This document shows, one piece after another, positions 1 to 64,000 of a stretch of 64,000 nucleotides of DNA. Numbering within the stretch: position 1 is the stretch's first letter; each line of letters begins with the position of its first letter. The notes beneath the pieces are model-generated. The model did no database searches and was not told the origin of the DNA. It saw only the letters and a list, made by a program, of their open reading frames with translations. The position numbers and the translations under genes are program-made. Source of the stretch: a virus; the IMG/VR virus record IMGVR_UViG_3300016471_000517, positions 1-64,000 of that record, one strand, 5' to 3'.

Positions 1-38
1 TTATTAACTAATTTTAAACCCCCAAAGCGTGGATTTCA

Positions 39-284
39 GTGATGATATTAAAAACTGAGTTATCTAGATCTTTGGTAAAACTAGAAAACAAAGATTTTGA
101 TGACACGGATTTGTGGGATAAAGTTTTAAAAACTTTAAAAAATGAAAAAATTAAACCATTTCACGATGTTTATTTTCAAGCAGACCAAAATAAAGCATTG
201 TGGGTTTTAAAAAATTTGCAATCATGTGATTTAAAATATAAAGAAACACATATAAAAAATGATCTAATAACAGTGTTACTATAA
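39..284 (+). CDS. hypothetical protein
   Basis: 81-aa ORF; its stop overlaps the next ATG (TAATG at 282-286). Confidence 0.55.
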   Translation: MMILKTELSRSLVKLENKDFDDTDLWDKVLKTLKNEKIKPFHDVYFQADQNKALWVLKNLQSCDLKYKETHIKNDLITVLL

Positions 285-859
285 TGGAAGAAGAAAATTT
301 TGAACAAGAAATTTTAAGTAAGTTTCTACAGGGAGATTTAAACTCCCTGTCTTATCAAAAGCAATTATCTGAAACTGATTATAATTCTTCAAATTAAAGA
401 AAAGAAAAATACAAAAATATACCAGAAAATGATAAAGAGTTTGCTGATTATATAAAAAGAACTTACGGGTCCGTTTCTAGTTTTTTTGATTTTAGACAGG
501 ATTTAGTACAAGATAAATTGTATGATCCTTCTTCAGATTATCTTGCAGAAGTAGTAGTCATAACCGACGAAGAATATTATAAATCTGGATTTATATCACC
601 CACAGAAGTTTTTTTTGAAATATTAAAAGGAATTGCAACAATAGAATATTTTAAGATGGATGGTAGGGCTGCAAAAATTGTAGGAACTCTAGAAGAAGGT
701 TTAATACCTTCAAGCCAGCAAAACACCAGAGCAAATGCATTTAGTTTTATAGGTTCAAGAAGAATTTTAGTGTGGGATTTGCAAAAACAGGGTTGGTCTT
801 CTTTTTATATGTCAAATCTTAGAAGATTTATCAAAGATGATACGTATGGTTTAGAATAA
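284..859 (+). pseudogene. SH3/WYL_2 (DUF2693)-like protein interrupted by one in-frame TAA at 395-397
   Basis: ATG 284 is in frame with the 518..859 ORF, with a single TAA between. C-terminal part has YFKMDGR..GTL..VWDLQKQGWSSF. Confidence 0.55.
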
Positions 860-868
860 ATAATTTAA

Positions 869-1042
869 ATGAGCGACAATCATTCTAAAATGGATCATCT
901 TTACGCGGTTCTTTTTAGAGAATCAAAAATTATTGTCTCAAAATATGAAGACTATCTTAAAGAAAAGATAAGTTCAAAAGAACTTGCACAAAAAATGCTA
1001 AGTCTTCGTGATGCCATAAAAAGAATAGAAGAATCAAAATAA
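869..1042 (+). CDS. small hypothetical protein (57 aa)
   Basis: Read manually: MSDNHSKMDHLYAVLFRESK...; preceded by TAAATA. Confidence 0.55.
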   Translation: MSDNHSKMDHLYAVLFRESKIIVSKYEDYLKEKISSKELAQKMLSLRDAIKRIEESK

Positions 1043-1045
1043 TTG

Positions 1046-1074
1046 TTGACAATTTTGATTGTGGTGGTAATATA
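1046..1074 (+). promoter_or_regulatory. sigma70-type promoter of guaC (leaderless-type)
   Basis: TTGACA with a TAATAT -10 box about 16-17 nt downstream and ATG at 1082. Confidence 0.6.
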
Positions 1075-1081
1075 TGCCGCT

Positions 1082-2116
1082 ATGATCATTAATGCTGATC
1101 CAAAACTTGATTACTCTGATGTTTTAATTGTTCCCCAGAAAAGCAATGTAAAATCAAGAAAAGAAGTTTGTCTTGAGGTCAGCAAGACATTTAATAATGG
1201 AACTTCTTGGTCGGGTGTGCCTATAATGGCGGCTAATATGTCCACCGTTGGCACCCACAAAATGGCACTTGTATTGTCAGAATATAACATTGTAACCTGT
1301 CTAAGAAAAGGTGGAGATTATTATTCAAGTTTTGCTTCTGCCCACCCCGATAAAGAAAAATACGTTTCTCTTACTCTAGGTTTGGATGCTGAAAGCAAAC
1401 TTTTTGTTGACAGTACCGATATCAAAGATCCTACGTTTATATGTCTTGATGTGGCAAATGGCTACATGACTGAATTTTATAATTTTACAAGAAAGGTTAG
1501 AGAAAAATGGCCGAAGTCTATTTTGATTGCAGGGAATGTCGTGACCCCAGAGGGGGTAGAGGAATTGTCAAAGGTTGGAGTAGATCTCGTAAAAGTGGGG
1601 ATAGGATCGGGGTCGATGTGTCTGACCCGGCGTGTGGCAGGCGTGGGATATCCACAACTATCCGCGGTATTAGAGTGTGCACAAACAGCCGAAGCATTCG
1701 GTATTGGGATCGTTGCTGATGGTGGCATAATTTATCCCGGAGATTTTGCAAAAGCATACGTGGCAGGCGCAGCCTTTGTAATGGCTGGAGGAATGTTTGC
1801 TGGTCACGATGAGTGTGGTGGTGAAATACGACACGGTGAGCATGGAGAGCTCCGAATGTTGCACTACGGCATGAGCAGCAAGACTGCGAATGAGAAGTAC
1901 AATGGCGGGCTTTCCGATTACAGAGCATCGGAAGGAAGAACAGTTGAAGTACCATATCGCGGATCTATACGAAATACGATACAGGATGTTTTTGGTGGTT
2001 TGCGCTCGGCTTGCTCTTATGTTGGCGCTTTTAATTTGCCTGAACTGTATTTGAATGGTAAACTGGTTAAAGTAAATCGCACTATTAACAACATTTTTGA
2101 GAACCACGAAATATGA
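1082..2116 (+). CDS. guaC: GMP reductase
   Basis: KLDYSDVLIVP, SR, IMAANM, CLDVANGY, KVGIGSGSMCLTR, ADGG, YGMSS, YRASEG, GGLRSACSYVGA. Confidence 0.93.
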   Translation: MIINADPKLDYSDVLIVPQKSNVKSRKEVCLEVSKTFNNGTSWSGVPIMAANMSTVGTHKMALVLSEYNIVTCLRKGGDYYSSFASAHPDKEKYVSLTLGLDAESKLFVDSTDIKDPTFICLDVANGYMTEFYNFTRKVREKWPKSILIAGNVVTPEGVEELSKVGVDLVKVGIGSGSMCLTRRVAGVGYPQLSAVLECAQTAEAFGIGIVADGGIIYPGDFAKAYVAGAAFVMAGGMFAGHDECGGEIRHGEHGELRMLHYGMSSKTANEKYNGGLSDYRASEGRTVEVPYRGSIRNTIQDVFGGLRSACSYVGAFNLPELYLNGKLVKVNRTINNIFENHEI

Positions 2117-2682
2117 ATATCTTTGTCTTGGATGAACAGCCTGAAATCGCCGCACAGATGATGTGTGATAAGCATGTAGTTAAAATGATTGTTGAATCTT
2201 GTCAACTTATGTCAACTGCTCACCATGTTCTTGATGGTGAGCAGTTGGTAGTCGATACGGGCAAGCGAAAATATACCACTAGCATTTGCACAAAGAAAAA
2301 TATTTGCAAAGCAACCATGATCAATCACCCATGCAGTATTTGGGTAAGAGAAAGTAGAAAAAATTATATGTGGCTTTGGAAGCACACTTACTCGTTGTGC
2401 AAAGAATATACCGCAAGATACGGTAAGGTGCACTCTATGGAAGCCATGCTAATGGACGGTCTTTACAGTCCACCTGCCAACATTCCAAGAGGCAAGAGAA
2501 CTCAATTTGTACAAGCCATGCCAGATGAATACAAGAATGAAAATCCAGTAATTGGTTATCGTCAATATTATTTGGCTGAAAAAACTAGATTTGCTAAATG
2601 GAAGACGGGTGTCATCCCTGTTTGGTTTTCGGCTTCTGATCCTTTGCTTGGGATTGTTGACGAAGCTCTTCTTCCTTTTTAA
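2113..2682 (+). CDS. pyrimidine-dimer DNA glycosylase (DenV-like) family protein
   Basis: MNIFVLD..A...CDKHVVKM..E..QLMSTAH, NHPCSIW, EYTARYGKVH, QAMP. Confidence 0.8.
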   Translation: MNIFVLDEQPEIAAQMMCDKHVVKMIVESCQLMSTAHHVLDGEQLVVDTGKRKYTTSICTKKNICKATMINHPCSIWVRESRKNYMWLWKHTYSLCKEYTARYGKVHSMEAMLMDGLYSPPANIPRGKRTQFVQAMPDEYKNENPVIGYRQYYLAEKTRFAKWKTGVIPVWFSASDPLLGIVDEALLPF

Positions 2683-3561
2683 TCAAGCCATCATTTCACC
2701 AGTGTCGCGCTTATTTGTTTGAGCAATTTGTCTCAAGAATTCTTTTGATTGTTTATCTTTTTTAGGATCATTAAACAATTGTAAAAGAATTGCTGATTGT
2801 TTAGTTTTATCGGTTTCTAAAAAACTTTTATATTTTTGAAAATCATCATCTGTAAAATTAGGACCTAATAAAATTCCTGTTTTTTCAAAAAATCTCATTT
2901 TATTTTCACTCATATGTGCTGCCAATTCTGAGGGAGATGTTACATACGTAGACATGTTAGATGATATGCTAGGATTTTTATTACTATAATCATAGCCTTT
3001 AGCATTTACAGAAGAAACTGGTCTATTTTTTGTTTTAAAACTTTTTAATGCTAATGCATGTTGCATTTCGTGCCAAAGAACATCGGTCATTGTACTAGTA
3101 TTTTTTTTGTATGTTCCATTGGGTTGTAATTCATTTGATACTTTAGTTAAATCATTTTTTATTGCTTCCATACCTTCGGGAAATGGAGACCCAGCATTTG
3201 TATTAATTATAATTTGTGGATTTTGTTTTTGATAATCTACAATAGTATTAGTTTTTTTATCTACCATCAGAATATTTGGCGTAATACCGAGTGGAGCAGT
3301 TGGTCTACCTGGCTGCATAGCAACATCTAATTTTTCAGAATAATCATCCAATTCCACTGATGGGAGATACCAATCCGGGTCGATTTCAGATGAATGTTCT
3401 GCTCTTCGTTGTTTTATACTTTCCAAATAATCTAATGCTTTTTGTGTTGATCCTAATCTATTGGATAAAGCATCCATTGCAGAAATTTTATAAGTGCCAC
3501 TAGTTATACCTGTAGTACTTGATTGATTATTTTCTATAAGGTATTCTTTAAATCCAAGCAT
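2683..3561 (-). CDS. putative internal virion protein with HExxH zincin-like motif
   Basis: N-terminal MLGFKEYLIE leader, WHEMQH motif, later SELAAH; TAAATG immediately upstream. Confidence 0.6.
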   Translation of the reverse strand: MLGFKEYLIENNQSSTTGITSGTYKISAMDALSNRLGSTQKALDYLESIKQRRAEHSSEIDPDWYLPSVELDDYSEKLDVAMQPGRPTAPLGITPNILMVDKKTNTIVDYQKQNPQIIINTNAGSPFPEGMEAIKNDLTKVSNELQPNGTYKKNTSTMTDVLWHEMQHALALKSFKTKNRPVSSVNAKGYDYSNKNPSISSNMSTYVTSPSELAAHMSENKMRFFEKTGILLGPNFTDDDFQKYKSFLETDKTKQSAILLQLFNDPKKDKQSKEFLRQIAQTNKRDTGEMMA

Positions 3562-3616
3562 TTATTTGCCTTTGTTATTTTTTATGTTATATTGTACCTT
3601 CCAACAAAGGATACAT

Positions 3617-3922
3617 ATGAACGTAAAAGTATTTAGATTAAACTCTGGTGAAGAAATTTTATCTCGTTTTGAAGAAACAGACACCCATTGGAATTTAAAG
3701 GATCCAGCAATTCTAGTTCCTTTTGAACGTGGTCAAATTGGTCTAATGCCTTGGCTAATGTATACAAAAGCAGCCAAAGGTATTCAAATTCCAAAATCAT
3801 TCGTTGCTTTTATAGTTGAACCCCTTGAAGAACTCAAGGAACAGTACGATCAGAGCTTGAATAAGGGAATCGTCACTCCTTCTAAGTCGGTTGATAAGCC
3901 GAGTTTGAAGTTGACGATGTAA
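3617..3922 (+). CDS. conserved T4-like small beta-barrel protein
   Basis: MNVKVFRLNSGEEI...LMPW...Y pattern; AAGGA SD; start re-assigned to ATG 3617. Confidence 0.7.
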   Translation: MNVKVFRLNSGEEILSRFEETDTHWNLKDPAILVPFERGQIGLMPWLMYTKAAKGIQIPKSFVAFIVEPLEELKEQYDQSLNKGIVTPSKSVDKPSLKLTM

Positions 3923-3925
3923 TGA

Positions 3926-4300
3926 ATGAATATCGATACAGTAATAGAAAATTATCTTCCCATTGCCCAGCCTCTTTCGATGGCAATGGAACGTCAAAAA
4001 AAGCATATATCTCTTGTAATTTACAAGCGCAAAATTATCTCGGTGGGTCAAAATATTTTTAAGACCCACCCAGATAGTGTGCGTTTGGGATACAAGTATG
4101 CTGAAATGCATTCCGAATTGGATGCTTATAGAAAAATTCCCAAGTCTTTGCGAGATAAAAAACTTATCTTGCTAAATTTTAGATTTAATCGATTTGGAAA
4201 TTTTAGAAATTCAAAGCCCTGTTCAGTGTGTTCAAAATGGTGTAACGAAGTTTTTTACAAAATTTATTATACCACAGATGATGGTATAGTTTCACTCTAA
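3926..4300 (+). CDS. cytidine/deoxycytidylate deaminase-fold protein
   Basis: HSE...KPCSVC zinc motif, IISVGQN, IYYT. Confidence 0.75.
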   Translation: MNIDTVIENYLPIAQPLSMAMERQKKHISLVIYKRKIISVGQNIFKTHPDSVRLGYKYAEMHSELDAYRKIPKSLRDKKLILLNFRFNRFGNFRNSKPCSVCSKWCNEVFYKIYYTTDDGIVSL

Positions 4301-4320
4301 ATAAGTATACAGAGGTAGAT

Positions 4321-4947
4321 ATGGCTATAGAACGCTCATCAATAAAAAACTTTTTTGCTGCTATGGGTTCCCAAATGATGGGTGGTTATGGCGCAAAAAC
4401 AATCAGCACACCAATGGGCCCATTTCAGTGGGATGACAATTTACAAGTTTGGGTAAATACAAACAACGGTATGCAAATAAACAACATTGCATTTCAAGAT
4501 GCAATGGCTATGTTAGACTACAACACAGCAGCAGGTGATGAATCGCAATTTGTTTGCGCATATAACATTCAAGCAAATGATCCAGATACAATTAATATAA
4601 ATGTTAAAAACGATGGCACCACGCCAACACTATTTCCAGCTGCAGCATTAACTTGTTTTAATACTTGCCCGACTGTGCTAGTAATAGTACCGAATACATT
4701 GAATCCATATTCTGGTTCGGGATTATTAACAACTGTTGAACTTACAGTTGATGGTGGATCAAACTGGATTCCATTTAATTCTTCAACAGGAAAAGCAACA
4801 ATACCCGCTAATTCACCGAATGTAAGATTTAGAACTTTTGGAAATTCAGGAATCTTACCAGGACCTAGCGGAGATTTTGGTATAAAAAATGAATCTAATA
4901 ATTTAATTGATATTATAAAAACTGTAAACGCAACTCTAATTGCATAA
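4321..4947 (+). CDS. late hypothetical protein (probably structural)
   Basis: TAAATA at 4298, GAGG SD, beta-rich C-terminus. Confidence 0.65.
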   Translation: MAIERSSIKNFFAAMGSQMMGGYGAKTISTPMGPFQWDDNLQVWVNTNNGMQINNIAFQDAMAMLDYNTAAGDESQFVCAYNIQANDPDTININVKNDGTTPTLFPAAALTCFNTCPTVLVIVPNTLNPYSGSGLLTTVELTVDGGSNWIPFNSSTGKATIPANSPNVRFRTFGNSGILPGPSGDFGIKNESNNLIDIIKTVNATLIA

Positions 4948-4973
4948 AAGCAATTTTAACTTAATTTTATTGT

Positions 4974-7900
4974 ATGCCAAAAAAACTGTGTTGTTGTAAA
5001 GAAGAAATAGTACAACCACCAATCTATCCAAATTGGATTGCTATTCCTTGTAAAGAATACGCCAATCACGTTTATAGAAAAACTATAACGCAATCACAGT
5101 TTCTTTGGCCCAACCAAACATCTTCTGCAACACCTATACCAAATTTTAATCCACTTATGTGGGATGCCGGTATAACATATCCATGGTATTTTACAGATAC
5201 TCCAAATTATGTTAGATTAGATAATCAACGACCAGTTTTTGTTATGCAAAGAGGTGGTGGGGGTGGTGGCAAAACTGGAGACAGTATAAGTTCTGCTGCA
5301 AAAGGTGGAAACGCGGCTTATGTTGAAGTCATTATCCCAGCAGACAAATATTGGGCCACAATTATTGCTTCTGGTGGTTCTGGTCCATCTGCGCTTGATG
5401 TAAGAACTTCAATACCAAATTATTCCGGTGCTCAAGGATATCCCCTATCTGGTTGGGGCGGGGGAGCAAATTTACTTTATTATTTATTTGGAATAGCAGT
5501 AGAAGCAGCAAGAAGATCTTCATCCGGTTTAATAGCTTTAGAAACAGCAAATCCTATACCGACGAATCAAAGTTTAAATGAATCATATATTGCCGCAGGG
5601 GGCGGTGGTGGTGGTGTAAATGAAAATGCTTCCGGAGGACATGGTGGAACGGTTGAAGGAATCAAAGGAAATGGAGATTATGGTGGAGCGGGTGGCAAAC
5701 AAACTTCAGGCGGAACTGTATTAAGCATATCACCAAATGCATTTGAACCACAACCCGGAACACAATTAAAAGGTGGTAGAGGAAGAGTTTTTGATCCTCT
5801 AACACCAATAACTCCATATTCCGATGCAGGTGGTGGAGGTGCTGCTGGATTGTATGGCGGAGGTGGTGGAAATATAGGAGACGCCGGTGGTGGTGGATCA
5901 AGTAAATTACAATCCGGAAGACAATATGTTTTTTCTGGAAGCACTTACGGCCCCGGAAGCAGATGCAATCCATTTTTTGGACTCACGCATGATGCTGGCC
6001 TCGGAGCCAATAGAAATGGTAGATTTATAAAAGACTGTGAAGTTTGGGAAGATTGTCCAAATTCAGGTATTACATTTTCTACAGGCGACAGCGGATCAAA
6101 CGGCGAAACAGCAACTTTGTTTAGAACAAAATGGTGCACCTGTACAGAAAATCAAATTACTGGAAAAGAGTTAGTTGAACCAAATTACATCTGTTTAACA
6201 GAAGCACAGTATCTGGCTATAATTGCTCAACAGCCAACAGTCGATCCACCTCCACCAGCACAGGGAGATGTTGAATTAAGTTTTGTTCTCAATGGTGAGA
6301 GATATATTTTACTCTATGAATGTAATCTATCATGTGAACCAGAATATATCGTTCAGGGAACACCGACAGATGTAAAGTGGTACGTTCAAGGAGCAAATCT
6401 AGCTTGGTTTGCCGATTATCCGGAATGGAATCAAGATACTGTTACTACTTGCTGTGATTGTTATGAATGTATACCGATTTGCCCTTCTTTGAAAGTGTAT
6501 GGAAGCCCCACACCAAATAGAGTTAAATCCTGTGCATATGCAAATGCATTATCTTGCTATTGGCATTTAGATCCAGTAACACAATGGTTCTATCAATGCA
6601 AACCAACAAATTGTTGGGCGAATTACGGCATAGAACAAGCAGTAAATCCATATGAACATAGAATAATGGATCCAAACACAGTATTTGATTGCACAGAGGA
6701 TCCTTGCGAAGAACCGCCAGAAAAAGTATGGTATGCTTTAAGGTGTGATGATTATTTTGAAAATGAATGTTGTCCCGATTTGGTTTGCTGTGGTCCAGAT
6801 AGAATTGAATTTTGTGAAAATTATTTAAGAAAACTTATTGGTGAATCTGAACCAAATTTAAGTAATTTTTGTTACTTCTTTTTATATTTGAATTGTGTAT
6901 ATGTTTTGACTGGGTTTGAGTTGAGAGAATGTGATCCGTCAGCATCAACTCCGGAATTACCGATAAATCAAGGTACCTTTATCGAAAGAAAAGACGCAGC
7001 AGGACAACCCTGTTGTCGGCCCACAGATCCTCCTGTAATACCACCAGATACTGGTGGAGGAGGTGGTATTCCAGTTGAATACGCACCGGTTTACACTGAA
7101 ATTACAGAAACTTACAATCCCGATGATATAGTTTGTGAAACCACCATAGTTAAATGTTATCCATTTAAAGATCAATTTGGTTTAATAACTCCAGTTTTTA
7201 TAAGTTCTGTTGCGAACACATGCGTACTAAAATCTGGAATAGATGTTTTTACTAGATCTGATGGAAGTGTTCCTACAGCAGATTATCAAACAGTTACTAG
7301 ATCTATTAATGCATTTTTTCAATATTGTAATCCAAGTTGCGAAGATGGCGGAACAGTCGCAAGAGATGCTAATGGATCGTATTTGGGTTACTTTAATCCA
7401 TTATATGAAGAAGAAATAGAATATAAAACCTGTGAAGAAACAAGTCAATATTATGCGCAAATAGCCTGCCCAAATAGATGTATAGATAATGTTCCAAGTA
7501 CTAGTACAAACTATTGTGATGATGATGATAACGAATATAGAAATCAAATAGAAAGTTATATACTTAAAACAGCATATAGATTAACTCCGTCTTCACCAGA
7601 AGACAGATATGAGGCAGATTTATTACAAATTTTTGTACCAGCTTGTGTTTATGAACAACCAAACGGGTTTAGATATCTTGGTTACGGTGTAAATGATATA
7701 AACACCGGATGGGGTCCAGCAACAACTGGTTATTTGGATTTTTCTTGTGGAGGTAGAAGACATAGAATAAATGTTTTTTCAGGCAATGCTGGCCATATAT
7801 GTGAAGCCATAAATTCTTTGTTCAATCCAATAGTGAGTGCGACAGGATTGAATCCTTATTTTTGGTTTTACAATAGACAATCTTGTTTTCAGTGTGGTAT

Positions 7901-8627
7901 TATAGATGACCCACCGTGCAGCGGTAGAAACACTAGACCACCATATATTGCAGGAGATGATTATATTATCAATCCCCCGCCTACGCCAGTTTTTAATGCT
8001 ACAACACAACAATATGTTTATACTTTGAGAGCATCTGCAAAAAGATATAGTGCATGTGCTTCTCAATCAGCTAGATGTAAGTACGATTTTAATGAATTTG
8101 GTTTCGCTGCAGATGATTATGTTTGCCCTAGTGTGGTAAACCATTGCAAATCTACAAATACTTTGTCAATGGCAGAGTATGCACAAAACTATAGATATCA
8201 AATGCAAAATGAAACTTGTGGATCACAAATATTGATAAAAGAAGATCGTTGTTTGGTTTTAGGTGAAGAGGCAAATCCCAACACGGTAATAGAACCTGCA
8301 GTTTCTGGTTTGTCTTGTGTGAATGAACCTTCGGATCCCAGTGGAGGTGTTGATGGGATTGAACAAAGAAGACACCCACATAATTGTTATTTAACAATTG
8401 GTGATTTTGCTGCATGTGTTCCTCCGTGCCTTTCTGATAGCGAAAGAGCAAATTTTGAATTCTATAATCCACTAACGTGTGTACCATGTCCAAGCACACC
8501 TTCTTGCCCATATCCACCACCAACTCCGCCGCCGGGTGGCGGTCCAGTTGAATTTATTCGTATTTACAGTTATGCGTTTGATCAATTAAGATGCACCACG
8601 CAAGGAAGTGCAATAACAATAGATTAA
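4974..8627 (+). CDS. 1217-aa Gly-rich/Cys-rich putative tail fibre or adhesin
   Basis: Glycine-rich GGGGG blocks (aa ~95-330) then dozens of Cys; N-terminal MPKKLCCC. Confidence 0.65.
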   Translation: MPKKLCCCKEEIVQPPIYPNWIAIPCKEYANHVYRKTITQSQFLWPNQTSSATPIPNFNPLMWDAGITYPWYFTDTPNYVRLDNQRPVFVMQRGGGGGGKTGDSISSAAKGGNAAYVEVIIPADKYWATIIASGGSGPSALDVRTSIPNYSGAQGYPLSGWGGGANLLYYLFGIAVEAARRSSSGLIALETANPIPTNQSLNESYIAAGGGGGGVNENASGGHGGTVEGIKGNGDYGGAGGKQTSGGTVLSISPNAFEPQPGTQLKGGRGRVFDPLTPITPYSDAGGGGAAGLYGGGGGNIGDAGGGGSSKLQSGRQYVFSGSTYGPGSRCNPFFGLTHDAGLGANRNGRFIKDCEVWEDCPNSGITFSTGDSGSNGETATLFRTKWCTCTENQITGKELVEPNYICLTEAQYLAIIAQQPTVDPPPPAQGDVELSFVLNGERYILLYECNLSCEPEYIVQGTPTDVKWYVQGANLAWFADYPEWNQDTVTTCCDCYECIPICPSLKVYGSPTPNRVKSCAYANALSCYWHLDPVTQWFYQCKPTNCWANYGIEQAVNPYEHRIMDPNTVFDCTEDPCEEPPEKVWYALRCDDYFENECCPDLVCCGPDRIEFCENYLRKLIGESEPNLSNFCYFFLYLNCVYVLTGFELRECDPSASTPELPINQGTFIERKDAAGQPCCRPTDPPVIPPDTGGGGGIPVEYAPVYTEITETYNPDDIVCETTIVKCYPFKDQFGLITPVFISSVANTCVLKSGIDVFTRSDGSVPTADYQTVTRSINAFFQYCNPSCEDGGTVARDANGSYLGYFNPLYEEEIEYKTCEETSQYYAQIACPNRCIDNVPSTSTNYCDDDDNEYRNQIESYILKTAYRLTPSSPEDRYEADLLQIFVPACVYEQPNGFRYLGYGVNDINTGWGPATTGYLDFSCGGRRHRINVFSGNAGHICEAINSLFNPIVSATGLNPYFWFYNRQSCFQCGIIDDPPCSGRNTRPPYIAGDDYIINPPPTPVFNATTQQYVYTLRASAKRYSACASQSARCKYDFNEFGFAADDYVCPSVVNHCKSTNTLSMAEYAQNYRYQMQNETCGSQILIKEDRCLVLGEEANPNTVIEPAVSGLSCVNEPSDPSGGVDGIEQRRHPHNCYLTIGDFAACVPPCLSDSERANFEFYNPLTCVPCPSTPSCPYPPPTPPPGGGPVEFIRIYSYAFDQLRCTTQGSAITID

Positions 8628-8628
8628 A

Positions 8629-9219
8629 ATGGAAGAAAAAATAATATTATCACATATCATAAATGAGGACATTCAGCTTCCAGTGATAAACTGCGTACAC
8701 TGGAGAGCTTTAAATTATGTTCCAAAATGCAAAATAGGTTTAGATGCTTCTAAATGCTTGGAATGTCCATCTAGAATTTCGCATTATCAAAATTATTTAA
8801 ATCAACAAAATATACCTTACACCAAACCGCAAGAAGTTGTTGTTCCTGAAAATAAAGCACAAAAATCTTTTATAGAAAAAGCAAAAGCTTATATGAAAGC
8901 GGAAGGCTCACAGGCTTTACAGGGAAAAGTAGATGATGGTGTTTTTGAAAAGAGAAAAAATATTTGCATCTCTTGTACACATCTTGTAAAAGCAAAGGGT
9001 GATGCTAAAGATAGCATAGGTTGGTGTGGTGGCGGTTGTGGTTGTTCGGTAGGAAATCCGAGAGCTGCCTTATCACAAAAACTTTACATGCCAACGTTAT
9101 CATGTCCAAAAGGAAAATTTGGAGTAGAAAAGGGCTCCGGATTCAAAGTAGAGGATGCCGTAGATTCTGCTAAAGGAATTCTAACATCCGTTAAAAATCT
9201 TTTTGAAAAGGATAAATAA
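8629..9219 (+). CDS. Cys-cluster (putative zinc-binding) protein
   Basis: RKNICISC..WCGGGCGC..KL..SCPKGKF; similar to 23208..23654. Confidence 0.65.
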   Translation: MEEKIILSHIINEDIQLPVINCVHWRALNYVPKCKIGLDASKCLECPSRISHYQNYLNQQNIPYTKPQEVVVPENKAQKSFIEKAKAYMKAEGSQALQGKVDDGVFEKRKNICISCTHLVKAKGDAKDSIGWCGGGCGCSVGNPRAALSQKLYMPTLSCPKGKFGVEKGSGFKVEDAVDSAKGILTSVKNLFEKDK

Positions 9220-9225
9220 TATACT

Positions 9226-9588
9226 ATGCCATGCATTCAAAAACTTTTAAATTTTCAAAATGAAATTAAACTCCATCATTGGGGAACAGATTCATACGCA
9301 AAACATAAAGCTTTAGGAAAACTTTATGAAAATATAGATTCACTTTTAGATACCTTTACTGAAGCTTATTTGGGAACATATGGAAAAGAAGAAATAAATG
9401 AAATAGAAACACTTTCATTTAATGGTCCCTCTAAAACAACACCTGAAAATGTATTAGACTCTTTTGAAGATTATTTAATGAATGAATTGCCAGAAGAAAT
9501 AGAAAGCAATCAAACATCTTTGTTAAATATAAGAGATGAGATGCTTGCTTCCGTACAACAAACCAAGTATCTCCTCACACTGTCGTAA
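9226..9588 (+). CDS. Dps/ferritin-like four-helix protein (DUF5856-like)
   Basis: HHWGTDSYAKHKALG.LY...D.F.E..G, NIRDEM....KYLLTL. Confidence 0.75.
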   Translation: MPCIQKLLNFQNEIKLHHWGTDSYAKHKALGKLYENIDSLLDTFTEAYLGTYGKEEINEIETLSFNGPSKTTPENVLDSFEDYLMNELPEEIESNQTSLLNIRDEMLASVQQTKYLLTLS

Positions 9589-9598
9589 GGAGACAATT

Positions 9599-9943
9599 AT
9601 GAAAATTTCAGAGTTAGTTTACGAAATTCGTAACTTGGCTCGCAAAGAAGAAGATCCTCTAGACAAGGATCTTTTTTATCAATGCGCCAAGTCCTTAGAA
9701 ATTCTTGGAAATCTTGCCAAGATTGCTGATCTTGCAGTTGCAGAACACAATGCAGCAGATGCCCCAGCAATAAATGAAGAGGACAATGTGAAATGGAATA
9801 TAGACGACACAACTCTGAAAATGCTTTCAGATCATCTTGATTCTTTGGTCCATTATAAGTTTATGGACAAAGACGATAGATGGCCTTACGGAGAACAGCC
9901 ATTTAAAAAATTTGTAAATGAACATCCACCGTTAAGTGAATGA
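9599..9943 (+). CDS. hypothetical protein
   Basis: AAGGAG SD before ATG 9599. Confidence 0.65.
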   Translation: MKISELVYEIRNLARKEEDPLDKDLFYQCAKSLEILGNLAKIADLAVAEHNAADAPAINEEDNVKWNIDDTTLKMLSDHLDSLVHYKFMDKDDRWPYGEQPFKKFVNEHPPLSE

Positions 9944-10528
9944 TTCTAGTATTGAATATATTTTTGGTGGAATAGTTCGGTGACTTAAAGCGGCCATAGT
10001 AGATGGCATAACTTTAAGCACGATTGGACTTCGATAAGGACTCTTTTTGTATGAGTCAAATTTTCGAGTCTTCTCCATCATAAAATGACTGTAGATGTAG
10101 CAATTTGCTTTCTTTGCATACATCTTGCTGTCGATTTCAAGATTAAATTTTTTAATAATTTTTACTGCTCTTTTTTCGCAGTCGCGTTCCATGGCGCGAA
10201 CAAGAAAGAATGCTCTTTTCAATTTTTGTTCTGAGTATTCTTTTCCATTAAACCATTCATCTATTATAATACCAGCATTGTCTGATTTTTTAAAAATTTT
10301 ACATTTTTTGATGCATTGTAGAAAATGGCAATATTCGTGGACCAGAGTGGACATAAATTCTGGTGAATTTTTTGCAATTTTTATTACTTTTTTGCCTTCA
10401 TCAAAAAATCCAACGCACCTATAGCCCCCCACATTCACCAATTTTCCACGTCCAATGACGAGGCGCATTCCGTATTCTGCCAGATGATTTTTCACATGCC
10501 TGACAAACTGACGATTCCGCTTGTTCAT
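9932..10528 (-). CDS. HExxH metalloprotease-like protein
   Basis: LVHEYCHFLQ and downstream ERDCE. Confidence 0.65.
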   Translation of the reverse strand: MNKRNRQFVRHVKNHLAEYGMRLVIGRGKLVNVGGYRCVGFFDEGKKVIKIAKNSPEFMSTLVHEYCHFLQCIKKCKIFKKSDNAGIIIDEWFNGKEYSEQKLKRAFFLVRAMERDCEKRAVKIIKKFNLEIDSKMYAKKANCYIYSHFMMEKTRKFDSYKKSPYRSPIVLKVMPSTMAALSHRTIPPKIYSILESFT

Positions 10529-10625
10529 AGGGGAGTCTCCTCAGTCCATATTATTTAGGATAATACTTGACAGTCAAGCAATGGGTGCTATATTATGGGC
10601 ACTTCTTATAAGAAAGGAAATTTAT

Positions 10626-10862
10626 ATGGAAATTACTACAGTTGATCGTCCTACTAAGATTCAGAGAGTGTTTGATTACATGCGTTCGGGTTCTACCCTT
10701 ACAGCAGGAGAGGCACGGAAGCGTTTCCGTGTGAGCAACATGCGCGCAACGATGCATGACCTCCGTGAAGCGTTTGATCGGTTTGACATGAACTACGCCA
10801 TCACACGCGAAACACGCAACGGTCGTTCATACTACCGTCTGGTTCGCAATCGTAGCCGCTAA
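10626..10862 (+). CDS. winged helix-turn-helix DNA-binding protein
   Basis: RVFDYMRSGSTLTAGEARKRFRVSNMRATMHDLR..YRL; AAGGA SD; TTGACA promoter at ~10567. Confidence 0.7.
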   Translation: MEITTVDRPTKIQRVFDYMRSGSTLTAGEARKRFRVSNMRATMHDLREAFDRFDMNYAITRETRNGRSYYRLVRNRSR

Positions 10863-10885
10863 AATTTAATAAGTTTTGTAGTGTG

Positions 10886-10912
10886 AAGACTCCCCGAAAG
10901 GGGAGTTTTTAT
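10886..10912. terminator. intrinsic terminator
   Basis: ACTCCCC-GAAA-GGGGAGT + T-run, between convergent genes. Confidence 0.85.
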
Positions 10913-12220
10913 TTAAAGAATTGTTATATCGATTGGAATAACTACGTTTCCGTTCAATTCCATGTATATTTTTTTAGGACTTGTAGTTGATTTTGAATAC
11001 ACAAAATAAGATTGATCAAATCCCGGTGTTCCTATTAAATAAAATTGATCTGCCATAGGAACTGTTCTCGCTTCATCCAGATATACATTTACAGCAAATC
11101 CTTTCAAGGTTGGATGACTTAAATCTATTTTAAATCCATAGTCTATATCAAATTCTAAACTAGAAGTTGCAGCCAAACTGCTGCTCCCCTCTGAATTTGC
11201 GAGTAAAGTATAAACATAATTTACCACAAGATCACCAGAATCATTGAAAGATGGCACTGGATTTTCATCTATTATAAAGAAAACAGAACCATCAAACAAA
11301 ATAGATTTATCTGCAGAAGCTGCATTTGTTGCATTGTCTGTCAATCTTGCACAATATAAGCAAGGTATCCAATATGAATTATATGTAGAAGTTTCATATT
11401 GAGATCTCAAAAATGCTTGTAATTGATTTTGATTTTCAAAACAACTTACTTGGTTTCCATTAGCGTCAAGAACAACGTAGCAACCCAAAGCTTTTCTTGA
11501 TTTTGATAGAATTTCTGGATTTGCATTTCCTCTTAGATATTGAGTTACAGTTATATTGTTTGTAACTAAGTTTTCATCAGTAAGAACTGAATCAGTATAC
11601 AAAAGCTCTCTATTATCTTTAAGCACTAAAACAGAATTTATTTTTATTTTTCCTGTATTTAATGTTGAACCCGTTAACTCAACATATTCTTCTTTACCAA
11701 ATTCAGATCCCAAAAATCCAGCATTCAAAAAGGACTTTGATGGATTGTTTGTAATATTATTCAAAATATAATTTGCTGCCGTAGAACCACCGGTGTATCC
11801 GGTTGTGTATTGTGGTGGATCTATAAAGTTATTTTGATTGTAAAATTTATAGTTTGTTGTATAAGTAAACCCGGAAACTATTCCACCAATTATAAGTTTA
11901 TTTGAATTTGTTAAACTTTGTAAAGAAAAAACACCAGAAACGTCTACGCTATAGTCTTGCTCAGAATCATAATAATTTCCATCGACAAGAGCAAAAGTTG
12001 TTCCAGCTGGAGTTGATTCAAACATCTTTATAAGATGAGTCAAATCACTAGTCGAATATGTTGATGAATAATCAATGAAACAACTCGAACCTATTATTGA
12101 AATATTTGGTTTTGAATTTATATATCCTTGGCCAAATACAGGATCATAGGTAGCTCCTTCAAGAACTAACCCATAATTCTGTAGTGTCCTGGTGGCATTA
12201 AGAACATATAAAAGTGGCAT
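10913..12220 (-). CDS. putative virion structural protein
   Basis: 435-aa Thr/Ser/Asn-rich ORF in a late operon. Confidence 0.6.
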   Translation of the reverse strand: MPLLYVLNATRTLQNYGLVLEGATYDPVFGQGYINSKPNISIIGSSCFIDYSSTYSTSDLTHLIKMFESTPAGTTFALVDGNYYDSEQDYSVDVSGVFSLQSLTNSNKLIIGGIVSGFTYTTNYKFYNQNNFIDPPQYTTGYTGGSTAANYILNNITNNPSKSFLNAGFLGSEFGKEEYVELTGSTLNTGKIKINSVLVLKDNRELLYTDSVLTDENLVTNNITVTQYLRGNANPEILSKSRKALGCYVVLDANGNQVSCFENQNQLQAFLRSQYETSTYNSYWIPCLYCARLTDNATNAASADKSILFDGSVFFIIDENPVPSFNDSGDLVVNYVYTLLANSEGSSSLAATSSLEFDIDYGFKIDLSHPTLKGFAVNVYLDEARTVPMADQFYLIGTPGFDQSYFVYSKSTTSPKKIYMELNGNVVIPIDITIL

Positions 12221-12221
12221 A

Positions 12222-13160
12222 TTATGAAGCCATATATGTTATGGTTTGAGTACCTGTATTAGATATTGCGTAAACTTTATTTGTATTTTGAATATCTAAG
12301 AATACATTTTCACCCGGATCTAAAGCGTATCCAAAAGATGAACCGATTAGAGCGGATGTGTTTCCAAGATATATAAAGTCTGTATTTGTTGAAAGTGCTC
12401 TGATGTTTATTCCAGCAAAGCAAGTATAGCCTGCGGAGTCCATTTGCCCCGCAGAACCACTGCTAATCGAAAGTTTACCAGTCTTAAAGTTTGTTGCTCT
12501 ACCTACACCGAGAGCTGTTAAATCAGTTCTCAGACCAACAACTTGTCCATATATGTTAGTCATACCGGACAAAATAGCAGCATCGTTAATGTTTGCTGTG
12601 TTGCCAACAGTTACATTGATAGCCGTTGCACCAGAAATTCCAGCAACCAATACTGTAGATGGAATTGTAGCCTGAAATGTTGCTCCAGTAATATTAACTT
12701 TAAGAGCATCACCTACAGTTCCTATGTTCCATCCAGTAGCCCCTACAAGCTTTACAGGAAGGAATGTTGCACCACTTGGACCATATACGGAAATCGAATC
12801 TGCTGTCGTGTATAAACGGCCACCAGTAACTTCAACCTGACTTCCTGTAAAAGTTTTTACATATACTGGAGATCCTGTTATACCTGTAGCAATGACCGTT
12901 CCGCTTACTGGTTGTGGGAAGCCCCCTGCTGTTCCTTGAACCGTAACCAAAGTGGACACAGTGGCAGTCAACCCGCTTGAAAAACTTACTGGTAGCGGGG
13001 ATGAGCTGGAAACAATGTTTGCTGTTCCACAAATTCCATATGCTAGTTTAAAAAGTTGAAAGTGGGCGGTTGTACCAGCAAATTGCACTACGTCGGTTGC
13101 AACTGCAGCTGTTAAACCGGATGTTTCAATTACAATGTTATCATCATTATCTGAGGCCAT
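12222..13160 (-). CDS. putative virion fibre/decoration protein
   Basis: Gly/Thr/Val-rich repeats; C-terminal INIRALSTNTDFIYLG..GYALDPGE domain. Confidence 0.6.
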   Translation of the reverse strand: MASDNDDNIVIETSGLTAAVATDVVQFAGTTAHFQLFKLAYGICGTANIVSSSSPLPVSFSSGLTATVSTLVTVQGTAGGFPQPVSGTVIATGITGSPVYVKTFTGSQVEVTGGRLYTTADSISVYGPSGATFLPVKLVGATGWNIGTVGDALKVNITGATFQATIPSTVLVAGISGATAINVTVGNTANINDAAILSGMTNIYGQVVGLRTDLTALGVGRATNFKTGKLSISSGSAGQMDSAGYTCFAGINIRALSTNTDFIYLGNTSALIGSSFGYALDPGENVFLDIQNTNKVYAISNTGTQTITYMAS

Positions 13161-13238
13161 TTAGGTTTCCTATAAATAGTTCTAGAATATTTAGAACGTT
13201 TAAATATTGATTTATTTTTATAATGGAGTATAGTTGTA

Positions 13239-13472
13239 ATGTATATGGATGATACCGCTAAAGAAAAATTTTCAGGCAAAGTTCTCGAAAGAGTTAAAAA
13301 AACAAAATTATCCTTTATGGATTGCATTTTAGAATTAAGTGAAGAAATGAATATAGATGCATCAACGGCAGGTAAACTTTTAACCAAACCTTTAATTGAA
13401 AAAATTGAACAAGAAGCAGAAAAATTGCATTTCTTAAAAAAGAAAAAAAGCACAAAGTTGCCTCTTGACTAA
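13239..13472 (+). CDS. 33: late transcription co-activator gp33
   Basis: FS..V......SFMDCIL.LSEE.NID......L.KPLIEKIEQEA..L.FLK; directly upstream of gp32. Confidence 0.85.
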   Translation: MYMDDTAKEKFSGKVLERVKKTKLSFMDCILELSEEMNIDASTAGKLLTKPLIEKIEQEAEKLHFLKKKKSTKLPLD

Positions 13473-13532
13473 TACACTAACTATACTATACTAACCAAAG
13501 AAAGGCCGAGGTAGTTCCTCGGGTTCACTATT

Positions 13533-14387
13533 ATGACAAATTTTTCAGATTTCAAAAAGAAGAGTAAAAACTCAGTCGCATCTCTAACCGAACGCCTTGA
13601 TAAAATGACCTCTAAGGAAGGTTACAAGGATGAACGTATTTGGAAACCCGGTATCGACAAGGCTGGCAATGGATATGCTGTAATCCGTTTCCTTCCCGAG
13701 ATTAGCGGTGAAGACAGCCCATTCGTAGCTGTTTATAGCCACACCTTTAAAGGCAAGGGTGGATGGTTTTATGAAAATTGTCCGACCACCATCGGAGAAA
13801 AGTGCCCGGTTTGCGCTGCAAACACGGAACTGTGGAACAGCGGTATTGAAGACGACAAAAACATTGCTCGTCAACGTAAGCGTAAATTGACTTACATTTC
13901 AAATATTTTGGTCATCGAAGATCCCGCTAATCCGGAGAATAAGGGAAAGGTTTTCCTGTATCAGTATGGTACCAAGATTTTCCAGAAGATTCAAAGCCTC
14001 GCTCACCCAGAATTCCAAGACGAGGTTGCAGTGGATCCGTTTAACTTCTGGACCGGTGCAGATTTTAAGATCAAGATTCGGAATGTTGGTGGATATGTAA
14101 ACTATGACCGAAGTGAATTTTCTTCGCCGTCACCTCTGCTCGGTGGTGATGACAAGAAACTTGAAGAAATTTGGAAGAAGCAATATCCTCTTAAGCCATT
14201 TATTGATAAGAGTCAATTCAAGAGCTACGATGAGCTTCAGGCAAGATTGAAGAAGTCTGTTGGTGACGACATTCGTTCTCAATTCACAGAATCCAAGAAC
14301 ATCGAAGATGATGTTGAAGAAACTGTGGTTGACAATGTTGAAGAAAAAGATCCACTTCAGTATTTCTCTGAAATGGATAATGATTGA
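13533..14387 (+). CDS. 32: single-stranded DNA-binding protein gp32
   Basis: DERIWKP..DKAGNGYAVIRFLP, ENCPTTIGEKCPVC, KRKLTYISNILV, NYDRSEF, acidic tail. Confidence 0.96.
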   Translation: MTNFSDFKKKSKNSVASLTERLDKMTSKEGYKDERIWKPGIDKAGNGYAVIRFLPEISGEDSPFVAVYSHTFKGKGGWFYENCPTTIGEKCPVCAANTELWNSGIEDDKNIARQRKRKLTYISNILVIEDPANPENKGKVFLYQYGTKIFQKIQSLAHPEFQDEVAVDPFNFWTGADFKIKIRNVGGYVNYDRSEFSSPSPLLGGDDKKLEEIWKKQYPLKPFIDKSQFKSYDELQARLKKSVGDDIRSQFTESKNIEDDVEETVVDNVEEKDPLQYFSEMDND

Positions 14388-14416
14388 AAAGGGCCCCGAA
14401 AGGGGCTTTTTTTATT
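14387..14416. terminator. bidirectional intrinsic terminator
   Basis: AAAAGGGCCCC-GAAA-GGGGCTTTTTTT between convergent genes. Confidence 0.85.
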
Positions 14417-14862
14417 TAAACCCATATAGGGGCATTTGTAATTTTACTAAGCCTATCGTTAAACACTAAATTTGTTAGAGAGAATGTAGGTCTTTGTTCC
14501 GAAAGATCTTTTGGATTTGGTTGATTGTTCATCTTATTTGTTATATCTTCGGAAATTTTATTGACTGCAGGAATTAAATTTTGATCAACTAAAGTTTGTA
14601 ATTTTTCTGTTCTTTGCGCCAATAGTAAATTTTTATCTCTTTCAATTATCGAAGATTTATCTTCAACATTCGGGCTTATCTTTGGCTGTGCTTCAACAGT
14701 TGGTTGATTCTGAGCAGACATCAAAATAGTTTCGGGTGCCTGTATTTCAAGAAAACTGCTTCTAACTTTTTCTGTGGATGATATAAAATTTTCACTTTCT
14801 ATTAGTGGAGAAAGAATATTAGATTCAGCATCTACGTTTATTTTTAATTCATTATCTTCCAT
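14416..14862 (-). CDS. hypothetical protein downstream of gp51-like frame
   Basis: 148-aa ORF overlapping the gp51-like stop. Confidence 0.6.
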   Translation of the reverse strand: MEDNELKINVDAESNILSPLIESENFISSTEKVRSSFLEIQAPETILMSAQNQPTVEAQPKISPNVEDKSSIIERDKNLLLAQRTEKLQTLVDQNLIPAVNKISEDITNKMNNQPNPKDLSEQRPTFSLTNLVFNDRLSKITNAPIWV

Positions 14863-15055
14863 ATTGTTGCTCCATCTCTCTTCGCTGTTGCATTATTTTT
14901 TCATTGTAATCTGCAACAAGTTTTACATATATTTCTCTCTCCCAAAAATACATATCATCTAAATTATTCAAATTCCATTTTCCGGAATTTATTAAATTAA
15001 AATTGGTTACATAATAATCCCTTAAATCAAAAAACTTTAGCGAAAGGTAAAAAAA
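14852..15055 (-). CDS. 51: gp51-like baseplate hub assembly module, probably expressed by -1 frameshift from gp26
   Basis: Manual translation FFDLRDYYVTNFNLINSGKWNLNNLDDMYFWEREIYVKLV; no start codon before the conserved part; T7 run at 15049-15055. Confidence 0.7.
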   Translation of the reverse strand, partial: FFYLSLKFFDLRDYYVTNFNLINSGKWNLNNLDDMYFWEREIYVKLVADYNEKIMQQRREMEQQYGR

Positions 15056-15696
15056 GTTAGTCTACCGGACACCTCCACTTCTTTACCTTCTTCAAGTAAA
15101 TTCATATAAAGTTCCGGGTGTTTAATTTTTTCTATTTCATTTAAAAATGAAAGAGGAAGATTATCCACCAATTCTTTAACTTCTTTTGAAACAAATTTTT
15201 CTAAATCGTATACTTCGTTTTTAAATGAAATGCTTTCTATTACAGATTTCATATAAGAAATGTTATCATTTACATCTACGTTTAATAATTTTTTTAAAGT
15301 AGGTGTTGTAATGTACAATTGCAATTTTCCACATTCTATGAGTTGATTTTTTATTAGTCCATTTTTAAACTTAACATCATTGATGTTGACTTTTATTGGT
15401 TTACCACCAACAATCAAATTCAATTGTTCTTCAACACTTTTTGATCTTATTTGCAGAAACAAATATTCAGCATCAGCCAAACATAAATTTTCTATATCTT
15501 TTAAATCGGTGTTATTTTTTAAAACATCAATTAAACTCTTAATTGCCAAAGAAGAATTATTTTCTTGAAGAATTATTGATATATTTTTTGCATCCTTAAC
15601 TCTGAACGGTGTGAACAAAACTTTCTTTTTACAAAAAGGAAGCTCACACTCATACCAAGGCAAAACAGAATTTATTTTTTCTTTTAAATCGTTCAT
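15037..15696 (-). CDS. 26: baseplate hub assembly protein gp26-like
   Basis: LPWYECELP..K.V.F.PFRVKD.K, L.LADAEYLFLQIRSKSVEE, ends GRLTFF. Confidence 0.85.
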   Translation of the reverse strand: MNDLKEKINSVLPWYECELPFCKKKVLFTPFRVKDAKNISIILQENNSSLAIKSLIDVLKNNTDLKDIENLCLADAEYLFLQIRSKSVEEQLNLIVGGKPIKVNINDVKFKNGLIKNQLIECGKLQLYITTPTLKKLLNVDVNDNISYMKSVIESISFKNEVYDLEKFVSKEVKELVDNLPLSFLNEIEKIKHPELYMNLLEEGKEVEVSGRLTFFTFR

Positions 15697-16277
15697 AATT
15701 GAGTATTAGTAAAATTGTGTAGATAATCACGGAAACCGAACAACACACTGTATGTCATATAACTGTCATTTTTTAACATGGTCATCATTACTGGTTGTGT
15801 TTCTACTGGAAACACCTCGTAGTAAGTTATGCTGCTATTTACATTACCATTTGGATCTAATATGTTTATAACCATTCTTGTATCTTTAATAGCTTCGTCA
15901 TAATAAGGCAATACGAATGGGTCTCTCCCATCACCACTATTGTTTCTTTTACTAGAAAAGAAATAATTAAACCAATCATTGAAGAAGTTTAATATGTAAT
16001 TGTCATTCGTTACTGGAAATGTTACAAGAACTCCATTACCACCTGCCATCAATTGCTGACTTCTGGGAACAAACCTACCAAAACCAAAACCATTTAAATT
16101 ATCTTGAGCAAAATTTAAAGTTCTTGGGGCCATGTCAACCTGTTGGGCTTGTATTTCTATTGTTCCGTTATAAGATGGAACGTTAAAAAATGAAACATTA
16201 AATCTATTGGTGAGTTGTAAACCACCGTGGCGGTCAACATAATCCTTTATTTGTTGAATTGAATTAAAGCTGCTCAT
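15693..16277 (-). CDS. tail tube-fold protein (gp54/gp19-like)
   Basis: GGL..NRFNV, FFNDWFN, YYDE, YEVFPV..L..Y.V.F. Confidence 0.7.
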   Translation of the reverse strand: MSSFNSIQQIKDYVDRHGGLQLTNRFNVSFFNVPSYNGTIEIQAQQVDMAPRTLNFAQDNLNGFGFGRFVPRSQQLMAGGNGVLVTFPVTNDNYILNFFNDWFNYFFSSKRNNSGDGRDPFVLPYYDEAIKDTRMVINILDPNGNVNSSITYYEVFPVETQPVMMTMLKNDSYMTYSVLFGFRDYLHNFTNTQL

Positions 16278-16689
16278 TTGCAAAAATCTCTTTTTCTGTT
16301 ATTATTTTAAATTCCATTCCATGTTTATCGCAGTAAGCCTTTGCAGCTTTCCATTTTGCTTGGTTAATAACCCAAGTAATTTTTTCTTTTTTGGATGCAT
16401 TTTCTTTTAAATAAGTTTGTTTTTTTGGTTTTACTTCAATCATCCAAGATTTTTCTTTTGATCCATCTGTAAATTTTATCAAAAAGTCTGGAAAATAATT
16501 GTGTACTTTTTGATCAATCGGACTCATGTATGGTATTACAACTTCTTCGAAAGACCATTTTTGAACATTATTATTTTCATCGCAAAATTTACAAACATTT
16601 CTTTCCCACAGTGAACGACAAGTTATTTTTGTGGCATCGCCAACATACTTTTCAACATTTTTTGGTTTAAAAGTTGTCCTGTAAGCCAT
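16264..16689 (-). CDS. 4: head completion nuclease gp4
   Basis: MAY...FKPKN..KY.GD...I..RSLWE, W.FEE..IPY.SP.D..H.YFPDF, IEVKP..Q, NQAKW.AA, ITE. Confidence 0.92.
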   Translation of the reverse strand: MAYRTTFKPKNVEKYVGDATKITCRSLWERNVCKFCDENNNVQKWSFEEVVIPYMSPIDQKVHNYFPDFLIKFTDGSKEKSWMIEVKPKKQTYLKENASKKEKITWVINQAKWKAAKAYCDKHGMEFKIITEKEIFANEQL

Positions 16690-16694
16690 ATGAA

Positions 16695-16709
16695 TATTTA
16701 TCATAAATA
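16695..16709. promoter_or_regulatory. back-to-back T4-type late promoters (TAAATA on both strands)
   Basis: TATTTA-TCA-TAAATA between divergent gp4 and gp48; the same motif occurs at 4298, 9213, 21121, 24263, 47081 and elsewhere. Confidence 0.7.
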
Positions 16710-16715
16710 TTTAAT

Positions 16716-17546
16716 ATGGTTAGACTTTCCTACCAATATCCTAGCACTTCTCCTTATATTGAAGAACAACCGCTTTGGGTTACATTTTCTGCTTCCGAAT
16801 ATTCTTTAGTTAATAGAGACAGAACAAGAAACGGTCTATGGCAAAGAAGATTTGCAGAACTTACACTTCCGATGCCAAAAGTTCCAGGATATTCTTTGAA
16901 GCACGAATTCGGTGAAGGAACAAATCCTGTTGGACCCGTTCTGTCCATGGGTGCTGTTGCAAATAGTGGTGGTTTTAAAAATTTTGATACTCTCTGGAAT
17001 CGTATACTGGCTCCAGATGTTGCTGCAACCGAATATATGTATTCCACATCTACTTATAGAAGATTTTCAAATATAAGCGAATACACCATGGTTTCAGAAG
17101 CGAGAAGAGTATACGCTTTTGATTATATATTTGCACCAAAAAACGATGCGGATAGCATTCAAGTAGAAAATATAATTGGAACTTTTAGAAAATCTTCTTA
17201 TCCAAATGTGGCCAACGGTTTACCGGAAAGAACATATCCACAAAATTTGTGGACAATTGGAGTTAGTCCCGGTTTTTCCAATAATCCAAATCCAACTGGA
17301 CCAGTTACAGATCTGACAGCCAACTGGCTGGGTGAACCACTACCATGTGTGTTGCAATCCATGGTTGTAAAGAAGAACGACGACAGTGATCCCGTTATAC
17401 GCCTACTTCCTAATGGTTTGTCAAACGTAACCTTACTGGGACTAGTATTTGTAGAGTTTGAAACAGGATCTTACGATTACGATAGAAATCAAATTTTGTC
17501 AAAATCCGAAGTTTCTTATAATAGTTTTGGAACAAGTTCAACATAA
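16716..17546 (+). CDS. 48: baseplate tail-tube cap gp48-like
   Basis: LTLPMP, R.Y.FDYIFAPKN..DS..V..II.TFRK..YP, PCVLQSM.V, L.F.E.E. Confidence 0.8.
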   Translation: MVRLSYQYPSTSPYIEEQPLWVTFSASEYSLVNRDRTRNGLWQRRFAELTLPMPKVPGYSLKHEFGEGTNPVGPVLSMGAVANSGGFKNFDTLWNRILAPDVAATEYMYSTSTYRRFSNISEYTMVSEARRVYAFDYIFAPKNDADSIQVENIIGTFRKSSYPNVANGLPERTYPQNLWTIGVSPGFSNNPNPTGPVTDLTANWLGEPLPCVLQSMVVKKNDDSDPVIRLLPNGLSNVTLLGLVFVEFETGSYDYDRNQILSKSEVSYNSFGTSST

Positions 17547-17548
17547 AA

Positions 17549-18382
17549 ATGAAATATTCAACTAATTTACCAGCAAGAACTTATACAACAACAATAGGAG
17601 ATTTCAATATAATTGATCTCTGCAGTTATTATACTTTAGATGATACAAACTTTGAAAAAGTAAACATTCCAATTGATAAAAGTCAAACTTTAGTAGAAGC
17701 GAGTTATACAAACTTTAGAGATGTTGATGCTATTTGGTTATTTTTATTTGCAAACAAGAAAATAAACCCCTTTACTTTAACAAAACTAGATACACCCACT
17801 GCTCTTGCAAAAGTTAAAAATTATGAAGATTTGAATATGTCTGAAGGTGCTGCAGTCGATGCAATAGGAACTAAGGGTGGCATTTTAATAGAAAAGGCAA
17901 ATAACAGCGGCGTTACATGGGATTATGGATCTACTGGAAATTTTAGTTTAACTGGTGGTTTTGCTTTGATTGACGGAATAAATTCTTTCACCAAATCAGT
18001 ATTGATAAAGGAACCCAAATCAAATTTACCAATAACACCGAGTTCCGGTTATTTTATGTTAAATCGTGGTTCAAATAATTCTTATTCAATTTATAATCCA
18101 AGTAAAGATTTAGAAATTTTGAACCAATCAGCAGCAACCCAATCCATAAACACAATAAAATATGAATTTGCCGAAATAGACATGAGAAGAATTACTCAGT
18201 TAACTTCTCCGCTACCATATCTAACCAAAGGAAGTGGATCTGCTTATACCCCAGAGGGAACAGGAATCACTTCGTCGTTTGAGGAAGATGTTAAAAACCG
18301 AAATATAGATATATTGGGTTATGATTTAAAGAGCGTAAATTATTCTAATTTGTTGCAAGTAAATCAAAATTACGTTGTATAA
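17549..18382 (+). CDS. 53: baseplate wedge protein gp53-like
   Basis: MKY...LP..Y, WLFLFANKKINPF, FEE....R.I; position after gp48. Confidence 0.65.
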   Translation: MKYSTNLPARTYTTTIGDFNIIDLCSYYTLDDTNFEKVNIPIDKSQTLVEASYTNFRDVDAIWLFLFANKKINPFTLTKLDTPTALAKVKNYEDLNMSEGAAVDAIGTKGGILIEKANNSGVTWDYGSTGNFSLTGGFALIDGINSFTKSVLIKEPKSNLPITPSSGYFMLNRGSNNSYSIYNPSKDLEILNQSAATQSINTIKYEFAEIDMRRITQLTSPLPYLTKGSGSAYTPEGTGITSSFEEDVKNRNIDILGYDLKSVNYSNLLQVNQNYVV

Positions 18383-18385
18383 AAT

Positions 18386-20410
18386 ATGCCTACAAGTGTA
18401 AATCAGTTAAATCCAGCATACTCTAAAGTATTAGACATTGTTCTTCAAAAAGACAATGGAGATGAAGCATTTTCAATACTAAAACCAAATACATTTTGTA
18501 GATTTGAAAAAATGGAATTTTTGGAAAGTATTTTTGAATTATTTCCAAGTGGATCTTTGGTTGTTAAAGATACATCAGACATAATAAGCCACATAAAAAG
18601 AGAAGAAATCGACACGATTGTTGCCACTTTTATAAATGGTGAAGTTAATAAATTTTCAATAACAAGTACTTCTTATATTACCAATGCCGCTTCAGAAACA
18701 GAAGAAAACTTTGTTTCTATAAATTTTAGCAATCATCTTTATAAATTATCACAAGATAATTCTTTAATAAAAATATTAAACACACCAAAACCAATAGTTA
18801 AAAAAGTAAGTTCTTTAGTATCTGATATAGTTTCAAAATCAACTTCTTTGTTTTCTGAATTTGAATCGGCAACACCACCTACACTGGTGGCAAATGATGA
18901 AACTTCAAACTATGCTTTGTATAAACCTTTAAATCCTCTTGAAGATAAAATTGAAGTAGCAAATGAAAATTTTATTCAGTACTTGTATTATCTTTCAAGT
19001 ATGGCATGTAATAAGTTAACGTTTGAGCCAAATTATTTGTTTTGGACTGGATTTGAAAATCAATTAAATTTTAAATATTTTTATAGAAATATAGAGCAAG
19101 ATACTTCAAAAATAAGTAAATTAAATTCTTATAATTTGAGATATGCTGTTTATAATTCAGATGCCACCAGTATTCAAATACCCAGAGGCGGCAAAAAACA
19201 TTATAAAATTTATATATTAACAACAGAGCCCGCAGAACAGTTTGTTTCTAAAAAATATTATTATGTAAGAAAAACACCAAAAATTTTAAACAAAAGACCG
19301 CCGGGATCTACAGAATCTACAACAGAATTGTTAACATATCAATTTCAAGACGAAGGTGAAAAATTTGATATTGAAATAATTGGATCTGATGGTGCAAGAA
19401 ACAGCATAGAACCAGGCGCGGATGAATTAAAATGGCCTTATCACTGGGGTTATTATACATCTATGGTTTCTGATGATAGAATAAGTTTGCCAGCTTCTAT
19501 AAATCAAAATTTAGGATTGAATAATAAATATTCATCAACAGATTTCATGGGTTTGACTGGAGCGTTTCCATATATCGATAATACAGAAATGTGGAAAAAC
19601 ATTTTTGATTTTACACCCATTCATCCAAATATCTCAACAAATTCGGACACAACAAACTTAGAGTTACAAAAAGTAATGGATATTCGGTACGATGTATTCA
19701 AAGCCGATAATGGAATATCAAGTTCTTTGGAACAAATAAGACAAATTGAAAGACAAAACTTTATAGCATATGTTTTGTGTTGTTTGAAAAGTGAAGTATT
19801 AGAAGAAGAAACTTTTTTTGCTGCAATTTATGGTTATAAACCAGATCCAGTGACTGCTGGTGATATAGGGGCCAACGAAGAACCATTGAAGTATTTGTAT
19901 GCATGGAGAAGATTAAAATATACAAATACAACATTTAGCGGAACTCCTCCTGTGCCACCAAACAATTCTCTGTTCAGACTTTTTGAAAACGATGGTTGGG
20001 AAGATGACAGTGAAGGAGTAGATATTAACGACAATTCTACGTGGGCAGTAAATTTAAACGAAAGAACTAATTTCTTTTCTTTCGGTTTTGGTCCTATACA
20101 ATCAACTGGTTATTATGCACCGGGTTGGTACGCATTAAATCTTTTGAATGATTTTAACGATGTTTATTACAGACCCGTTGGAAATACCGTTGATCAATTG
20201 GTGCAAAATTACACTGACTTTTCATCTAAGAGGCATATTGTCAGGATGACAAAAACTCCAATAAAACTTTTATTATTGCAGGCTGGTGTGCAGGATGAAG
20301 ATGTTTTAAATTACTATACTGGTAAATACTTGTATACGTTTAATTCTGCAAATATAACAGACGGGCCATGCCCACCAACTGAGGGTGGTGGAATTATAAT
20401 AGCTGATTAA
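18386..20410 (+). CDS. baseplate hub (gp27-like) N-terminal part with insertions
   Basis: FLESIF..FPSGSLVVKD, YLFW; synteny. Confidence 0.5.
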   Translation: MPTSVNQLNPAYSKVLDIVLQKDNGDEAFSILKPNTFCRFEKMEFLESIFELFPSGSLVVKDTSDIISHIKREEIDTIVATFINGEVNKFSITSTSYITNAASETEENFVSINFSNHLYKLSQDNSLIKILNTPKPIVKKVSSLVSDIVSKSTSLFSEFESATPPTLVANDETSNYALYKPLNPLEDKIEVANENFIQYLYYLSSMACNKLTFEPNYLFWTGFENQLNFKYFYRNIEQDTSKISKLNSYNLRYAVYNSDATSIQIPRGGKKHYKIYILTTEPAEQFVSKKYYYVRKTPKILNKRPPGSTESTTELLTYQFQDEGEKFDIEIIGSDGARNSIEPGADELKWPYHWGYYTSMVSDDRISLPASINQNLGLNNKYSSTDFMGLTGAFPYIDNTEMWKNIFDFTPIHPNISTNSDTTNLELQKVMDIRYDVFKADNGISSSLEQIRQIERQNFIAYVLCCLKSEVLEEETFFAAIYGYKPDPVTAGDIGANEEPLKYLYAWRRLKYTNTTFSGTPPVPPNNSLFRLFENDGWEDDSEGVDINDNSTWAVNLNERTNFFSFGFGPIQSTGYYAPGWYALNLLNDFNDVYYRPVGNTVDQLVQNYTDFSSKRHIVRMTKTPIKLLLLQAGVQDEDVLNYYTGKYLYTFNSANITDGPCPPTEGGGIIIAD

Positions 20411-20421
20411 GGACCATAAAA

Positions 20422-21123
20422 ATGACAAATGTTCCCTCCCAAATTAAAACAATTGGTGCAACAAAAACTTCTGTTGCAATAAATACAGTTTCTTCAAAAG
20501 AAACTTATGATTGCGCCAATGCCCAAATAACAAGAGGATTGACTGGACAGCCGTCCACTTTAGCCGAATGTAAAGATAATTATCCCAACATAGCCACAAT
20601 CGCAACTGCATTGGGCGTTGATATGGATAATCCTTGGAGTGGTCCACCAATACCAGGTTCTCTGCCACCTATACACGATACTTTATTGGGCAATGACTCG
20701 GATTTAAAAGAATGCACAGGCATTGATAGAGTACTTGGAAGCTCTTGGTTGGGTTGTCTTTGGGGTTCGCCTATGGCGGATTTTAGTTGCACGTGTCCAG
20801 ATGTAGGTGCAAATTTTGACAAATACTTAAAATTAAGATTGAATGTAGCAACTTTCTGGAACACTCCAATAGAAACTCCAGCAAAAAGATCGGAATTTTT
20901 AGATGCCATTAAATTTGCTCCTAAAACAACAATCGTTGTTCCTGGAACATTTCAAGTTAGACCCGGCGATGTAATTGAAATAAAAGCCGATAACACGGCA
21001 GCATATCAAAATTCTGGTTCATCAATTTTATCAAAAAAATATTATGTCATATCTGTAAAAAACATGGTTTCGAGTGGCGGGGTACACGAAACAGCAATTG
21101 TTGCAAGCACAATTTTGCCATAA
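20422..21123 (+). CDS. baseplate hub (gp27/gpD-like) C-terminal part
   Basis: IVVPGTFQVRPGDVIEI..SKKYYVISVKN..HET. Confidence 0.5.
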   Translation: MTNVPSQIKTIGATKTSVAINTVSSKETYDCANAQITRGLTGQPSTLAECKDNYPNIATIATALGVDMDNPWSGPPIPGSLPPIHDTLLGNDSDLKECTGIDRVLGSSWLGCLWGSPMADFSCTCPDVGANFDKYLKLRLNVATFWNTPIETPAKRSEFLDAIKFAPKTTIVVPGTFQVRPGDVIEIKADNTAAYQNSGSSILSKKYYVISVKNMVSSGGVHETAIVASTILP

Positions 21124-21132
21124 ATAATATGT

Positions 21133-21513
21133 ATGGCAACTAAAGATTTAAATATACTTGGGCAAAAAGTATCTACACCAGCAAATAAAAAAGATATTGC
21201 TGTTGTTAGTGGATTTAATTCTTATGTTCAAAAGGTAGAAAATATTTGTAAATTGCAAGAAAATGAAATACCGAGTGATATGGCAATTGGAGTGGATTAC
21301 TACAATTTTATATTCAATCCAGTAGCAAATAAATATTTGACACAATCTGGTATTTCAAGAAGCATAAAGGCAGCAATTCCAGAATTTACCTCAGTCAACA
21401 CCGATATAATTTATTATAGTGACAATACTATAACCATGGATGTTGAATTTACTTTAAGCATACAATCAAAAATTCAAAATTCAAAATGCAGAATTGAGGT
21501 TCCTTTAACATGA
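21133..21513 (+). CDS. 25: baseplate wedge gp25-like
   Basis: KDL...DI.V....V.NI.....E.P....G; size and position before gp6. Confidence 0.7.
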   Translation: MATKDLNILGQKVSTPANKKDIAVVSGFNSYVQKVENICKLQENEIPSDMAIGVDYYNFIFNPVANKYLTQSGISRSIKAAIPEFTSVNTDIIYYSDNTITMDVEFTLSIQSKIQNSKCRIEVPLT

Positions 21514-22586
21514 CACTAAACTTTAAAAATTTGAATGTAGCATCTTTAGATTATACTGATATTGTGAATTCTTTAAAAACATTTCTAAAACAAGAACCCA
21601 CTTTATCTGATTTAGATTTTGATAATTCAGCAAGTGCAGTAAGTCTTCTTTGTGATATTCTCGCAACCGCAACAGCATATAATGGAATTTATGCTCAGTT
21701 TGGTTATCATGAAAGTTTTTTAAGCACTGCAAATTTACTAGAATCTATCGTTGGAATTGCTTCAAACTCATCTGTATTACTTGAAGTAAAAAATTCAGCA
21801 AAGTGCACAAGAAACGTTTCAACTACAGTTGCAGCAGGTTTTTCCGCATATTATCCTTTCACTGCATCTGCAACAGATGGTTCTGAAGTTTTGTTTTTTA
21901 ATACAATAGAATTACCGGGCAACACAGCTTCGAGCGTAGATCTTTATTGCGGTAATGAAGTTGTACAATACACAAATTGGGATTTTAATAGTCAGTCGAT
22001 GACAATACCATTGATTGTTGATCCAAGGACCATAAATCTTTATTCTGTTGATACTTCAGGCAATTCCATAACATGGACTAGAGTTTCAAAATCGGATCAA
22101 AATGCTGGTTCAAATCAATATTTTTATTCTGTTTTGAACACTGTAAATGGTTATCTTGTAAGTGCAAATTTACCAGAATCTTTTGATATTCCAACAAATT
22201 ATACAGTGTTCGTAAAAGCTGTCATATCGAACGGTTCTTTGGGCAATAATTCCACAATAAATGAACCTAGTGGATTGGTTTTCTTAACTAATAATGTACC
22301 TTCTGGTGGATATGATAGCCTTTCTGTTGAACAGGCCAGAGCAAAAGTACAATTCTCGGCTACATCACAACATAGATGCGTAACACTAAATGACTTTGTC
22401 ATCGCAATATTAAATTCAGGTATTCCTGGAACAGAAAACGAAGACAAAATAACAGTGGCAAATGGAACAGATCCTTGCACAATAAATGTATATGTCACCG
22501 ACATGGATTCTTCGTATGAACTAGAACTTATGAATTACCTCGGTGAAAAAGCGGTAGCCGGAGTAAACTTAATTTATACACTATGA
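21510..22586 (+). CDS. 6: baseplate wedge gp6-like (short, 358 aa)
   Basis: LDY.DI..SLK.FL..DLDF..SA.S.L.DILA...YN, ESFLSTA, GG.D, Q.RCVT..DF. Confidence 0.85.
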   Translation: MTLNFKNLNVASLDYTDIVNSLKTFLKQEPTLSDLDFDNSASAVSLLCDILATATAYNGIYAQFGYHESFLSTANLLESIVGIASNSSVLLEVKNSAKCTRNVSTTVAAGFSAYYPFTASATDGSEVLFFNTIELPGNTASSVDLYCGNEVVQYTNWDFNSQSMTIPLIVDPRTINLYSVDTSGNSITWTRVSKSDQNAGSNQYFYSVLNTVNGYLVSANLPESFDIPTNYTVFVKAVISNGSLGNNSTINEPSGLVFLTNNVPSGGYDSLSVEQARAKVQFSATSQHRCVTLNDFVIAILNSGIPGTENEDKITVANGTDPCTINVYVTDMDSSYELELMNYLGEKAVAGVNLIYTL

Positions 22587-23206
22587 TTTTATTATTCAAC
22601 CATCTTCCAGTAACTTTAAATCAAAAGATTGCAAAGTTTATTGAAACTGTAAAATCTGCCTATGGTTCAGATTTTTATGATGTTGAAGACGACCGGTGGT
22701 TTGGCGATAATATAACAGTAGAATCTTTATTTCCAAAATGGATCATAAAAGAAGCACAAGATGATCCATCAAATGTTTTAATTGTTCAAATAGTAAAAAG
22801 TTACTTAAGATGGCTGTTCAGCATTCCATATGGTTATGGCGGTGCAGTTCCTTGGGAAACCATAAGAGATCCACAAACAATTCCAACAAAACTTTTGGAG
22901 GGAATTGCTGACTTGTATTTTCCAAAGGCAGATTTTTCTTCATCAAGTGACTTAAATGATCTACTTCCAAATATTAGAACTTTTGCACTGAATGTAGATG
23001 AAAATTATTTTAATGTAAAAGGAAGCATGGCAGGAATCAAATATGTTTTGACTGCTTTAATAGGTATCAATACAGATTCATGTGATGTGTTTACCGGAAG
23101 TCCGGGTTTTATAATTGTAAGAGCAAATGTTCCAGAAAAGTATAAACCATTTTTGAATGAATATGTTTATCCGGCAGGAATGAAAATACTTTACGAGAGT
23201 CCATAA
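22583..23206 (+). CDS. baseplate wedge gp7-like protein
   Basis: SLFP.WI, YL.WL, F.VKGS..GI, V.PAG.K. Confidence 0.6.
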   Translation: MILLFNHLPVTLNQKIAKFIETVKSAYGSDFYDVEDDRWFGDNITVESLFPKWIIKEAQDDPSNVLIVQIVKSYLRWLFSIPYGYGGAVPWETIRDPQTIPTKLLEGIADLYFPKADFSSSSDLNDLLPNIRTFALNVDENYFNVKGSMAGIKYVLTALIGINTDSCDVFTGSPGFIIVRANVPEKYKPFLNEYVYPAGMKILYESP

Positions 23207-23207
23207 A

Positions 23208-23654
23208 ATGTTTACAAAAATTATGTCCTTTGCGATGGCCATTGCCTCGCGTGGGTTATCTGATTGTAAAGTCGATCTCCCCACAAAACAGCTTAGATAC
23301 ATATCTTGTTTTGGCAATTCTGACATAAGTCCTTGCACAAATTTGAAAAAAAGCGACAAATCAGAATATTATTATTGTAATGGCTGCAATTGTGGTGATC
23401 ATTCTCATACATGGCTTATAAAGGCAGAAGGTGAATATTCGAAGCTTGATTATCCAAAATTAAACTGCCCATTGAAAATGCCCGGATTTACCAATTATGA
23501 TCCAAACAGCCCAAAGCAAGATTTACAAAGAAAAAAGACAATAGAGAATATGGATCCAGAAAAATTAAATCTTGTGAAAATTACAATATCCGCTGACAAA
23601 GAAAAAGAAGAGCTTTTTAATAAAATACAGAAAGTTATTGAAAATAATAAATAA
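23208..23654 (+). CDS. Cys-cluster protein
   Basis: RYISC..PC..YCNGCNCG..KL..LNCP; resembles 8629..9219. Confidence 0.65.
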   Translation: MFTKIMSFAMAIASRGLSDCKVDLPTKQLRYISCFGNSDISPCTNLKKSDKSEYYYCNGCNCGDHSHTWLIKAEGEYSKLDYPKLNCPLKMPGFTNYDPNSPKQDLQRKKTIENMDPEKLNLVKITISADKEKEELFNKIQKVIENNK

Positions 23655-23658
23655 CTTT

Positions 23659-24252
23659 ATGCGTTACCAACATATCTACTACAAAAATTTATGCGAACAA
23701 CTTCAAGAAAGAATTCAAATTCTTCAAAAATTTCTTTCAGAAGCAAATATTCGCTCCGCATCCGAAATTGAACAATTAGGAAGAGAAATATATAAAACAG
23801 CCTTGGACAAGAGAGAAAGAGAACTCGGTAGAAAACTAACCTATGATGAAGTTTCTGCCATTGCCGATGAAACCATAATTCCATACACTAATAGAGCTGA
23901 CAGAAGAGAGCAATTGATCGCACGCGCATCGGCAGAACTTCCAGTAGTAGCACAATCAGGCGACGTTAAAACTGCAACACAATTTGCAGACGTGATTGGA
24001 GATATTTCAAAGAAAAATATTTCTGGAAAAGTTGCCGGAAACAGAAATTTTAGTCCAGAGTTTGCAGAACGTCTGCAATCATATCAACAAAGAACTGCCG
24101 AAATTCACAATACGATACGGAACCTTGGCAGGCAAATTACAGTCCCCGCAGACATCGCAGCAATGAGAAAAGTAGTGCAAATGGGTAGAGGAAGATACCA
24201 ACCACCGCTTCCAACACCAGAAACAATGCACGTAACACCTTCACACTATTAA
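23659..24252 (+). CDS. putative internal virion protein (YYKNLCEQLQ leader)
   Basis: TAAATA upstream; shared leader. Confidence 0.65.
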   Translation: MRYQHIYYKNLCEQLQERIQILQKFLSEANIRSASEIEQLGREIYKTALDKRERELGRKLTYDEVSAIADETIIPYTNRADRREQLIARASAELPVVAQSGDVKTATQFADVIGDISKKNISGKVAGNRNFSPEFAERLQSYQQRTAEIHNTIRNLGRQITVPADIAAMRKVVQMGRGRYQPPLPTPETMHVTPSHY

Positions 24253-24285
24253 AAAAAAACCATAAATAATCTTATAAAGGAAAAA

Positions 24286-25044
24286 ATGGACTACCTAACA
24301 AACTACTACAAAAATCTTTGCGAACAACTTCAAGATAGAGTTAATATTCTTGAGGCTTTCGTCAATAGACCAACTTCCACAATTTTAAATGATACTTTTA
24401 GAGATGATGAAGAACAAGATCGAAGATTGCTTCAAAGATCTCAAGTAATGTCAGATCTTCACGCTCTTACATCATTTGATGGAGCAGACCATGAAACTAA
24501 ATTGTCTGCTGCAAAAATTTTGCAAGATATGGAAGTCCCCGGAGTCGATGCCAGTCGTGATGATTTAAGAAGAGCTTTGAGAGCACTAAAAACACACGGA
24601 TCTTCTGATGCTTTTAAAGCACATGCTGCTAAAAATTTGTCTGGTTATGCTGAAAGTGGAACTAGAGATGAAGTAGTCGGCAATAATGATATGAATATGA
24701 GAACAGTACGTAGAGTAAATTATGATGTTGGTACTGGTGTAGATGCTCTTGCAAAAGAAACATTTGGAGACGATCCAGTATCTGTAGGTGGTCTACAAAG
24801 ATCAAACAAACAAATTGCAGGTGCAATGAATACTTCAACAGGTTCAGTAAGAGATTTTATGGCAAGAATTCAAGATCCAAATGTAATAAATACACTTGGT
24901 ACATTGGCTACTTATTCAAATGATCCAAGAACTGTAGAGAGAGCAGGTCAATCAGTAGCAGCACAGTTCCCAGAAAGATTTGAACGTACAGTATTGTCAC
25001 AATATTTTAATAAGGGTGGCCAACGAAGAGTAAATAAAAAATAA
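24286..25044 (+). CDS. putative internal virion protein (YYKNLCEQLQ leader)
   Basis: TAAATA at 24263, AAGGA SD; shared leader. Confidence 0.7.
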   Translation: MDYLTNYYKNLCEQLQDRVNILEAFVNRPTSTILNDTFRDDEEQDRRLLQRSQVMSDLHALTSFDGADHETKLSAAKILQDMEVPGVDASRDDLRRALRALKTHGSSDAFKAHAAKNLSGYAESGTRDEVVGNNDMNMRTVRRVNYDVGTGVDALAKETFGDDPVSVGGLQRSNKQIAGAMNTSTGSVRDFMARIQDPNVINTLGTLATYSNDPRTVERAGQSVAAQFPERFERTVLSQYFNKGGQRRVNKK

Positions 25045-25071
25045 GTAAAAACTTAAAATTTTTTGAATAAA

Positions 25072-25104
25072 CTTTTGGGCTCCTTTGGGGGCCCAAAATT
25101 TTTT
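25072..25104 (+). terminator. intrinsic terminator
   Basis: TTTTGGGCTCC-TTTG-GGGGCCCAAAA + T-run. Confidence 0.7.
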
Positions 25105-25352
25105 ATGCCATCCCATGCTTTTTGAGGTTTGGGGTCATGGGGGGTGGCCAAAAATTTTTTAGACCATCAAGGATATTTGAGAAATAGGGGTCGATCAAAG
25201 ATCATGGAGAATATTCAAGGTATTTTGAAAATATTTGAAAAAATTAAAGAGGGTGGGGGGAGCTAGCCGTCCGATAACCGCACCCAATATGGGACCCAAA
25301 TTTACTGTTTGGACATCGATCTTAACACAATTAATTTAATTCTCAAATAAAC

Positions 25353-25381
25353 TCAGAGGCCCCCTTGCGGGGGCCTCTGAG
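25353..25381 (-). terminator. terminator hairpin at the left edge of the GC block
   Basis: TCAGAGGCCCC-CTTGCG-GGGGCCTCTGA. Confidence 0.7.
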
Positions 25382-25391
25382 GGCTGGGAGG

Positions 25392-25598
25392 TTATCCCTC
25401 CGCGTGTTGGTCCCAGTAGAGCAAGTGCTCCTCGTCGGCCTCGTAGCCGGGGTCCTCGGTGGCATCCGCCTGCGCGTCCGCCTCCGCCATGTTCGCGCGG
25501 TCCAAGATTTCCTCGCACACCCCGCAGAGGGTGTCCGAGCCAGCGCAGACGCAGCAGGCGGGGCGGGTGGTTTCTTCGATGTGGGTGGTGCTGTCCAT
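25392..25598 (-). CDS. small acidic CxxC protein (early, leaderless)
   Basis: TTGCAT..TATACT-6nt-ATG; CCVC..LCGVC, acidic tail. Confidence 0.7.
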   Translation of the reverse strand: MDSTTHIEETTRPACCVCAGSDTLCGVCEEILDRANMAEADAQADATEDPGYEADEEHLLYWDQHAEG

Positions 25599-25658
25599 GC
25601 GTGTAGTATACCATACCTGCAACCGAATGCAAGCGCGTCGAAAGAAATTTCTAGAAAC

Positions 25659-25688
25659 ACTGCCGGCCCCCTTGGGGGCCGGCAGTGG
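25659..25688 (-). terminator. GC hairpin after 25711..25989
   Basis: CACTGCCGGCCCC-CTTG-GGGGCCGGCAGTG. Confidence 0.65.
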
Positions 25689-25710
25689 GCTGCAGGGTAG
25701 GCGGTGGGCG

Positions 25711-25989
25711 TTACATCTCGCCCCATCCCGCGCTCGCTAGCCAGTCGTTGTCGGCATCCCAGTCCTCGCGGGTCATCTGCCCGCAGGCATCCGCGAACGC
25801 ATCGTTGTCCGCCTCGCGGCTCGCCTCCTCAAGGGAAGGCTCCGCGTGTTCCCCTCCCCTGCGGGCCTCACGCTCCCGCTCCTGCTCCTCCTCGCACGAC
25901 GGGCACAGGCTGTCCGTGTAGGCATACTCCGGGCGGTGGCAGAAGCAGGGGAAGTGTTCGTCCTCGTGGTTGTGGTGCGCGTTGCTCAT
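25711..25989 (-). CDS. small acidic Cys-containing protein (early, leaderless)
   Basis: TTGACA(26024)-17-TATCAT-6nt-ATG; CFC..LCPSC, ends DWLASAGWGEM. Confidence 0.75.
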   Translation of the reverse strand: MSNAHHNHEDEHFPCFCHRPEYAYTDSLCPSCEEEQEREREARRGGEHAEPSLEEASREADNDAFADACGQMTREDWDADNDWLASAGWGEM

Positions 25990-25995
25990 GCCCCC

Positions 25996-26089
25996 ATGAT
26001 ACCATGCCCCGCTCCCCATGTCAACCCCTCCACCAAAGAAATATTTCTTTCATCCACCGCTTGACATGGGGCCGGGAGTCTGGTACAAT
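25996..26089. promoter_or_regulatory. divergent sigma70 promoter pair
   Basis: Minus TTGACA/TATCAT and plus TTGACA(26061)/TACAAT(26084), around palindrome AAAGAAATATTTCTTT. Confidence 0.85.
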
Positions 26090-26095
26090 GTGCGC

Positions 26096-26434
26096 ATGAA
26101 CACCACCTCACGCAACGGCATCGGCATCGTCCTCTCCTCTAACCTCTACTCGCGTCACGACGAAGTGATGAGCCTCCTCTCGAACGGGTGGGTGCAGGTC
26201 ACCTTCCGCAAGGGCAACGGTGATGTGGTCACCCGCCTCGGCACCCGCAACCCGACGCTCGTCGGCACCTTCGGTGACCGCGTGAACCTGACCGCCATCC
26301 GTAACTCCGACGGTCCCTTCAATGCGGTCCCGCTCGTCTACTTCGACCACGCTGCCGGAGACGTCCGCTCCTTCTATGTTGAGGATGTCCGGTCGGTCTG
26401 CATCCCGGCGGAGTGCCCGGAGAATAATCACTAA
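26096..26434 (+). CDS. SH3/WYL_2 (DUF2693)-like protein
   Basis: VTFRKGNGDVVTRLGTRN..YFD..G.VRSF. Confidence 0.7.
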   Translation: MNTTSRNGIGIVLSSNLYSRHDEVMSLLSNGWVQVTFRKGNGDVVTRLGTRNPTLVGTFGDRVNLTAIRNSDGPFNAVPLVYFDHAAGDVRSFYVEDVRSVCIPAECPENNH

Positions 26435-26483
26435 ATCTTTCTTCCCGCTTGACTCACCGCCTTCCACCCAGTACAATACACCC

Positions 26484-26675
26484 ATGACCACCATCCTCCG
26501 CATCACTTCCATCGTTTCGATCCTCTGCATCATCTTCGCCGCGTTCCTCACCTTCGGGCTCGCCTACAACGGCGACTACATCGGCGCCATGATCTGCCTT
26601 GCGCTGTGCGGTCTGTCGGTCGTGAACTGGCTAATCTCCAATGCGGTGCGCGAAGAATACTACGAGGTCCGGTAA
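26484..26675 (+). CDS. small two-TM membrane protein
   Basis: TTGACT(26449)/TACAAT(26472)-6nt-ATG; two hydrophobic stretches. Confidence 0.7.
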   Translation: MTTILRITSIVSILCIIFAAFLTFGLAYNGDYIGAMICLALCGLSVVNWLISNAVREEYYEVR

Positions 26676-26754
26676 CAACCTAACGAGGTGGTGCTCGTAC
26701 CAGCCGAAAAGGATTCGCTCCCTGCCCCGATTAGTTCGGGGCTAGGCTGTTTGA

Positions 26755-26839
26755 GGGCTACTATCCGGATCCCGCCTACGGCGGGATCCGGACCCCCTCC
26801 CAGGGGCCTCGGATCCTCGCTGCGCTCGGATAGTAGTCC
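26755..26839. repeat. palindromic element copy 1
   Basis: GGGCTACTATCCGG-hairpin...CGGATAGTAGTCC. Confidence 0.9.
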
Positions 26840-26843
26840 GGGG

Positions 26844-27074
26844 TTACCAGTTCACCTCCCCGCGCTCCTTGCGGTCCATAAACTCAATCTTAGCGGCAAT
26901 CCGTTGCAGTTCGCGGTCCATCTCGGCTTCTACTGCTGCTGCTGCGTCGTCTAGCCACCACATGCGACCGGGTTCGGCATCCCCGATGTCGCATCCACGG
27001 TCGGGATCGTAGTCGCAATCGCGGCCGCAGACATGGGGGCGGGTGGGTTCACCGTTGTTAGAGGAGTGGTGCAT
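26844..27074 (-). CDS. small Cys/acidic early protein
   Basis: TTGCAA/TACAAT-6nt-ATG on minus; MHHSSNNGEPTRPHVCGRDCD. Confidence 0.7.
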   Translation of the reverse strand: MHHSSNNGEPTRPHVCGRDCDYDPDRGCDIGDAEPGRMWWLDDAAAAVEAEMDRELQRIAAKIEFMDRKERGEVNW

Positions 27075-27080
27075 GTCGGC

Positions 27081-27173
27081 ATTGTACCAGACTGGGGCGT
27101 CGATTGCAAGCGGGGAGGAATAAATAAATTCTTTCGTGGTGGGGTTGACACAGCCACCCCAGTCTGGTACAAT
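27081..27173. promoter_or_regulatory. divergent sigma70 promoter pair with 17-bp inverted repeat
   Basis: ATTGTACCAGACTGGGG ... CCCCAGTCTGGTACAAT; TTGACA at 27145. Confidence 0.85.
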
Positions 27174-27179
27174 ACGCGC

Positions 27180-27740
27180 ATGAACACCACCACCACCCGC
27201 TACGCCGCCGTCCGCTCCGCTGCCATCGATTCCTTCATCACGCTGCTCGCGCAGGCTACGCTCTTTGACCTGCGCGCTGCCGAGCGTTGGTACGATGAGG
27301 CGGGCGCGTTCGCTGAATCCCTCCGCGCCACCACCGGGTGGAGCCTCGAAACGTCGGCCAGCGTCGTGTCGGCCTTCTCGCCCCGTGTCACTTGGGCGCA
27401 CAACAAGGCGAAGGCGACGCAGTACGCTCAGGGCATCACGCCGAAGGGTCTGCGGTCCCACGTGGTCGCGGCGGATCGGTGCGTCGCGGAAGGCTTCAAC
27501 GGCCTGCGCGGGCTCAAGACTAACGCGTTCGCCCGTGCCATCGCGGGTGACCGTGAGGCCGTCGTCGTGGACGTTTGGATGTGCCGTGCTGCGGGCCTCG
27601 GGAAGGATGCTCCCAACAAGACGGAATATCGGGCCATCGCATCGGCCATCCGGACCATCGCGGCCACGCCTGCCGTCAGCATGGCCCCGGCCACCCTTCA
27701 GGCCCTGCTGTGGATCATCATCCGGGGGAAGGCGGAATAA
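27180..27740 (+). CDS. DUF7178-like (HhH glycosylase-like fold) protein
   Basis: WY..A, SAFSPRVTW..N, GLKTNAF, VVVDVWM.RA, Y..I, LQA..W. Confidence 0.6.
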   Translation: MNTTTTRYAAVRSAAIDSFITLLAQATLFDLRAAERWYDEAGAFAESLRATTGWSLETSASVVSAFSPRVTWAHNKAKATQYAQGITPKGLRSHVVAADRCVAEGFNGLRGLKTNAFARAIAGDREAVVVDVWMCRAAGLGKDAPNKTEYRAIASAIRTIAATPAVSMAPATLQALLWIIIRGKAE

Positions 27741-27788
27741 TCCGCCCGACCCCTTGACACGGGACCGAAACGAAGGTACAATACACCC

Positions 27789-27941
27789 ATGAACACCACC
27801 ACCAAGATTCGCGTCCGATTCGTCCACGAAGCACTGCGGGAAGGAATCCGGCTCCGCCCCAAGACCTGGGGCAAGAAGAGCCGGGACACTCGCAAGGCCA
27901 GGAGGGAAGGAAAGCGGGAAACGGCCCTAGAGGTGGTCTAG
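27789..27941 (+). CDS. small basic protein (50 aa)
   Basis: TTGACA(27754)/TACAAT(27777)-6nt-ATG; MNTTTKIRVRFVHEALREG... Confidence 0.65.
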   Translation: MNTTTKIRVRFVHEALREGIRLRPKTWGKKSRDTRKARREGKRETALEVV

Positions 27942-28036
27942 GGCTACTATCCGGAGGCCCCGTAGGGGCCTCCGGACCCCCTCGGACTCTGCGAGCCCTC
28001 GGATAGTAGTCCCCGCCTGGACGCACTTACCGGACC
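27941..28036. repeat. palindromic element copy 2 + TTACCGGAC box
   Basis: GGGCTACTATCCGGAGGCCCC-GTA-GGGGCCTCCGGA...CGGATAGTAGTCC. Confidence 0.9.
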
Positions 28037-28102
28037 CGAAGAAATTTAGAAATATTCTGCCCACCGCTTGACTGCCGGCCCGCCACCTGTTACAATACGC
28101 CC

Positions 28103-28510
28103 ATGTCCACCACCTCCACCGTCACCGTCCCCGCCGCCTTCCTGCCCGCCGCCATCGACCAGTCGATCCGCGCCGTTGAGGTCACGAAGGACCTCTCCTC
28201 CCTGTACCCGATCATCGGGTGCGATATGGTGGAGATCGTCCCGATCAACCACGCCTACGATTTCACCATGTGGTGCGACGAGGAGGGCTACCTCAAGGGT
28301 TCCCCGCTCAACATCCGGGCCTCCGTCATCGCGGGCCGTCACATCTTCGGGAATGTGATCCTCACCGGGGGCAAGGAGGAGATCGAAGCCTTCAGAATGT
28401 CCTGCCCCGCCGAATGGTTCCAGTCGGTGGAGGAGGCCGCAGCGTCGGTGCTGATGGCCCACCCCGAACTGCTCCGCCTCATCCTCGTGCAGGAGGGGGG
28501 AAAGAAATAA
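28103..28510 (+). CDS. DUF3846-like protein
   Basis: LY..IGC.MVE.V, MWCDEEG.LKG.P.N.RAS, IFGNV..TG. Confidence 0.75.
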   Translation: MSTTSTVTVPAAFLPAAIDQSIRAVEVTKDLSSLYPIIGCDMVEIVPINHAYDFTMWCDEEGYLKGSPLNIRASVIAGRHIFGNVILTGGKEEIEAFRMSCPAEWFQSVEEAAASVLMAHPELLRLILVQEGGKK

Positions 28511-28560
28511 ATCTTTCTTTCACGCTTGACAAGCGCACCTCGAACTGGTACAATACACCC

Positions 28561-28782
28561 ATGACCACCACCCTCACCGTCAAGATTCCCGCTTCCTGCG
28601 ACCGTTACGCCTACGCCTACGGCTGGGTTTCCGGCTGCATGAGCAATGTCGCAATCTACATCAAGCAGTTGGAAAACGCCACGGACGATGAACACCGCGC
28701 ACTCCTCGTGGAGCGCATCATGAATCAGGTGGAGTCCTTCAAGGCGATGGATGACTGCCTTCACAAGGAGGAAACGAAGTGA
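28561..28782 (+). CDS. hypothetical early protein
   Basis: TTGACA(28526)/TACAAT(28549)-6nt-ATG. Confidence 0.7.
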   Translation: MTTTLTVKIPASCDRYAYAYGWVSGCMSNVAIYIKQLENATDDEHRALLVERIMNQVESFKAMDDCLHKEETK

Positions 28783-29024
28783 ACAACACCCTAGCCCGTC
28801 GTGCCCGAATCATGCTCTCCGAAGGACAGCAGATCGTCGTCAAGTTTCGCAAAAAGGATGGAACGGAGACCACTCGCGGAATCACCCGCAACCTGACCAT
28901 CATTCCGAAGGACAAGCATCCGAAGTTTGTCCGAGCCGAGAACCCCCACTTCATCACCGGTTTCGACCTTGAGAAGGTAGACTGGATTCGGTTTCACGAA
29001 GACGATATTCTTGCGGTCCTCTGA
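28779..29024 (+). CDS. SH3/WYL_2 (DUF2693)-like protein
   Basis: AAGGAGG SD + GTG; VKFRKKDGT...TRNL..IP..FDLEK.DW..F. Confidence 0.75.
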   Translation: MNNTLARRARIMLSEGQQIVVKFRKKDGTETTRGITRNLTIIPKDKHPKFVRAENPHFITGFDLEKVDWIRFHEDDILAVL

Positions 29025-29059
29025 TTGAAACTCGCACCCCGAACTGGTACAATGCACCC

Positions 29060-29416
29060 ATGAACACTCTCCACCCGATTCGTTCCTCCGCCTGTGTCTC
29101 ACTCGCCGCCAACATCCGCGAGAGCGAACTGATGCTCCCGCAGATCAAGGGCGACGCCCTTGAGACCAATGCAACCCTCGCGTTCTGCGAGATCGCCATG
29201 TCCGTCCCCCCGCAATGGTTCACGCCCGCCGAGCGCATGACGATCTTCAATGTCGTGAACACGCTCTACGGCCATCCGACGAAGTTTCTGTCGGACATCG
29301 ACAGCGAGACCGTTTCCTTCGTCGCCAAGTGTGGCGAACTCTGCGGAAATCGCCCACTCGCTTCCTTCGTGGAGGCTCTGCACAAGGTCCACGAAGCGGA
29401 GTGCGGAAAGAACTAG
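29060..29416 (+). CDS. hypothetical early protein
   Basis: TTGAAA(29025)/TACAAT(29048)-6nt-ATG. Confidence 0.7.
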   Translation: MNTLHPIRSSACVSLAANIRESELMLPQIKGDALETNATLAFCEIAMSVPPQWFTPAERMTIFNVVNTLYGHPTKFLSDIDSETVSFVAKCGELCGNRPLASFVEALHKVHEAECGKN

Positions 29417-29430
29417 GGTGCAGGAGGGTC

Positions 29431-29460
29431 CGATGGGGGGGCCGAAAGGCCCCCCCATCG
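29431..29460 (+). terminator. GC hairpin
   Basis: CGATGGGGGGGCC-GAAA-GGCCCCCCCATCG. Confidence 0.7.
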
Positions 29461-29466
29461 TGGACA

Positions 29467-29559
29467 GGACTACTATCCGAAAATCCTTAAGGATTTTCGG
29501 ATTTCTCGCTGGACTGTTCGCCCACCTCGCCGGATAGTAGTCCGAGGACGTTATCGGAC
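29467..29559. repeat. palindromic element copy 3 + TTATCGGAC box
   Basis: GGACTACTATCCGAAAATCC-TTAA-GGATTTTCGGA...CGGATAGTAGTCC. Confidence 0.9.
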
Positions 29560-29629
29560 CCCCCAAAAAAACTTCTATATTTCCATCCTCCCGGTTGACA
29601 CCACCCCCCGCCCGTGATACAATGCACCC

Positions 29630-29863
29630 ATGACCAACCCATACGACCCCAACTACGAAGATGACACCAACGACTCCGACCTCATGCCCTACGATGATGC
29701 GTTCGATGACGAAGATTACGTTGCCGAACTGATCGCGGAAGGCTACAGCGAGGACGAAGCCCGCCGCATGGTGGGTGAATACAACGCCGACGAGTTCTAC
29801 GGCTTCGATGATGACTCCGACCGTGACACTCCCGACTTCATTGACGATGGAGACTTTGAATGA
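29630..29863 (+). CDS. very acidic 77-aa protein (DNA-mimic candidate)
   Basis: TTGACA(29595)/TACAAT(29618)-6nt-ATG; Asp/Glu-dominated. Confidence 0.75.
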   Translation: MTNPYDPNYEDDTNDSDLMPYDDAFDDEDYVAELIAEGYSEDEARRMVGEYNADEFYGFDDDSDRDTPDFIDDGDFE

Positions 29864-30219
29864 TCGTTAAGATCAGAGCAGCCTTTCCCAAAACGGGAAG
29901 TTCGGGATGGAAGGTGCGCAGGCACAACAAGTGCATGGCAAGCCTTCTGCGGTGTGCGGCTCTTTCATCACGCTCGGATCAAAGTTTTGGCATGATGATC
30001 ACCGCAGACTTCTCCATGACCTACCGAAGCGACATCTACATCTACACAATAGAGTTTCCAGATTCGTGGGCAGAATCCCAGATTCAACAGTTTGCCCGCC
30101 TCGTAAAACAAGTGAAACATTTCTACGCCGTGGACTTGACACCCCTTTCTCCGACTGGTACAATACCACCATGCACCGACCCAACTCACCAACGACCTGT
30201 GACATCAGCGACCTGCTGA
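29860..30219 (+). CDS. hypothetical protein
   Basis: ATGA overlap with upstream stop, GGAG SD. Confidence 0.5.
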   Translation: MIVKIRAAFPKTGSSGWKVRRHNKCMASLLRCAALSSRSDQSFGMMITADFSMTYRSDIYIYTIEFPDSWAESQIQQFARLVKQVKHFYAVDLTPLSPTGTIPPCTDPTHQRPVTSATC

Positions 30220-30398
30220 ACGAAGTGTTCTCCTTCATTCAGGAGAACCCCCTGTGGTACGAGAACGAGGACGGCCTGCGCTCAATGGCGAAGGCGTACT
30301 CAATCATCGGGATGGTTTCCCGCCCCGATATGTGTACCGAAGAGGAGTGCGAGTTCGTCATGTCCATTCACGCCCAACTTCAGGAGGCCCGTCAATGA
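30171..30398 (+). CDS. hypothetical early protein
   Basis: TTGACA(30136)/TACAAT(30159)-6nt-ATG. Confidence 0.65.
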   Translation: MHRPNSPTTCDISDLLNEVFSFIQENPLWYENEDGLRSMAKAYSIIGMVSRPDMCTEEECEFVMSIHAQLQEARQ

Positions 30399-30739
30399 AC
30401 CCCAAGAACCAGTTTGAAGGATTCTTCGACAATCCGGAGAAGCCCCTCTCCTTCAACGCCGACACGATCAAGCCTCCGATGGGAGCCATCATTCAGACGC
30501 TCATGATGGTCTGCGCGTCGGTTCCCGAATGGCACAAGCAGGGTGCAATGCGACTGTTCATGTGCGAAGGACTGCACATGGCATCCGACCACATGCGCGA
30601 ATACAAGGAGAGAGGTGACGATCCTCCGGTGACGAGTGCCGAGGCAGCGTTCATGATGATTCTTGGAGATCTGCTCGCCGCCACCACGCAGTACGCTTCG
30701 GACGAAGAAAAGAAAAAGTTTCGTACCGACGAAGAGTGA
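30395..30739 (+). CDS. hypothetical protein
   Basis: AGGAGG SD, ATGA overlap. Confidence 0.7.
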   Translation: MNPKNQFEGFFDNPEKPLSFNADTIKPPMGAIIQTLMMVCASVPEWHKQGAMRLFMCEGLHMASDHMREYKERGDDPPVTSAEAAFMMILGDLLAATTQYASDEEKKKFRTDEE

Positions 30740-30779
30740 ACTTGACAGCCCCGCGCCCATCGGATAGAATGGGCAACAC

Positions 30780-30852
30780 GGGTTCGTAGCGCAATCGGTA
30801 GCGCAGTAGACTTTTAATCTATTGGTTGTGGGTTCAAGTCCCACCGGACCCA
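30780..30852 (+). tRNA. tRNA-Lys(UUU)
   Basis: Cloverleaf; GTAGA-CTTTTAA-TCTAT arm; GTTCAAG T-loop; promoter TTGACA(30742)/TAGAAT. Confidence 0.95.
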
Positions 30853-30854
30853 TT

Positions 30855-31127
30855 ATGACAGACCCACTTCATTTCGATCCGCAAATCTTCGCACTTCAGA
30901 TGTACGACCGCGTCAACATCGTCGCAGACCTCATCGTGGAGCATTGGTTGGAAGGCAACGCCAATCCCCCGAAGGAACTGATGGATGCCTACTTCGACGC
31001 GGTGGACGCAGCCCAACTCGCTATCAATGGCAACCGACTGCATGAGTCCGTAGTTCGACCCAACGGAGAGTTCTACGAAGAGATTCATGCCAAGTTTGGA
31101 CTTGACAAGGGGCCACTTCTGAAGTAG
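30855..31127 (+). CDS. hypothetical protein
   Basis: ATG 2 nt after tRNA-Lys; GC-biased codons. Confidence 0.6.
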   Translation: MTDPLHFDPQIFALQMYDRVNIVADLIVEHWLEGNANPPKELMDAYFDAVDAAQLAINGNRLHESVVRPNGEFYEEIHAKFGLDKGPLLK

Positions 31128-31138
31128 AATGATCCCAC

Positions 31139-31211
31139 GGCACGGTAGACCAATGGCAGAGTCAATTGACTCAAAATCAATCAAGTGTGGGTTCGAGTCC
31201 CACCCGTGCTA
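31139..31211 (+). tRNA. tRNA-Leu(CAA) lacking the long variable arm
   Basis: ATTGA-CTCAAAA-TCAAT arm, 5-nt variable loop, GTTCGAG; promoter TTGACA(31102)/TAGAAT. Confidence 0.85.
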
Positions 31212-31218
31212 TTACCGA

Positions 31219-31301
31219 GATGGATCTTCTTCAAGACCATCCAAGAAGGAAGGGCCAACGAGCCGGAAACCGTTTACGGTAGACCGTAGATTAGCCCTTC
31301 C
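31219..31301 (+). ncRNA. putative structured RNA between tRNA-Leu and tRNA-Arg
   Basis: GATGG/CCATC stem whose loop can pair with AAGAAGG; GGAAGGGC/GCCCTTCC stem enclosing a hairpin. Confidence 0.4.
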
Positions 31302-31305
31302 GATT

Positions 31306-31379
31306 GTTCCCGTAGCCCAACCGGATAGAGCAGCCGCCTTCTAAGCGGCAGGTTACAGGTTCGAGTCCTGTCGGGAACG
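31306..31379 (+). tRNA. tRNA-Arg(UCU)
   Basis: Cloverleaf; GCCGC-CTTCTAA-GCGGC arm. Confidence 0.95.
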
Positions 31380-31411
31380 TTTGACAAGAAAGAAAAAGGT
31401 GGTACAATGTA

Positions 31412-31515
31412 TCCCAACTTGATTACTATTTTATAAAGTTTGGTGGTTTACAAAAACCACACAGAGGCATTCTGCGAATGCACGGTTGGGAACTAGCCGT
31501 AAAATTAGTTTCCCA
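31412..31515 (+). ncRNA. putative structured leader RNA of tRNA-Ile
   Basis: Follows promoter TTGACA(31381)/TACAAT(31403); two hairpins plus a pseudoknot-compatible segment. Confidence 0.4.
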
Positions 31516-31516
31516 C

Positions 31517-31592
31517 GGAAGGGTGGCTGAAAAGTAGTTAGAGCGCATGCCTTATAAGCGTGAATATGTGGGTGCAACTCCCGCCCCTTCCA
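31517..31592 (+). tRNA. tRNA-Ile(UAU)
   Basis: GGAAGGG/CCCTTCC acceptor; CATGC-CTTATAA-GCGTG arm; variant T-loop TGCAACT. Confidence 0.8.
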
Positions 31593-31651
31593 CTAAACTT
31601 TTTTCCGTCCGATTGCTTGACAAGACCCCAAACAGAAGGTACAATAGAAAC

Positions 31652-31933
31652 ATGAATATCGACTTCAACACCATGGCCATCGTCGTTCTTTCCGCCTTCT
31701 CTGCCTTCTTCGGCATCGGCTACATTCGTGCCCGCATTGCTGACAAGTTTTCCACCCTTCGTGAGGAAATGCAGAGCAATGCGCGAGAGTTCTACGCAGA
31801 ACAGGATCGAATCTACCAGCGCATCAACCGCCTTGAGGAGAGGGTTGAGAGCATGACCACTTACAGTTCTCACAAGCGGTACACCAACGAGAAGCCCATG
31901 CACGACAAGAACTACTACAACTCGGAAGTCTGA
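31652..31933 (+). CDS. single-TM coiled-coil protein
   Basis: TTGACA(31617)/TACAAT(31640)-6nt-ATG. Confidence 0.7.
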   Translation: MNIDFNTMAIVVLSAFSAFFGIGYIRARIADKFSTLREEMQSNAREFYAEQDRIYQRINRLEERVESMTTYSSHKRYTNEKPMHDKNYYNSEV

Positions 31934-31956
31934 CCGCTGCGGACTTGCGATTCATA

Positions 31957-31995
31957 CACAGACCCCCTGAGTATTTGCAGGGGGTCTGTTCTTTT
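31957..31995 (+). terminator. intrinsic terminator
   Basis: ACAGACCCCCTG..CAGGGGGTCTGT + TCTTTT. Confidence 0.75.
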
Positions 31996-32085
31996 GACTA
32001 CTATCAAAAAATCGCCGCTTAAAGCGATTTTTTGAGGATGGGGGATATTATTATTCCGGATAGTAGCCCAGGACAACTTATAGGA
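31996..32085. repeat. palindromic element copy 4 + TTATAGGAC box
   Basis: GACTACTATCAAAAAATCGC..GCGATTTTTTGA...CGGATAGTAGCCC. Confidence 0.85.
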
Positions 32086-32145
32086 CCTGAAAAAAGATTT
32101 CTGTCTTTGGTTGACTCGGACCAAACCTTGTGGTAAGATTGGGGC

Positions 32146-33402
32146 ATGAACAGCAACATCGACATTCGCAAGCGCAACTTCCTCAACGCCCTCTGCATCA
32201 TGTACGGAACGCCCACCTGCGTCGGTGACGCCATCTACACCCGTGACCAATGCCTTGAGGCTCTTCGCCGCTGCCATGATGGGGGATTGCAGACCTATAC
32301 CGTCCTCCCGGCTTGGCTGACGCAGGACCAGTCCCGCCGCCAAGGCCGTGGAGTCTACTCCATTCATGAGATGGTCAACGTGGAGATCGAAGAGGACAAG
32401 AATCTTTCAGAAACTTTCGACTCAAACTTGACCGCACCCGAAACTTGTGATACAATGGAACCCATGAACAGCAACGCCTACAACCTCGTCATGCCCGCCA
32501 ACGATGTTTCCCTCGTCCCCGTCAAGAACGACACTTTCGTGCCGTGGGGTCACTACGAGGACATCAACTCCATCCTCGCATCCAAGCAGTTCGCTCCGGT
32601 CTACATCACCGGACTGTCCGGCAACGGCAAGACCACGATGATCGAACAGGTCTGCGCCAACACCGGGCGCGAGTGCATTCGTGTCAACATCACCGCCGAA
32701 ACGGATGAGGATGACCTCATCGGTGGCTTCCGCCTCATCAATGGCGAAACGAAGTTCGTGTTCGGTGGCGTGGTGCAGGCCATGCAGCGTGGGGCCATTC
32801 TGCTCCTTGACGAGATTGACCTCGGAACGGAGCGCATGATGTGCCTTCAGCCCGTGCTTGAGGGCAAGGGCATCTACATCAAGAAGATCGGCGCGTTCGT
32901 CAAGCCCGCTCCCGGCTTCAATGTGGTGGCCACGGCCAACACGAAGGGCAAGGGTGAGTCTGATCGGTTCGTCGGGACTCGCTGCATGAACGAGGCTTTC
33001 CTTGACCGTTTCTCGTACTGGTTTGAGCAGGAGTACGCGGACAAGGCCATCGAAGCCCGCATCATCATTCGCAAGATGAAGGCTTACGGCAAGGAGGACA
33101 AGGACTTCGCCGGATACCTCGTCAAGTGGGCAGAAACGATCCGCTTGGGCTTCAAGGAGGGTGGCTTGGATGACATCATCACGACCCGCCGACTGGAGGA
33201 AGTCTGCAAGGCGTTCGCCATCTTCGGCAACAAGGAGAAGGCCATCCGTCTGACGCTCACGCGGTTCGACGCTGCAACGCAGGAGGCTTTCTTCAACCTC
33301 TACACCAAGATCGACCCCACCATTCTTCCCACCCCGGAGGGGATGAAGGACGAATCTTCATCCGCCAATCACAACACGCCTGCTAACGCAGTTCACGCCT
33401 AA
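32146..33402 (+). CDS. MoxR/CobS-like AAA+ ATPase
   Basis: GLSGNGKT Walker A, RVNITAETDEDDLIGG, LLLDEID, TANTKGKG, NEAFLDRF, TRRL; promoter TTGACT(32111)/TAAGAT. Confidence 0.92.
   Translation: MNSNIDIRKRNFLNALCIMYGTPTCVGDAIYTRDQCLEALRRCHDGGLQTYTVLPAWLTQDQSRRQGRGVYSIHEMVNVEIEEDKNLSETFDSNLTAPETCDTMEPMNSNAYNLVMPANDVSLVPVKNDTFVPWGHYEDINSILASKQFAPVYITGLSGNGKTTMIEQVCANTGRECIRVNITAETDEDDLIGGFRLINGETKFVFGGVVQAMQRGAILLLDEIDLGTERMMCLQPVLEGKGIYIKKIGAFVKPAPGFNVVATANTKGKGESDRFVGTRCMNEAFLDRFSYWFEQEYADKAIEARIIIRKMKAYGKEDKDFAGYLVKWAETIRLGFKEGGLDDIITTRRLEEVCKAFAIFGNKEKAIRLTLTRFDAATQEAFFNLYTKIDPTILPTPEGMKDESSSANHNTPANAVHA
32428..32456 (+). promoter_or_regulatory. internal promoter giving an in-frame start at 32464
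   Basis: TTGACC-17-TACAAT-7nt-ATG, in frame (codon 107). Confidence 0.7.
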
Positions 33403-33420
33403 CAAAGAAAGAGAAAAAAA

Positions 33421-33651
33421 ATGCCATACCTCAACAAGCGCAATCGTTTCGTCGCAGCCGCCAAGAACTACGCGGAGAACAGTCCGCTCCTTCAGGGCGA
33501 CTTCAGCAAGTTCACCAAGCACGATCTTCTTCAGATCGCGCAGAGCATCAACATGAAGGGTGTTCCGACTTGGGTGCTGAAGGAGTACCGTAGCGCGGTG
33601 AGTCAGAGGGCTTACGATCTGTCCTCACTCATCAACCCCGTGACCGTCTGA
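33421..33651 (+). CDS. standalone paralog of the AAA N-terminal domain
   Basis: KRNRFV..Y..FTK.DL..PTWV..R..R.Y.L resembles KRNFL..Y..YTRDQ..PAWL..RRQGRGVYSI. Confidence 0.65.
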   Translation: MPYLNKRNRFVAAAKNYAENSPLLQGDFSKFTKHDLLQIAQSINMKGVPTWVLKEYRSAVSQRAYDLSSLINPVTV

Positions 33652-33660
33652 TGCTGTTCA

Positions 33661-33690
33661 TGCCCCGGCCCCCACAAGGGGGCCGGGGCA
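33661..33690 (+). terminator. GC hairpin
   Basis: TGCCCCGGCCCCC-ACAA-GGGGGCCGGGGCA. Confidence 0.7.
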
Positions 33691-33699
33691 GCAGGTGTC

Positions 33700-33808
33700 G
33701 GACTACTATCCGAGGCCCCGCTAAAGGGCCGAGGACTCGCAGAACTTTATTATTTTTGGATGGTGCCGGATAGTAGTCCCCCCCGGACCAGCTCGAACGT
33801 TACCGGAC
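33700..33808. repeat. palindromic element copy 5 + TTACCGGAC box
   Basis: GGACTACTATCCGAGGCCC..GGGCC...CGGATAGTAGTCC. Confidence 0.85.
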
Positions 33809-33866
33809 GCAAAAAAGATTTTCCATTGCGCTTGACCTGACCCCGAACTTGTGGTAAGATTACAGC

Positions 33867-36071
33867 ATGAACACCTCTCTCTCCATCTTCGCCCGCGCTC
33901 TCGCCACCGAAAACCTTTCTTTCTCCTTTGACGCGGAGGCTCCCACGGCATCGTTCGATGTCAAGACCCGCCACCTCGTCATGCCCGTGTGGAATGTCTC
34001 CGACACCCTTCAGACCATGCTCGTGGCTCACGAGATCAGCCATGCCCTGTGGACTCCCTACGAGCGTAGCGAGGAGTTGATGAAGCAGGCGGAGGCTGAT
34101 GGGTTCGTCGCCAAGTTGCTGCACCGCATCTGCAATGTCATCGAAGATGTCCGCATCGAGAAGATGATGAAGGCGAAGTACCCCGGTACTCGTCGGGACT
34201 TCTTCTTGGGCTACAAGGAGGTCGTGGACAGCGACCTGTTCAAGTTCAGCGAGATGGACATTGCGAAGGTCGGACTCATCAACCGCATGAACATTCACTT
34301 CAAGTGGGGCATTCCCGGCTTTCTGAATGTGAATCTTTCTGACGAGGAGCAGGGCATTGCGGACCTGATCGACGCGGTGCAGACCTTTGACGAGGCTTTC
34401 CAGTTGGCGAAGGCTCTCTACAAGCATCCGTCGATGGACGAGATGCGGAAGAAGTACGAGGAGCAGCAGCAGAATGGTTCCGGCAAGGGCGATCCTTCCG
34501 ATGCCAAGCGTGGCAAGGAGCAGACCGAAGGGCTTGGCATGATCGACATGGAGGGTGGGTTCGTTCGCAAGACGGGTGAAACTTTCACCGCGACCACGCT
34601 CACCATTTCTCCGATTCAGAATGTTTCGGATCAGATCATCACGACCGACGATCTTCTTTCGGAGTTTGAGCAGCAGTCTCACCTCCCGCTCACCATCACC
34701 TCCTACCGGGAGTTCGTGAAGGATTCCGATTCCTTCGTTCGCCAGTTGGTTGCCCAGTTTGAGCGTCGCAAGGCGGCTGACGAGATCCGGCGTGAGCGTC
34801 CCAAGCAGACCGGGATGCTCAACCTTGACCGCCTGCACCAGTACCGGACGCATGACGATATCTTCCTGTCGAAGATCATCAAGCAGGACGGCAAGAACCA
34901 CGGGATCTGCTTCTTCCTTGATTGCAGCGGTTCGATGGGGAACACCATTTCGGATTGCTTCCTTCAGATTCTTCAGTTGGTTTGGTTCTGCGAGAAGGCG
35001 AAGATTCCCTTTGAGGTGTTTGGTTTCACCGAAATGGGCATGATGGGCGAGCGTGGCAGGATTGATTCGGAGACTCTCCGCGCAATGATTGCGAAGGGCG
35101 ACAACAGCCCCTACCAGTCGCAATACGCTCCCAAGTTTGTGAATCTTCGTCCGAACAGCCTGATGTACGGTGGGTGCAAGTTGATTCAGTTGGCATCCTC
35201 GTCGGACGATGCGGCCAAGCGTGAACGGCTCCTCGCCTTTCTCTACGAGGCCATTGTCATGAAGGTGCGGAATCGCGTGTTCTCGCTTGGTTCGACTCCG
35301 ACCGTGGAGGCCATGATGATCGGAAGCCAGTTCATGCAGAAGTGGGTGGCCGACAAAAAGATTCAGATTCCGACCGTCATGGTCGTTACGGACGGTCAGC
35401 CCAACGGAGTCTACTTCCAGTCCGAACACATGAGAAGTGGGGGGGATAGCGTTCCCTACACCGCGATTGGTGGGACTTCCCTCACCGTGAACAACGAGAT
35501 TCTTCAGCAGGTCACTCGCGTCGATACGGTGGCCAACCGTGGAATGTCGATGGGCAATGTCGTGGTGTCGGTCATCCTTGAGGATCTTCGCAAGACTCTG
35601 AACGCCCGCACCGTGGGAATGTTCGTGGGTAGCAAGACTTTCAGCGCGAATATGTTCTGCTCGTTCTGCGTCACGACCGACGAATCGGAGAAGATTCATG
35701 AGGAGGAGCAGGAGCAGTATCGCAAGGGCAACTACAACTCTAGTGGTTCCTACGAGTGCAGCCCCCGGTTCATTGCGATCAAGGAAGTCTACAATCGGGA
35801 AGGGTGCATCATTCTGCCGAAGTCTCTGTACCCCGGCTATGACGGCTTCTTCCTCATCAAGACTCCCAAGATCGTCAAGGACGAGGATGCCATCGTGGAC
35901 TCCGGTACTTTCACGCGAGTGAAGAACACCTTTGTCAAGACGATGGGGCAGCGTGGATCTAGCCGTGTGTTCCTCACCCGGTATGTGGACATCGTGGCGG
36001 GTCAGCCTCTCAAGGCCGTGGGCGAGGAGGTCTACCGCCTCTCTGCCAACCCTGCCAAGAAAGATAAGTAA
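33867..36071 (+). CDS. CobT-like metallopeptidase-vWA domain protein (AAA partner)
   Basis: TASFDV..R.L..P.W, HEISHALWT, NVIEDVRIEK, DCSGSM MIDAS, STP, VTDG; promoter TTGACC(33832)/TAAGAT. Confidence 0.9.
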   Translation: MNTSLSIFARALATENLSFSFDAEAPTASFDVKTRHLVMPVWNVSDTLQTMLVAHEISHALWTPYERSEELMKQAEADGFVAKLLHRICNVIEDVRIEKMMKAKYPGTRRDFFLGYKEVVDSDLFKFSEMDIAKVGLINRMNIHFKWGIPGFLNVNLSDEEQGIADLIDAVQTFDEAFQLAKALYKHPSMDEMRKKYEEQQQNGSGKGDPSDAKRGKEQTEGLGMIDMEGGFVRKTGETFTATTLTISPIQNVSDQIITTDDLLSEFEQQSHLPLTITSYREFVKDSDSFVRQLVAQFERRKAADEIRRERPKQTGMLNLDRLHQYRTHDDIFLSKIIKQDGKNHGICFFLDCSGSMGNTISDCFLQILQLVWFCEKAKIPFEVFGFTEMGMMGERGRIDSETLRAMIAKGDNSPYQSQYAPKFVNLRPNSLMYGGCKLIQLASSSDDAAKRERLLAFLYEAIVMKVRNRVFSLGSTPTVEAMMIGSQFMQKWVADKKIQIPTVMVVTDGQPNGVYFQSEHMRSGGDSVPYTAIGGTSLTVNNEILQQVTRVDTVANRGMSMGNVVVSVILEDLRKTLNARTVGMFVGSKTFSANMFCSFCVTTDESEKIHEEEQEQYRKGNYNSSGSYECSPRFIAIKEVYNREGCIILPKSLYPGYDGFFLIKTPKIVKDEDAIVDSGTFTRVKNTFVKTMGQRGSSRVFLTRYVDIVAGQPLKAVGEEVYRLSANPAKKDK

Positions 36072-36092
36072 ATCTTTCCAAACATCTTCATG

Positions 36093-36134
36093 CCCACCCA
36101 GGACTGGAAGGAGAGAGCCAGTTCTGGGTGGGTT
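36093..36134 (+). terminator. terminator hairpin
   Basis: CCCACCCAGGACTGG..CCAGTTCTGGGTGGG. Confidence 0.65.
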
Positions 36135-36137
36135 CTT

Positions 36138-36213
36138 ACTACTATCAAAAAACCTTAAGGTTTTTTGAGTTTTCTTGCATTACTTGCGGACATGGCGGAT
36201 AGTAGTCCCGGAC
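36138..36213. repeat. palindromic element copy 6
   Basis: ACTACTATCAAAAAACC-TTAA-GGTTTTTTGA...CGGATAGTAGTCC. Confidence 0.85.
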
Positions 36214-36264
36214 AACCTCTGCCAGGTACGGGATTGTTTCCAGCTTTCCAAATAATTTATTAAT

Positions 36265-36865
36265 TCTCGGACGGACTTATCGGACTCCAGGTGCACGCCT
36301 GGGACCCATTATCGGACTTGTACTTAGTTACTTGACATCCCCCATATCTGGTGTATAGTTATCAGACTGTTCATGCGACCGATAACCCCCTCGTCCCGAC
36401 CTGTGACTGATAATCGTAAGTATTATCGGGCAGGGGGTTATCGGACGTTATGGTGGGTCCTAGTTATCGGACTATGCGTTATCGGTCTCTACTGGGGAGT
36501 TATCAGACTCACCCAGACGGTTTCAAATTTTTCTGAAAAACTTCCCGGACAGGATTCAAAGATTTCTGAAAATATTGAAAACTACTATCCGGGGGTTCTG
36601 GGACTGTATCGAATGTCCCTTATGGGACCTGGACGGGACTGAGATCCCCCCTTGCCTGGACGGGATGTAGCTTTCTGGACAGGATTGACGAGAAATTTAA
36701 TATAATTGCTTGTTTTACCTGTCCTGGCTGGACGGGTTACAAAAAATTGTCAAAAATTTGTAAATTTCTTTGAAAATTTGTCAAATTAATGCTTGACAGG
36801 CTATAAAGCCTTATAAGGCTTTGTTGTTTTGGACGGGCTGGGACCCTAGGAAGGCTTTCGGACCG
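36265..36865. repeat. non-coding iteron-like cluster (TTATCRGDC x~10; GGACRGG x~6) with AT-rich tract
   Basis: Copies at 36277, 36309, 36359, 36377(rev), 36405(rev), 36423, 36438, 36464, 36479, 36500; GGACRGG at 36547, 36631, 36658, 36677, 36730, 36831. Confidence 0.85.
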
Positions 36866-36996
36866 TTTATAGAGCATTTAAAGTGGGTTGGAGAGGGTTT
36901 GAGGTGGGGTGTCTAACTCCAATTTTCTCAAATTTTCTTAAATATTCTTTACCCCACTTGCTCCCATTCTCCCCCACCTTTACCCCCCATACATTC

Positions 36997-37386
36997 TTAT
37001 CCGTAGGTAGGTTGTGCTGGAGGAATCGGAGAAGGCTGTGATTGTTGTCTTTCCCACATTCTTTTATGTTTTTCAAGTAAATTTTTATACCATTGGTATA
37101 ATTGTTCTTCAGACCAGTTCAAATGATCAAATGCACCTCTTTTATATTGTTCTATAAACCAATTTTCCAAAAATCTATAATAATCTTCCCATGTGTCATA
37201 CACGACTGGGGGTGGGGTTGGTGTTGACAGCCTTTGCTTAAGTGCAGGTTGTAGGGTTGTTGGTTGATTGGGTTTGTATATTGGTGCTGGTCCACCGCCC
37301 GGTGGGTTTTCCTTCTCACCAACTACCGCTGTTGAAGTAGATGCCTTTGCATCCTCTTCTCTTAAAAATTCCTTAAATTTTTTCAT
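36997..37386 (-). CDS. putative internal head protein (MKKFKEFLREE leader)
   Basis: T4 CTS-like leader; Pro-rich linker. Confidence 0.7.
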   Translation of the reverse strand: MKKFKEFLREEDAKASTSTAVVGEKENPPGGGPAPIYKPNQPTTLQPALKQRLSTPTPPPVVYDTWEDYYRFLENWFIEQYKRGAFDHLNWSEEQLYQWYKNLLEKHKRMWERQQSQPSPIPPAQPTYG

Positions 37387-37390
37387 AGAC

Positions 37391-38164
37391 TTATGCCTCG
37401 TAAGTTCCAGGATTCACTTGTTGACCGGGTGTTGTGGATTGGCCAGGAAAATATCTGTACCACCAAGGAAGATACGGACTAACATTGTCGTCACGTTGAT
37501 ATGGACCGGGAGTTGGTGCGCCGGGTCGTAGAAAGTCAGGATTAAATGGATTTATACCTTCCCATGTGTTTGGGTTTTGTAAATCAAAATTATAACGAGG
37601 ATCATCTGCTCCACCAAAAGGTGTGCCGGGTGTACCGGGAGTTGGTGGGCCGGGATTCACGTAGTCATCAAAGAGGTCATTAAATCTGTCATACAAATCA
37701 CGCATTCTTTGCGTAAAAGTGTTTACTTGTTCGGGAGTGGCATTTGGATATGTTCGCATAAACCATTGTTGTAATTGAAGGTAAAGTGTCATTGTAAAGC
37801 GTGTATAAACATCCATTCCCCCGCCTGCTCCCGTTGTTGTAACTCCAAAAGTTGTCTCTAACCATTGTATGAATGCGTCCCACGATAAAAGTCCCAACAT
37901 ATCTATTTTTTGTTTAAATCTGTCATACAAATCCTCAATTCTATCATCAACTTCCTCCCAGTCGATTGGCTCGGGTGGTTTATGTGGGTTTTCTGGTTTT
38001 TCTTCTGTTTGAGGTTTGTATGGCCAACCACCCGGAAGTGTGGGTGTGGTTCCAAGTGGACTTCCACCCCCATAGAAAACAGGTGCTGACTGTGCTTTTG
38101 AGGAGCCAGCATCACCGGGTGTAGCGGTCATCTCTTCTCTTAAAAATTCTTTGAAACTTTTCAA
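37391..38164 (-). CDS. putative internal head protein (MKSFKEFLREE leader, TTG start)
   Basis: TTG overlaps the upstream TGA; CTS-like leader. Confidence 0.7.
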   Translation of the reverse strand: MKSFKEFLREEMTATPGDAGSSKAQSAPVFYGGGSPLGTTPTLPGGWPYKPQTEEKPENPHKPPEPIDWEEVDDRIEDLYDRFKQKIDMLGLLSWDAFIQWLETTFGVTTTGAGGGMDVYTRFTMTLYLQLQQWFMRTYPNATPEQVNTFTQRMRDLYDRFNDLFDDYVNPGPPTPGTPGTPFGGADDPRYNFDLQNPNTWEGINPFNPDFLRPGAPTPGPYQRDDNVSPYLPWWYRYFPGQSTTPGQQVNPGTYEA

Positions 38165-38634
38165 TTTACTCTCTCCCACGTTACATTTCCAAATTGGTCT
38201 TGTTGAACTTGCCAAACCTGACCATTATCATCTATGTAAATATCACCAACCTGTGCGGGTGGTTGAGCAAAAATTGTAACTACTCCATCTGAACCTCTAA
38301 CTCTTTTACCCGGAATTCTTGCAGGATATGTGTAGACATTTCCAAATGGAAAATTGAGTTGTTGGTATGTATCCCATATTTTTTTCAATTCAAGATATTT
38401 CTTGTATCTTTGGGCATATTGCTCTTCACTCTCTCCGGGTTGTCTTTTTGGTGGTTCGCCCGGATCTGTTGGCGCACCATATCCTGGTTGGGCTGTTGGT
38501 TTTCTGTATGCGGGTTTTTGTGAAGGAGGTGCAGAATAAACCATGGCCGAACCCATTGTTTTTTCTTGTGTTCCTTTGTCAGTTCCTTTAGAAACTTCAA
38601 TTTCTTCTTTGAGATAATCTTTAAAACTTTTCAT
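38161..38634 (-). CDS. putative internal head protein (MKSFKDYLKEE leader)
   Basis: TAAATA just upstream on minus; CTS-like leader. Confidence 0.7.
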   Translation of the reverse strand: MKSFKDYLKEEIEVSKGTDKGTQEKTMGSAMVYSAPPSQKPAYRKPTAQPGYGAPTDPGEPPKRQPGESEEQYAQRYKKYLELKKIWDTYQQLNFPFGNVYTYPARIPGKRVRGSDGVVTIFAQPPAQVGDIYIDDNGQVWQVQQDQFGNVTWERVN

Positions 38635-38680
38635 ATAGGTATTTAGTTGACTTTTGTCCTTTGGGGTGTATACTATGTCC

Positions 38681-39052
38681 ATGAAACCCGACATTGAGCG
38701 TCTACGGCGTGAGGTTCGCTATCTGCGTAATTGCATCGCAGAGGCGTTCAATGCCCTCCCCACTCTTCCCGGCACGTCGTTGGATAACTGGTGGGTGTTC
38801 AGTCCAATCTGCCGTGCCATTCGTCCCTACAAGGAAATCTATGACGAAGAGTTTGAACCCAAGGCTGTTGTCCGAAAGCGTAAAAAAGTTTCTCAATATT
38901 TGACCGCAGAGATTCTTCCCGGCGAACAGACTGGAGAAAGAAAGCGTCTGCGAGTGGATGAACTTCCACCTCTGCCTGAAGAAACCCCTAGAGTGGGTAA
39001 GCAGGCCACGAAGGTGATGAATAGTTTGGGTATTGGGATTCATATTGATTGA
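38681..39052 (+). CDS. hypothetical early protein
   Basis: TTGACT(38647)/TATACT-6nt-ATG. Confidence 0.65.
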   Translation: MKPDIERLRREVRYLRNCIAEAFNALPTLPGTSLDNWWVFSPICRAIRPYKEIYDEEFEPKAVVRKRKKVSQYLTAEILPGEQTGERKRLRVDELPPLPEETPRVGKQATKVMNSLGIGIHID

Positions 39053-39083
39053 CAACCAACCCAAGAGAGTGTATACTATGAAC

Positions 39084-39314
39084 ATGAACAGCGACGACAT
39101 TCATGAACTGAAGGCAGAGATCGCCCGTCTGAACGCAAAGATTGAAGTCATGCGGGGGGTTCTGTGGGAGTGGAACTGCTCCTCCGGTCCTGTGTGGGAG
39201 TATTACAGACTCAAGCAGGTGGGAGAGAAACAAGAAGATTACGCCTTCCTAGACGAAGATTACGAAGTAGATATGCCCCTCTTTGACGATGTTACTAACT
39301 CCTTTGGAGAATAA
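39084..39314 (+). CDS. hypothetical early protein
   Basis: TTGACA(39049)/TATACT(39072)-6nt-ATG. Confidence 0.65.
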   Translation: MNSDDIHELKAEIARLNAKIEVMRGVLWEWNCSSGPVWEYYRLKQVGEKQEDYAFLDEDYEVDMPLFDDVTNSFGE

Positions 39315-39315
39315 C

Positions 39316-40002
39316 ATGACTACCAAGACTCCTGAAGAACTCCTGAAAGACCTAGACAGCAATGATGTTAATGTCCGCACGGATGCTGCCAGTAATCCAA
39401 GTGCCACTCCTGAAGTCCTCCTGAAGGCTCTGGAGGACGAGCATAAATATGTCCGCTGTGCTGCTGCCGGGAATCCTAATGCCACTCCTGAAATTCTGCG
39501 GAAGGCTCTGGAGGACAAGAATGAATATGTCCGCTCTTGTGCTGCCGAAAATCCCAATGCTACTCCCGAAATGCTGCTGAAGGCTTTGGAGGACAAAGAT
39601 GTCCGCTATGCTGCTACCCAAAATCTCAATGCCACTCCTGAAGTCCTCCTGAAGGCTCTGGAAGACGAGGATTACCATATCCGCTATTATGCTGCCGAAA
39701 ATCCCAATGCTACTCACGAAGTCTTGTTGAAGGCTCTGGAGGACTGGGATTACCGTGTCAGCCTTGCTGCTGCGGGGCATCCCAATGCCACTCCTGAAGT
39801 CCTGCTGAAGGCTCTGAAGGACACGGATTACCGTGTCCGCAAATATGCTGCCGGGAATCCCAATGCTACTCCTGAAATCTTGTTGAAGGCTCTCAGTGAC
39901 AAGGATGAGTTGGTACGCAAATCTGCTCAAGAGAGTTTACAAAAGGATCCCATTCTTCAAATCCAAGTTGCTGCTCTTAGGGCACAATCAACCGAAACGT
40001 AA
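39316..40002 (+). CDS. LRV/HEAT-repeat protein 1
   Basis: 24-aa repeats VRxxAAxNPNATPEVLLKALED; GGAG SD. Confidence 0.9.
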   Translation: MTTKTPEELLKDLDSNDVNVRTDAASNPSATPEVLLKALEDEHKYVRCAAAGNPNATPEILRKALEDKNEYVRSCAAENPNATPEMLLKALEDKDVRYAATQNLNATPEVLLKALEDEDYHIRYYAAENPNATHEVLLKALEDWDYRVSLAAAGHPNATPEVLLKALKDTDYRVRKYAAGNPNATPEILLKALSDKDELVRKSAQESLQKDPILQIQVAALRAQSTET

Positions 40003-40021
40003 GAAAATTAAGGAAAACAAA

Positions 40022-40402
40022 ATGACTACCAAGACTCCTGAACAACTCCTGAAAGACCTAGACAGTAAGGATGTTAAGATCCGCCGTACTGCTGCGGGGC
40101 ATCCCAATGCCACCCCTGAAGTCCTGCTGAAGACTATGAGGGACGAGCATCACTTTGTCCGCCGTGGTGCTGCCCTGAATCCTAATGCTACTCCTGAAGT
40201 CCTGCTGAAGGCAATGAGGGACAAGAATTACATTGTACGCTGGGGTGCTGCCGTGAATCCCAATGCTACTCCACAAATGCTGATGAAGGCTTTGAAAGAC
40301 AAGTATAGGGTTGTCCGCAGCGCTGCTCAAGAAAGGTTGCAAAATGATCCCATTCTTCAACTCCAAGTCGCTGCTCTCAGGGCACAATCAACCGCCTCTT
40401 AA
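40022..40402 (+). CDS. LRV/HEAT-repeat protein 2
   Basis: Same repeat and caps; AAGGA SD. Confidence 0.9.
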   Translation: MTTKTPEQLLKDLDSKDVKIRRTAAGHPNATPEVLLKTMRDEHHFVRRGAALNPNATPEVLLKAMRDKNYIVRWGAAVNPNATPQMLMKALKDKYRVVRSAAQERLQNDPILQLQVAALRAQSTAS

Positions 40403-40421
40403 CAAAATTCGGGCAAACAAC

Positions 40422-40958
40422 ATGGATACCAAGACTCCAGAACAACTCCTGAAAGACCTAGACAGCAATGATCGCGTTGTCCGCTATTGTGCTGCTGCGA
40501 ATCCTAATGCCACTCCCGAAGTCCTGCTGAAGGCTCTGGAGGATGAAGAGGTGGATGTCCGCTGGGAGGCTGCCGGGAATCCTAATGCCACTCCCGAAAT
40601 TTTGCTTAAGGCAATTGGAGACAAGAATTCGGATGTCCGCTATGCTGCTGCCGGGAATCCCAATGCCACTCCCGAAATTTTGCTTAAGGCAATTGGAGAC
40701 AAGAATTCGGATGTCCGCTATAATGCTGCGGAGAATCCCAACGCCACTTCTGAAGTCCTGCTGAAGGCAATTGGAGACAGGTTTGTTAAGATCCGTGAGG
40801 CTGCTGCGTATCATCCCAATGCCACTCCTGAAGTCTTGTTGAAGGCAATTGGAGACAAGAATTCGGATGTTCGCAGCGCTGCTCAAGAGAGTTTACAAAA
40901 CGATCCCATTCTTCAACTCCAAGTTGCTGCTCTCAAGGCTCAAAAAAACGCCTCTTAA
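40422..40958 (+). CDS. LRV/HEAT-repeat protein 3
   Basis: Same repeat; near-exact internal 72-bp duplication. Confidence 0.9.
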   Translation: MDTKTPEQLLKDLDSNDRVVRYCAAANPNATPEVLLKALEDEEVDVRWEAAGNPNATPEILLKAIGDKNSDVRYAAAGNPNATPEILLKAIGDKNSDVRYNAAENPNATSEVLLKAIGDRFVKIREAAAYHPNATPEVLLKAIGDKNSDVRSAAQESLQNDPILQLQVAALKAQKNAS

Positions 40959-40976
40959 GAAAATTAAGGAAACAAA

Positions 40977-41270
40977 ATGGCTACTAAGAAGACCGCAAAG
41001 AACGCTTCAATCACTCTGCACCCCTTGCTCCAAAAGAGAATGGAGTTTTACCAAGAAATGTTTACTTGGTGTATTGAAAACTGGGATAAGTTGCGCAAGT
41101 ATGAAGTAGGCTCCGAAGTTCTCTTTTCCTGTTTCCCTTGGAAATTGCAGCGCGAGTTAGGGGAAACTTATCATATCCGTGGGCGTTTCGATGATGAATG
41201 GCACAAACTGAGGGGGAAGAAAGCAATTACGTTTAAAGATCTTTGTCATCTTTTTTACCTTTGTAAATAA
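40977..41270 (+). CDS. hypothetical protein inserted in the repeat-gene array
   Basis: Shares the AAGGAAACAAAATGGCTAC start context; no repeats. Confidence 0.7.
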   Translation: MATKKTAKNASITLHPLLQKRMEFYQEMFTWCIENWDKLRKYEVGSEVLFSCFPWKLQRELGETYHIRGRFDDEWHKLRGKKAITFKDLCHLFYLCK

Positions 41271-41889
41271 AATCTTGAATCCAAGAAACTCCGAATCAAG
41301 ATTTCTGTTGAGAAAGTAAAGTAAACCACAATGCCCGACCTGAGTTGAGACCTAAAAGGAAACAAAATGGCTACCAAGACTACCAATAAACTCCTGAAAG
41401 ACCTTGACAACAAGGATGTTGACATCCGCTATGCTGCTGCGTATCATTCCAATGCTACGCCCGAAGTCCTGCTGAAGGCTATGGAAGACAAGAATTCGGG
41501 TGTCCGCCGTGGTGCTGCACTTAATCCTAATGCTACGCCAGAAGTCCTCCTGAAGGCTTTGGAAGACGAGGATGTTGATGTCCGCTATGCTGCTGCCAAT
41601 AATCCAAGTGCTACTCCCGAAGTCCTCCTGAAGGCTCTTGAAGACGAGGAGTGGTGTGTCCGCAGTTATGCTGCCGGGAATCCCAATGCCACTCCCGAAG
41701 TTCTCGCGAAGGCAATCATGGACCGGTGGAATGATGTTCGTGATGCTGCTGAAGCAAATCTTGAATCCAAGAAACTCCGAATCAAGATTTCTGTTGAGAA
41801 AGTAAAGTAAACCACAATGCCCGACCTGAGTTGAGACCTGAAAGGAAACAAAATGGCTACTAAGATTACCAACAAACTCCTGAAAGACT
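41270..41889 (+). repeat. ~134-bp near-identical direct repeat (41270-41403 and 41756-41889)
   Basis: AAATCTTGAATCCAAGAAACTCCGAATCAAG...AAACTCCTGAAAGAC occurs twice. Confidence 0.9.
41367..41810 (+). CDS. LRV/HEAT-repeat protein 4
   Basis: Same repeat; different C-cap. Confidence 0.9.
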   Translation: MATKTTNKLLKDLDNKDVDIRYAAAYHSNATPEVLLKAMEDKNSGVRRGAALNPNATPEVLLKALEDEDVDVRYAAANNPSATPEVLLKALEDEEWCVRSYAAGNPNATPEVLAKAIMDRWNDVRDAAEANLESKKLRIKISVEKVK

Positions 41890-42467
41890 TAGACAGCGAT
41901 AATCTCGATGTCCGCCTTACTGCTGCCAGTAATCCCAATGCCACTCCTGAAGTCCTCCTGAAGGCTATGGAAGACAGTAATAGGAATGTCCGCTATGCTG
42001 CTGCCAGTAATCCCAATGCCACTCCTGAAGTCTTGATGAAGGCTTTGGAAGATGAGGAAGTTTGGGTTCGTCGTGATGCTGCATACCATCCCAATGCTAC
42101 TCCAGAAGTCCTGACCAAGGCGATGGAAAACAAGGATGAGTATGTTCGTCGGGATGCGGCAGCGAATCCCAATGCCACTCCTGAAGTACTCCTGAAGGCT
42201 ATGGAGGACAAGGATTCGGATGTCCGTGAGGGTGCTGCGGAGAATCCCAACGCCACTTCTGAAGTCCTGCTGAAGGCAATTGGAGACAGGTTTGTTAAGA
42301 TCCGTGAGGCTGCTGCCGGGAATCCCAATGCCACTCCTGAAGTCTTGTTGAAGGCAATTGGAGACAAGAATTCGGATGTTCGCAGCGCTGCTCAAGAGAG
42401 TTTACAAAACGATCCCATTCTTCAACTCCAAGTTGCTGCTCTCAAAGCACAGAAAGTCGCCTCTTAA
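41853..42467 (+). CDS. LRV/HEAT-repeat protein 5
   Basis: Same repeat; 3' ~210 bp nearly identical to protein 3. Confidence 0.9.
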   Translation: MATKITNKLLKDLDSDNLDVRLTAASNPNATPEVLLKAMEDSNRNVRYAAASNPNATPEVLMKALEDEEVWVRRDAAYHPNATPEVLTKAMENKDEYVRRDAAANPNATPEVLLKAMEDKDSDVREGAAENPNATSEVLLKAIGDRFVKIREAAAGNPNATPEVLLKAIGDKNSDVRSAAQESLQNDPILQLQVAALKAQKVAS

Positions 42468-42486
42468 AAAATTCGGGAAAACAACA

Positions 42487-42768
42487 ATGATTACCAAGAT
42501 TAAGAACAATACCAAGAAACCGACGAAATATCATTACTTTTTCAATTACAACAGAGGAAACTATTTTCAGATTTCCCATGGATTGGAAAAGCGTTATGGC
42601 AAAATGTTTTATGGTTCGGGAATTCACTTGACAGGGAAGGCGTTTGATATACACTTCTACTGCACTCCGAAGGAGTACAAGCGCATCGTGGCTTGCGCTC
42701 GTCGTCGCTACGGCAAAATCAAGAGCATCACTCGTTATACCGAAGAAGCCCTTTACGGAGATGACTGA
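42487..42768 (+). CDS. hypothetical basic protein
   Basis: ORF after the array with the same upstream context as 40422. Confidence 0.6.
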   Translation: MITKIKNNTKKPTKYHYFFNYNRGNYFQISHGLEKRYGKMFYGSGIHLTGKAFDIHFYCTPKEYKRIVACARRRYGKIKSITRYTEEALYGDD

Positions 42769-42769
42769 T

Positions 42770-42870
42770 ATGGCTACCAAGAACAAGACCAAGATCGAAA
42801 AAACTCCCCTCACCCTCCGATGTTCTGCGGGATATCTGTGAGGCGTATGAGACTATTCAACGACTGACTA
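42770..42870 (+). pseudogene. chimeric gene remnant
   Basis: MATKNKTK.. start fused out of frame to a ~50-bp copy of 43325-43374. Confidence 0.55.
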
Positions 42871-42882
42871 AAAGGAGATACC

Positions 42883-43272
42883 ATGAATAAAAAAATTGCA
42901 ACACGTTGGGTTAAGGCTTTGCGTTCGGGTAAGTACAAGCAGGGAACAGACTATCTGTGTAAGACGGAAGATGGGCACACCAAACATTGCTGCTTGGGGG
43001 TTTTGACGGATATGTATCAGCAAGAATGCAAACGCAATAAGAAGAAGGCATTGTCTGTTAAAATTATTAGTGGGTCTCATCCTAGTTACACTGTGTTTAC
43101 CTACAATAAAGAAGATAAAGTTCTTCCTGTTGCGGTAAAAAAATGGGCTGGAATGAAAAATAGAAGTGGCCGTATTGAAACAGAAAACGAATGTCTTGCC
43201 TTCATGAACGATGAGGGGGATTCTTTTAAGAAAATTGCAAACTTTATAGAGAAGAACTATGACAAACTTTGA
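42883..43272 (+). CDS. conserved phage hypothetical protein
   Basis: WVKALRSGKYKQG..L..CCLGVL..ND.G.SF..IA.FIE; AAGGAG SD. Confidence 0.8.
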   Translation: MNKKIATRWVKALRSGKYKQGTDYLCKTEDGHTKHCCLGVLTDMYQQECKRNKKKALSVKIISGSHPSYTVFTYNKEDKVLPVAVKKWAGMKNRSGRIETENECLAFMNDEGDSFKKIANFIEKNYDKL

Positions 43273-43525
43273 ACACATAGACTACCGCTTACGCTGCCAT
43301 AGCAAGCGCACCGATCTTCCCCCTGATGTTCTGCGGGATATCTGTGAGGCGTATGAGGCTATTGAACGACTGACAAAAGAGCGCGACGAGGCAAGACGAG
43401 AAGTTTCCCAATCGCAAGCGCAGTACAACTCCTTCATGTTTGACAATTCTTGTTTCCACGATCCTCATGCCATTGCTGAGTCAAGGGGATGGGATTGCTT
43501 CAAGGAGAATGCCGATGCCCGATAG
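43259..43525 (+). CDS. hypothetical protein (ERDEARREV...RGWDCFKE family)
   Basis: Paralog of the next gene. Confidence 0.7.
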   Translation: MTNFEHIDYRLRCHSKRTDLPPDVLRDICEAYEAIERLTKERDEARREVSQSQAQYNSFMFDNSCFHDPHAIAESRGWDCFKENADAR

Positions 43526-43772
43526 AGATTCAAATGGTGTGGATATCCTTGATCGCTTCTTGGCATTCAAGTATCGGTTCATGCAGTTTAGTGTGACCGA
43601 GGATGTCTTTAATCAGGTGGTTGAATATATCAAGGAACTCCGCAAGGAACGCGACGAGGCGAGGCGGGAGGTGTGCAGGAACGAGGCCAACCATCTACCA
43701 ACTATGGCTGATCCGCACAGAGAAGCAAGGCGGCGTGGATGGGATTGCTTCAAGGAGGGCGGCAATGTGTGA
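43515..43772 (+). CDS. hypothetical protein (ERDEARREV...RGWDCFKE family)
   Basis: Paralog of the previous gene; AAGGAG SD. Confidence 0.7.
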   Translation: MPDRDSNGVDILDRFLAFKYRFMQFSVTEDVFNQVVEYIKELRKERDEARREVCRNEANHLPTMADPHREARRRGWDCFKEGGNV

Positions 43773-44046
43773 TAAACACGGAATGTCTGAAGAGCGTTGG
43801 AACTACCTCATGCAGCCCTTTGATGACAATTGGGATGTCATGCTCACGGCAGAGGAACTGAAAAATGGATGGCATTGGTGTGATGAATGGGACGGGCTTC
43901 TAATTCATGTGGATGAACGTGAGTTTGAGCATTGCAAATGTGATTTTATGAAAAAGTTTCGGACTCCTGAGAGACTTCAGAGAATGAAGCAGGAACAGGC
44001 GATGGATAAACTCGCAGACCTTGATGAAGAACTTGGATTGCACTAA
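43765..44046 (+). CDS. hypothetical protein
   Basis: LTAEELKNGWHWCDEWDGLLIH..E..CKC; AGGAGG SD. Confidence 0.7.
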   Translation: MCDKHGMSEERWNYLMQPFDDNWDVMLTAEELKNGWHWCDEWDGLLIHVDEREFEHCKCDFMKKFRTPERLQRMKQEQAMDKLADLDEELGLH

Positions 44047-44058
44047 TAAATATTCTAA

Positions 44059-44817
44059 ATGCACTACACAACAGTCTTTCTGTCAGACTTTCACCTTGCC
44101 TCCAAAAAAGCAAAGTACAAGCCTCTCATAGACTTCTTGAAGTCCAATACCTTTGATAACATCTACTTGGTAGGTGACATCATAGACATTTGGAGATTCA
44201 AGGACGCATTCTCCATGAAACATGAGAAGCAGATTGGACAGGTTGAAGTCGTGGAAAGACTGTTGAAACTTTCTCGTAAAGGAACCAAGATTCATTACAT
44301 CTATGGAAACCATGACGAGTTCATGGCAAAGTTCATAGGGCATGAAATATTTGGAAATATTTCTCTGTACGAGAGAATGGATTACACCACCAAGAACGGA
44401 AAGAAGTTTCTCGTTCTTCACGGACATCAGTTTGATTTGCTAACCAAGTATCCAATCAGTTCTTCTCTTTACAAACTTGGAGACATTGGATACGAAATTA
44501 TGCTTGATCTAAATGAAATTTTCAATTGGTGTCGTAGAGCATTAGGAATGCGATACTGGTCTTTGTCCAAGTATGTAAAGATTAAAGTAAAGAGGGCAGC
44601 ACAGTTCATTGAAAGTTTTGAAGATGTTATATGCAGATACGCCAAGGACAAGAAGTATGATGGTGTAATCTGCGGTCATCTTCACAATCCAAAAATTGCG
44701 GAAGTGCATGGGACGGTATACGCAAACTGCGGATGCTGGACTGAAAAAGATAACTGCACTTTTCTCTATGAGGATAACAAAGGAGAACTGAAAATTGGAA
44801 CCTACGCAATCGAATAA
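44059..44817 (+). CDS. calcineurin-like metallophosphoesterase (LpxH-like)
   Basis: SDFHL, GDIID, GNHD, HGHQFD, CGHLH, N.G.W. Confidence 0.85.
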   Translation: MHYTTVFLSDFHLASKKAKYKPLIDFLKSNTFDNIYLVGDIIDIWRFKDAFSMKHEKQIGQVEVVERLLKLSRKGTKIHYIYGNHDEFMAKFIGHEIFGNISLYERMDYTTKNGKKFLVLHGHQFDLLTKYPISSSLYKLGDIGYEIMLDLNEIFNWCRRALGMRYWSLSKYVKIKVKRAAQFIESFEDVICRYAKDKKYDGVICGHLHNPKIAEVHGTVYANCGCWTEKDNCTFLYEDNKGELKIGTYAIE

Positions 44818-45105
44818 TCATCTTTATGACGATTATAGACCTACAAAATGGCATGATCCATTTGTTCTATATGGTTGCTTGATACTACTAATTCCTGTGG
44901 TATTATATGGAATTATGTGTGGAATAATTCGGGATACAATAAAACCACCAAAGTCAACAAAAACTTGTATGAACTCTGGTAAGCAATAAATGGATAAAAA
45001 AATTCCAATATTCTGGTTTTTCTTTTTTACTTTCATGCCAGTCTTTATGATGGCACTAAGCGAAATCATTATTTGGATAGATGAAGTAATAATAAATAAA
45101 CTAGA

Positions 45106-45179
45106 TAGGCATTAACTCAGCTTGGTAGAGTGCTTGCTTTGGGAGCAAGATGTCGTTGGTTCAAATCCAGCATGCCTAA
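45106..45179 (+). tRNA. tRNA-Pro(UGG)
   Basis: TAGGCAT/ATGCCTA acceptor; CTTGC-TTTGGGA-GCAAG arm. Confidence 0.9.
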
Positions 45180-45181
45180 TT

Positions 45182-45508
45182 ATGTGTGACTCAAAAAATT
45201 ATTATAGAAAACTAGCAAGACAAGCCGTAAAAAAACAATACGATGAGTACATGAAAGACAAAAAGTGTGCTCATTGTGGTAATGATGATATAAGAGTTTT
45301 GCAATGGCATCATTTGGATCCATCACAAAAAGATGCAAATGTTCCCAATCTTGTCTCAAGATACAAGTGGAAAAGAGTACTTGCTGAAATAAGTAAGTGC
45401 ATATGCCTTTGTGCAAATTGTCATTGTATAGAACACCATGTAAACAGAGACAAGTATAAGTACAAACTTAAAAATTTATTCTTGCCTCTTCCTTTTCTTG
45501 ATACATAA
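45182..45508 (+). CDS. HNH endonuclease
   Basis: CAHCG..LQWHHLDP..K..E..KC..LCANCH..H. Confidence 0.85.
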   Translation: MCDSKNYYRKLARQAVKKQYDEYMKDKKCAHCGNDDIRVLQWHHLDPSQKDANVPNLVSRYKWKRVLAEISKCICLCANCHCIEHHVNRDKYKYKLKNLFLPLPFLDT

Positions 45509-45515
45509 TACACCT

Positions 45516-45680
45516 ATGAAAACTATTCTAAACAAACTTACCGTACCTTTTCTTGTCTTTCTTGGCTTTAACATGATTGGTTTTTGTTATCACAAAAACT
45601 ATGAAGGAGCAGTTGCTGGCAGTCTTGTTGGAATGCTTGTTGCAATTCTTGTACTAGAAGTCAAAGTTAAATTGGATTAA
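45516..45680 (+). CDS. small two-TM membrane protein
   Basis: TTGCCT/CATAAT-6nt-ATG; hydrophobic. Confidence 0.6.
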   Translation: MKTILNKLTVPFLVFLGFNMIGFCYHKNYEGAVAGSLVGMLVAILVLEVKVKLD

Positions 45681-45692
45681 TGGATAGTAGTC

Positions 45693-45766
45693 GGCCCTTT
45701 CGTCTAGTCGGTCTAGGACACGGCCCTTTCAAGGCCATAACATGGGTTCGAATCCCGTAAGGGTCA
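45693..45766 (+). tRNA. tRNA-Glu(UUC)
   Basis: GGCCCTT/AAGGGTC acceptor; GGCC-CTTTCAA-GGCC arm. Confidence 0.92.
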
Positions 45767-45768
45767 TT

Positions 45769-45996
45769 ATGACATTGCCACACGAAGAATACAATAGTCT
45801 TACAAATACAAGAGAATTTTTATACGATCTTTTGGATGCACATAAGACACCAAACGTGCCAAAGGCAATCAGAGATCGTGCAAGAGATGTGTTGAAGCAT
45901 TATCCGTTTGACACAACTCTAAAGCAATTTTATAAAGAAAGCATGCATCATCCTGATCGTGGAATTCACGGATGGGGAAAAGGAAAAGACGAATGA
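45769..45996 (+). CDS. BPSL0761-like conserved protein
   Basis: MTLP.E....REFL..L..TP.VP..IR..A..L.HYP. Confidence 0.7.
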   Translation: MTLPHEEYNSLTNTREFLYDLLDAHKTPNVPKAIRDRARDVLKHYPFDTTLKQFYKESMHHPDRGIHGWGKGKDE

Positions 45997-46439
45997 ACAA
46001 TTCAATTGATAATCACCCAGATCAACTGGATAAACTAATTTCAAATTATCCAATTGTATTCAAGCACCTTGATAAAACTATATCTCATAATCTTCCTGCC
46101 GGTTGGTATAAGATTGTGGATAAACTGTGCTCAGAACTTACTCCAATTCTTCTTGAGGCTCTTGAAGAAAGTCCAGAGACTCCTGAAGAACCTCTATTCA
46201 GCGTTCTACAGGTCAAGGAGAAGTTTGGTGGTCTTCGATTTTATTACATGATGAATACGAAGGACGACGAACTTTATAAAAAGATTCAATCACTTGTTGA
46301 CGACGCTGAAGATGCTTCATATGTAACTTGTCAAGTAACTGGAAAGTTGGGTGCTTTGTCTAAAAGTGGTTCTCATTACATGACTTTGTGTGAAGATTCT
46401 CGCAATTCCATGAACTACAAGATTATTGGCAATGGATAA
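45993..46439 (+). CDS. conserved phage hypothetical protein
   Basis: GW..IV..LC..QVKEKFGGLRFY..S..TC..G. Confidence 0.75.
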   Translation: MNNSIDNHPDQLDKLISNYPIVFKHLDKTISHNLPAGWYKIVDKLCSELTPILLEALEESPETPEEPLFSVLQVKEKFGGLRFYYMMNTKDDELYKKIQSLVDDAEDASYVTCQVTGKLGALSKSGSHYMTLCEDSRNSMNYKIIGNG

Positions 46440-46986
46440 CAGAAACCTCATCGACCATTATAAATATTGGACTGATGATGCCATTAGAGCTGATCTTGAC
46501 GTTAAGCGCAATAACTTTTCTGTTGTCTGCTGCAACATTGGCAACGACTTTAATATTGCTACCGTTATACGGAATGCTAATGCGTTTCTGGCGAGAGAGG
46601 TTGTAATCTATGGTAACAAGAAATACGACCGACGAGGGACTGTTGGTACGCATCATTACACCAACTTCCGCCATGTCAAAAGCATTGAAAATCTCAGCAC
46701 CTATGTTGAAGAAGTTGTTTCCGAGTTTGAAGGAAAAGTTAAACTATTGGGAATTGACAATGTTTCTCAAGCACAAGATGTAAATGCATACGAATTCGAC
46801 CCAAGTATTCATTATGTGATGATTTTTGGACAGGAACAAATCGGTGTTCCCGAAAACGTTCTAAGTATGTGTGATGATCTTCTTTACATTCCTCAGTATG
46901 GTTCTGTGAGAAGCATCAATGTTGGTACGGCATCGGGAATTATTATGAACAATTACTGTGCTAAGGTTCACTCCCTTGTGAGGTAA
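46432..46986 (+). CDS. SpoU/TrmH-family RNA methyltransferase
   Basis: N..FNIATVIRNANAF, FGQEQIGV, IPQYGSVRSINVGTA. Confidence 0.88.
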   Translation: MDNRNLIDHYKYWTDDAIRADLDVKRNNFSVVCCNIGNDFNIATVIRNANAFLAREVVIYGNKKYDRRGTVGTHHYTNFRHVKSIENLSTYVEEVVSEFEGKVKLLGIDNVSQAQDVNAYEFDPSIHYVMIFGQEQIGVPENVLSMCDDLLYIPQYGSVRSINVGTASGIIMNNYCAKVHSLVR

Positions 46987-47042
46987 AGGTAGCCTATTAG
47001 ACTTTGATTCTAAGTGTAAACGTTCGAATCGTTTCAAGGGAA
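46972..47042 (+). tRNA. tRNA-Gln(UUG)
   Basis: TCCCTTG/CAAGGGA acceptor; TTAGA-CTTTGAT-TCTAA arm; overlaps the methyltransferase stop. Confidence 0.85.
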
Positions 47043-47091
47043 TTTAGTAGTATTTCTCACCGTCAAAACTTTATGTTACCTAAATATATAC

Positions 47092-47793
47092 ATGAAGAAA
47101 AAACATTCTCCAATATGGAAAATATCAAAAGATAGTTTAGAAAATATTGTAAAAAATTGTTCGACTGTTTCTTGTATACTATTACATTTTGGTTTATCTA
47201 ATAAGGGTGGAAACTATAAAACATTAAAGTCTAGACTGGAAGCTGATAATATAGATTTTAGTCATATTCAATTGGGAATTGGTGCAAATAAAAATAAAAC
47301 ATGGATTACGAAAACAAGAACTCCTTTTGATCAAATGTTTTGTGAAAATTCAATATTTACAAGAAATTCAATAAGAAAAAGAATTTTGATTGATAAATTA
47401 ATAGAACAAAAATGTGCTTTATGTAATTTACATAATGAATGGAATGGAAAAACTTTATCCCTCCATTTAGATCACATAAATGGAGATGGTACTGATAATA
47501 GTCTAAGCAATTTAAGATTTTTGTGTCCAAATTGCCATTCACAAACAGATACTTACGCTGGGAAAAAATTTAAAAAATACAATCTATGCCCATCTTGTAA
47601 TTGTCGTATTCATCACAAATCAAAACTATGTAAAAAGTGTTCTTCAAGTATTAGAAATAAAAAATTTGAAGTAACAAAAGAAGAATTAGAAACATTAGTA
47701 AAAAATAAACCGTTCACACAAATTGGAAAACTTTTTAATGTTTCAGATAATGCAATAAGAAAAAGATGTAAAGTTTTAGGAATTCAAATATGA
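47092..47793 (+). CDS. HNH homing endonuclease with zinc finger and HTH
   Basis: C..C..WNG..L.LHLDHINGD..DN...NLRFLCPNCHSQT; C-terminal IGK.F.VSDNAIRK. Confidence 0.9.
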   Translation: MKKKHSPIWKISKDSLENIVKNCSTVSCILLHFGLSNKGGNYKTLKSRLEADNIDFSHIQLGIGANKNKTWITKTRTPFDQMFCENSIFTRNSIRKRILIDKLIEQKCALCNLHNEWNGKTLSLHLDHINGDGTDNSLSNLRFLCPNCHSQTDTYAGKKFKKYNLCPSCNCRIHHKSKLCKKCSSSIRNKKFEVTKEELETLVKNKPFTQIGKLFNVSDNAIRKRCKVLGIQI

Positions 47794-48056
47794 AAGATAA
47801 ACAAATGAAACCAGTAGGAAAATGGATACTCGCAAAGTCTTTGATTGGTGGTCAGAAGACTACCGAAGCAGGAATCATTTATAATGAGAGATCTTCTTCG
47901 AAGATAATTCCTGCAAAAGTAGAAGCTATCGGAAATAAACTAACAGAAGACATTCAGGTTGGTGATACGATCTGGTGGGATGTCAGCAAAATTAAAGATG
48001 GCTATGCTGGCTCACACGTAGTTCACCAAGACTGGGTTGAGTTTGTAGAGCGATAA
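47790..48056 (+). CDS. GroES-like co-chaperonin
   Basis: MKPVG..IL..TT.AGII..A.V.AIG..I.VGD. Confidence 0.75.
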   Translation: MKDKQMKPVGKWILAKSLIGGQKTTEAGIIYNERSSSKIIPAKVEAIGNKLTEDIQVGDTIWWDVSKIKDGYAGSHVVHQDWVEFVER

Positions 48057-50291
48057 TTATTCTGGAACCCAAACATAATTTGGTGGGGTTGAAACATTTC
48101 TCTCAATCCATACTCCACACCCATTTCCTTCTACAGTTGTGTCTACCGTAATTGTAGAAGGAATATCTCCATCAGATCCGACTCTATTAAAAACAATAGT
48201 ACCATCTTGTCTAGTTGCACTTGGTGGTGCAGTTATTCTCCAAAGATATTTGCCAGTCTTTAATAAATAACCACCGCTTTTTGCCGTATTGATTATAGAA
48301 TCACCAATTAGCAATCTATCTACTGGGGTATTTATATCACCTGTTGAATTTGAGCAGGGTCTTGATTTTGAATTATAACTTATTGTTCTCCAATTATCAA
48401 GAGCTGTATTCATTTTTGCTGCAGTGAAAGAGCTTTGAGAATCAAATTGTATTACATACAGAACACCGTGTAATATGGTGTGATATACTAATTCATACCA
48501 ATATCTATAATCATTTGGATACATTGCTGGGATTCCACCAATCCCATTTACAGATATCCAAGGAGTGTGAACCTGCCAGAAATTTGGGTTTGAACGATGC
48601 ATATGACGAATCCACTTTAAATCGTCTATGAATTGTTTGTGTGACGCTTGGTTCCCCCAATTTTCATCAGAAATATTGTTGGCATATCTTACAAGATTTC
48701 CGGGACCTAGATAAGGATTTTCATTGTGGCCACACCAAGTATATCGTTCTCTGTCTGTAGATGGGTTGGTGATATATCCAGAAATGTAAGTTATTCCACC
48801 AAAAGTATTCCATATTATATTTCCACTCCAACTGTAGAATCCTTTTCCTCCGCTTGAATTGGCAAAATCTGGTTGACAAAAAACTTGATCATTAGAATCT
48901 CTTGCCAACCAAGCTTCTTCTGCAGATATTGGATAATTTTCATAATTAGAATAAGTACATCCCGAATATCTCTCAACTTCTTGAAATGCTTCTGTGAACA
49001 TTCTTGTTGCGTAGTATCCATTCATAAACTGATGTAAGGTACCATACCAAGCCGCTTGTTTGTACGTATCATCTATTTTTTCTGTATTTACTGGGCCAGG
49101 TCCAAAGAAACTAAACTGTTTAAAATAATCTCCAGCAGCGTTGTCAAAATCTCCTGGGTGGGTTATACCAGCCCATCTTGTTAGAAGTGTTCCAGCGGTT
49201 CCTGTGTAATTTGGCTGTGAACTTATAATTTTGTAATTGTCTATTACTGATTGTCCAACTGGCTTCCCTGTGTTTGGATCGATGAAAGATTCAAGTCTAT
49301 CGTCTACTACGACAGCCCCTATTATTCTTGCGTCTAAGGTCCATCCCCTATAGGAAGGGAAAGCAACTATTGGATTGCCATTTATGTCGAAACTAGTGGG
49401 TCTGGTGGTTGTCCATCCGGTGTTATAACCGTACAAACCGTATAATGGAGCAACGTTTTCCTTATCATCGCAGAAATAATCTATGTTTATATTTTGAGAA
49501 TCTAGGTAATTCAATACATTTAGTAAATGATTTTTACAATCAGTATATTGGTTATCTGCCCACGGACTTAAAAATCTTCCACCAGCAAATGTAAAACCAT
49601 CTGTAGTCGCTTTATAATAATCGTGTTTATCTCTTGTCCAAGAAGCCAAATCGTCCCAATACACATAAGTGCTTGCAACTCTTCTTGTTTCCGGGATTGT
49701 TTGTATTTTATTTAAAAAAGTTGTATAGCTCATAGAAACAGATGGCCCAGCTTGTCTGAATCCATTAAACACATTTGATGTTAATGCTGGCATTGGAACT
49801 ATTCCAAAAGTTGAATAGCTTTCTGTATTCCAATTCGGTGGATCATTGATAAACGACGTGGCCCATACTTCATAGTCCAAAGCAGATGTTGGTTCTGGCA
49901 ATGGTGGAAGACTAATTGTAGATTTTTTATTAAATTCATTGCTATATGCAAGATCAATCATGTCTCCAATCAACTGTTCTAATGTTGAAGCAATTTTTCC
50001 AAAAGAATTTGCCCAAGCATTTCTTGATTTACTATAATAAAAAACACCATATGGATTTGTAAAAAGAACCCAGTCATTTATCTGTTGTTTGTTATTTAAT
50101 TTATTTGGTGATCTGTTTATAAAGGAATTAACTTTATTTTGTAGTCCTTCATTTAAAGTTTTAAAATTTGTAGAATTTTCTTTTAAACTTTGATAAAGTT
50201 GCGTTATTTCATTTTTTCCAGGTAAATATCTTTGTTCAATTGCTCTTTTTGTAAAAATTTTCTTTATAAAATCTTCATTAGGATGATTCAT
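48057..50291 (-). CDS. 744-aa late protein, possibly glycoside-hydrolase-like
   Basis: Aromatic-rich long ORF; TAAATA upstream; function inferred only weakly. Confidence 0.6.
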   Translation of the reverse strand: MNHPNEDFIKKIFTKRAIEQRYLPGKNEITQLYQSLKENSTNFKTLNEGLQNKVNSFINRSPNKLNNKQQINDWVLFTNPYGVFYYSKSRNAWANSFGKIASTLEQLIGDMIDLAYSNEFNKKSTISLPPLPEPTSALDYEVWATSFINDPPNWNTESYSTFGIVPMPALTSNVFNGFRQAGPSVSMSYTTFLNKIQTIPETRRVASTYVYWDDLASWTRDKHDYYKATTDGFTFAGGRFLSPWADNQYTDCKNHLLNVLNYLDSQNINIDYFCDDKENVAPLYGLYGYNTGWTTTRPTSFDINGNPIVAFPSYRGWTLDARIIGAVVVDDRLESFIDPNTGKPVGQSVIDNYKIISSQPNYTGTAGTLLTRWAGITHPGDFDNAAGDYFKQFSFFGPGPVNTEKIDDTYKQAAWYGTLHQFMNGYYATRMFTEAFQEVERYSGCTYSNYENYPISAEEAWLARDSNDQVFCQPDFANSSGGKGFYSWSGNIIWNTFGGITYISGYITNPSTDRERYTWCGHNENPYLGPGNLVRYANNISDENWGNQASHKQFIDDLKWIRHMHRSNPNFWQVHTPWISVNGIGGIPAMYPNDYRYWYELVYHTILHGVLYVIQFDSQSSFTAAKMNTALDNWRTISYNSKSRPCSNSTGDINTPVDRLLIGDSIINTAKSGGYLLKTGKYLWRITAPPSATRQDGTIVFNRVGSDGDIPSTITVDTTVEGNGCGVWIERNVSTPPNYVWVPE

Positions 50292-50312
50292 AAAAATATT
50301 TATTCCAAAAGA

Positions 50313-50362
50313 AACAACCCCGAACTTCTCGGGGTTGTCGGACCTGAGATTCTATCTCGGGT
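50313..50362. terminator. tandem hairpins / terminator
   Basis: ACAACCCCGA..TCGGGGTTGT and CCTGAGAT..ATCTCGGG. Confidence 0.6.
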
Positions 50363-50391
50363 GGGGTTATCTTCTTCGTGACATGTGTTCA

Positions 50392-51003
50392 TCAGCTATA
50401 GTGTAAATGATCTCTTATTTTATCTAAGAAGTGTGCAGCTGGATGATTTCCGTGCCCAGCGTTATCCAATATTCTAATTGCTTTGGTCAAATCATTGATA
50501 TGCTTTTGTACATTTGCACCCTCTGGTATACGGCCACCTTGACCAATCATCAAAACTTCATCCTCTACATGTGGTAAAATTTGTCTATGAATTTCTGGAG
50601 GAAGTGGAGTGTACATTTCTGCATCTTCTGGCTCATAGCCTTCTGTGCTATTTTTGACAAAAAGATCTGCCAACATCTCTGATGGCAAACCTTTTTTAGA
50701 TTCATTTAATTTTCTTGGGAACCCACCATAAAAAATATAACCATCAGTTACAACGGTTCCTTCATTAATTGGTTTTTTCTTGTTTTTCATTTCTTGTCCT
50801 ATTGCTTCTCTTCTGTTTTTAAGATATTTGTCTCTTGATGTGTTTGCTTTTCCATCATTATCGATATCTTCATCTTCTTTGCCTACAGGATCTAGACTAG
50901 ACTTCTTTTTCTTCTTTTTCTTTGAAAGCATGGCTTCAAGAAGTTTAATTCTTTGTGTCAATTCTTCGCAAAGTTGTTTGTAATATAATCCAGAGTTTTT
51001 CAT
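50392..51003 (-). CDS. putative internal virion protein (YYK leader)
   Basis: LYYKQLCEELTQRIKLLE; LDPVGKEDEDIDNDG..DKYL.NRR.AI motif. Confidence 0.7.
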   Translation of the reverse strand: MKNSGLYYKQLCEELTQRIKLLEAMLSKKKKKKKSSLDPVGKEDEDIDNDGKANTSRDKYLKNRREAIGQEMKNKKKPINEGTVVTDGYIFYGGFPRKLNESKKGLPSEMLADLFVKNSTEGYEPEDAEMYTPLPPEIHRQILPHVEDEVLMIGQGGRIPEGANVQKHINDLTKAIRILDNAGHGNHPAAHFLDKIRDHLHYS

Positions 51004-51018
51004 AATAATATTTAGATA

Positions 51019-51483
51019 TTAAACCATTCCATGCATTCTTTTGAGACGGTCAACTTCGCCTCTCATATAGTTTCCTATTGCAGTGTTTGTTGTCTGCCAC
51101 GTTGCTTGCTGGGGAACTTCAACTTCAGCAGTTTCTGGGTTATCCGAATATCTTTGCAAAATATCTCTTAATCCATATTCACCAAGTCCATATGGTTCAA
51201 GGCCGTGCTGTGCTCTTGGATCAAGCGGATCTTGCGCCATGGGTGGTTGCATTCCTTGTTCTTCTTCAGCCGGAACTTCAGTTTCAGACTTTCTTCTTCT
51301 AGCTGATTTTCCTTTTGTACGAACAACAGGTTCTTCACCAACTTGATACGCAGGATCTTGTGCTGACATTCCAGGTGAAATAGATATCTGCTCATCCAAC
51401 AGTTTTAATTGTTGGATGAGCTTCAATCTCTGTTCTTCAAGAATTGCGCAACGAAGTTTGTAAAAATTATCTAATGGATGCAT
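51019..51483 (-). CDS. putative internal virion protein (degenerate YYK leader)
   Basis: NFYKLRC..LE; TAAATA upstream. Confidence 0.65.
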   Translation of the reverse strand: MHPLDNFYKLRCAILEEQRLKLIQQLKLLDEQISISPGMSAQDPAYQVGEEPVVRTKGKSARRRKSETEVPAEEEQGMQPPMAQDPLDPRAQHGLEPYGLGEYGLRDILQRYSDNPETAEVEVPQQATWQTTNTAIGNYMRGEVDRLKRMHGMV

Positions 51484-51492
51484 ACAACTTAT

Positions 51493-51864
51493 TTAATTAG
51501 ATTGTTGAAATGAATTTGATGGTGGTGGTGGTGGTGGTGGTACAGTCCCAAAATCATTTCCACCTCCAAAGAAGGGGACCCACGCAGGGTTCCAATGTGG
51601 TTGATAAGTTATAGGTCTACCGAAAAGATCTGAATCAATTTGGCGTGGTTGACCTTGAAAAACTTGATCTAATATTTGTTGATGGCTCGGGGGTTTTTTG
51701 TTCGGATATAATCTCTCAAATGCGTCAAGATAATTCCTAATCATAGCCATAAGCCGGTTTTCATCTACGTAACTTAACACAGGACCGTCTTCATTTAAAT
51801 AATTTAATTTATTTTCAAAAAGAGCTACTTTGTATTTGATAATATTTGAATATTTTTTATTCAT
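51493..51864 (-). CDS. late hypothetical protein
   Basis: TATAAATA upstream on minus; LNE site; poly-Pro tail. Confidence 0.65.
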   Translation of the reverse strand: MNKKYSNIIKYKVALFENKLNYLNEDGPVLSYVDENRLMAMIRNYLDAFERLYPNKKPPSHQQILDQVFQGQPRQIDSDLFGRPITYQPHWNPAWVPFFGGGNDFGTVPPPPPPPSNSFQQSN

Positions 51865-51892
51865 AATTCTTCCCGTAAAGTATTTATACCAA

Positions 51893-52198
51893 TAAAAATC
51901 CCGGTTTTTCAGATGCGGGAAAACCGGGAAACCCCACTGCTTTAAGCAGCCATCCGCATTGGTGCGGCTTTTATATTTGCAACTGTTTATTTACGACACT
52001 TGTTACCCGTGTCGGGTATCTCCTTCTTCATTACTCTGCGCCAATCGAAGCCATTTCAGCCCCTTAAATGCCCCGCTGCAACGAGGACTTGAATCGCCAT
52101 TCCCAGAGTTTGCAGAGGTTCTGGGTTAGGCTAATGGAGCCGAGGGGAATCGAACCCCTGTCTTGTTCGCATTTCAATCCGATATCAACAATACCGAT
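51893..52198 (-). ncRNA. ssrA: circularly permuted (two-piece) tmRNA
   Basis: 3' acceptor piece GACAGGGGTTCGATTCCCCTCGGCTCCA (ends 52135) precedes 5' piece GGGGCTGAAATGGCTTCGA (starts 52063); G3:U70 pair; tag ANIKAAPMRMAA* at 51980-51942. Confidence 0.9.
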
Positions 52199-52199
52199 A

Positions 52200-52814
52200 T
52201 TATTTATCTTCCTCAATATCGTAATAATATTGGTCATCTTCTCCGGTCAAAATCCAACGATCACTTTTATCTTCGCATCTATAAATTTTATTATCAACTT
52301 TATAATCTGGATTTTCTGGAAATGGTTTTGTAGTAAATGACATATGTTTCCAAAAAATTCTATTATTTGGTTGGAGTGTATAGTTTCCATCATCCAACTC
52401 AATCATATGTAAACATTTGTATTGGCTTGGTTCATCGCTAAAGGGATTTCCATACCAATCAAATGTCATCATGTAATTTCCCCAACAATGAGTTTTGTCT
52501 TTGAAAATTACCTTTGCTCTTGCAGGTTTTAAGTATTCATAAACAGTTACAGTGCAATTAATAGAAAAGCAATCCCAAAGTTGAAGATAATCGAGTGGCT
52601 TTCCTTGAGAGGGCTTACTGCAAAGTTTATGAACAGGAACTCTACTTCTTACGGTTCCATTGTCCAGAAGGACTGTGAACAGCATTGCTCTATCTGGATT
52701 TGACTGTGCCCCAAACACGGTAACTTTTTCATATTCGCCTTTAAATTTTTCATCTTGATAGAGATGTTCCTTTCTCAAGAGACAATAAAAGTGTGGAATA
52801 TTTAAGTTGTACAT
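52200..52814 (-). CDS. conserved phage hypothetical protein
   Basis: NIP.FYC..RKE.LY..LQLWDCFS..Y..T.DW..K..H..ELDDGN...QPNNR. Confidence 0.8.
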   Translation of the reverse strand: MYNLNIPHFYCLLRKEHLYQDEKFKGEYEKVTVFGAQSNPDRAMLFTVLLDNGTVRSRVPVHKLCSKPSQGKPLDYLQLWDCFSINCTVTVYEYLKPARAKVIFKDKTHCWGNYMMTFDWYGNPFSDEPSQYKCLHMIELDDGNYTLQPNNRIFWKHMSFTTKPFPENPDYKVDNKIYRCEDKSDRWILTGEDDQYYYDIEEDK

Positions 52815-52816
52815 AA

Positions 52817-52898
52817 TGCGAGCAGGAGGATTCGAACCTTCGTAGGCTATGCCATCTGATTTACAGTCAGACCTCGTTGACCACTTGAGTATACTCGC
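52817..52898 (-). tRNA. tRNA-Tyr(GUA)
   Basis: TCTGA-CTGTAAA-TCAGA arm; long variable arm. Confidence 0.92.
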
Positions 52899-52904
52899 TA
52901 AAAA

Positions 52905-53045
52905 CGGGCATTGAATCCTTTTTCCAAGGCCGATCAAGCCTTGGGAAGTATAGTACTAGCCCTTCGCGTTCTTCTGAGGTATTCGCGCCCCACCTCTGAT
53001 TACTGCGGGGTATCAGTTATCCCTAAGCAGCTTTATAGTCGATGC
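52905..53045 (-). ncRNA. putative structured leader RNA of tRNA-Tyr
   Basis: GC-richer ~140 nt after TTGACA/TATACT promoter; three stems and a possible pseudoknot. Confidence 0.45.
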
Positions 53046-53113
53046 ACTAGTATATATCACAATTGTTGTTTGTCAATAGTTGACTTTTATTTTTTGTGTA
53101 GTATATTTTTATC

Positions 53114-53287
53114 ATGTTCAAACACATCAAAAACAATTTCGTTCTTCGTGATTATTCTGAGAGAGTTCTTGCAATTTTAATGTCAGTCATGGCTGGCATC
53201 ATGGCACACATGGGAGAAACATGGTTTGCTATTGCAATTGTCTCTTTTGTATTGATTGATCCAAAATGGTTTAAGGATGTAAAATGA
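53114..53287 (+). CDS. small membrane protein
   Basis: Manual ORF MFKHIKNNFVLRDYSERVLAILMSV...; TTGACT promoter. Confidence 0.55.
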   Translation: MFKHIKNNFVLRDYSERVLAILMSVMAGIMAHMGETWFAIAIVSFVLIDPKWFKDVK

Positions 53288-53631
53288 AAAGAAAAACAAA
53301 AACCGTACCATTCATATTAAATGACTTTGATTTGGTATCATATCTTTTAGAGGATGCTGATGAAAAGTTTAATAAGTCTTTAGAAGAGATGCCTTTTACT
53401 TTACTTCTGCAAAATTATGCAGACTATTGTGAAGCAATCGGTACTCTTGTCAAGGAAAGAAAATCAAATAGCAAAGATCCGAGAATCACCAAACTTTATG
53501 AACGTAAGTATCTATTGGGAGAGAGACTTAAGTTGAAAATGTTTGACACTCAAGAAGAGGCAAATAGAGCAAATTATCATTACGATATGATTGCTGATGA
53601 ATATTGGCAATTGAAGAATAAATCAAAATAA
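53284..53631 (+). CDS. hypothetical protein
   Basis: ATGA overlap. Confidence 0.6.
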   Translation: MKRKTKTVPFILNDFDLVSYLLEDADEKFNKSLEEMPFTLLLQNYADYCEAIGTLVKERKSNSKDPRITKLYERKYLLGERLKLKMFDTQEEANRANYHYDMIADEYWQLKNKSK

Positions 53632-53647
53632 TTTGATTTAATTATTT

Positions 53648-54247
53648 TTATTCTTCTGGTGGTTGTGGATAACTTATATTACCAATTTTTCTATAATAAA
53701 TTTGTTGTGCCGAAAGTGTAGTGTTTCCGGGTAATATTTCATGTGCAAATGTAATTCCTGTTATAGCATTTGCGGTTGCACCACCACCAGCAGCAGTCAA
53801 AAATGAATTTGTGGTATATTTTAAATAAAACACTTCAAATCTATCACTCGAATTCCCACTATTAGGAGAGCTTGCAAAATTTACAGAACCGCTTGTTGTA
53901 TAATTCCAACCAATTTTTGGTTCATTTGATTGAAAATCTATAAAAAAACTTGGAGCAAAACAAGAAGCTACGGCATAATCTCCGAGATTAGGATCACCCC
54001 CATATAACGAATATTGGTATCTATTATTTAAATAAAGATAAGATAAATTGTTTGCTGTGGCTCCAGCCAATGAACCTCTTGAAAAATATGGTGTTTTGCT
54101 ATATAACTCTTCGGAATTGCCACTTGAAATCCAAAAAGATGCTCCCTCTATTGCTCCACCAGTATTTCCAAATTTTGGAAGACTTTTTGAATCAATATTA
54201 GATCTTAATTTTAATATTCCTGTTAATAATGTTGGTTGTGTTGGCAT
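53648..54247 (-). CDS. putative structural protein
   Basis: Late operon; GAT-rich. Confidence 0.6.
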   Translation of the reverse strand: MPTQPTLLTGILKLRSNIDSKSLPKFGNTGGAIEGASFWISSGNSEELYSKTPYFSRGSLAGATANNLSYLYLNNRYQYSLYGGDPNLGDYAVASCFAPSFFIDFQSNEPKIGWNYTTSGSVNFASSPNSGNSSDRFEVFYLKYTTNSFLTAAGGGATANAITGITFAHEILPGNTTLSAQQIYYRKIGNISYPQPPEE

Positions 54248-54253
54248 TTTACT

Positions 54254-55399
54254 TTACAATTGAGATTGTACCTCTGAAACTTTATTTATTAACTCTGTAA
54301 CTTTATTTTGAAATAAAATTAATCGTCCATTCATAGTCGGTCGTGTATCATTATTTAACGAATAAAAATAATAAGGCGATATATCGGTTTTTTCTGTTAA
54401 ATAATCCATCATTATATTTACTGTTCCGGCATGCATCGGTCCTGATACATTTCCTTTGTTATTAGAAAAGCCTGCACCAAATCCATGCATAACATTATAA
54501 AGTTTATTATTTTTTTTGTAAACTAAAATACCGGATGAATCTCCAACCCAAAATCTGCTATTAACTGGGCCTATTGCTGTCATATAAAAAGAAGCCACCG
54601 GATACCTTTCTGCAAATTGATCAAAATAAATAAATAAACTCACCTCAGTAATTGGACAAACAGTATCGCTGCCCCCTATGTAATATAAATTTTGTAAATT
54701 TGTTATTGTGTAGTTATGCGTAATTAGAGTTGTATAATTTAAATAATCTGTAATAGATATATTTTGATCTTTTAATATTGATAGAATTGACACCGATTGT
54801 ACAAATGGGGATGATGATTGTGGTGGATTTGAATTTGATCTAAATTTCATCAAACCAAAATCTTGTTCCATAGCATAATAAAATGTTGCTCCGTTTTGAA
54901 AACCTGGAATTTCTGGTGATCCTGCAAAATACTGTGGTTGAGCAAAATTTGGTGGATCAGAAACACAATTATAAATTCCTTCAAATTCTGTATAATAAGT
55001 GTAACCATCAAAATTTGGATGCCAATATGCCCAACCATAATTTGCAGTTAATCCTGTTTGTTTTACTATACTAGGAACAAGCGAAGGCAAGGAATCGCTG
55101 GGCTTACCAGCCATATAATGTATGCATCCAGAAAAATTTGTAGGAGATATTTTCCAAGAAAGTGGTATATTACAATTATAATAATTTGGCAATTCTGAAT
55201 CTGGTGTTCCGGGTGGTATTTGTCCACTCCAACTTATACCACCGTTTTCATATCTTCTACTTCTAAGCCCTATTGTTTTATAACTTTCTCGGGCATCATA
55301 CAATATACAATTTGTATTCAAACCAATCGGCATACCAGAATTTCCTGGTCCATATAAATATAAATCATGAAGTGTTGGGTTGTAAGATGGAAAATACAT
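54254..55399 (-). CDS. putative structural protein with degenerate trypsin-like GDSSG motif
   Basis: GCIHY..DFGL..GDSSG ordering resembles a His-Asp-Ser triad. Confidence 0.5.
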   Translation of the reverse strand: MYFPSYNPTLHDLYLYGPGNSGMPIGLNTNCILYDARESYKTIGLRSRRYENGGISWSGQIPPGTPDSELPNYYNCNIPLSWKISPTNFSGCIHYMAGKPSDSLPSLVPSIVKQTGLTANYGWAYWHPNFDGYTYYTEFEGIYNCVSDPPNFAQPQYFAGSPEIPGFQNGATFYYAMEQDFGLMKFRSNSNPPQSSSPFVQSVSILSILKDQNISITDYLNYTTLITHNYTITNLQNLYYIGGSDTVCPITEVSLFIYFDQFAERYPVASFYMTAIGPVNSRFWVGDSSGILVYKKNNKLYNVMHGFGAGFSNNKGNVSGPMHAGTVNIMMDYLTEKTDISPYYFYSLNNDTRPTMNGRLILFQNKVTELINKVSEVQSQL

Positions 55400-55400
55400 T

Positions 55401-56261
55401 TTAAAATATAGTCCACTGATTTCCATTTTCATCCACTGTAATCCCACCTATCGTATCAAAGTTGCTAGGATAAGCTTGATTTAAAACTGAGTCAATATCA
55501 TTGGCTGATTGTTCTACCAAAGCCAAAGCTTGCAATAAAGTAGCTTCTCTAGCAAAATCTAAATCTGCATCCATACCAGAAATATAAATTTCAACGTCTT
55601 TTCCTTTTCTTGATACACCTACACCCGGTCCGGTAAATATAATATTATTTACAGATTTTATTACATTTTCTTTATTTAAGCCATCATCATAAACTATTCC
55701 TACCGCACCGCCACCTACAGTTGCTGAAAGTTTAGAAACTGTTTGGTGAATTTCTTCAGTTTTCTTTTCTAAGTTTTCTGTTATTACTTTTGCATCAACA
55801 GTAAGTTTTCCATCTTTAAATGATAACGGTTTATCAATCTTTAAATAAGACCCAACTTCTTCACTTAAAGGAATTATTATTTCATTATCTTTTTGAACTT
55901 CTTTGTGCTTAAATATATTTTCCAATCGTCCAAGCAAATTTGGATCAACTGGCGTTGGCTCAAAATTAACAATTTCTGGTATTTTTTTACTTTCTTCCAA
56001 TATGTGGTTTATATGTGAAGAAACATCACCAGAATATGTTCTTTCTTCTGGTTTTGGTCGCAATAAATCATCCAAACCACGCAACAAGCCGTTATCTACT
56101 TTTTGAACATTTTTATTTATTTGTGGTGTTCTATTTCCCGCTATCGTTTTTAATATGTCTTCATTTAAAATATGAGTTTTTGAAATTTTTTGTTGTGGTA
56201 TCCCCTGTCTTTTACCACTCATTATATTCAAAATTTCATTTTTAATCGGATCTTTATTCAT
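55401..56261 (-). CDS. late hypothetical protein
   Basis: GGGAVGI..I.F.G.GV.V motif; TAAATA upstream. Confidence 0.6.
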   Translation of the reverse strand: MNKDPIKNEILNIMSGKRQGIPQQKISKTHILNEDILKTIAGNRTPQINKNVQKVDNGLLRGLDDLLRPKPEERTYSGDVSSHINHILEESKKIPEIVNFEPTPVDPNLLGRLENIFKHKEVQKDNEIIIPLSEEVGSYLKIDKPLSFKDGKLTVDAKVITENLEKKTEEIHQTVSKLSATVGGGAVGIVYDDGLNKENVIKSVNNIIFTGPGVGVSRKGKDVEIYISGMDADLDFAREATLLQALALVEQSANDIDSVLNQAYPSNFDTIGGITVDENGNQWTIF

Positions 56262-56308
56262 ACTATTATTTATCTTTACTTTTCAATTACTTGGGTTACA
56301 ATAAAAAA

Positions 56309-56485
56309 ATGAGCAAGAAAGAATTTGAAGAATACATTTACGAATACGGCCATGTCATGTATAGAATTGGAAGAATGGAAACGGATGATAATTCTTCTAC
56401 AAAAGAATATAATAACATGGTAAAGAAAAAAGAAGAACTCACCAAAATATTTGATGAGTTCTTCAAAACTTGTATTAAGTTTTAA
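56309..56485 (+). CDS. hypothetical protein
   Basis: TACAAT-5nt-ATG. Confidence 0.55.
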   Translation: MSKKEFEEYIYEYGHVMYRIGRMETDDNSSTKEYNNMVKKKEELTKIFDEFFKTCIKF

Positions 56486-57160
56486 TTAGCGAACTGTACG
56501 ACGAGGTCTGCGTTGTTGTGTTCTTGGGAGTGATTGATTTGGGGATTGAGCTTGTCCTGCAATTCCCCAATTTTGGAGAACTCCTTGATAATTACCACCA
56601 CCTTGTCCTCCCAATGCGAGACCAAGGTCTGCCCCGTCAACTACACCGTCACCATTGATATCACCGTTTACAAAACCTCCACCACCTTGGGTTGGTCTTT
56701 GAGTTTGGAAACTATTTGCTCCACCGATGTTCCCGGTTGGTCTCATTCCTCCACCGAAACCTCCACCGCCTTGGGTTGGTCTTGTTCCGGGGCCAGCAAA
56801 TTGATTTCCTTGATTACCTAGGCCGGTTCCGTACTGTGTGGAACGTTGCATTAGTGGGTTAGTGCCACCTTGTCCACCCAAGAGAATACCAAGATCTGCT
56901 CCGTCAACTACACCATCACGGTTGTAATCAAATTGTGATGAGCTTTGACCATAAGCAGCCAAGAGAGCTGCAAGCATTTGAGGATCGTATCCAGGATTTG
57001 TGGCTTCTGGACGACCAGCTTGTGCAAATGATTGTGCACTTGGAGCCATTGTGCCAGCTGTGATTGCTTCGTTGATCATTCTAACTTCTCTCTCAAGATG
57101 ATTAACTTGAGCTTGAAGTTGTTCTGATAAATTTTTGTAGTAGTTTGTGATGTAATTCAT
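56486..57160 (-). CDS. YYK-leader protein with two dockerin-type Ca-binding repeats
   Basis: DYNRDGVVDGADLGILLG and GDINGDGVVDGADLGLALG. Confidence 0.75.
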   Translation of the reverse strand: MNYITNYYKNLSEQLQAQVNHLEREVRMINEAITAGTMAPSAQSFAQAGRPEATNPGYDPQMLAALLAAYGQSSSQFDYNRDGVVDGADLGILLGGQGGTNPLMQRSTQYGTGLGNQGNQFAGPGTRPTQGGGGFGGGMRPTGNIGGANSFQTQRPTQGGGGFVNGDINGDGVVDGADLGLALGGQGGGNYQGVLQNWGIAGQAQSPNQSLPRTQQRRPRRTVR

Positions 57161-57191
57161 GAATTGTTCCTTAGTAATATTATTTATAATT

Positions 57192-57938
57192 TTATTTTTT
57201 TAACCAATTGTTGAGTAATTTTTCTCTTGTTGCCATTTTTAATTTTTTTGCAACTTCTGATCCCTTAGATTTTGTGCCCATAACTTTATCCACCGTATCC
57301 TGTAATTTTTTATTAAAAGCCAAATCTGGAACATATCTGCTATATGCGTCGGGCAATCCTTGTTGGTAAGGAGCAGTCATGTCTTGACCTGCAAACAAGC
57401 CAGCCTGAGCTAAAGATTGTTTTAAATTTTGGCTAACATAGTTGCTAACAGCTTGATTTAAATTTTTCCACCCAATTTTAACGTCTTGTTCAGGGTCATC
57501 TGTTTCTGGGATGCTGTCAGAATATTGAGCAATAAAATCTCTTGCTCTTGCAAATGTTGCATCATCCACACCAAATCCCATCCCAGACCCGATATTATTA
57601 GTGTAGTGCGGTTTATTGGGTACAACACGTATGTCGGTTCCTTGGACTATTCCCGGCTTTCCTTGGCCTTTTAAAGCAGACGCTGCTGCCCCTGAGTTCC
57701 ATGACATTGCATCGGATGCACCACCAATGTCAAGGTATGAATAAGTTCCGGCGACACCACCTGCATTGGGAACGGGAACTTTACCACTGCTTGTTGTTTG
57801 AGTTTTTTCAGATGGAGTAAAGAATCCATCAAGAACTTCTTCAAGTAGTTCTTGTTTTTGTTCTATTAATTTTTTAAGTTTAAAAATTTCAATTTCTAAC
57901 TCTTCTGAAAGAATTTTATAAGAGGATTCTTGTTTCAT
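57192..57938 (-). CDS. putative internal virion protein (degenerate YYK leader)
   Basis: SYKILSEELE coiled-coil leader. Confidence 0.6.
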   Translation of the reverse strand: MKQESSYKILSEELEIEIFKLKKLIEQKQELLEEVLDGFFTPSEKTQTTSSGKVPVPNAGGVAGTYSYLDIGGASDAMSWNSGAAASALKGQGKPGIVQGTDIRVVPNKPHYTNNIGSGMGFGVDDATFARARDFIAQYSDSIPETDDPEQDVKIGWKNLNQAVSNYVSQNLKQSLAQAGLFAGQDMTAPYQQGLPDAYSRYVPDLAFNKKLQDTVDKVMGTKSKGSEVAKKLKMATREKLLNNWLKK

Positions 57939-58141
57939 TTTAAACTTTCTCCAAATACAGATTTGAGTATTTCATCTATATTTGGAATGTTATTTCTTTG
58001 GAGCTGTCCGTAAAGTTGTTGAATGACTTCTTTTTTCCACTGATTTATACCGTACTCAGTTGGATTTTGTTTTCCTACAATTTGGTCCTCTATATTATAG
58101 AGATTACCTTCTTTTAAGGAATTATTTTTGTTTCTTTGCAC
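57935..58141 (-). CDS. hypothetical protein
   Basis: Overlaps neighbours in the operon; start uncertain. Confidence 0.45.
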   Translation of the reverse strand: MQRNKNNSLKEGNLYNIEDQIVGKQNPTEYGINQWKKEVIQQLYGQLQRNNIPNIDEILKSVFGESLK

Positions 58142-58445
58142 GGAGCTTCTTCAAAGTTAGAGCAAGGCGAGCACGCTTTCCGAGCTTTCCACCTTTTTCA
58201 GCAGCCTTTTCAAGCTTGCCTTCAGGAATCTTTTTTCCTTCTTTTACTTTGAGTGATTTTCTCAAAGCTCCTGGTTTTTTGATGGCACCTTGAATCCAGT
58301 TCTTTTTCTCGTTCAAAGCATAATCAAGAAGAACATTGTCATCTTCAAACAAATTTTCAATAATTTCGTCTGCGATTTCAAGTTCTTCTCTAAGAAGTTC
58401 AACTTGTGCGATTAATTGTCTTAATTGAAATAGTGTTGGGTCCAT
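58122..58445 (-). CDS. acidic-propeptide / basic-domain protein (putative DNA-binding core protein)
   Basis: Acidic N-half, LNE site, then WIQGAIKKPGALRKSL..RARLALTLKKL. Confidence 0.7.
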   Translation of the reverse strand: MDPTLFQLRQLIAQVELLREELEIADEIIENLFEDDNVLLDYALNEKKNWIQGAIKKPGALRKSLKVKEGKKIPEGKLEKAAEKGGKLGKRARLALTLKKLRAKKQK

Positions 58446-58478
58446 GAAAGTATTTATATTTTTCTAAATATTTCTAAC

Positions 58479-58721
58479 ATGTATGACATTTATCTAAACG
58501 GATCAACATTAGCTACAGGATCAACAAAATTTCCAAAACATAAAGGTGTTTTGGCCATAGCCAACTCAGCTGGAAATGGTTTAACCGGTTGGTTCATAAA
58601 CCAACAAGGAAACACAATTTCCGTTCCATTTTATTTACCAGCTGGACCAACAATTCTACCACATCAATTTTATTCTATAACAGCTTTGAATACCGGTGTT
58701 ACAGCTTTTTTGCTAAATTAA
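58479..58721 (+). CDS. late hypothetical protein
   Basis: TAAATA upstream. Confidence 0.6.
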   Translation: MYDIYLNGSTLATGSTKFPKHKGVLAIANSAGNGLTGWFINQQGNTISVPFYLPAGPTILPHQFYSITALNTGVTAFLLN

Positions 58722-58722
58722 T

Positions 58723-58929
58723 ATGCAAAAAAATCATCGGTGTCTTGTGACCAATCAAAGGTTAGATCCCGGAGATTGGTATTGGTACTCATGGGAAATG
58801 GAAGCTCCCATATCTGCTGCTGGCATGGCAGAACTGGAACAAAGAAGATTTGATCCAGATGATGAATTTGCTAAAATTATTTGGGAAGAATGGGTCTGGT
58901 CTAAAGAAATAGGCCAACCAGACCTTTAA
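58723..58929 (+). CDS. hypothetical protein
   Basis: Trp-rich ORF in the operon. Confidence 0.55.
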   Translation: MQKNHRCLVTNQRLDPGDWYWYSWEMEAPISAAGMAELEQRRFDPDDEFAKIIWEEWVWSKEIGQPDL

Positions 58930-61173
58930 TTATCTTATAATTTTCATTCTTCTTATTTCTTCTGGTGTCCATTCTTCATCGGGAAGTTTCAAAGGAGCGT
59001 TCATAGTTCCTTCATTATCTGGTTCAAGATCTTTTGGTCTTCTTGATGTTGTTGCGAACATCGGTCTTCCCAACATTCTATCTCTCAATGGATCAAGCAC
59101 ATCTGCATATCGAGTCATTGGATTGATAAATCTTGGATCCTCCTTACCAGTGTAAGGTCTAACATTTCCAGGAGCATTTACAATTCTCATATTTGAGATA
59201 TCAATGTTTGGAGCTTGTGGTCTGGAAGAAATTTCCGGTTTTGTTGAACCAAATTTTGTAAATTTTCTACCCAAAACTCTATCCAAATATTGACCAACAT
59301 TTCCTGGAAGTTCTGATTTTGTATTTACAGTTGAGCCGCCACCCATTTCTGATTGTATAATTCCAGTTTCTATTTCTGGTCCATATTCATTCGCTTCCTT
59401 TGCCGCTTGTTCATCTTTATCAAGCAACTGATTTAACATTTTGGAAACTCTATTTAAATATGCTGTTTCTGCTGGTGTATTTCCACTTTGATCTTCACTA
59501 AATCTATTTACTTTTTTACCACCAATTCCCAAAAATCCACCTTCAGTTTTTTGTCTTCCACCCATAAATTTAGCAGTTTCTCCCCTAGCTAGAGCAGTTG
59601 CTGCCATAAACAATTTTTCTTTTTCTGAAAGTTTATTCCATTCTTCGGATTCAGGGACTACATAGCCTTTAAATTGAGGTGTGTCGGGAGTAATTTTTAT
59701 TTGTTGAATCTGATCTGTCTCTGCCTTTGTCTCTGTATCTGTTTCTGGAAAAATTGGGAATTGACCTCTTTCCTGGTCTGGAATTGGAACGGCGCCAGGA
59801 ACATCAGTGGTTCCATAAAGTTTTTCCCGCATCGCATTTGGAGTTGTTTGGGCTAAATTCTTTTTAATAAAATCAGATACTTTTGGTCCAACGGAAGATA
59901 TTACATTTTCAGCAGCTTTATTTAAAGTTTGTCTGAAAGGAATCCCACCCTCTTGTTTTGGAAAAATTGGGAATTGACCTCTTTCTACAGCAAAAGGATC
60001 TGGAACATATTTCCCCATTCCAGGTGGTTCGTTTATTACACGACTTCCATCTGTATCCAAGTCATATTGGAGAGCATCCATGTAATCCTGTCTTGCATTT
60101 GAATCTTTTTTTTCCGGTTCCTGTTCTCTTCGAACTATTTCTTGAGCTTGTCGGTTTATCTCGTCATCCTGTGCGGCCAGTTCTCTGTCAATTCTTTCAG
60201 CTGATTGCCTTTGAGCTGTTCTTTCTCTTGATCCTGGAGTTGTTCTTGCTAGTTGACCTGTCTCGGTGTCATACCAAGCATCACTAGTTCCAAATTTTGG
60301 AATGTCCGTGGGTCTTTGACGCATTGTATAGAATTGTGCACTATTTTGTGCTGGCACTTCACCGGGCCCTGAAGTGGCTGACCAATTTGGTGCTCCTCTG
60401 GAAGCTAAATCAAAAAATATTCTTTGGTCTTCTCTGTTAAGAGCATCGTAATCACGACCTGTTGCAGTCTTAAAATCACCATGAGTAACTTGATATACTG
60501 GACTTATTCTTGAACCTGCTTTTCTTTCTTTTCTTTCAGTATCTACCGCTGCTGATTTTTCTCTTGACAAAACAAAAGCTGTTTCAATTTCTTCTGGTGA
60601 AAATTTTTTGCCTCGGGGATTGAGTTTAGAGCCACTAGTTTGAGTTTCAAATGCTTTTTTTGCGGCGTCATATGCTTCTTGTTCTGCTCCCGGTTTTGGA
60701 GTTGTTTTAAACATTCCAAGAGGAAGATTTGATAATTGTGTTCCAGATGCAACTCTCTGTCTTCCTTGAGCTAATTTTTTACTTTCTTCAGCTTTAATTC
60801 TTCCGTAACCACTTTGCGAGAGTTGATTTTCAAGTTCTGCAATTTTAGATTCAACACCCGGATCCACTCCAGCTCCTTGGGCTTGTCTTGCAGCAACTCT
60901 TCTCATTCTGTTTAAAGTTTCTTGAGCATCTTTTTGTCTTGCCTTTACCATTCCACCCAATCTTTGATCAGTATAAGAAGAATAATCGGGTTGATATGCC
61001 GGAGTTGGATTTCCGGTATTATATCCAATAGATCCACCTGTAGTTCCACTTGGAAACATTGGTCTCATATTAGGTGAACCAAAATAACCAGGCGTCCCAT
61101 ATCCTGTTCCAGGAGCATCAAAGGGAGTATCTTCAATGATATAAGAAACTAAAAAATCAGAAATTTTTTTCAT
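58930..61173 (-). CDS. 747-aa low-complexity putative internal/ejected protein
   Basis: MKKISDFLVSYIIE leader; internal repeat ERGQFPIFP x2. Confidence 0.65.
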   Translation of the reverse strand: MKKISDFLVSYIIEDTPFDAPGTGYGTPGYFGSPNMRPMFPSGTTGGSIGYNTGNPTPAYQPDYSSYTDQRLGGMVKARQKDAQETLNRMRRVAARQAQGAGVDPGVESKIAELENQLSQSGYGRIKAEESKKLAQGRQRVASGTQLSNLPLGMFKTTPKPGAEQEAYDAAKKAFETQTSGSKLNPRGKKFSPEEIETAFVLSREKSAAVDTERKERKAGSRISPVYQVTHGDFKTATGRDYDALNREDQRIFFDLASRGAPNWSATSGPGEVPAQNSAQFYTMRQRPTDIPKFGTSDAWYDTETGQLARTTPGSRERTAQRQSAERIDRELAAQDDEINRQAQEIVRREQEPEKKDSNARQDYMDALQYDLDTDGSRVINEPPGMGKYVPDPFAVERGQFPIFPKQEGGIPFRQTLNKAAENVISSVGPKVSDFIKKNLAQTTPNAMREKLYGTTDVPGAVPIPDQERGQFPIFPETDTETKAETDQIQQIKITPDTPQFKGYVVPESEEWNKLSEKEKLFMAATALARGETAKFMGGRQKTEGGFLGIGGKKVNRFSEDQSGNTPAETAYLNRVSKMLNQLLDKDEQAAKEANEYGPEIETGIIQSEMGGGSTVNTKSELPGNVGQYLDRVLGRKFTKFGSTKPEISSRPQAPNIDISNMRIVNAPGNVRPYTGKEDPRFINPMTRYADVLDPLRDRMLGRPMFATTSRRPKDLEPDNEGTMNAPLKLPDEEWTPEEIRRMKIIR

Positions 61174-61175
61174 TT

Positions 61176-61901
61176 TTATTTCTTTCCTCGGAGCATTCGA
61201 TCAATTATAGATTCTATATTTTCTTCTCTTGCTTCCCTACCAGCTTCATACTCTTGCTCCGAAGCAGCTTGTCTGGCTGCGATTCTTGCAGCTCTGCTAG
61301 CTTCTTTATAAGACTGTCTCGCATGCTCTGATCGGGCTTGTGCGGCCAAAGAATAAGTTGGAAGTGGACTTGAAGGATCGCCTATTCCGGGATCGGCCAT
61401 TTCACCGTCTTCCGCATCCATTTCAACTTCATTTGCATTGCCTACAGGAGCAGCATCAACTGGTCCCATTGCTCTGGCTCTTTGAGCCGATAATTCTGCT
61501 CTTTTCATTCTTGCTATTTGGGCATAAACACCAGGATCACCGCCAGCCAAAGAAACTGAAGTTGGTGTAACCTTCTCATAACCTGGAACACCGCCCTGCA
61601 TCTTGTTTTGAATTTCTGCGGCCATTGCTGCTTTCAAAGAACCTTCTCTTGCAGCATCTACTTGTTTACCACTCTCCCCATAAATTGGAAGAACATCATC
61701 ACCTTGCATAGTTCTTGGTGCTGGTGGTTGCATTTGCCCAGAAAGAGCAGCTTGTCTTTGTGGATCTGTAATTCTTCTTGCTTTTTGTTCATTTAGTTGA
61801 ACTCTTTGAGTATAAATTTTTGACTCAGAGAGCAATTTTGCTTTCATGGCAGCTGAATTTAATTCATGGATCCATGAATAACTATTAATTTTCTTTTTCA
61901 T
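61176..61901 (-). CDS. putative internal virion protein
   Basis: TAAATA upstream; LSE/LNE sites. Confidence 0.65.
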   Translation of the reverse strand: MKKKINSYSWIHELNSAAMKAKLLSESKIYTQRVQLNEQKARRITDPQRQAALSGQMQPPAPRTMQGDDVLPIYGESGKQVDAAREGSLKAAMAAEIQNKMQGGVPGYEKVTPTSVSLAGGDPGVYAQIARMKRAELSAQRARAMGPVDAAPVGNANEVEMDAEDGEMADPGIGDPSSPLPTYSLAAQARSEHARQSYKEASRAARIAARQAASEQEYEAGREAREENIESIIDRMLRGKK

Positions 61902-61950
61902 AAAAATATTTAGATTTGACTTAACTTTAAAAAGGATTATAATTAGATAT

Positions 61951-62073
61951 ATGGATTTAAATGGACAAGCAGGAAAGGGTGATACTTATCGCCCGGTAGA
62001 TTATAAAGTTTGGTGTAAAAATTTTGATGCAATTTTTAATAAGAAAAAACCAAAAAAGAAGAAGAAAAAATAA
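61951..62073 (+). CDS. small basic protein (GKG..RP..NFD.IF family)
   Basis: Manual ORF MDLNGQAGKGDTYRPVDYKVWCKNFDAIF; TTGACT/TATAAT promoter. Confidence 0.65.
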   Translation: MDLNGQAGKGDTYRPVDYKVWCKNFDAIFNKKKPKKKKKK

Positions 62074-62078
62074 AATTT

Positions 62079-62150
62079 GCGGGTGTAACTCAATGGCAGA
62101 GTGCAAGCCTTCCAAGCTTGATGTTGAGGGTTCGACCCCCTTCACCCGCT
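62079..62150 (+). tRNA. tRNA-Gly(UCC)
   Basis: GCGGGTG/CACCCGC acceptor; CAAGC-CTTCCAA-GCTTG arm. Confidence 0.95.
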
Positions 62151-62187
62151 TTCTTGACAAACAATAAACACGGTGTATAATATAACC

Positions 62188-62361
62188 ATGCCTAATTCAA
62201 AACAACGTATTACTGCTCGTACTCACAAAAAGCGCAAGAATAGGATTGCTCGTCAACGTGCCGAGAGTCTTATGAATGCAAAGGTTGGCACTCTTCGTAA
62301 GCTTGACGAGATTGGCCAACTTCCTAAGTCTGTCAAGCTTTCAAGGTTGCCAAATGGCTAA
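62188..62361 (+). CDS. small basic protein
   Basis: TTGACA/TATAAT-6nt-ATG. Confidence 0.65.
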   Translation: MPNSKQRITARTHKKRKNRIARQRAESLMNAKVGTLRKLDEIGQLPKSVKLSRLPNG

Positions 62362-62650
62362 AACTGAAACTGTTATGACGTTTGAAGAAGTTCGCAAGAA
62401 GTATGGTCACATTGAATGCTTCTTTACTTACTTCGATGGAGAAAAGTGTTCTTTTGATTTTTATGGAACGGATGCTAATGGAAACGAAGTTCGTCTATCC
62501 ATTGGTGGTTGCCCTGCTTGGATCAAGCATCTTGCATTCGGTCCCAATGATGGTATAAATATTTCTGACGCAATAGAGCGTCATGTTCGATACATTTCTG
62601 TTACGGACAATCGTAGCAAAGTTTTGTATGAACAAATTTTTGACGTTTAA
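62354..62650 (+). CDS. hypothetical protein
   Basis: Overlaps the upstream stop. Confidence 0.65.
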   Translation: MAKTETVMTFEEVRKKYGHIECFFTYFDGEKCSFDFYGTDANGNEVRLSIGGCPAWIKHLAFGPNDGINISDAIERHVRYISVTDNRSKVLYEQIFDV

Positions 62651-62658
62651 AGGAAAAC

Positions 62659-63057
62659 ATGAATAATTCAGATTTTAACGATTTTATGAATTGGCAGAAT
62701 GGTGACGAAGAGCCACCAAAAAACTTTTTCTACTATGGTCCTTGGAATGAAAAATTCAAGGAGATGTGGAACAAGATGCATCAAAACATTGACAAGAATG
62801 AATACGCAGAGCAGATGAAAGATTATATGAATATTGATGACATCATGAAAGATGTTATGAATAATTCTATGAAAAAGAATAAAGATAATTCAAAGCCAAA
62901 TAAAAATCGTACAAAGAAGACAATCTTCAACCAAGATGATTATTTGAAGCTTATTGAAATTCGTGGTTATCTTGCTATTACTGAACAGTATGCACACGTA
63001 AAGGCTTTGGATAAGCTTCTGAATGAAATTATTATTGTTCCAAAGGAGCCGAAATGA
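62659..63057 (+). CDS. hypothetical protein
   Basis: AAGGA SD. Confidence 0.65.
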   Translation: MNNSDFNDFMNWQNGDEEPPKNFFYYGPWNEKFKEMWNKMHQNIDKNEYAEQMKDYMNIDDIMKDVMNNSMKKNKDNSKPNKNRTKKTIFNQDDYLKLIEIRGYLAITEQYAHVKALDKLLNEIIIVPKEPK

Positions 63058-63272
63058 CTGAATACACCCCAGGATCTGCATATAATCTAGGATTCAAGTC
63101 TAGAATGAGTGGTGGTTCCAAACCATCAAATGCTACAATGAATGAGAGTGATGTTTATTGGCAAGAATGGCTTGCTGGTTGGGATGATGCCCATCAAAAA
63201 ATTTTGAGTGAGGCGAGAGCAAAAGCAGAATGCTCTAAACCCAAGTGTTGTAAAAATTTTATTCAAGATTGA
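63054..63272 (+). CDS. hypothetical protein (GF..W..GW motif)
   Basis: AAGGAG SD. Confidence 0.6.
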   Translation: MTEYTPGSAYNLGFKSRMSGGSKPSNATMNESDVYWQEWLAGWDDAHQKILSEARAKAECSKPKCCKNFIQD

Positions 63273-63273
63273 T

Positions 63274-63298
63274 AAAACCCCCGAAAGGGGGTTTTTTA
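63274..63298. terminator. bidirectional terminator
   Basis: AAAACCCCC-GAAA-GGGGGTTTTT. Confidence 0.85.
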
Positions 63299-64000
63299 TC
63301 TTATAAATCCTTGAACGTGTTGAACTATACTAGAAAAAAGTTCTTCATCGCTCAAATGTTTTCTCATTGTTTCTATCATTTCATCGTTTATATCTGCATG
63401 AACTATATTTCCTGTACCCATATTTTTAGCGGTGGTTTCAATTGCAGCTTGACGTTTTTTTGGTGATAAATCTGAACCTCTTGCCCATACGTCAATCTCT
63501 GGAGAAACTTCTCCAGTTTTTCCTTTTTTTATCACGACTCTTGGTTTTACAGTTACAGTATCAATAATGTTTGGATCAACTAATACATCTGAAACAAGAC
63601 CGGCACTCAAAACAGCAGGAAGTTTTGTTTGCCCTGTTTCTGGCTCGGGGCTTAAAGTGAGTTTTACTTTTTTTGAAGCTGGTTGTAAGACAGACCAATT
63701 TACTGCTTTAGCCCCCTCCAAATTATAACCAGCTCTAATGTAATCTCTTATAGTTTTTAAATCAACATTTCTAGATAAACCTCTTTTTATTGCATCTTCC
63801 AAAGAACTTTTAGCACCTCTGACTTTTTCTGTATCAGTTATTTTTTTTATTGTTTTGGCATCTAGTGTTGGAAAAGTTTCTTGTGGTATTTTTTCTATTT
63901 CCCTTCCCAACTCCCCTGATAGATCAGCAATCTGTTGTGTAATTCCAAGATTGCGTTTTAATGGTTCATCGGCTCTTCTTCTAATAGAAGTGTTAATTCC
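63296..64000 (-). CDS. hypothetical protein, 5' end outside the window
   Basis: Frame stays open to base 64000. Confidence 0.65.
   Translation of the reverse strand, partial: GINTSIRRRADEPLKRNLGITQQIADLSGELGREIEKIPQETFPTLDAKTIKKITDTEKVRGAKSSLEDAIKRGLSRNVDLKTIRDYIRAGYNLEGAKAVNWSVLQPASKKVKLTLSPEPETGQTKLPAVLSAGLVSDVLVDPNIIDTVTVKPRVVIKKGKTGEVSPEIDVWARGSDLSPKKRQAAIETTAKNMGTGNIVHADINDEMIETMRKHLSDEELFSSIVQHVQGFIR

What the first reader, a model, noticed from the sequence alone, without database searches (positions are those of the whole stretch)
25045..36995. 11-kb GC-rich island in an AT-rich phage: candidate first-injected or terminal-repeat host-takeover module
Seen: abrupt switch from AT-rich late genes to roughly 60% GC (by eye) at ~25.35 kb and back at ~36.1 kb. 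Both borders are non-coding and share motifs: GTCCGATAA/TTATCGGAC at 25269 vs the 36.3-36.5 kb cluster, TATGGGACC at ~25288 and ~36621, and TGAAAATATT at ~25226 and ~36566. The contents are phage-type genes (CobS-like AAA, vWA, DUF3846-like), not host genes. Established: SPO1 and T5 carry their takeover or pre-early genes in ~10-13 kb terminal repeats, and the T5 first-step-transfer DNA ends in a repeat-rich stop signal; T4-like phages are normally headful-packaged. Inference: this may be a collapsed long terminal repeat or first-entry segment tuned to host composition.
Basis: partly seen in the sequence, partly recalled or inferred. Interest (0 to 1): 0.8.

Follow-up and report, generated by a model that had tools for sequence, protein, structure and literature searches.

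The report
GC-rich early-gene block in AT-rich phage
An uncultured lake phage related to T4 keeps an 11-kb block of bacterial-promoter-driven genes and four tRNA genes at about 58% GC inside a 38% GC genome; it looks like the phage's first-expressed gene block written in the host's codon dialect, not a terminal repeat.

Summary
GC rises from about 35% to 55-65% at 25.34-25.40 kb and falls after 36.07 kb, though only to about 45% until about 44.8 kb. The shared border motifs exist. The block is not a chimera or a recent import: 18 of 21 related IMG/VR contigs show the same AT-to-GC step, gene order is syntenic, and the same four tRNAs occur in 8 of 8 island-spanning relatives.

Fifteen of 19 island genes sit behind a -35/extended -10 promoter 6 nt from the ATG, so their mRNAs should be leaderless. 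Island GC3 is 0.79 against 0.24 in the backbone, and the phage's tRNAs read the A-ending codons that the island avoids.

Best reading: an immediate-early, host-polymerase block resembling T4 early-gene cassettes, kept free of codons that need phage tRNAs while delivering four of those tRNAs. Intergenic DNA is also GC-rich, so a DNA-level cause may add to this.

The terminal-repeat reading is not supported. A relative carries a T4 gp17-type terminase, and island-to-backbone contig depth is about 6x, 3x and 0.35x in three runs, never a fixed 2x. Fixed ends could not be tested because only contigs were available.

This scan had already reported the same island on at least four related genomes.

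The parts
25045..25391 (.). Left border, non-coding. It holds a terminator-like hairpin after the last late gene (about 25,074-25,110). It also holds one TTATCGGAC copy on the minus strand (25,269), plus TGAAAATATT (25,226) and TATGGGACC (25,288). A GC-rich hairpin at about 25,352-25,381 closes the leftward early genes.
   Evidence: Sequence read; motif positions; inverted repeat I20.
25392..25598 (-). Small Cys-rich protein (68 aa) behind a leaderless promoter. No known family.
25711..25989 (-). Small Cys/His-rich acidic protein (92 aa) behind a leaderless promoter. It is conserved in relatives at 45-91% identity.
26096..26434 (+). WYL_2 (Sm-like SH3 barrel) protein in a leaderless cassette. 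The Pfam score of 25.8 bits is just under the 26.7-bit cutoff. phrog_1086 matches at E 7e-8.
26484..26675 (+). Small hydrophobic protein (63 aa) in a leaderless cassette.
26844..27074 (-). Small protein (76 aa) with a leaderless promoter, divergent from the DUF7178 promoter.
   Evidence: (I3).
27180..27740 (+). DUF7178 protein (E 1.3e-26) in a leaderless cassette. Among cultured phages, 79 of the 80 records with a match are actinophages.
27789..27941 (+). Small protein (50 aa) in a leaderless cassette. It is 74-86% identical in relatives.
28103..28510 (+). DUF3846 protein (E 1.5e-12) in a leaderless cassette.
28561..29024 (+). Two-gene unit: a 73-aa protein with a leaderless start, then a second WYL_2 protein (28,779-29,024) that starts at GTG behind an AGGAGG-type ribosome site.
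29060..29863 (+). Two leaderless cassettes: a 118-aa protein (29,060-29,416) and a 77-aa very acidic protein (29,630-29,863).
30171..30739 (+). Two-gene unit: a 75-aa protein with a leaderless start, then a 114-aa protein behind an AGGAGG-type site.
30780..31593 (+). tRNA cluster: Lys(ttt) at 30,780-30,852, Leu(caa) at 31,139-31,211, Arg(tct) at 31,305-31,380 and Ile(tat) at 31,517-31,593. A 90-aa ORF lies at 30,855-31,127. The same four tRNAs occur in the same order in 8 of 8 island-spanning relatives.
31652..31933 (+). Small membrane-type protein (93 aa) in a leaderless cassette.
32146..33402 (+). CobS-like / MoxR-type AAA+ ATPase (AAA_5; phrog_249 at E 3e-96) in a leaderless cassette. A second in-frame leaderless promoter gives a start at 32,464.
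   Evidence: (D5).
33421..33651 (+). 76-aa protein, second gene of the CobS unit.
33867..36071 (+). 734-aa partner of CobS (phrog_459 'peptidase' at E 6e-118, with a weak match to a cobalamin-biosynthesis PHROG) in a leaderless cassette. The 'vWA' label is recalled; Pfam gave no hit.
36138..36213 (.). Last of six box-hairpin-box palindromic elements, each built from an ACTACTATC-type box and a GATAGTAGT-type box around a hairpin. The other five lie near 26,754-26,844, 27,940-28,017, 29,469-29,548, 32,057-32,087 (one arm) and 33,699-33,784. They are probably terminators or insulators between cassettes.
   Evidence: D8, D10, D11, I2, I9, I11.
36264..36628 (+). Array of 11 TTATCGGAC-type sites (up to 1 mismatch). 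A consensus -35/-10 promoter at about 36,333-36,362 fires into it. A like array follows the vWA gene in 6 of 6 relatives that reach that far. It is a candidate docking array, either operator-like or origin-like.
36629..36995 (.). Rest of the right border: 3-4 CTGGACGGG repeats, four TTTCTGAAAA-type 21-nt repeats, and an AT-rich stretch at about 36,680-36,800.
   Evidence: D12.

Best explanation
The island is the immediate-early gene block of an uncultured freshwater myovirus related to T4. It is transcribed by the unmodified host RNA polymerase.

Anatomy (shown): the block is built from about 15 promoter-gene-terminator cassettes. Each promoter has an AT-rich upstream stretch, TTGACA, a 17-nt spacer and TGnTACAAT, and it sits 6 nt from the ATG. 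The mRNA should therefore begin at the start codon. The cassettes are separated by box-hairpin-box elements.

Composition (shown): the genes are written almost without A-ending codons. The rest of the genome is AT-rich and uses exactly the codons that the phage's own tRNAs read. Four of those tRNA genes (Lys-UUU, Leu-CAA, Arg-UCU, Ile-UAU) lie inside the island.

Mechanism (inferred):
1. On entry into a high-GC host, the island is the only part of the genome that can be translated well by the host tRNA pool.
2. Its products act early, and they include the CobS/vWA pair and small DNA-binding-type proteins.
3. Its tRNAs then open the AT-rich middle and late genes. Many of those genes sit behind TAAATA-type late promoters.

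The block is inherited within the lineage and its composition is actively maintained. It is not a terminal repeat. The TTATCGGAC array at its right edge is a conserved protein-docking site of unknown role, either origin-like or operator-like.
For: - **Real and inherited.** Of 21 IMG/VR contigs found with the DUF7178 protein, 18 show an AT-rich flank followed by DNA of at least 55% GC, 2 start inside the island, and 1 is GC-rich throughout. Gene order is syntenic at 25-97% protein identity. The same four tRNAs occur in 8 of 8 island-spanning loci. Independent Logan contigs bridge both GC steps: X1 records 1 and 7, and X3 record 13.
- **Early-type promoters.** Fifteen of 19 island genes have their own -35/-10 with 6 nt to the ATG (D1/D6, 44, 73). 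A TAAATA word lies 3-16 nt before the ATG in 24 of 110 backbone ORFs and in 0 of 19 island genes, against about 1% at random positions.
- **Two codon regimes.** GC1/2/3 is 0.57/0.41/0.79 in 15 island genes and 0.45/0.37/0.24 in 78 backbone ORFs. Island against backbone usage is AAA 4% vs 78%, AGA 2% vs 64%, ATA 0% vs 36%, CCA 4% vs 59%, CAA 10% vs 81% and GAA 33% vs 83%. The contig's ten tRNAs include Lys-ttt, Arg-tct, Ile-tat, Leu-caa, Pro-tgg, Glu-ttc, Gln-ttg and Gly-tcc.
- **Composition is maintained.** Orthologues in relatives have GC3 of 0.70-0.88. Among the island-bearing relatives, only 42-73% of shared four-fold sites are still identical, against 31-39% expected at saturation.
- **Lineage-specific.** In the cultured freshwater T4-like cyanophage S-SRM01, the homologous 'peptidase' and MoxR ATPase pair lies in 35-41% GC DNA like its surroundings.
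- **Precedents, from abstracts read.** T4-like cyanophages stay low-GC and carry tRNAs for their own codons when infecting high-GC hosts (PMC3152331). Early and late phage genes often differ in codon usage (PMC5683454). Lack of one host tRNA can block a T4-like cyanophage (PMC11726456). T4-type phages hold early genes in promoter plus stem-loop cassettes (PMC2839356).
Against: - The host is unknown, so 'host codon dialect' is inferred only from the island and the tRNA set.
- No transcript data exist, so early timing and leaderless 5' ends are read from sequence alone.
- Intergenic DNA in the island is also GC-rich: 53.4% over 2,139 nt, against 27.7% and 33.7% for backbone non-coding DNA. GC1 is raised too. 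Codon selection alone does not explain either. Part of the intergenic excess may come from GC-rich hairpins.
- A few early-type leaderless promoters lie outside the island and drive AT-rich ORFs with GC3 of 0.23-0.37, at 61,951, 62,188 and 88,233. Host-polymerase transcription therefore does not always go with GC-rich codons.
- Replication genes, which are early or middle genes in T4, are AT-rich here.
- Contig depth of the island differs from the backbone by 0.3x to 6x. This model does not predict that without the added assumption that islands and backbones reassort among co-occurring strains.
Confidence: 0.6

Rival explanations
1. DNA-level cause. The island is GC-rich because the host polymerase must find and transcribe it on naked incoming DNA in a high-GC cell. 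AT-rich foreign DNA there would be coated by xenogeneic silencers (H-NS, Lsr2 or MucR types) or would scatter the polymerase over spurious AT-rich sites. A GC-rich setting would leave the consensus promoters as the only strong sites. Codon usage would then follow the composition rather than drive it.
For: Island intergenic DNA is 53.4% GC against 27.7-33.7% in backbone non-coding DNA. The untranslated 17-nt promoter spacers printed are visibly GC-rich inside the island and AT-rich outside it; I read this by eye and did not compute it. GC1 is also raised. Search listings show that Lsr2-type silencers bind regions with a drop in GC (PMC7002338) and that silencers act on incoming AT-rich DNA (PMC8894471); I saw only the start of each abstract.
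Against: The host and its silencers are unknown. The strongest shift is at third codon positions (0.79 against 0.24), as codon selection predicts. GC-rich hairpins fill much of the short intergenic space. Some early-type promoters work in AT-rich context elsewhere in the genome. This reading is not exclusive of the main explanation.
Confidence: 0.2
2. The island is a collapsed long direct terminal repeat, or the first-injected segment, as in T5 or SPO1, with the repeat-rich right border acting as a stop or end signal.
For: The size of 11 kb, the content of small early genes and the repeat-rich non-coding borders resemble T5 and SPO1 terminal repeats; that comparison is recalled, not tested. 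Island contigs have a different and mostly higher depth than flanking contigs, with sharp steps, in X1 and X3.
Against: Depth ratios are about 5.3-6.5x (X1), 2.2-4.5x (X3) and 0.3-0.4x (X4), not 2x. The X1 steps lie at 25,752/25,806 and 37,363/37,392, not at the proposed ends. A relative with the same island encodes a T4 gp17-type terminase, with 49% identity to cyanophage gp17 and matches in 2,696 records; such terminases package by the headful (established knowledge). IMG/VR classes G000, G001 and G002 as linear without end repeats. Contig depth is a poor copy-number measure, and the tool says so.
Confidence: 0.05
3. The island is a reassorting or extra-copy module. It moves between backbones by recombination at its cassette promoters, or it exists partly as separate molecules such as PeSL-type mini-circles that carry the origin-like array. 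Its GC content would reflect its own history or frequent GC-biased exchange rather than expression timing.
For: In X4 the identical backbone stands at 26-31x while this island variant stands at about 10x. An X4 contig also runs from 39,431 back to 36,331, exactly at the -35 box of the border promoter, and then continues for 317 nt into unlike sequence (tables 7 and 8). In X1 the island stands at 70-85x against 13x for a 25-kb backbone contig. Island segments align at 72-80% nucleotide identity in 10-25 related loci, while the flanking late genes align in 0-3. PeSL recombination and encapsidated mini-circles are described for T4-type phages (PMC2839356, abstract).
Against: None of the listed X1 joints links 37.4 kb back to 25.8 kb, although 17 joints were not shown. 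The island's tRNAs serve the backbone's codons, not its own, so the two parts are functionally tied. Every relative seen has exactly one island at the same place. The loci were chosen through island or neighbouring genes, which favours island coverage.
Confidence: 0.1
4. The island is a recent horizontal import from a GC-rich phage or host that has not yet drifted to the phage's composition, or it is an assembly chimera.
For: DUF7178 and DUF3846 have their only cultured-phage homologues in GC-rich actinophages: 79 of 80 records and 13 of 13 records respectively. One GC-rich contig, L045, carries a 46% identical DUF7178.
Against: The same island sits at the same place, with the same order and tRNAs, in relatives diverged to 25-88% protein identity. 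Four-fold sites are roughly half-way or more to saturation, yet GC3 is still 0.70-0.88. The junctions are bridged by independent contigs and recur in 18 of 21 contigs. No integrase or clean flanking direct repeat was seen.
Confidence: 0.03

Closest known systems
Hyperplastic early-gene regions with PeSL (promoter-early stem-loop) cassettes of T4-type phages RB49 and phi1 (Arbiol et al. 2010, PMC2839356; abstract read)
   Same: Both are arrays of small, mostly unknown genes. Each gene sits behind a strong sigma70-type promoter, and the genes are separated by stem-loop terminators. Recombination occurs at the cassettes; here the hint is the X4 contig that switches sequence at a promoter -35 box.
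   Different: Here the promoter sits 6 nt from the ATG, giving leaderless mRNAs. The stem-loop is framed by an inverted 8-10-nt box. The block holds tRNA genes and the CobS/vWA pair. Above all it is about 20 GC points richer than the rest of the genome. I saw no mention of any of these in that abstract; I did not read the body.
tRNA 'adaptation' strategy of low-GC T4-like cyanomyoviruses on high-GC hosts (Limor-Waisberg et al. 2011, PMC3152331; abstract read)
   Same: An AT-rich T4-type genome that carries tRNAs for its own A-ending codons. The terminase and the CobS/vWA pair have their nearest cultured relatives in these phages.
   Different: That paper contrasts two strategies in two phage families. 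Here both appear in one genome: a host-like GC-rich early block, and an AT-rich remainder served by phage tRNAs. In the cultured freshwater cyanophage S-SRM01 the homologous gene pair lies in ordinary 35-41% GC DNA.
Early/late codon-usage partition in phages (Mioduser et al. 2017, PMC5683454; abstract read)
   Same: Early and late genes carry different synonymous codon sets, which the authors link to the tRNA pool and to GC content.
   Different: The reported differences are statistical trends in cultured phages. Here the split is extreme (GC3 0.79 against 0.24), physically contiguous, sharp-edged and conserved across a lineage.
Long terminal repeats of T5 and SPO1 carrying pre-early or host-takeover genes (recalled; no paper read)
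   Same: A block of about 10-13 kb of small early genes with repeat-rich non-coding edges.
   Different: There is no 2x depth, no end repeats in the records, and a T4 gp17-type terminase in a relative. T5 and SPO1 repeats are not, as far as I recall, compositionally distinct from the rest of the genome.
T4 oriE iterons and the oriF/oriG promoter-plus-unwinding-element origins (Kreuzer and Brister 2010, PMC3016281; passages read)
   Same: The right border has a cluster of short direct repeats that is conserved at a syntenic place in relatives. It also has a sigma70-type promoter firing into it and an AT-rich stretch next to it.
   Different: The repeats here are 9-10 nt and unevenly spaced (13-50 nt), whereas oriE has evenly spaced 12-nt repeats. 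Single copies also stand upstream of several island promoters. No RepEA/RepEB-like gene was identified, and no origin activity is known.

Membership tests
Long direct terminal repeat (T5 / SPO1 type) | The same sequence at both virion DNA ends, seen as exactly 2x depth over the repeat | tested here: not met
   Per-contig depth ratios are about 5.3-6.5x (X1), 2.2-4.5x (X3) and 0.3-0.4x (X4). The caveat is that contig depth in mixed populations is a weak measure of copy number.
Long direct terminal repeat (T5 / SPO1 type) | Fixed physical ends (read starts) at the repeat borders | not testable with these tools
   All runs served were Logan contigs. Table 6 lists none, and contigs cannot show ends.
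Long direct terminal repeat (T5 / SPO1 type) | A terminase of a fixed-end packaging type rather than a headful type | tested here: not met
   G000 lacks a terminase; it is a fragment. Relative G001, which has the same island, has a 551-aa terminase 49% identical over 98% of its length to T4-like cyanophage gp17.
T4-type early hyperplastic region with PeSL cassettes | Repeated strong sigma70-like promoters in front of small genes | tested here: met
   Fifteen of 19 island genes have TTGACA-N17-TGnTACAAT-type promoters. Function was not assayed.
T4-type early hyperplastic region with PeSL cassettes | Stem-loop terminators paired with the promoters | tested here: met
   Six box-hairpin-box elements plus GC-rich hairpins lie between the units (D8, D10, D11, I11, I20). 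Terminator activity was not assayed.
T4-type early hyperplastic region with PeSL cassettes | Gene content that varies between close relatives through exchange at the cassettes | tested here: inconclusive
   Some cassettes are missing or reordered in relatives; DUF3846, WYL_2a and the 28,561 gene are each absent from several loci. One X4 contig switches sequence at a promoter. The core order is nevertheless conserved.
T4-type early hyperplastic region with PeSL cassettes | The phage belongs to the T4 type | tested here: met
   gp6-like baseplate wedge. DNA polymerase (phrog_262), primase and DnaB-like helicase PHROGs; 'T4-type' for these is my reading of the names. gp17-type terminase in a relative. 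TAAATA late-type words before 24 of 110 backbone ORFs.
Phage tRNA compensation for a high-GC host ('adaptation') | Phage tRNAs match codons that the phage uses often | tested here: met
   AAA 78%, AGA 64%, ATA 36%, CCA 59%, CAA 81%, GAA 83% and GGA 42% in 78 backbone ORFs, with cognate tRNAs present.
Phage tRNA compensation for a high-GC host ('adaptation') | The host has a high GC content and a poor supply of those tRNAs | not testable with these tools
   The host is unknown. psbA and WhiB are absent from 3 of 3 records, all of them fragments. GMP reductase homologues are at most 50% identical and spread over many phyla.
Iteron-type replication origin (T4 oriE-like) | A cluster of direct repeats conserved at a syntenic site | tested here: met
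   Eleven sites lie in 36,264-36,628. There are 4-9 sites after the vWA gene in 6 of 6 relatives that reach that far.
Iteron-type replication origin (T4 oriE-like) | Even spacing, a cognate initiator protein, and origin activity | tested here: inconclusive
   Spacing is uneven at 13-50 nt. No initiator was identified. Origin activity is not testable here.
Horizontally acquired island or mobile element | Patchy presence among relatives, integrase or att repeats, and genes that serve the element itself | tested here: not met
   The island is present at the same place in every relative that covers the site. No integrase family was found among the 10 of 19 island proteins that I scanned. The borders are only weakly alike. 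Its tRNAs decode backbone codons, not island codons.

The most novel reading that the evidence does not exclude
The island is a DNA-level 'ignition' segment. In a high-GC host whose nucleoid proteins silence or whose polymerase is misdirected by AT-rich foreign DNA, the phage keeps one GC-rich stretch where consensus promoters stand out and stay unsilenced. It reassorts this stretch as a unit between backbones. On this reading both the composition, including intergenic DNA and promoter spacers, and the uncoupled island-to-backbone depths (6x, 3x, 0.35x) reflect a semi-autonomous, exchangeable start module with its own origin-like array.
Probability: 0.15. Interest if true: 0.8.

Novelty: new variant of a known kind. 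Interest (0 to 1): 0.6.

Why it matters
This is a natural genome that holds two opposite codon regimes side by side and keeps them apart over long divergence. That makes an old question directly testable: do phage tRNAs exist to bridge a codon gap with the host, and must the genes expressed before those tRNAs appear be written in host codons? The same block can be recoded, or its tRNAs removed, once a host is found.

It also gives a clean set of about 15 near-identical leaderless promoters for work on leaderless translation. It is a candidate case for asking whether base composition itself, through silencing or promoter contrast, shapes where a phage places its first genes.

For annotation, it shows that a sharp GC island in a viral contig need not be a chimera, a prophage insert or a terminal repeat.

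Tried and rejected
- **Near-identical DNA in cultured phages.** Only a 45-nt tRNA-Arg match to a Thermus phage was found. That is too short to mean anything about the host.
- **Backbone protein 18,386-20,410.** It has no match in cultured phages. Most of the ten large backbone ORFs scanned have no Pfam or PHROG family (three more).
- **Host search.**
  - psbA was absent from 0 of 3 records and WhiB from 0 of 3. All three records are fragments, so this proves nothing.
  - The GMP reductase scan of genome contigs gave 111 relatives, 80 kept, all at or below 50% identity and spread over Gamma-, Beta- and Deltaproteobacteria and others. It gave no host clue.
  - Rfam has a single permuted-tmRNA family, so it does not tell the lineage.
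- **Base modification as the cause.** No ThyA/gp42-fold enzyme was found in 3 of 3 records, and ThyX was found in 3 of 3. There is no sign of hydroxymethyl-pyrimidine DNA, so I dropped the idea.
- **Circular closure of relative G002.** Its two ends share a repeat of about 120 nt, offset by 45 nt. This is not a clean end repeat, and IMG/VR calls the record linear. I make no claim from it.
- **Ends of IMG/VR contigs inside the island.** They do not fall at one site. Several stop at the centre of palindromes, which I read as assembly breaks rather than DNA ends.
- **Border-to-border alignment.** Similarity is weak outside one block of about 30 nt. I rejected the borders as att-like repeats.
- **Depth as a test of a 2x repeat.** Only contig means were available. 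Bins without cover in X4 are not used as evidence.
- **Literature.** Five full-text searches found no paper describing a GC-rich early block in an AT-rich phage. That is the extent of the claim that it is not in print. Supplements were not consulted.
- **Complex prediction, structure prediction and the large protein searches** were not used.

Full report
**What the window is.** The window is the first 64 kb of a single 117,060-bp virus record. IMG/VR classes the record as linear, and CheckV estimates it at 58% complete, so it is a fragment. Its overall GC is 37.8%. It has no terminal overlap, and its last gene is cut. Logan runs that hold it are labelled freshwater or lake-water metagenomes.

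The backbone is of T4 type:
- a gp6-like baseplate wedge gene;
- DNA polymerase (phrog_262), primase, DnaB-like helicase and ribonucleotide reductase;
- a gp17-type large terminase in relative G001, 49% identical over 98% of its length to cyanophage gp17, with matches in 2,696 phage records.

**The observation.**
- One-kb windows are 0.497-0.645 GC from 25,001 to 36,000. They are 0.278-0.425 everywhere outside 25-44 kb.
- The left edge is sharp, at 25,340-25,400. The right edge falls after the last gene (36,071), but only to 0.42-0.49, and that level lasts to about 44 kb. That intermediate stretch holds four HEAT/LRV-repeat paralogues.
- Both borders are non-coding.
The 9-nt word TTATCGGAC occurs six times in 117 kb, all in or at the island. 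With one mismatch it gives 19 window hits against 11.4 +/- 3.4 expected, 17 of them in 25,269-36,628 and 11 in 36,264-36,628.
- TGAAAATATT occurs only at the two borders.
- Otherwise the two borders align poorly.

**Not a chimera and not a recent import.**
- A search of IMG/VR with the island's DUF7178 protein gave 21 distinct contigs. Eighteen show an AT-rich flank followed by DNA of at least 55% GC, two start inside the island, and one (L045, 46% identity) is GC-rich throughout.
- The gene order is kept at 25-97% protein identity. From left to right it is: Cys-rich gene (leftward), WYL_2, DUF7178, DUF3846, second WYL_2, acidic protein, tRNA-Lys, tRNAs Leu-Arg-Ile, CobS, vWA partner.
- The same four tRNAs stand in the same order in 8 of 8 island-spanning loci.
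- Orthologues of CobS, its partner and DUF7178 have GC3 of 0.70-0.88. Among the island-bearing relatives, 42-73% of shared four-fold sites are still identical, against 31-39% expected at saturation. The composition has therefore been held through much synonymous change.
- Independent Logan contigs bridge both GC steps: X1 record 1 reaches 25,752, X1 record 7 covers 35,972-37,392, and X3 record 13 covers 31,479-36,601.

**Anatomy.**
- Fifteen of 19 island genes have their own promoter. Each has an AT-rich upstream stretch, TTGACA or a close variant, a 17-nt spacer, TGnTACAAT (TGGTAAGAT for CobS and its partner), six bases, then ATG. With the start codon 7 nt after the -10 box, the transcript should begin at the A of the ATG, which means a leaderless mRNA. 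This is read from sequence; no RNA data exist.
- The other four genes are second genes of a unit. Two of them follow AGGAGG-type sites.
- Three genes at the left end point leftward, and the rest point rightward.
- Six box-hairpin-box palindromic elements and several GC-rich hairpins separate the units.
- In the backbone the picture differs. A TAAATA word ends 3-16 nt before the ATG, most often 5-6 nt, in 24 of 110 ORFs of at least 80 aa. The figure is about 1% at random positions and 0 of 19 for island genes. TATAAATA is the T4 late-promoter word; that is recalled knowledge.

**Two codon regimes.**
- In 15 island genes (2,434 codons) GC1/2/3 is 0.57/0.41/0.79.
- In 78 backbone ORFs of at least 150 aa (26,104 codons) it is 0.45/0.37/0.24.

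| Codon | Island | Backbone |
|---|---|---|
| AAA | 4% | 78% |
| AGA | 2% | 64% |
| ATA | 0% | 36% |
| CCA | 4% | 59% |
| CAA | 10% | 81% |
| GAA | 33% | 83% |

- The contig's ten tRNAs are Lys-ttt, Leu-caa, Arg-tct and Ile-tat inside the island. Outside it are Pro-tgg, Glu-ttc, Gln-ttg, Gly-tcc, Tyr-gta and Asn-gtt.
- Eight of the ten read the backbone's favoured A-ending or UUG codons, which the island avoids. The island therefore carries tRNAs that its own genes hardly need.

**Best reading.** The island is the immediate-early block. Host polymerase transcribes it, the host tRNA pool of a presumably high-GC host translates it, and it delivers four of the tRNAs that the AT-rich remainder needs. 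The pieces are known separately:
- T4-like cyanophages stay low-GC and bring tRNAs when infecting high-GC hosts (PMC3152331, abstract).
- Early and late genes differ in codon usage in half of the phages tested (PMC5683454, abstract).
- Lack of one host tRNA can block a T4-like cyanophage (PMC11726456, abstract).
- T4-type phages keep early genes in promoter plus stem-loop cassettes that recombine (PMC2839356, abstract).

What is unusual here is the combination and the extremity: a sharp-edged, conserved, contiguous block about 20 GC points above the rest. In the cultured freshwater cyanophage S-SRM01, the homologous 'peptidase' plus MoxR-ATPase pair sits in 35-41% GC DNA among core T4 genes. 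The GC-rich state is therefore a feature of this lineage.

**What does not fit neatly.**
- Island intergenic DNA is 53.4% GC (2,139 nt), against 27.7% and 33.7% for backbone non-coding DNA. GC1 is raised as well.
- The untranslated promoter spacers look GC-rich inside the island and AT-rich outside it. I read this by eye.
- Codon selection alone does not explain these points. Either the dense GC-rich hairpins account for them, or a DNA-level pressure acts as well. Candidates are avoidance of silencers of AT-rich DNA and contrast for the promoters.
- A few early-type leaderless promoters outside the island drive AT-rich ORFs.
- The replication genes are AT-rich. Only the very first genes would be under the constraint.
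- The host is unknown. psbA and WhiB are absent from three fragmentary records. The GMP reductase gave no lineage signal. DUF7178 and DUF3846 have cultured-phage homologues almost only in actinophages (79 of 80 and 13 of 13 records). The terminase and the CobS pair are nearest to cyanophages and pelagiphages. The phage also encodes a permuted tmRNA. These hints disagree with one another.

**The terminal-repeat reading.**
- Only contigs could be laid, so read ends could not be seen.
- Per-contig depths are informative but weak evidence.

| Run | Backbone contigs | Island contigs | After the island |
|---|---|---|---|
| X1 (possibly the source sample) | 13x for a 25,340-nt contig reaching 25,752 | 69.8-84.9x from 25,806 to 35,996; 55.8x over 35,972-37,392 | 14.4x |
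| X3 | 3.5-5.1x | 11.1-15.6x | not stated separately |
| X4 | 26.4x and 31.5x, identical backbone | 9.4-11.1x, with one piece at 78.4x | included in the backbone figures |

- In X4 the left backbone contig stops at 25,253. The right one runs back to 36,331, which is the -35 box of the border promoter, and then continues for 317 nt into sequence unlike this island.
- A fixed 2x repeat does not give 6x, 3x and 0.35x.
- The simplest account is that island variants and backbones reassort among co-occurring strains by exchange at cassette promoters, as described for PeSLs. Extra copies, such as mini-circles, are not excluded, but no listed joint shows one.
- Island segments are also the part best conserved at DNA level among relatives: 10-25 loci align at 72-80%, against 0-3 for the flanking late genes. 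That sampling is biased toward the island.
- Together with the gp17-type terminase, I put the terminal repeat at about 5%.

**The right border.**
- The TTATCGGAC array has 11 sites in 365 nt.
- A consensus promoter at about 36,333 fires into it.
- The CTGGACGGG and TTTCTGAAAA repeats and an AT-rich stretch follow.
- The array is conserved in position in 6 of 6 relatives that reach that far.
- Single copies of the word also stand 25-45 nt upstream of the -35 box of several island promoters: 28,027, 29,551, 32,078 and 33,800.
- This fits a docking site for one DNA-binding protein, either operator-like or origin-like. T4 oriE has conserved iterons, and oriF/oriG combine a promoter with an unwinding element (PMC3016281, passages). 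Nothing here shows that it is a genome end or an injection stop.

**Earlier scan notes.** After forming my reading I found that this scan had already reported the same GC-rich early island on at least four related genomes. It had also drawn the PeSL and iteron analogies. I re-tested the main claims on this window. I did not confirm one earlier suggestion, that contig ends mark programmed nicks. The contig ends I looked at are scattered, and several stop at palindrome centres, which is what assemblers do.

**Verdict.** The block is a conserved, composition-maintained immediate-early block. It is a new variant of T4-type early cassettes combined with tRNA compensation, and it is not a terminal repeat.

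Noticed in passing
window 51,942-52,195 (-): Phage-encoded circularly permuted (two-piece) tmRNA. Rfam tmRNA_permuted scores 77.4 bits against a gathering score of 47. ARAGORN reads the tag as ANIKAAPMRMAA. From recall, permuted tmRNAs are known in Alphaproteobacteria, some Betaproteobacteria and the marine picocyanobacterial clade. That gives a possible host hint, which conflicts with the actinophage-like small genes.
   Followed up: partly
window 32,428-32,466: A second complete leaderless promoter lies inside the CobS-like ORF and would start an in-frame 312-aa product at 32,464 (D5, 44). Cultured-phage homologues align only from about residue 55-116 onward. The first roughly 105 aa may therefore be a lineage-specific extension that is made optionally.
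   Followed up: no
window 39,283-42,467 (+): Four paralogous HEAT/LRV-repeat proteins stand in a row in DNA of intermediate GC (GC3 0.46-0.49). Two early-type leaderless promoters lie just upstream at 38,681 and 39,084. Logan contigs show many rearranged joints here, which may reflect repeat-driven variation (table 5).
   Followed up: no
backbone, whole contig: Late-type TAAATA words sit mostly 5-6 nt before the ATG in 24 of 110 backbone ORFs. Only 26 of 101 ORFs have a GGAG/GAGG/AGGA word at -18 to -4. Late mRNAs may therefore be leaderless too.
   Followed up: partly
window 1,043-2,116 (+): A GMP reductase / IMPDH-family gene (E 1.6e-66) sits behind an early-type -35/-10 promoter in a local GC bump of 42.5%.
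   Followed up: no
window 25,806-37,392 in run X1: The stretch of raised contig depth (56-85x against 13-14x) is offset from the GC island. It starts about 400 nt inside the island on the left. On the right it ends about 1.3 kb beyond it, at the start of the gene at 36,997-37,386. This is unexplained. It may mark the recombination unit that strains share.
   Followed up: partly
L019, L031, L033, L035, L037 (contig ends): Several IMG/VR contigs of relatives end in ...GAT or begin with ATC..., at the centre of palindromes next to the box-hairpin-box elements. This is probably an assembler effect at perfect palindromes.
   Followed up: partly
L045 (whole locus): A 10.5-kb viral contig that is uniformly 51-60% GC carries a 46% identical DUF7178 gene and no tRNAs. 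It may sample the GC-rich phage gene pool that shares these small early genes.
   Followed up: no

Follow-up and report, generated by a model that had tools for sequence, protein, structure and literature searches.

In large phages the early "host-takeover" regions consist of tiny genes in dense arrays, and their regulation is poorly understood. In the stretch of phage DNA analysed here (64,000 nucleotides, positions 1 to 64,000 of IMG/VR record IMGVR_UViG_3300016471_000517; hereafter the window), the early block is divided by short palindromic elements, which raises the question of what these elements do. The initial annotation suggested a structure-specific recombination or insulator site for shuffling early-gene cassettes, or a protein-bound or single-stranded DNA signal acting during DNA entry. 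Our analysis found the early block to be punctuated by a real, selected cis-signal, which looks like a protein-bound transcription boundary and not like a gene-shuffling site. It is an exact 8-base signal kept at every early-operon boundary across a clade of abundant, uncultured lake phages. Were a protein to read it, the signal would offer a new handle on insulating or timing strong tandem promoters and on protecting leaderless genes from read-through, and the motif together with its binder could become a compact, portable transcription insulator.

Anatomy of the elements in the window

Six full CTACTATC...GATAGTAG elements of 66-79 nt each are present in the window, as first annotated (Table 1). 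Counting both strands, CTACTATC occurs 14 times against 0.87 expected, a number reached in 0 of 100 shuffles, and 12 of the 14 occurrences form the six convergent pairs. The right arm reads (T/C/G)CGGATAGTAG(T/C)CC in 6/6 copies, the sequence originally given for it, and the inner hairpin does begin inside the left arm, at A6/T7/C8. Five window copies have this hairpin as a perfect palindrome of 10-13 bp; the copy at 33703 has an imperfect one. With their T-tracts, elements 3 and 6 fit an intrinsic terminator, while elements 1 and 2 have C-tracts instead. An upstream GC hairpin, initially ascribed to most copies, precedes all six.

Table 1. Coordinates of the elements and associated features in the window.
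Feature	Position	Strand	Remarks
Early block	25045..36995	.	GC 50-65% in a 37.8% GC genome; contains every element
Element 1	26758..26836	+	79 nt; arms 26758-26765 and 26829-26836
Element 1 inner hairpin	26764-26792		perfect
Element 2	27944..28009	+	66 nt; inner hairpin 27950-27976; upstream hairpin 27924-27944
TTAYNGGAC box after element 2	28027..28035	+	
Sigma70-type promoter (example)	28068..28105	+	TTGACT-N17-TACAAT-N6-ATG, leaderless start
Same promoter layout elsewhere	starts 29595, 32111, 33832		
Element 3 upstream hairpin	29431-29460		13 bp
Element 3	29470..29540	+	71 nt; inner hairpin 29475-29502, then T-rich tail
Further TTAYNGGAC boxes	29551-29559, 32078-32086, 33800-33808		
Element 4 upstream terminator	31958-31989		with T-tract
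Element 4	31998..32066	+	69 nt; inner hairpin 32004-32035
Element 5 upstream hairpin	33661-33690		13 bp
Element 5	33703..33776	+	74 nt; imperfect inner hairpin, GGCCC/GGGCC core
Element 6 upstream hairpin	36093-36132		
Element 6	36139..36205	+	67 nt; inner hairpin 36145-36168, then T-tract
Iteron cluster	36277..36509	+	about 10 TTATC(G/A)GAC copies, between elements 6 and 7
CTGGAC(R)GGA repeats and A/T-rich repeats after iteron cluster	36519-36790		
Element 7, degenerate	36582..36670	+	left arm intact; right arm GGGATGTAG, one base missing

Element 1 is flanked by convergent genes, and no promoter follows it. Copies 2-5 are followed, as had been described, by a TTAYNGGAC box at 17, 10, 11 and 23 nt, respectively, then by an A/T tract and, beyond it, a TTGACx-N17-TAxxxT promoter whose -10 is separated from the ATG by 6 nt. 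The iteron cluster is built of the same box that accompanies the right arms. Two half-sites had also been annotated. The one at 36580, placed at 36582 here, is a seventh, degenerate element whose left arm is kept in three relatives (G001, G002 and G004), but the one before tRNA-Glu is a single stray GATAGTAG at 45683, about what chance would give. Exact, error-tolerant and covariance-model searches of the whole 117,060-bp contig, which is 58% complete, found no pair beyond these elements.

Conservation among related phages

About 20 related IMG/VR phage contigs carry the same element at orthologous positions between genes; the carriers are a family of uncultured freshwater T4-like phages. Pairs of arms are convergent in 63 of 65 cases. 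The 63 distinct convergent pairs from the window and its relatives comprise 56 exact pairs and 7 with one mismatch, and the 8-mers are essentially invariant where the surrounding DNA is 66-88% identical between relatives. The 13-nt consensus is GGR-CTACTATC-MG, with six of the eight core positions invariant and two nearly so across the 63 copies of each arm. Judging from this invariance, the 8-mer is under strong purifying selection for its sequence, beyond any structure. Arm spacing varies continuously between 34 and 79 nt.

The inner hairpin is a perfect palindrome of 9-14 bp in 59/63 pairs, its sequence is different in every copy, and at least 5 T occur in the 9 nt after it in 26 of 59 copies. 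The covariation first reported for it is real: in nine copies of equal geometry, 9/12 stem pairs are changed on both sides and 100% of cells are paired, with no one-sided change in 108 cells and no G.U pairs. The inner stems share a 12-13 bp perfect design with the upstream hairpins.

Beyond the right arm, a TTGACx-N16-18-TAxxxT promoter with an ATG follows 48 of 61 elements at 29-79 nt, and the genes are leaderless because this ATG is only 5-8 nt after the -10. GGAC is found within 14 nt of the right arm in 45/62 copies (5.3% in controls), and TTAYNGG, counted in either orientation, within 30 nt in 31/62 (3.5% in controls); the TTATCGG boxes are thus free in orientation. A different arrangement was found in G006, a 137-kb contig with no inverted pair, where 2-3 direct copies of the motif come right after a terminator hairpin at three junctions. 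The direct-repeat form is known only from the G006 lineage. The contig ends of G001 overlap, as for a circularly permuted T4-like genome, a weak sign that makes the suggested DNA-entry signal less attractive.

Readings of the element

We tentatively favour a reading in which the arms are paired duplex-DNA sites of a putative factor that clamps a terminator, in effect a stoperator-like insulator within a PeSL-like module. The element supplies the distal of two hairpins in tandem and would form, with the first, a tandem terminator closing an early operon, in a module that runs from the upstream hairpin through an 8-mer, a second perfect hairpin (often with a T-tract) and the other 8-mer to GGAC, the TTATCGG box, an A/T tract, the sigma70 promoter and the leaderless ATG. 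Both 8-mers would serve one putative sequence-specific factor, of phage or host, which would sit both at the terminator foot and 0-36 bp past it, and would block or stall RNA polymerase arriving from either side. Early-operon genes would be translatable only from a 5'-terminal AUG, and each early operon would thereby be insulated transcriptionally from its neighbours; the factor may also time the adjoining promoter through the same sites. We infer both that a protein binds the 8-mers and that its binding acts on elongation or termination, and the insulator or protein-bound role proposed at the outset fits the data. It is possible, though doubtful, that the element is a bidirectional stoperator-like insulator of a lytic T4-like lineage, whose dedicated putative factor, gripping both sides of the terminator, would make leaderless early operons autonomous within a host-mimicking GC-rich island, with the shared GGAC/TATC sub-motifs linking it to the island-closing iteron cluster. 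If that were true, early phage transcription would be partitioned and timed by a new cis/trans system.

Several observations bear on whether the arms act as sites on DNA. The continuous spacing excludes a rigid dimer on B-DNA, while independent 13-mer sites still fit. GGAC and TTAYNGG, the motifs round the right arm, likewise behave as DNA sites. Also in favour of such sites are the invariance of the 8-mers, the lack of covariation in the arm flanks, the uncompensated one-base variants, the direct copies of G006 and the terminator and promoter context. On the other side, searches of the early-block proteins against Pfam and PHROGs found no HTH or other DNA-binding domain. Against paired free sites stand also the convergence of nearly all pairs and the position of the left arm, always at the hairpin foot; freely placed independent sites would not predict such regularity, and a folded stem or cruciform would give it. 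The asymmetry of the element also tracks transcription, the hairpin and T-tract lying upstream and the spacer downstream, so an RNA-level role fits as well.

Such a role is the main rival, which we consider rather unlikely. In transcripts reading through the inner terminator, the right arm would pair with the left arm in a composite helix of 17-18 bp with a 3'-side bulge, serving either for RNase III-like processing, of the type seen between T7 early genes, or as a 3' structure that protects or neutralises read-through RNA. Convergent arms with free spacing are fold-like, the hairpin adjoins the upstream arm in 63/63 with the asymmetry always along transcription, the potential helix has a uniform length (about 8 + 9-10 bp), and the outer stem is present in the minimum-free-energy structure of elements 5 and 6. 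The arm core is uninformative on pairing because the arms are invariant, but their flanks show no covariation beyond the lineage consensus. At the first flanking position A.C is found in 14/65 pairs, as common as A-U, with 32 Watson-Crick pairs against 32.4 expected from shuffles; within-genome shuffles gave, of 54, 43 observed against 43.7 expected at position 9, 36 against 36.0 at position 10 and 30 against 32.0 at position -1. Pairing thus fails to explain the flanks, since A.C pairs are common and Watson-Crick pairs at shuffle level. All seven single-mismatch variants carry the same change in one arm only (four with CAACTATC on the left, three with GATAGTTG on the right), and none is compensated. 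The direct copies in G006 are unable to pair with each other, the absence of G.U from the counted stems would be unusual if they were selected only in RNA, and the right arm is probably rarely transcribed because two terminators precede it. To our knowledge, RNase III does not need an invariant 8-bp sequence. The same palindromes could instead act as a DNA-structure signal, extruded as cruciforms or hairpins by supercoiling from strong neighbouring promoters or during replication and read by a structure-plus-sequence-specific enzyme such as a nickase, junction-binding protein or priming factor. Perfect palindromes with Watson-Crick pairs only and loops of 3-4 nt agree with this, as does the motif adjoining the hairpin foot and pointing inward in all 63 convergent copies and at 2/3 G006 sites; loops inverted between close relatives (L097 vs L098; G001 vs G005) imply that the palindromes have been active as DNA structures over evolutionary time. 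We nevertheless judge this improbable: no HUH enzyme was found in a search for the Y1 family, the armless upstream hairpins are equally perfect, so that palindromes in this phage may generally be kept perfect by mutation, and the genome would be broken if its two strands were nicked 34-79 bp apart.

Paired sites for a terminator-clamping factor also have to be weighed against mobility. An attC-like structure-specific site, or a PeSL-type homology patch, could move early-gene cassettes as units, and the form of the element (short conserved inverted ends round a palindromic centre of variable length) and the high gene turnover of the early block would suit it. One gene has two flanking elements in G003, one in G001, G002 and G005, and is absent from the window, and elements 3, 4 and 6 are break points of Logan contigs from the identical population. 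In the 22 related stretches mapped, however, the backbone genes follow a colinear order, with elements at the same junctions; accessory genes are swapped singly, and replacement points fall equally often at junctions with no element. Between the window and G004, identity changes stepwise within the 734-aa gene, away from the elements, G006 keeps the same gene order without inverted elements, and the cassettes have their own promoters. In the 117-kb contig (58% complete) no integrase, serine recombinase or other resolvase, or Y1 HUH transposase was found, with 0 matches to PF00589 for an IntI-type tyrosine recombinase, and the arms, as far as we know, fail to match the attC core consensus. Cassette shuffling as first proposed is unsupported because order is colinear, turnover is gene by gene and no recombinase was found, and we hold a recombination site to be quite improbable. 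Cross-mapping between similar modules explains the sole "joints" in public contigs. A selfish, MITE-like element with terminal inverted repeats of 8-13 bp and no phage function would match the small size and intergenic location, but is very improbable and largely refuted. Copies are alike only at their ends. These are constant although the interior has been exchanged, the opposite of what neutral decay would do; the flanks show no target duplication, and positions are orthologous despite divergence to 66-88% identity. No multi-copy host or other genome was found among 185,579 species representatives, which gave three single chance matches, and the contig has 0 matches to PF01797 for a RAYT-type transposase.

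Comparison with known systems

Integron attC sites have short conserved inverted ends, a variable palindromic centre and a variable length, and lie at the 3' end of gene units. The elements here differ in their core, in the lack of any integrase found, in cassettes with their own promoters and in an order that is fixed among relatives, which shows that attC-like anatomy need not go with mobile cassettes. RNase III sites between T7 early genes, REP/BIME and Correia-type extragenic palindromes are hairpin repeats at gene 3' ends that shape transcript ends. In contrast to these, only 8 bp per arm are conserved here and the arms lack pairing covariation; in contrast to REP/BIME, no RAYT-type transposase was found in the contig and no many-copy host genome was found.

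PeSL are promoter-early stem-loop composite terminator-promoter motifs of T4-like phages (PMC4122927, PMC2839356). As described in PMC4122927, they share with the elements here a stem-loop, an A/T-rich stretch and a near-consensus sigma70 early promoter, in a unit repeated between small early genes of a plastic, high-turnover region of the T4-like genome. In the same description the PeSL 3' end is a Shine-Dalgarno sequence and start codon, whereas the genes here are leaderless, and the loosely conserved PeSL stems are unbracketed by an invariant inverted 8-mer, whereas the elements here are bracketed. PeSL are tied there to indels or replacements and to mini-circles (PMC4122927). The elements here lie at conserved junctions and seem to have no special overlap with indels, gene turnover being high at junctions with and without them.

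Stoperators of Cluster A mycobacteriophages, an asymmetric 13-mer thought to stop elongating RNA polymerase, resemble the arms as short asymmetric sequence-conserved sites of about 13 bp in short intergenic spaces, and their spacing is free because sites can work singly (PMC9283540). By that account they are single, oriented with transcription, spread genome-wide in temperate phages and bound by the immunity repressor (PMC9283540). Here the sites are paired round a terminator hairpin and confined to the early block, the phage is a lytic-type myovirus, and the binder is putative. The ESAS of Cluster K mycobacteriophages are likewise inverted repeats, with imperfect arms and a spacer of variable length, conserved ahead of some of the non-structural genes and orthologous between relatives (PMC3203893). 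As reported there, their arms are 17 bp and their spacer 4-13 bp, and they are tied to a translation-start motif (PMC3203893), whereas the elements here are tied to a terminator hairpin.

Element anatomy and setting

Counting both strands, the window contains 14 copies of the 8-mer CTACTATC where 0.87 would be expected, and 0 of 100 shuffles had as many. Twelve of the 14 matches form six convergent pairs, elements 1 to 6, which agrees with the six copies reported in the initial annotation. Only two further copies are present in the 117,060-bp contig, and both had been described as half-sites. The copy at 36582 (+) belongs to a seventh element, recovered by an error-tolerant search, whose right arm lacks one base; the copy before tRNA-Glu is a single isolated match such as chance gives. 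A covariance model trained on nine copies from relatives and scanned against the whole contig detected elements 3 and 6 with significance, and its scores for elements 2, 4 and 5 were weak; it also scored one ordinary terminator and had no match in the contig's other 53 kb.

Positions of the elements and of other features in the window
Feature	Position	Strand	Remarks
GC-rich island, 11 kb	25045-36995		holds all leaderless sigma70-type early units
Ordinary terminator	25344-25386		
Conserved non-coding piece	26680-26757		just upstream of element 1
Element 1	from 26758		79 nt
Element 2	from 27944		66 nt
WYL_2 gene	28779-29024		
Element 3	from 29470		71 nt
Element 4	from 31998		69 nt
Internal promoter of CobS-like gene	32428-32466		consensus promoter and in-frame ATG
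Element 5	from 33703		74 nt
Element 6	from 36139		67 nt; ends at 36205
TTATC(G/A)GAC iterons, about 10, two inverted	36277-36790 region		between elements 6 and 7; TTGACA/TATAGT promoter among them
Element 7	36582-36670		
CTGGAC(R)GGA repeats and A/T-rich 21-nt repeats	within 36277-36790		after element 7
Isolated 8-mer	45683	-	before tRNA-Glu
Permuted (two-piece) tmRNA gene	51942-52195	-	phage-encoded; Rfam RF04321, 77.4 bits

A boundary runs from the end of the upstream gene through a first GC hairpin, the left 8-mer and a second (inner) hairpin to a tail rich in pyrimidines or in T and a spacer without conservation, followed by the right 8-mer with YCC, GGAC, a TTAYNGGAC box, an A/T tract and the -35. 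The first hairpin has a perfect stem of 12-13 bp in three copies, and the inner hairpin starts within the left 8-mer at A6/T7/C8 and terminates in GA(T). No Rfam family was matched by the elements at gathering thresholds. The TACTAT within the arm was considered as a -10-like sequence (a sigma-dependent pause or promoter) and rejected by inspection, as there is no consistent -35 and the predicted pause falls within the hairpin. Elements are confined to a subset of the gene junctions, and elsewhere an early-gene promoter lies directly behind the preceding stop codon; the elements thus delimit sets of one to about five genes. The promoter of a leaderless gene was found 29-79 nt past the element in 48 of 61 cases.

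The contig has a GC content of 37.8%, and the 25-36 kb region forms an island of 50-65% GC that was found in all relatives examined. The island may mimic host composition and, as a more conjectural idea, might in this way escape the silencing of AT-rich foreign DNA. Approximately 16 near-consensus promoters (TTGACA-N17-TACAAT) are located in the island, with the ATG of a leaderless gene 6 nt past the -10, and four tRNA genes there have promoters of their own. Island products include a CobS/MoxR-like AAA protein, its 734-aa partner with a match to a peptidase-annotated PHROG family, DUF7178 and DUF3846 proteins, and two WYL_2 (Sm-like barrel) proteins. No DNA-binding domain annotation was found among the island proteins searched.

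Distribution in relatives and the inner hairpin

In an exact-pattern scan of IMG/VR, a few contigs had several matches each, located on both strands; the five examined further have 2-6 copies each, and a reversed-pattern control gave 0. A search guided by the DUF7178 protein yielded 21 loci, 20 of which contain the 8-mer. The exception, the most distant locus (L100), was set aside, having 46% protein identity and a different genome type without the early block. The window, the five contigs and the DUF7178-guided loci together contain 63 distinct convergent pairs, of which 56 are exact and 7 have a single mismatch. Direct pairs number 2, both from locus L087 of the related phage G006, and divergent pairs 0. 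In all 63 convergent pairs the hairpin adjoins the arm on the upstream-gene side. Element length is continuous from 34 to 79 nt, and the shortest elements, single long perfect hairpins without a spacer, swap with the spacer form at orthologous positions. Position counts define a 13-nt half-site, GGR-CTACTATC-MG, with its mirror image on the right arm, and the arm has a lineage-specific variant (CTACTATCAG versus CTACTATCCGG). A scan of 185,579 species genomes for a host repeat gave three single matches and no host clue; two of these appear to fall in coding or otherwise unrelated sequence, and the third, in a Steroidobacteraceae MAG, is a small palindrome resembling an operator.

The inner stem is perfectly Watson-Crick paired over 9-14 bp (mean 11.7, SD 0.94) in 59 of the 63 elements, with loops mostly of 3-4 nt, and the four that lack a perfect stem are orthologues of element 5. 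The covariation described in the initial annotation was borne out in an ungapped alignment of nine copies of equal geometry, where 9 of 12 pairs have two-sided changes and 108 of 108 cells (100%) are paired. There were no one-sided changes and hence no G.U pairs; the observed score was reached by 0 of 500 shuffles, and slid controls were only 31-47% paired. Because upstream hairpins without arms are equally perfect, this perfection is a general property of the phage's terminator-type palindromes. That these palindromes evolve fast and symmetrically is shown by two loop inversions among close relatives and by one compensated double change separating the window from its closest relative (G004). 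The inverted loops, exact reverse complements of each other, were seen at position 8343 of both L097 and L098, and between G001 (L073) and G005 (L077 7881), as TCTGA/TCAGA and GCA/TGC. Such reversals are small inversions of the type made by palindrome-mediated strand switching.

Candidate functions of the element

Our tentative reading is that the element acts as a protein-reinforced, bidirectional terminator or insulator; the protein binding, its effect and the factor itself are inferred. The inner hairpin would be another terminator, built like the first and bracketed by two 8-mers, one fused to the hairpin foot and the other 0-36 nt beyond, and polymerase on the T-tract would abut a protein bound at the distal 8-mer. 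A clear T-tract follows the inner hairpin in 26 of 59 copies. The downstream genes have no Shine-Dalgarno sequence, and their start codon would be internal in any read-through RNA. A leaderless start codon lying internally in an RNA should be poorly translated, and read-through would also occlude the next promoter, so tight insulation is plausibly valuable.

The arms could alternatively pair with each other as an RNA clamp or processing stem, which we regard as unlikely. The regular convergence of the arms and their fixed polarity to transcription count against independent half-sites, and a fold explains them more naturally. The 8-bp cores are silent on pairing because they never vary together. 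At the first outward position, the 65 pairs comprise 10 A-T, 14 A.C, 17 G.T, 22 G-C and 2 A.A, and Watson-Crick pairs number 32 against 32.4 expected. Inward position 9 has apparent covariation in 53 of 65 pairs, but within-genome shuffling of right arms gave 43 observed versus 43.7 expected, of 54; the signal reflects lineage-specific half-site versions (CAG or CCGG), not pairing. All seven one-mismatch elements have the same motif variant, in one arm only. The 137-kb G006 has the gene order of its relatives and 0 inverted pairs, and at three of its junctions two or three direct motif copies come straight after a terminator hairpin. Direct copies cannot pair with each other, yet they can still bind a protein. 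The neighbouring TTATCGG box was seen in both orientations and makes up the array of about ten iterons between elements 6 and 7, which shows that the spacers are read as duplex DNA. The WYL_2 protein encoded between elements 2 and 3 was considered as the binder and rejected: its gene is missing from G006, yet this contig retains 8-mers as direct pairs; this contrast, from one lineage, if anything counts against it.

A signal in DNA structure we consider improbable. A recombination site that shuffles early-gene cassettes, as initially proposed, is likewise improbable. Gene-family maps of 22 stretches have one backbone gene order with elements at the same junctions, and DNA alignments are colinear. 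Gene content did not vary as units, with accessory-gene differences beside elements and at element-free junctions alike. The window has four genes between elements 2 and 3, and the relatives that retain the gene are a different set for each; an identity step between the window and G004 falls inside the 734-aa gene. In the contig, which is 58% complete, there is no gene for a tyrosine recombinase, a serine recombinase or a Y1 transposase. Within the covered parts of four public runs, all of them assembled contigs, no joint made a convincing case for excision or inversion; joints that go back or skip link look-alike modules (the promoters of two AAA/vWA genes; elements 4 and 6) and were read as cross-mapping of relatives rather than excision. 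There are weak hints of cassette behaviour. The family 44/22 gene varies in a cassette-like manner, with two flanking elements in G003, one element elsewhere and the gene missing from the window, and Logan contigs of a 100%-identical population in run X4 begin or end at elements 3, 4 and 6 (29540-36205), which could reflect strains sharing segments unevenly, or merely variable hairpins breaking the assembly graph. Because relatives keep the motif and yet show invariant order, shuffling is not supported. A selfish MITE is highly improbable; the features tested set the element apart from attC sites, REP/BIMEs and MITEs.

The proposed insulator follows a logic comparable to that of stoperators, the elongation-block sites of mycobacteriophages (PMC9283540). 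The whole module is alike in build to the promoter-early stem-loops (PeSLs) of T4-type phages (PMC4122927), but has no Shine-Dalgarno part and adds an invariant bracket. The bracket is similar to stoperators and to the inverted repeats termed ESAS in Cluster K phages (PMC3203893), although context and geometry set it apart from both. No description of the motif as CTACTATC, GATAGTAG, TTATCGGAC or GTCCGATAA was found in the searchable literature, subscription journals lying outside it; the matches listed looked like primers or barcodes, and none of them concerned phage regulation. The element is a clearly delimited cis-element under strong selection in an abundant clade of uncultured phages.

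Associated features and phage affiliation

The non-coding piece upstream of element 1, approximately 75 nt long, is the best-conserved stretch of the island, with 88-97% identity in 14 of 15 covering relatives and 75% in one; L089 has two copies. Its fold, which has four compensated pairs, consists of a hairpin with the loop GUGGUG and an outer CAGCC/GGCUG stem, and the piece aligns full-length but below threshold with Rfam RF02968 (DUF3800-IX RNA; 26.5 versus 36.8 bits, E 9e-4). It may be a small RNA or a structure in a 3' UTR. The iteron 9-mer also precedes early promoters, and the region of iterons and repeats may serve as an origin or regulatory hub. The internal promoter of the CobS-like gene, also found in G001, would give a 312-aa N-terminally shortened form.

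A baseplate wedge protein with about 25% identity to gp6 homologues places the phage as a distant relative of T4, and runs containing its DNA are labelled as freshwater or lake metagenomes. An origin among Thermus phages of the phiYS40 type was rejected: the sole DNA match to a named phage is a 45-nt tRNA-Arg stretch of Thermus phage phiLo, and the lake and freshwater runs and the structural and CobS-like proteins, distantly like those of T4, cyanophages and pelagiphages, also oppose it.

In run X4, depth steps of up to 10-fold separate neighbouring segments between 29540 and 36205. The ends of the 126-kb G001 (L073 1-165 and the end of L072) overlap by 163 nt at 94% identity in the promoter and element-1 module, which suggests a circularly permuted genome cut by the assembler at an element. 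Direct repeats of GATAGTAG replace the inverted arms in L087 (7700-7900 and 10500-10720) and L105 (100-300). Among the matches listed from a scan of viral contigs for direct repeats, most were unrelated single ones. In this direct-repeat lineage there are additional consensus promoters that lack an ATG; their transcripts would begin ..TTGGTGGACAA and may be lineage-specific small RNAs.

Follow-up and report, generated by a model that had tools for sequence, protein, structure and literature searches.

Two codon dialects in a freshwater T4-like phage clade that may follow the order of gene expression

There is about an even chance, in our judgment, that the two codon dialects carried by a clade of freshwater T4-like phages follow the order of gene expression, with a role for tRNA supply by the phage. 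The arrangement is an extreme case of the known early/late codon split accompanied by phage tRNAs, and its extent is new. It thus offers an unusually clean natural case in which to test the effect of tRNA supply on the timing of viral protein synthesis. The window, meaning the whole stretch of 64,000 nucleotides analysed here, comprises the first 64 kb of a fragment of 117 kb (37.8% GC) from a T4-like phage. The phage has a T4-type gene kit (UvsX, gp43, gp41, gp44/62, gp45, gp46/47, RegA and the late sigma factor gp55), and its core proteins are only 41-57% identical to those of the nearest isolates. Within the window lies a putative immediate-early island of 11 kb (25340 to 36200), which reaches 50-65% GC per 500-nt window versus 30-38% in the flanks and whose genes have a GC3 of 0.70-0.90 and an A3 of 0.03-0.18.

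The codon split is visible for six amino acids when the 13 island genes (2197 codons) are compared with 89 other genes (24607 codons). In the island versus the other genes, AAA provides 3% versus 82% of Lys codons, AGA 2% versus 67% of Arg codons, ATA 0% versus 41% of Ile codons, CAA 9% versus 83% of Gln codons, CCA 5% versus 59% of Pro codons, and GAA 34% versus 86% of Glu codons. Median GC3 per gene is 0.78 versus 0.22 (Mann-Whitney p=6.6e-9), a separation between island and other genes even stronger than the original prediction had claimed. Island codons mostly end in C and almost never in A, whereas those of the rest of the genome end in A or T.

The split is also graded. A3 rises from 0.056 in the island to 0.183 in a block at 38.7-44.8 kb, 0.281 in the replication genes and 0.395 in the rest, each step being significant (p=2e-4, 6e-4 and 2e-5), and T3 takes values of 0.154, 0.331, 0.346 and 0.386 in the same order. 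The block (38647 to 44817, plus strand) encodes LRV/HEAT-repeat proteins, has a GC3 of 0.46-0.59 and an A3 of 0.14-0.26, and is opened by promoters at 38647 (N16, TATACT) and 39049 (N17, TATACT). Intermediate usage had been proposed for all genes at 38.7-47 kb, but it ends at 44.8 kb, as GC3 at 45-47 kb is 0.23-0.39. It had also been proposed for a 'gp32' gene, a label for which the searches gave no support; the ORF concerned (37391-38215, minus strand) has a GC3 of 0.31. It is one of three AT-rich minus-strand ORFs (36997 to 38634, GC3 0.25-0.31) behind a late-type TAAATA motif at 38645, none of which has a family match in Pfam, PHROGs, NCBIfam or PDB sequences.

Third positions in the island differ from the non-coding DNA around them. 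A makes up 24.7% of the non-coding plus strand versus 5.6% of third positions, a 4.4-fold depletion, and T-ending codons are tolerated (15%); G34 tRNAs read both T- and C-ending codons. At four-fold sites, which are 77% G+C, C outnumbers G about two to one, and A reaches about one-third of the frequency of T. This pattern points to selection on codons in the island.

ARAGORN and Rfam concordantly called a tmRNA and, at the places originally predicted, nine tRNAs in the window. Seven of the nine (Lys, Arg, Ile, Glu, Gln, Pro and Gly) have U at the wobble position (U34); that seven read A-ending codons had been noticed. Four tRNAs sit inside the island, on the plus strand, and had been described as lying under early sigma70 promoters, which is correct for Lys, Leu and Ile. 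tRNA-Lys(UUU) (30780 to 30852) begins 9 nt behind a TTGACA-N17-TAGAAT early promoter, and a 90-aa ORF starts at an ATG 2 nt past its 3' end. The tRNA with a CAA anticodon (31139 to 31211), called as Leu, is 73 nt long without a long variable arm and lies 8 nt behind another TTGACA-N17-TAGAAT early promoter. tRNA-Arg(UCU) (31305 to 31380) has no promoter of its own; it follows tRNA-Leu by 93 nt, and the -35 element of the next promoter (31381-31408, TTGACA-N16-TACAAT) begins at its 3' end. tRNA-Ile(UAU) (31517 to 31593) lies 108 nt behind that promoter.

The remaining tRNAs lie outside the island. tRNA-Pro(UGG) (45106 to 45179, plus strand) lies 7 nt behind a TAAATA motif, and an ATG 2 nt past the 3' end opens a 108-aa ORF; the same ATG spacing is found for tRNA-Glu(UUC) (45693 to 45766, plus strand; 75-aa ORF) and tRNA-Tyr(GUA) (52817 to 52898, minus strand; 204-aa ORF). 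tRNA-Gln(UUG) (46972 to 47042, plus strand) is overlapped by the end of a gene for a SpoU-family RNA 2'-O-methyltransferase (46426 to 46986, plus strand; Pfam PF00588, E=1.4e-22), whose product scores under all NCBIfam equivalog cut-offs. tRNA-Gly(UCC) (62079 to 62150, plus strand) lies between two N16 sigma70-like promoters (61916 and 62154). The permuted tmRNA (51942 to 52195, minus strand), with tag ANIKAAPMRMAA, begins 5 nt behind a TAAATA motif, and a tenth tRNA, tRNA-Asn(GUU), lies beyond the window (76872-76946 of the contig).

This tRNA set matches the codons that distinguish the two dialects. The seven A-ending cognate codons of phage tRNAs constitute 4.0% of island codons versus 26.0% of the rest. 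Of the 13 codons that gain most in use between island and late genes, nine are read by phage tRNAs, and the rank sum of the codons read by these tRNAs (81) was equalled or undercut in 0 of 100,000 permutations. The phage carries no tRNA for TTA, ACA, GCA, GTA or TCA (rise ranks 9, 6, 14, 15 and 17), so reading of A-ending codons by the host is needed in any case.

Promoter motifs suggest the expression order. Between 24.8 and 39.5 kb there are 34 sigma70-like sites versus 9.0 +/- 2.7 in shuffles. The island holds 17 near-consensus sigma70 promoters, most of which (14 of 17) have an ATG 6-7 nt after the -10 element and would yield leaderless mRNAs; the other three precede tRNA genes. One promoter points leftward (25996 to 26024, minus strand; TTGACA-N17-TATCAT), with an ATG 6 nt after the -10 element that starts a leaderless 92-aa ORF running from 25989 down to 25711. 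Sixteen point rightward (26061 to 33860, plus strand), combining TTGAC[ACT] or TTGAAA with TACAAT, TAGAAT or TAAGAT at a spacing of N17 in 15 and N16 in one; 13 have an ATG 6-7 nt after the -10 element and three precede tRNA genes. The island consists of leaderless single-promoter genes, and its extent is exactly that of the cluster of host-type promoters with N17 spacing. Late transcription control is of the T4 type, with gp55 as late sigma factor, gp45 as clamp and TAAATA promoters ahead of the structural genes. In both promoter classes start codons fall at the predicted transcription start, so early and late mRNAs would be mostly leaderless.

The temporal classes used here are those suggested by promoter motifs and analogy with T4. 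Codon usage was expected to track promoter class, and a per-gene GC3 check agrees: the 21 genes that immediately follow a sigma70-type promoter have a median GC3 of 0.77 versus 0.22 for the 25 behind TAAATA (p=2.7e-8), and there are two intermediate classes. Leaderless genes behind N17 promoters (n=16, 14 of them in the island) have a median GC3 of 0.79, and those behind N16 promoters (n=8) a median of 0.36 (range 0.21-0.48). AT-rich genes are driven by some of the host-type promoters, as at 116038, where TTGACA-N16-TATAAT stands ahead of an operon of sugar genes with a GC3 of 0.09-0.23.

The island, its promoters and its tRNA order recur in 29 IMG/VR contigs, which are all the related contigs examined, without patchiness. 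Relatives whose loci reach that far keep the tRNAs ahead of cobS in the order Lys-Leu-Arg-Ile and those downstream in the order Pro-Glu-Gln. A leaderless island gene (27180 to 27740, plus strand; start at 27180) encodes a DUF7178 early protein (Pfam PF23802, E=2.6e-26) with orthologues in 21 IMG/VR loci that are 46-88% identical. The CobS-like AAA+ ATPase gene (32146 to 33402, plus strand; Pfam AAA_5) is leaderless, has a GC3 of 0.78 and contains a nested promoter at 32428-32456. The leaderless CobT/vWA-like 'peptidase' gene (33867 to 36071, plus strand; GC3 0.77) matches phrog_459 (E=6e-118) and, by tblastn, cyanophage 'peptidase' genes.

Island orthologues from 14 relatives, at 30-85% protein identity, keep a GC3 of 0.65-0.94. 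Four-fold sites of cobS in 14 sequences have a mean identity of 62% versus 36% expected at saturation; about 38% of the sites have changed without drift to A, which stays at 2-13% throughout. In one sublineage (L033/L041), four-fold T has risen to 0.38 with A still 0.13, and over all third positions of the cobS core T is 0.25 and A 0.06. The cobS core has a GC1 of 0.51-0.58 and a GC2 of 0.35-0.39, ranges that the island clade shares with AT-richer homologues; the difference is at third positions only, with a GC3 of 0.69-0.90 versus 0.45-0.55. On this evidence the recoding is maintained rather than transient, and the island is very unlikely to be a chimera or a recent import.

Under the proposed explanation, the first genes would be translated by the tRNA pool of the uninfected host. 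We infer a 'host dialect' on the assumption that this pool is poor in U34 tRNAs, and for that reason selection would keep A-ending codons out of the first-expressed genes. Phage tRNAs made early would subsequently allow more decoding of AAA, AGA, AUA and the other such codons, a capacity that the A/T-rich middle and late genes may need. The original prediction went further and cast codon bias as a timer. The agreement of codon usage with promoter class, the graded split, the match between tRNAs and codons, the four island tRNAs and the conserved layout favor that idea. However, late genes are already delayed by gp55, gp45 and TAAATA promoters, late-type motifs precede tRNA-Pro and the tmRNA, five A-ending codons that rise lack a phage tRNA, and non-coding island DNA is GC-rich too. 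In the proposed explanation, tRNA supply would act beside the gp55-based transcription cascade and would not itself be the clock.

The GC content of non-coding DNA also bears on a rather unlikely alternative, that selection acts on the DNA itself. The segment used by unaided host RNA polymerase would be kept host-like in GC to evade an AT-recognising barrier, such as silencers of the H-NS, Lsr2 or MucR type or AT-targeting nucleases, until early proteins neutralise it, and codon usage would be a by-product. Non-coding DNA is 52.8% GC in the island versus 31.7% in the backbone, promoter spacers are 66% versus 33% GC, and the six bases 3' of the -10 element are 71% versus 32%, although no codon is read there. 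The exact fit between the island and the N17 promoter cluster, and conservation throughout the clade, are as expected under such a barrier. The depletion of third-position A relative to neighboring non-coding DNA, with T tolerated, is not, and neither is the loss of GC3 to T without a gain of A in L033/L041. Furthermore, the four rare-codon tRNAs in the island are left unexplained, other host-type promoters work amid 31-33% GC, and no silencer or anti-silencer gene was identified. Nevertheless, since GC is raised in non-coding island DNA, codon selection alone is an insufficient explanation, and a second, DNA-level pressure probably contributes to how GC-rich the island is.

Raised GC in non-coding DNA and at four-fold sites could also reflect a regional mutation or repair bias. 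Promoter-bounded cassettes prone to recombination, like those in variable early regions of T4-type phages and perhaps recombining at the near-identical repeated promoters, would undergo GC-biased gene conversion or another local bias driving all weakly constrained sites to G and C. Gene content between promoters does vary among relatives, as several small island ORFs have orthologues in just 0-8 of 22 loci compared, and in contigs from other samples parts of the island are skipped or exchanged for other sequence. This explanation is quite improbable, because a strand-symmetric bias would not yield the observed inequalities of C and G, and of A and T, at four-fold sites. Also, the gradient extends beyond the island into replication genes, and recoding is complete in cobS and the cobT-like gene even though their synteny is stable.

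A further possibility, to which we give little credence, addresses only the tRNA half of the problem and is compatible with the other explanations. The tRNAs might mainly replace host tRNAs that are cleaved by defence nucleases or lost after host shut-off, with Lys-UUU, Tyr-GUA, Glu, Gln and Arg as candidates, making the link to the codon split secondary. In the passages of PMC13015707 covered here, host-tRNA depletion and escape from anticodon nucleases are standing hypotheses, and Lys-UUU and Tyr-GUA are the tRNAs that T5 reportedly supplies to counter PARIS and retron Eco7. In the present phage, the first tRNA to follow an early promoter is tRNA-Lys(UUU). However, the set closely fits codon demand, and Ile-UAU, Pro-UGG and Gly-UCC fall outside the targets named in those passages.

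Mosaic origin, in which the island was imported from a GC-rich phage or host and has yet to reach backbone composition, was already disfavored and is very improbable: atypical composition with sharp borders, small ORFs mostly without a known family, and a 46% identical DUF7178 homologue on a 10-kb contig of uniformly about 58% GC (L150) would suit it, but the island is in every related contig examined, its composition is the same in orthologues down to 30% identity, the changed cobS sites have not drifted to A, and cobS differs from its phage homologues at third positions only. Its nearest relatives are AT-rich T4-like pelagiphage and cyanophage genes (49-57% identical, 315-334 bits), the bacterial CobS equivalog is remote (82 bits versus a cut-off of 558), and a word-based scan of 185,579 species genomes found no cobS relative.

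The proposed two-dialect explanation has parallels in known systems. Codon usage in T4 reportedly varies with expression time, and its tRNA cluster is said to serve late genes. The present phage resembles T4 in gene kit and programme, with host-type early and TAAATA-type late promoters, and both encode tRNAs for Arg-UCU, Gln-UUG, Gly-UCC, an AUA-reading Ile, a Leu and Pro-UGG. Unlike in T4, the split is far larger and confined to one 11-kb block of its own composition, and mRNAs of both classes are predicted to be mostly leaderless. Variable regions of T4-type phages are said to contain promoter-bounded early-gene cassettes, which the many short early genes, each with its own strong host-type promoter, resemble. 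Middle and late transcripts of the Thermus phage phiYS40 are reportedly largely leaderless; the present phage is comparable in having start codons at the predicted transcription start, but phiYS40 is unrelated. A match to another Thermus phage, phiLo, in a tRNA-Arg segment covers only 45 nt (93% identity).

Early and late phage genes differ in synonymous codons, with statistical separation in seven of 14 phages with measured gene timing, according to the parts of the study covered here (Mioduser, Goz and Tuller 2017; PMC5683454). Compared with those phages, timing in the present case is deduced from motifs, separation is nearly complete, and it is conserved across the clade despite turnover at synonymous sites. 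AT-rich T4-like cyanophages on GC-rich Synechococcus also carry tRNAs for rare A-ending codons; tRNA availability limits translation of late proteins, and tRNAs for rare codons (Leu-TAA and Arg-TCT) gate that of packaging, tail and capsid proteins, with no GC-rich early block described in the passages covered (Zborowsky, Tahan and Lindell 2025; PMC11726456). A cyanobacterial host is doubtful for the present clade, because psbA was not found in the six clade records searched (44-76% complete). The cobS and 'peptidase' gene pair is common to these cyanophages and the phage described here.

The record analyzed here is a single contig of 117,060 bp with 37.8% GC, whose first 64 kb form the window and whose completeness is recorded in IMG/VR as 58% (CheckV). 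Its UvsX/RecA protein is 55% identical to counterparts in Methylophilales, Pelagibacter and Synechococcus myoviruses, and its family-B DNA polymerase is 41% identical to cyanomyovirus gp43. Also encoded are a DnaB-like helicase, a primase, the clamp loader gp44/62, the sliding clamp gp45 (contig positions 98037-98708; phrog_223, E=8.4e-66), a gp46/47-like nuclease, a class II ribonucleotide reductase, ThyX, a gp6-like baseplate protein, the translational repressor RegA (RegA-type; contig 96273-96698; phrog_242, E=1.9e-46) and a gp55-type late sigma factor (contig 101946-102512; phrog_234 'late sigma transcription factor', E=8.3e-52). Because this T4-type kit is found at such identities and the majority of structural ORFs have no match in Pfam or PHROG, the phage is, judged by its genes, a member of a distant, uncultured T4-like lineage. 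The GenBank phage collection holds no near-identical DNA, the sole match being 45 nt of tRNA-Arg, and the matching sequencing runs are freshwater and lake-water metagenomes from several studies. The label gp32, attached earlier to one ORF, finds no supporting evidence in family or sequence searches and has been dropped.

Within this AT-rich genome, GC measured in 500-nt windows is 50-65% at about 25.3-36.2 kb (the island) versus 30-38% in the flanks, with a shoulder of 41-50% extending to about 44 kb. A composition profile gives the island sharp borders and an atypical base composition. Four gene classes were compared, using ORFs chosen by length and GC3 (GC share at third codon positions), with starts, including those of the island genes, fixed by promoters. 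Median GC3 is 0.78 in the 13 island genes (A3 0.056, T3 0.154), 0.48 in 10 genes of the 38.7-44.8 kb block (A3 0.183, T3 0.331), 0.36 in 11 replication and nucleotide genes (A3 0.281, T3 0.346), and 0.22 in the 89 genes of a 'late/other' class (A3 0.395, T3 0.386). The last class is defined by exclusion and not by measured timing, as all ORFs of at least 100 aa outside 25-47 kb minus the replication genes; shorter ORFs were excluded from it and from the replication class. Every step between classes is significant for A3 and GC3, whereas T3 sets apart only the island from the remaining classes, and the gradient therefore lies mainly in A-ending codons. Each of the codons AAA, AGA, ATA, TTA, GTA, ACA and CTA accounts for 0-3% of its amino acid's codons in the island, whereas AAA, AGA and ATA reach 82%, 67% and 41% in the 'late/other' class. 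Synonymous codon usage differs significantly among classes set by promoter motif and gene function.

Sigma70-like sites number 34 between 24.8 and 39.5 kb, compared with 9.0 +/- 2.7 in shuffled sequences, and cluster before small early genes. Seventeen near-consensus host-type promoters lie in the island, each built from TTGACA (or a hexamer differing from it at one base), a spacer of 17 nt (16 nt in a single case) and then TACAAT, TAGAAT, TAAGAT or TATCAT. An ATG follows the -10 element in 14 of these, at 6 nt in 13 and at 7 nt in one, which points to leaderless mRNAs. The remaining three stand before tRNA-Lys (by 9 nt), tRNA-Leu (8 nt) and tRNA-Ile (108 nt), and tRNA-Arg lies 93 nt behind tRNA-Leu. 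The early leaderless genes (26096-33880) open alike, with ATG AAC/ACC ACC ACC giving MNTT or MTTT, and their promoters have in common GC-rich bases past the -10 and, before the -35, an element resembling AAATCTTTC. CA-rich sequence after the start codon has been reported to aid leaderless translation. A full early promoter is also nested in the cobS-like gene (32146..33402 +), at 32428-32456, with an in-frame ATG at 32464 that predicts a 312-aa form retaining the AAA+ module.

Another group of sigma70-like promoters, with TATAAT or TATACT and a spacer of 16 nt, sits outside the island in AT-rich surroundings (window positions 1046, 38647, 53080, 61916 and 62154; contig positions 82232, 86933, 88782 and 116038). 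Genes downstream of these sites include the helicase gene, the GMP-reductase-like gene and an ORF that precedes the polymerase gene, and the set may represent a middle class. The relaxed scan used for promoters gave 127 motif matches, which in AT-rich DNA are probably mostly due to chance, and only those were kept in which an ATG 4-9 nt after the -10 opens an ORF of 40 aa or longer. Among leaderless genes, median GC3 is 0.36 behind 16-nt spacers (n=8) versus 0.79 behind 17-nt spacers (n=16). Promoters of the 16-nt type head replication, nucleotide and sugar genes, and they are exceptions to the link between promoter class and codon usage in that the genes behind them are AT-richer; the site at 116038 opens a sugar-gene operon that contains the contig's most AT-rich genes (GC3 0.09-0.23).

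The T4-type late motif TAAATA occurs in 35 upstream regions versus 4.5 expected, and CTAAATA in 12 versus 0.4 expected; the full late-promoter octamer TATAAATA occurs only 14 times, with no enrichment found. Examples of TAAATA lie at 50302, 51014, 56272, 61912, 65044 and 76834. Distances from the motif to a start codon cluster at 5-7 nt, where 22 of 171 TAAATA sites have a start that opens an ORF of 50 aa or more, which suggests that late mRNAs are also often leaderless. By this measure most phage mRNAs would begin with an ATG at the predicted transcription start in both promoter classes, the early one spanning 25996-39077. Some genes retain an AAGGA-type Shine-Dalgarno sequence, and TAAGGA is enriched 9-fold upstream of genes. 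The RegA-type repressor is found in a phage whose early mRNAs are predicted to be leaderless. Codon usage had been expected to track promoter class, and it does: GC3 is 0.77 for sigma70-type genes (n=21, in which cobS counts twice, once in full and once from its internal start at 32464) versus 0.22 for TAAATA genes (n=25; p=2.7e-8).

The original prediction also paired this codon split with a set of phage tRNAs, and both hold, the split in the four-class comparison and the tRNAs in the agreement of ARAGORN and Rfam on nine tRNAs and a permuted tmRNA. Seven of the nine tRNAs carry U34 (the wobble base of the anticodon), and a tenth, Asn-GUU, lies on the contig past the window end. When the 61 sense codons are ranked by use in the 'late/other' class minus use in the island, the codons served by phage tRNAs fall at ranks 1 (AAA), 2 (AAT), 3 (TAT), 5 (ATA), 7 (GAA), 8 (CAA), 10 (CCA), 11 (AGA), 13 (GGA) and 21 (TTG), with AAT and TAT read by wobble. 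Their rank sum is 81, and none of 100,000 random draws was as low. The seven A-ending cognate codons rise from 4.0% of codons in the island to 13.1% in the 38.7-44.8 kb block, 18.6% in replication genes and 26.0% in the 'late/other' class. Phage tRNAs thus match codons heavily used by phage genes, with the island serving as a stand-in for the host. Seven other codons, TTT, ACA, TTA, GAT, GCA, GTA and TCA, rise strongly with no phage tRNA.

Several of the RNA genes have unusual features. The reader of AUA is a tRNA-Ile with a genomic UAU anticodon (31517-31593), as in each of the 14 related loci with a tRNA for Ile; the usual bacterial AUA reader is a CAU/lysidine tRNA. Bacterial leucine tRNAs carry a long variable arm, and the tRNA(CAA) at 31139-31211 is a short form of 73-75 nt without it, as in the related loci L029-L032, L037 and L040. 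At the equivalent position L033-L036, L038 and L041 have an 85-87-nt tRNA with a long arm, whose anticodon is UAA in two. None of the tRNA genes encodes CCA. Directly 3' of the Lys, Pro, Glu and Tyr tRNAs stand TT and then ATG, opening ORFs of 90, 108, 75 and 204 aa (tRNA end/ATG at 30852/30855, 45179/45182, 45766/45769 and, on the minus strand, 52817/52814). This arrangement recurs in relatives for Lys (8/11), Glu (5/10) and Pro (4/8), and cutting of the tRNA 3' end could free mRNAs with a 2-nt leader, as in tRNA punctuation. Between tRNA-Glu and tRNA-Gln, and overlapping the start of the latter, a gene at 46426-46986 encodes a SpoU-family RNA 2'-O-methyltransferase, which scores under every cut-off for TrmH, TrmL, TrmJ and RlmB and may act on the phage's own tRNAs. 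The permuted two-piece tmRNA (51942-52195, minus strand; 77.4 bits versus a gathering score of 47) begins 5 nt behind a TAAATA motif, and for this reason may be expressed late.

The island is conserved. A search of IMG/VR with the cobS-like protein yielded 14 contigs at 75-84% identity and one with only a gene fragment; all 15 loci have 46-66% GC around cobS, and 14 fall to 27-45% on one or both sides. A search with the protein of the DUF7178 gene (27180..27740 +) returned 21 loci, of which 14 lie on additional contigs, with the AT-to-GC step present in 18 and the other three lying wholly within GC-rich DNA. Together these searches cover 29 distinct contigs. Island orthologues at 30-85% protein identity keep a GC3 of 0.65-0.94. 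When cobS from 14 genomes is aligned by codon, identity at four-fold sites averages 62%, versus about 36% expected at saturation; roughly four in ten of these sites have changed, and A still makes up 2-13% in all 14. The order Lys-Leu-Arg-Ile right before cobS, with Pro-Glu-Gln 8-10 kb downstream, is kept in relatives whose loci extend there, and the leaderless promoter design is found in 13 of 15 related loci under a strict pattern.

Two signals coexist in the island, one at the level of codons and one at the level of DNA, and explanations that act on the DNA itself carry real weight as rivals to codon selection. Non-coding GC is 52.8% in the island versus 31.7% in the backbone, although part of the former may be unrecognised coding sequence, and island promoters exceed those outside in the GC of their spacers (66% versus 33%) and of the six bases past the -10 (71% versus 32%). 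Because GC is raised in non-coding DNA and promoters as well, codon selection by itself leaves part of the pattern unexplained. Pressure on codons is favored by the finding that A makes up 24.7% of the non-coding plus strand of the island versus 5.6% of its third positions, and by the tolerance of codons ending in T, which G34 tRNAs read along with those ending in C. The same side gains from a sublineage with a less GC-rich island (46-53%), represented by L033 and L041 (IMG/VR contigs 3300042898_003369 and 3300042894_002308). There GC3 has been lost to T, with T at 0.38 and A at 0.13 of cobS four-fold sites, and at 0.25 and 0.06 of all third positions in the cobS core, so that A is hardly raised. 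These two loci carry tRNA-Leu(UAA) instead of the CAA tRNA, and they offer a natural contrast that separates being GC-rich from being free of A-endings.

Recent import of a foreign segment would also account for a sharp compositional step, but it is very unlikely given the presence of the island in all related loci examined, the synonymous turnover with composition kept, and a cobS that looks native. Presence is not patchy among close relatives (15 cobS-linked and 21 DUF7178-linked loci), nor, in an assessment of cobS alone, is the nearest gene one from a donor with the composition of the island. The closest matches to the cobS-like protein come from pelagiphages and cyanophages that are T4-like and AT-rich (their cobS; 49-57% identity, 315-334 bits), and it reaches only 82 bits against the bacterial CobS equivalog, whose cut-off is 558. 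Over a conserved core of 267 aa, GC1 (0.51-0.58) and GC2 (0.35-0.39) are alike in the clade and in homologues from DNA of about 41% GC, in contrast to GC3 (0.69-0.90 versus 0.45-0.55) and A3 (0.01-0.06 versus 0.10-0.17). By its sequence this appears to be a native gene whose synonymous sites have been recoded. An assembly chimera is ruled out, as single contigs from other samples (L030, L032, L037 and L038 among them) hold the island flanked on both sides by AT-rich DNA.

The comparison also covered four sequencing runs, all in the form of contigs, and two of them are left out of these arguments. In run X4, from another study, no listed contig crosses either island border (record 9 matches to 25152 and then diverges) and records 13, 14 and 15 share overlaps of just 16 and 30 nt; thus, no bridging is claimed from it. 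Contigs of the RNA run X20 fall on parts of the island and on few other bins, and are mostly 90-95% alike and therefore from relatives. Since the library may contain DNA and contigs can neither rank genes nor show starts, no expression is claimed and nothing is read into uncovered bins.

Selection on codons, the reading that we prefer for the scarcity of A-endings, can be extended to a scheme for the infection as a whole. The earliest genes would necessarily be read by the tRNAs of the uninfected cell and would be maintained without A-ending codons. The first transcripts would include four tRNAs, which read AAA, AGA, AUA and UUG, and later gene classes would contain a growing share of codons dependent on such tRNAs. 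Within this scheme the split in codon usage, its tie to promoters, the fit of the tRNAs to codon demand and the conservation are demonstrated; the timing of the classes is presumed by analogy with T4, and we infer both the host tRNA pool and the dependence of late translation on phage tRNAs. It is possible, albeit doubtful, that this clade of lake phages has a second, translational form of temporal control, in which ongoing selection holds immediate-early genes in a host-readable dialect free of A-endings, A-ending use steps up with expression time, and each later class is efficiently translated only as the early-transcribed U34 tRNAs build up. In that case the U34 tRNAs would perhaps be modified by the SpoU-type methylase, and with nearly all mRNAs leaderless the tunable step would be elongation and not initiation.

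The stronger proposal that codon bias acts as the timer of infection is not accepted. The contig has gp55, gp45 and late promoters, and both tRNA-Pro and the tmRNA have late-type motifs. Moreover, TTA, ACA, GCA, GTA and TCA lack a phage tRNA, and host decoding of these codons is thus needed in any case. Supply of tRNAs is better seen as a layer alongside the transcription cascade.

Ever since the discovery of tRNAs in T4, it has been debated whether phage tRNAs and codon bias shape infection or mirror base composition, and the evidence has mostly consisted of weak statistical trends. Cowe and Sharp (1991) reportedly found that phage tRNAs fit the codons preferred by the phage, with late genes foremost, and a fit to codons common in phage and rare in the host is reported by Bailly-Bechet et al. 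(2007). The tRNA set of T4 is similar. In this phage the contrast within one genome is nearly all-or-none, maps onto promoter classes legible in the sequence, and is repeated in 29 independent contigs with measurable synonymous-site turnover; together with the L033/L041 variant, these properties make the question testable. Synonymous codon choice can differ between the early and the late genes of a phage (PMC5683454), and phage tRNAs match phage-preferred codons, above all those of late genes (PMC13015707). A codon split between early and late genes with phage tRNAs is already known, and what appears new is a contiguous, conserved early block recoded to a GC3 of about 0.8, of which no other example in an AT-rich T4-like phage was found in the open-access literature searched.

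There are also practical consequences for host prediction and binning, as an 11-kb segment of 58% GC in a phage of 35% GC will mislead composition-based tools. Clues to the host from genes are few. No psbA (PF00124) was found in this record and five related ones (44-76% complete), no WhiB (PF02467) in five records, and no relative of the cobS-like protein in a scan of genome contigs. The GMP-reductase-like protein (1043-2116) matches genes from many Proteobacteria and from other groups at no more than 44-50% identity, and is uninformative on the host, and DUF7178 falls in viral clusters only in the ESM Atlas. More distant cobS homologues (L043-L049, 45-58% identity) come from DNA of uniformly about 41% GC, and with a GC3 of 0.45-0.55 and an A3 of 0.10-0.17 they are higher in GC3 and lower in A3 than their surroundings would suggest. 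Aquatic T4-like phages may thus widely show this trend in a weaker form.
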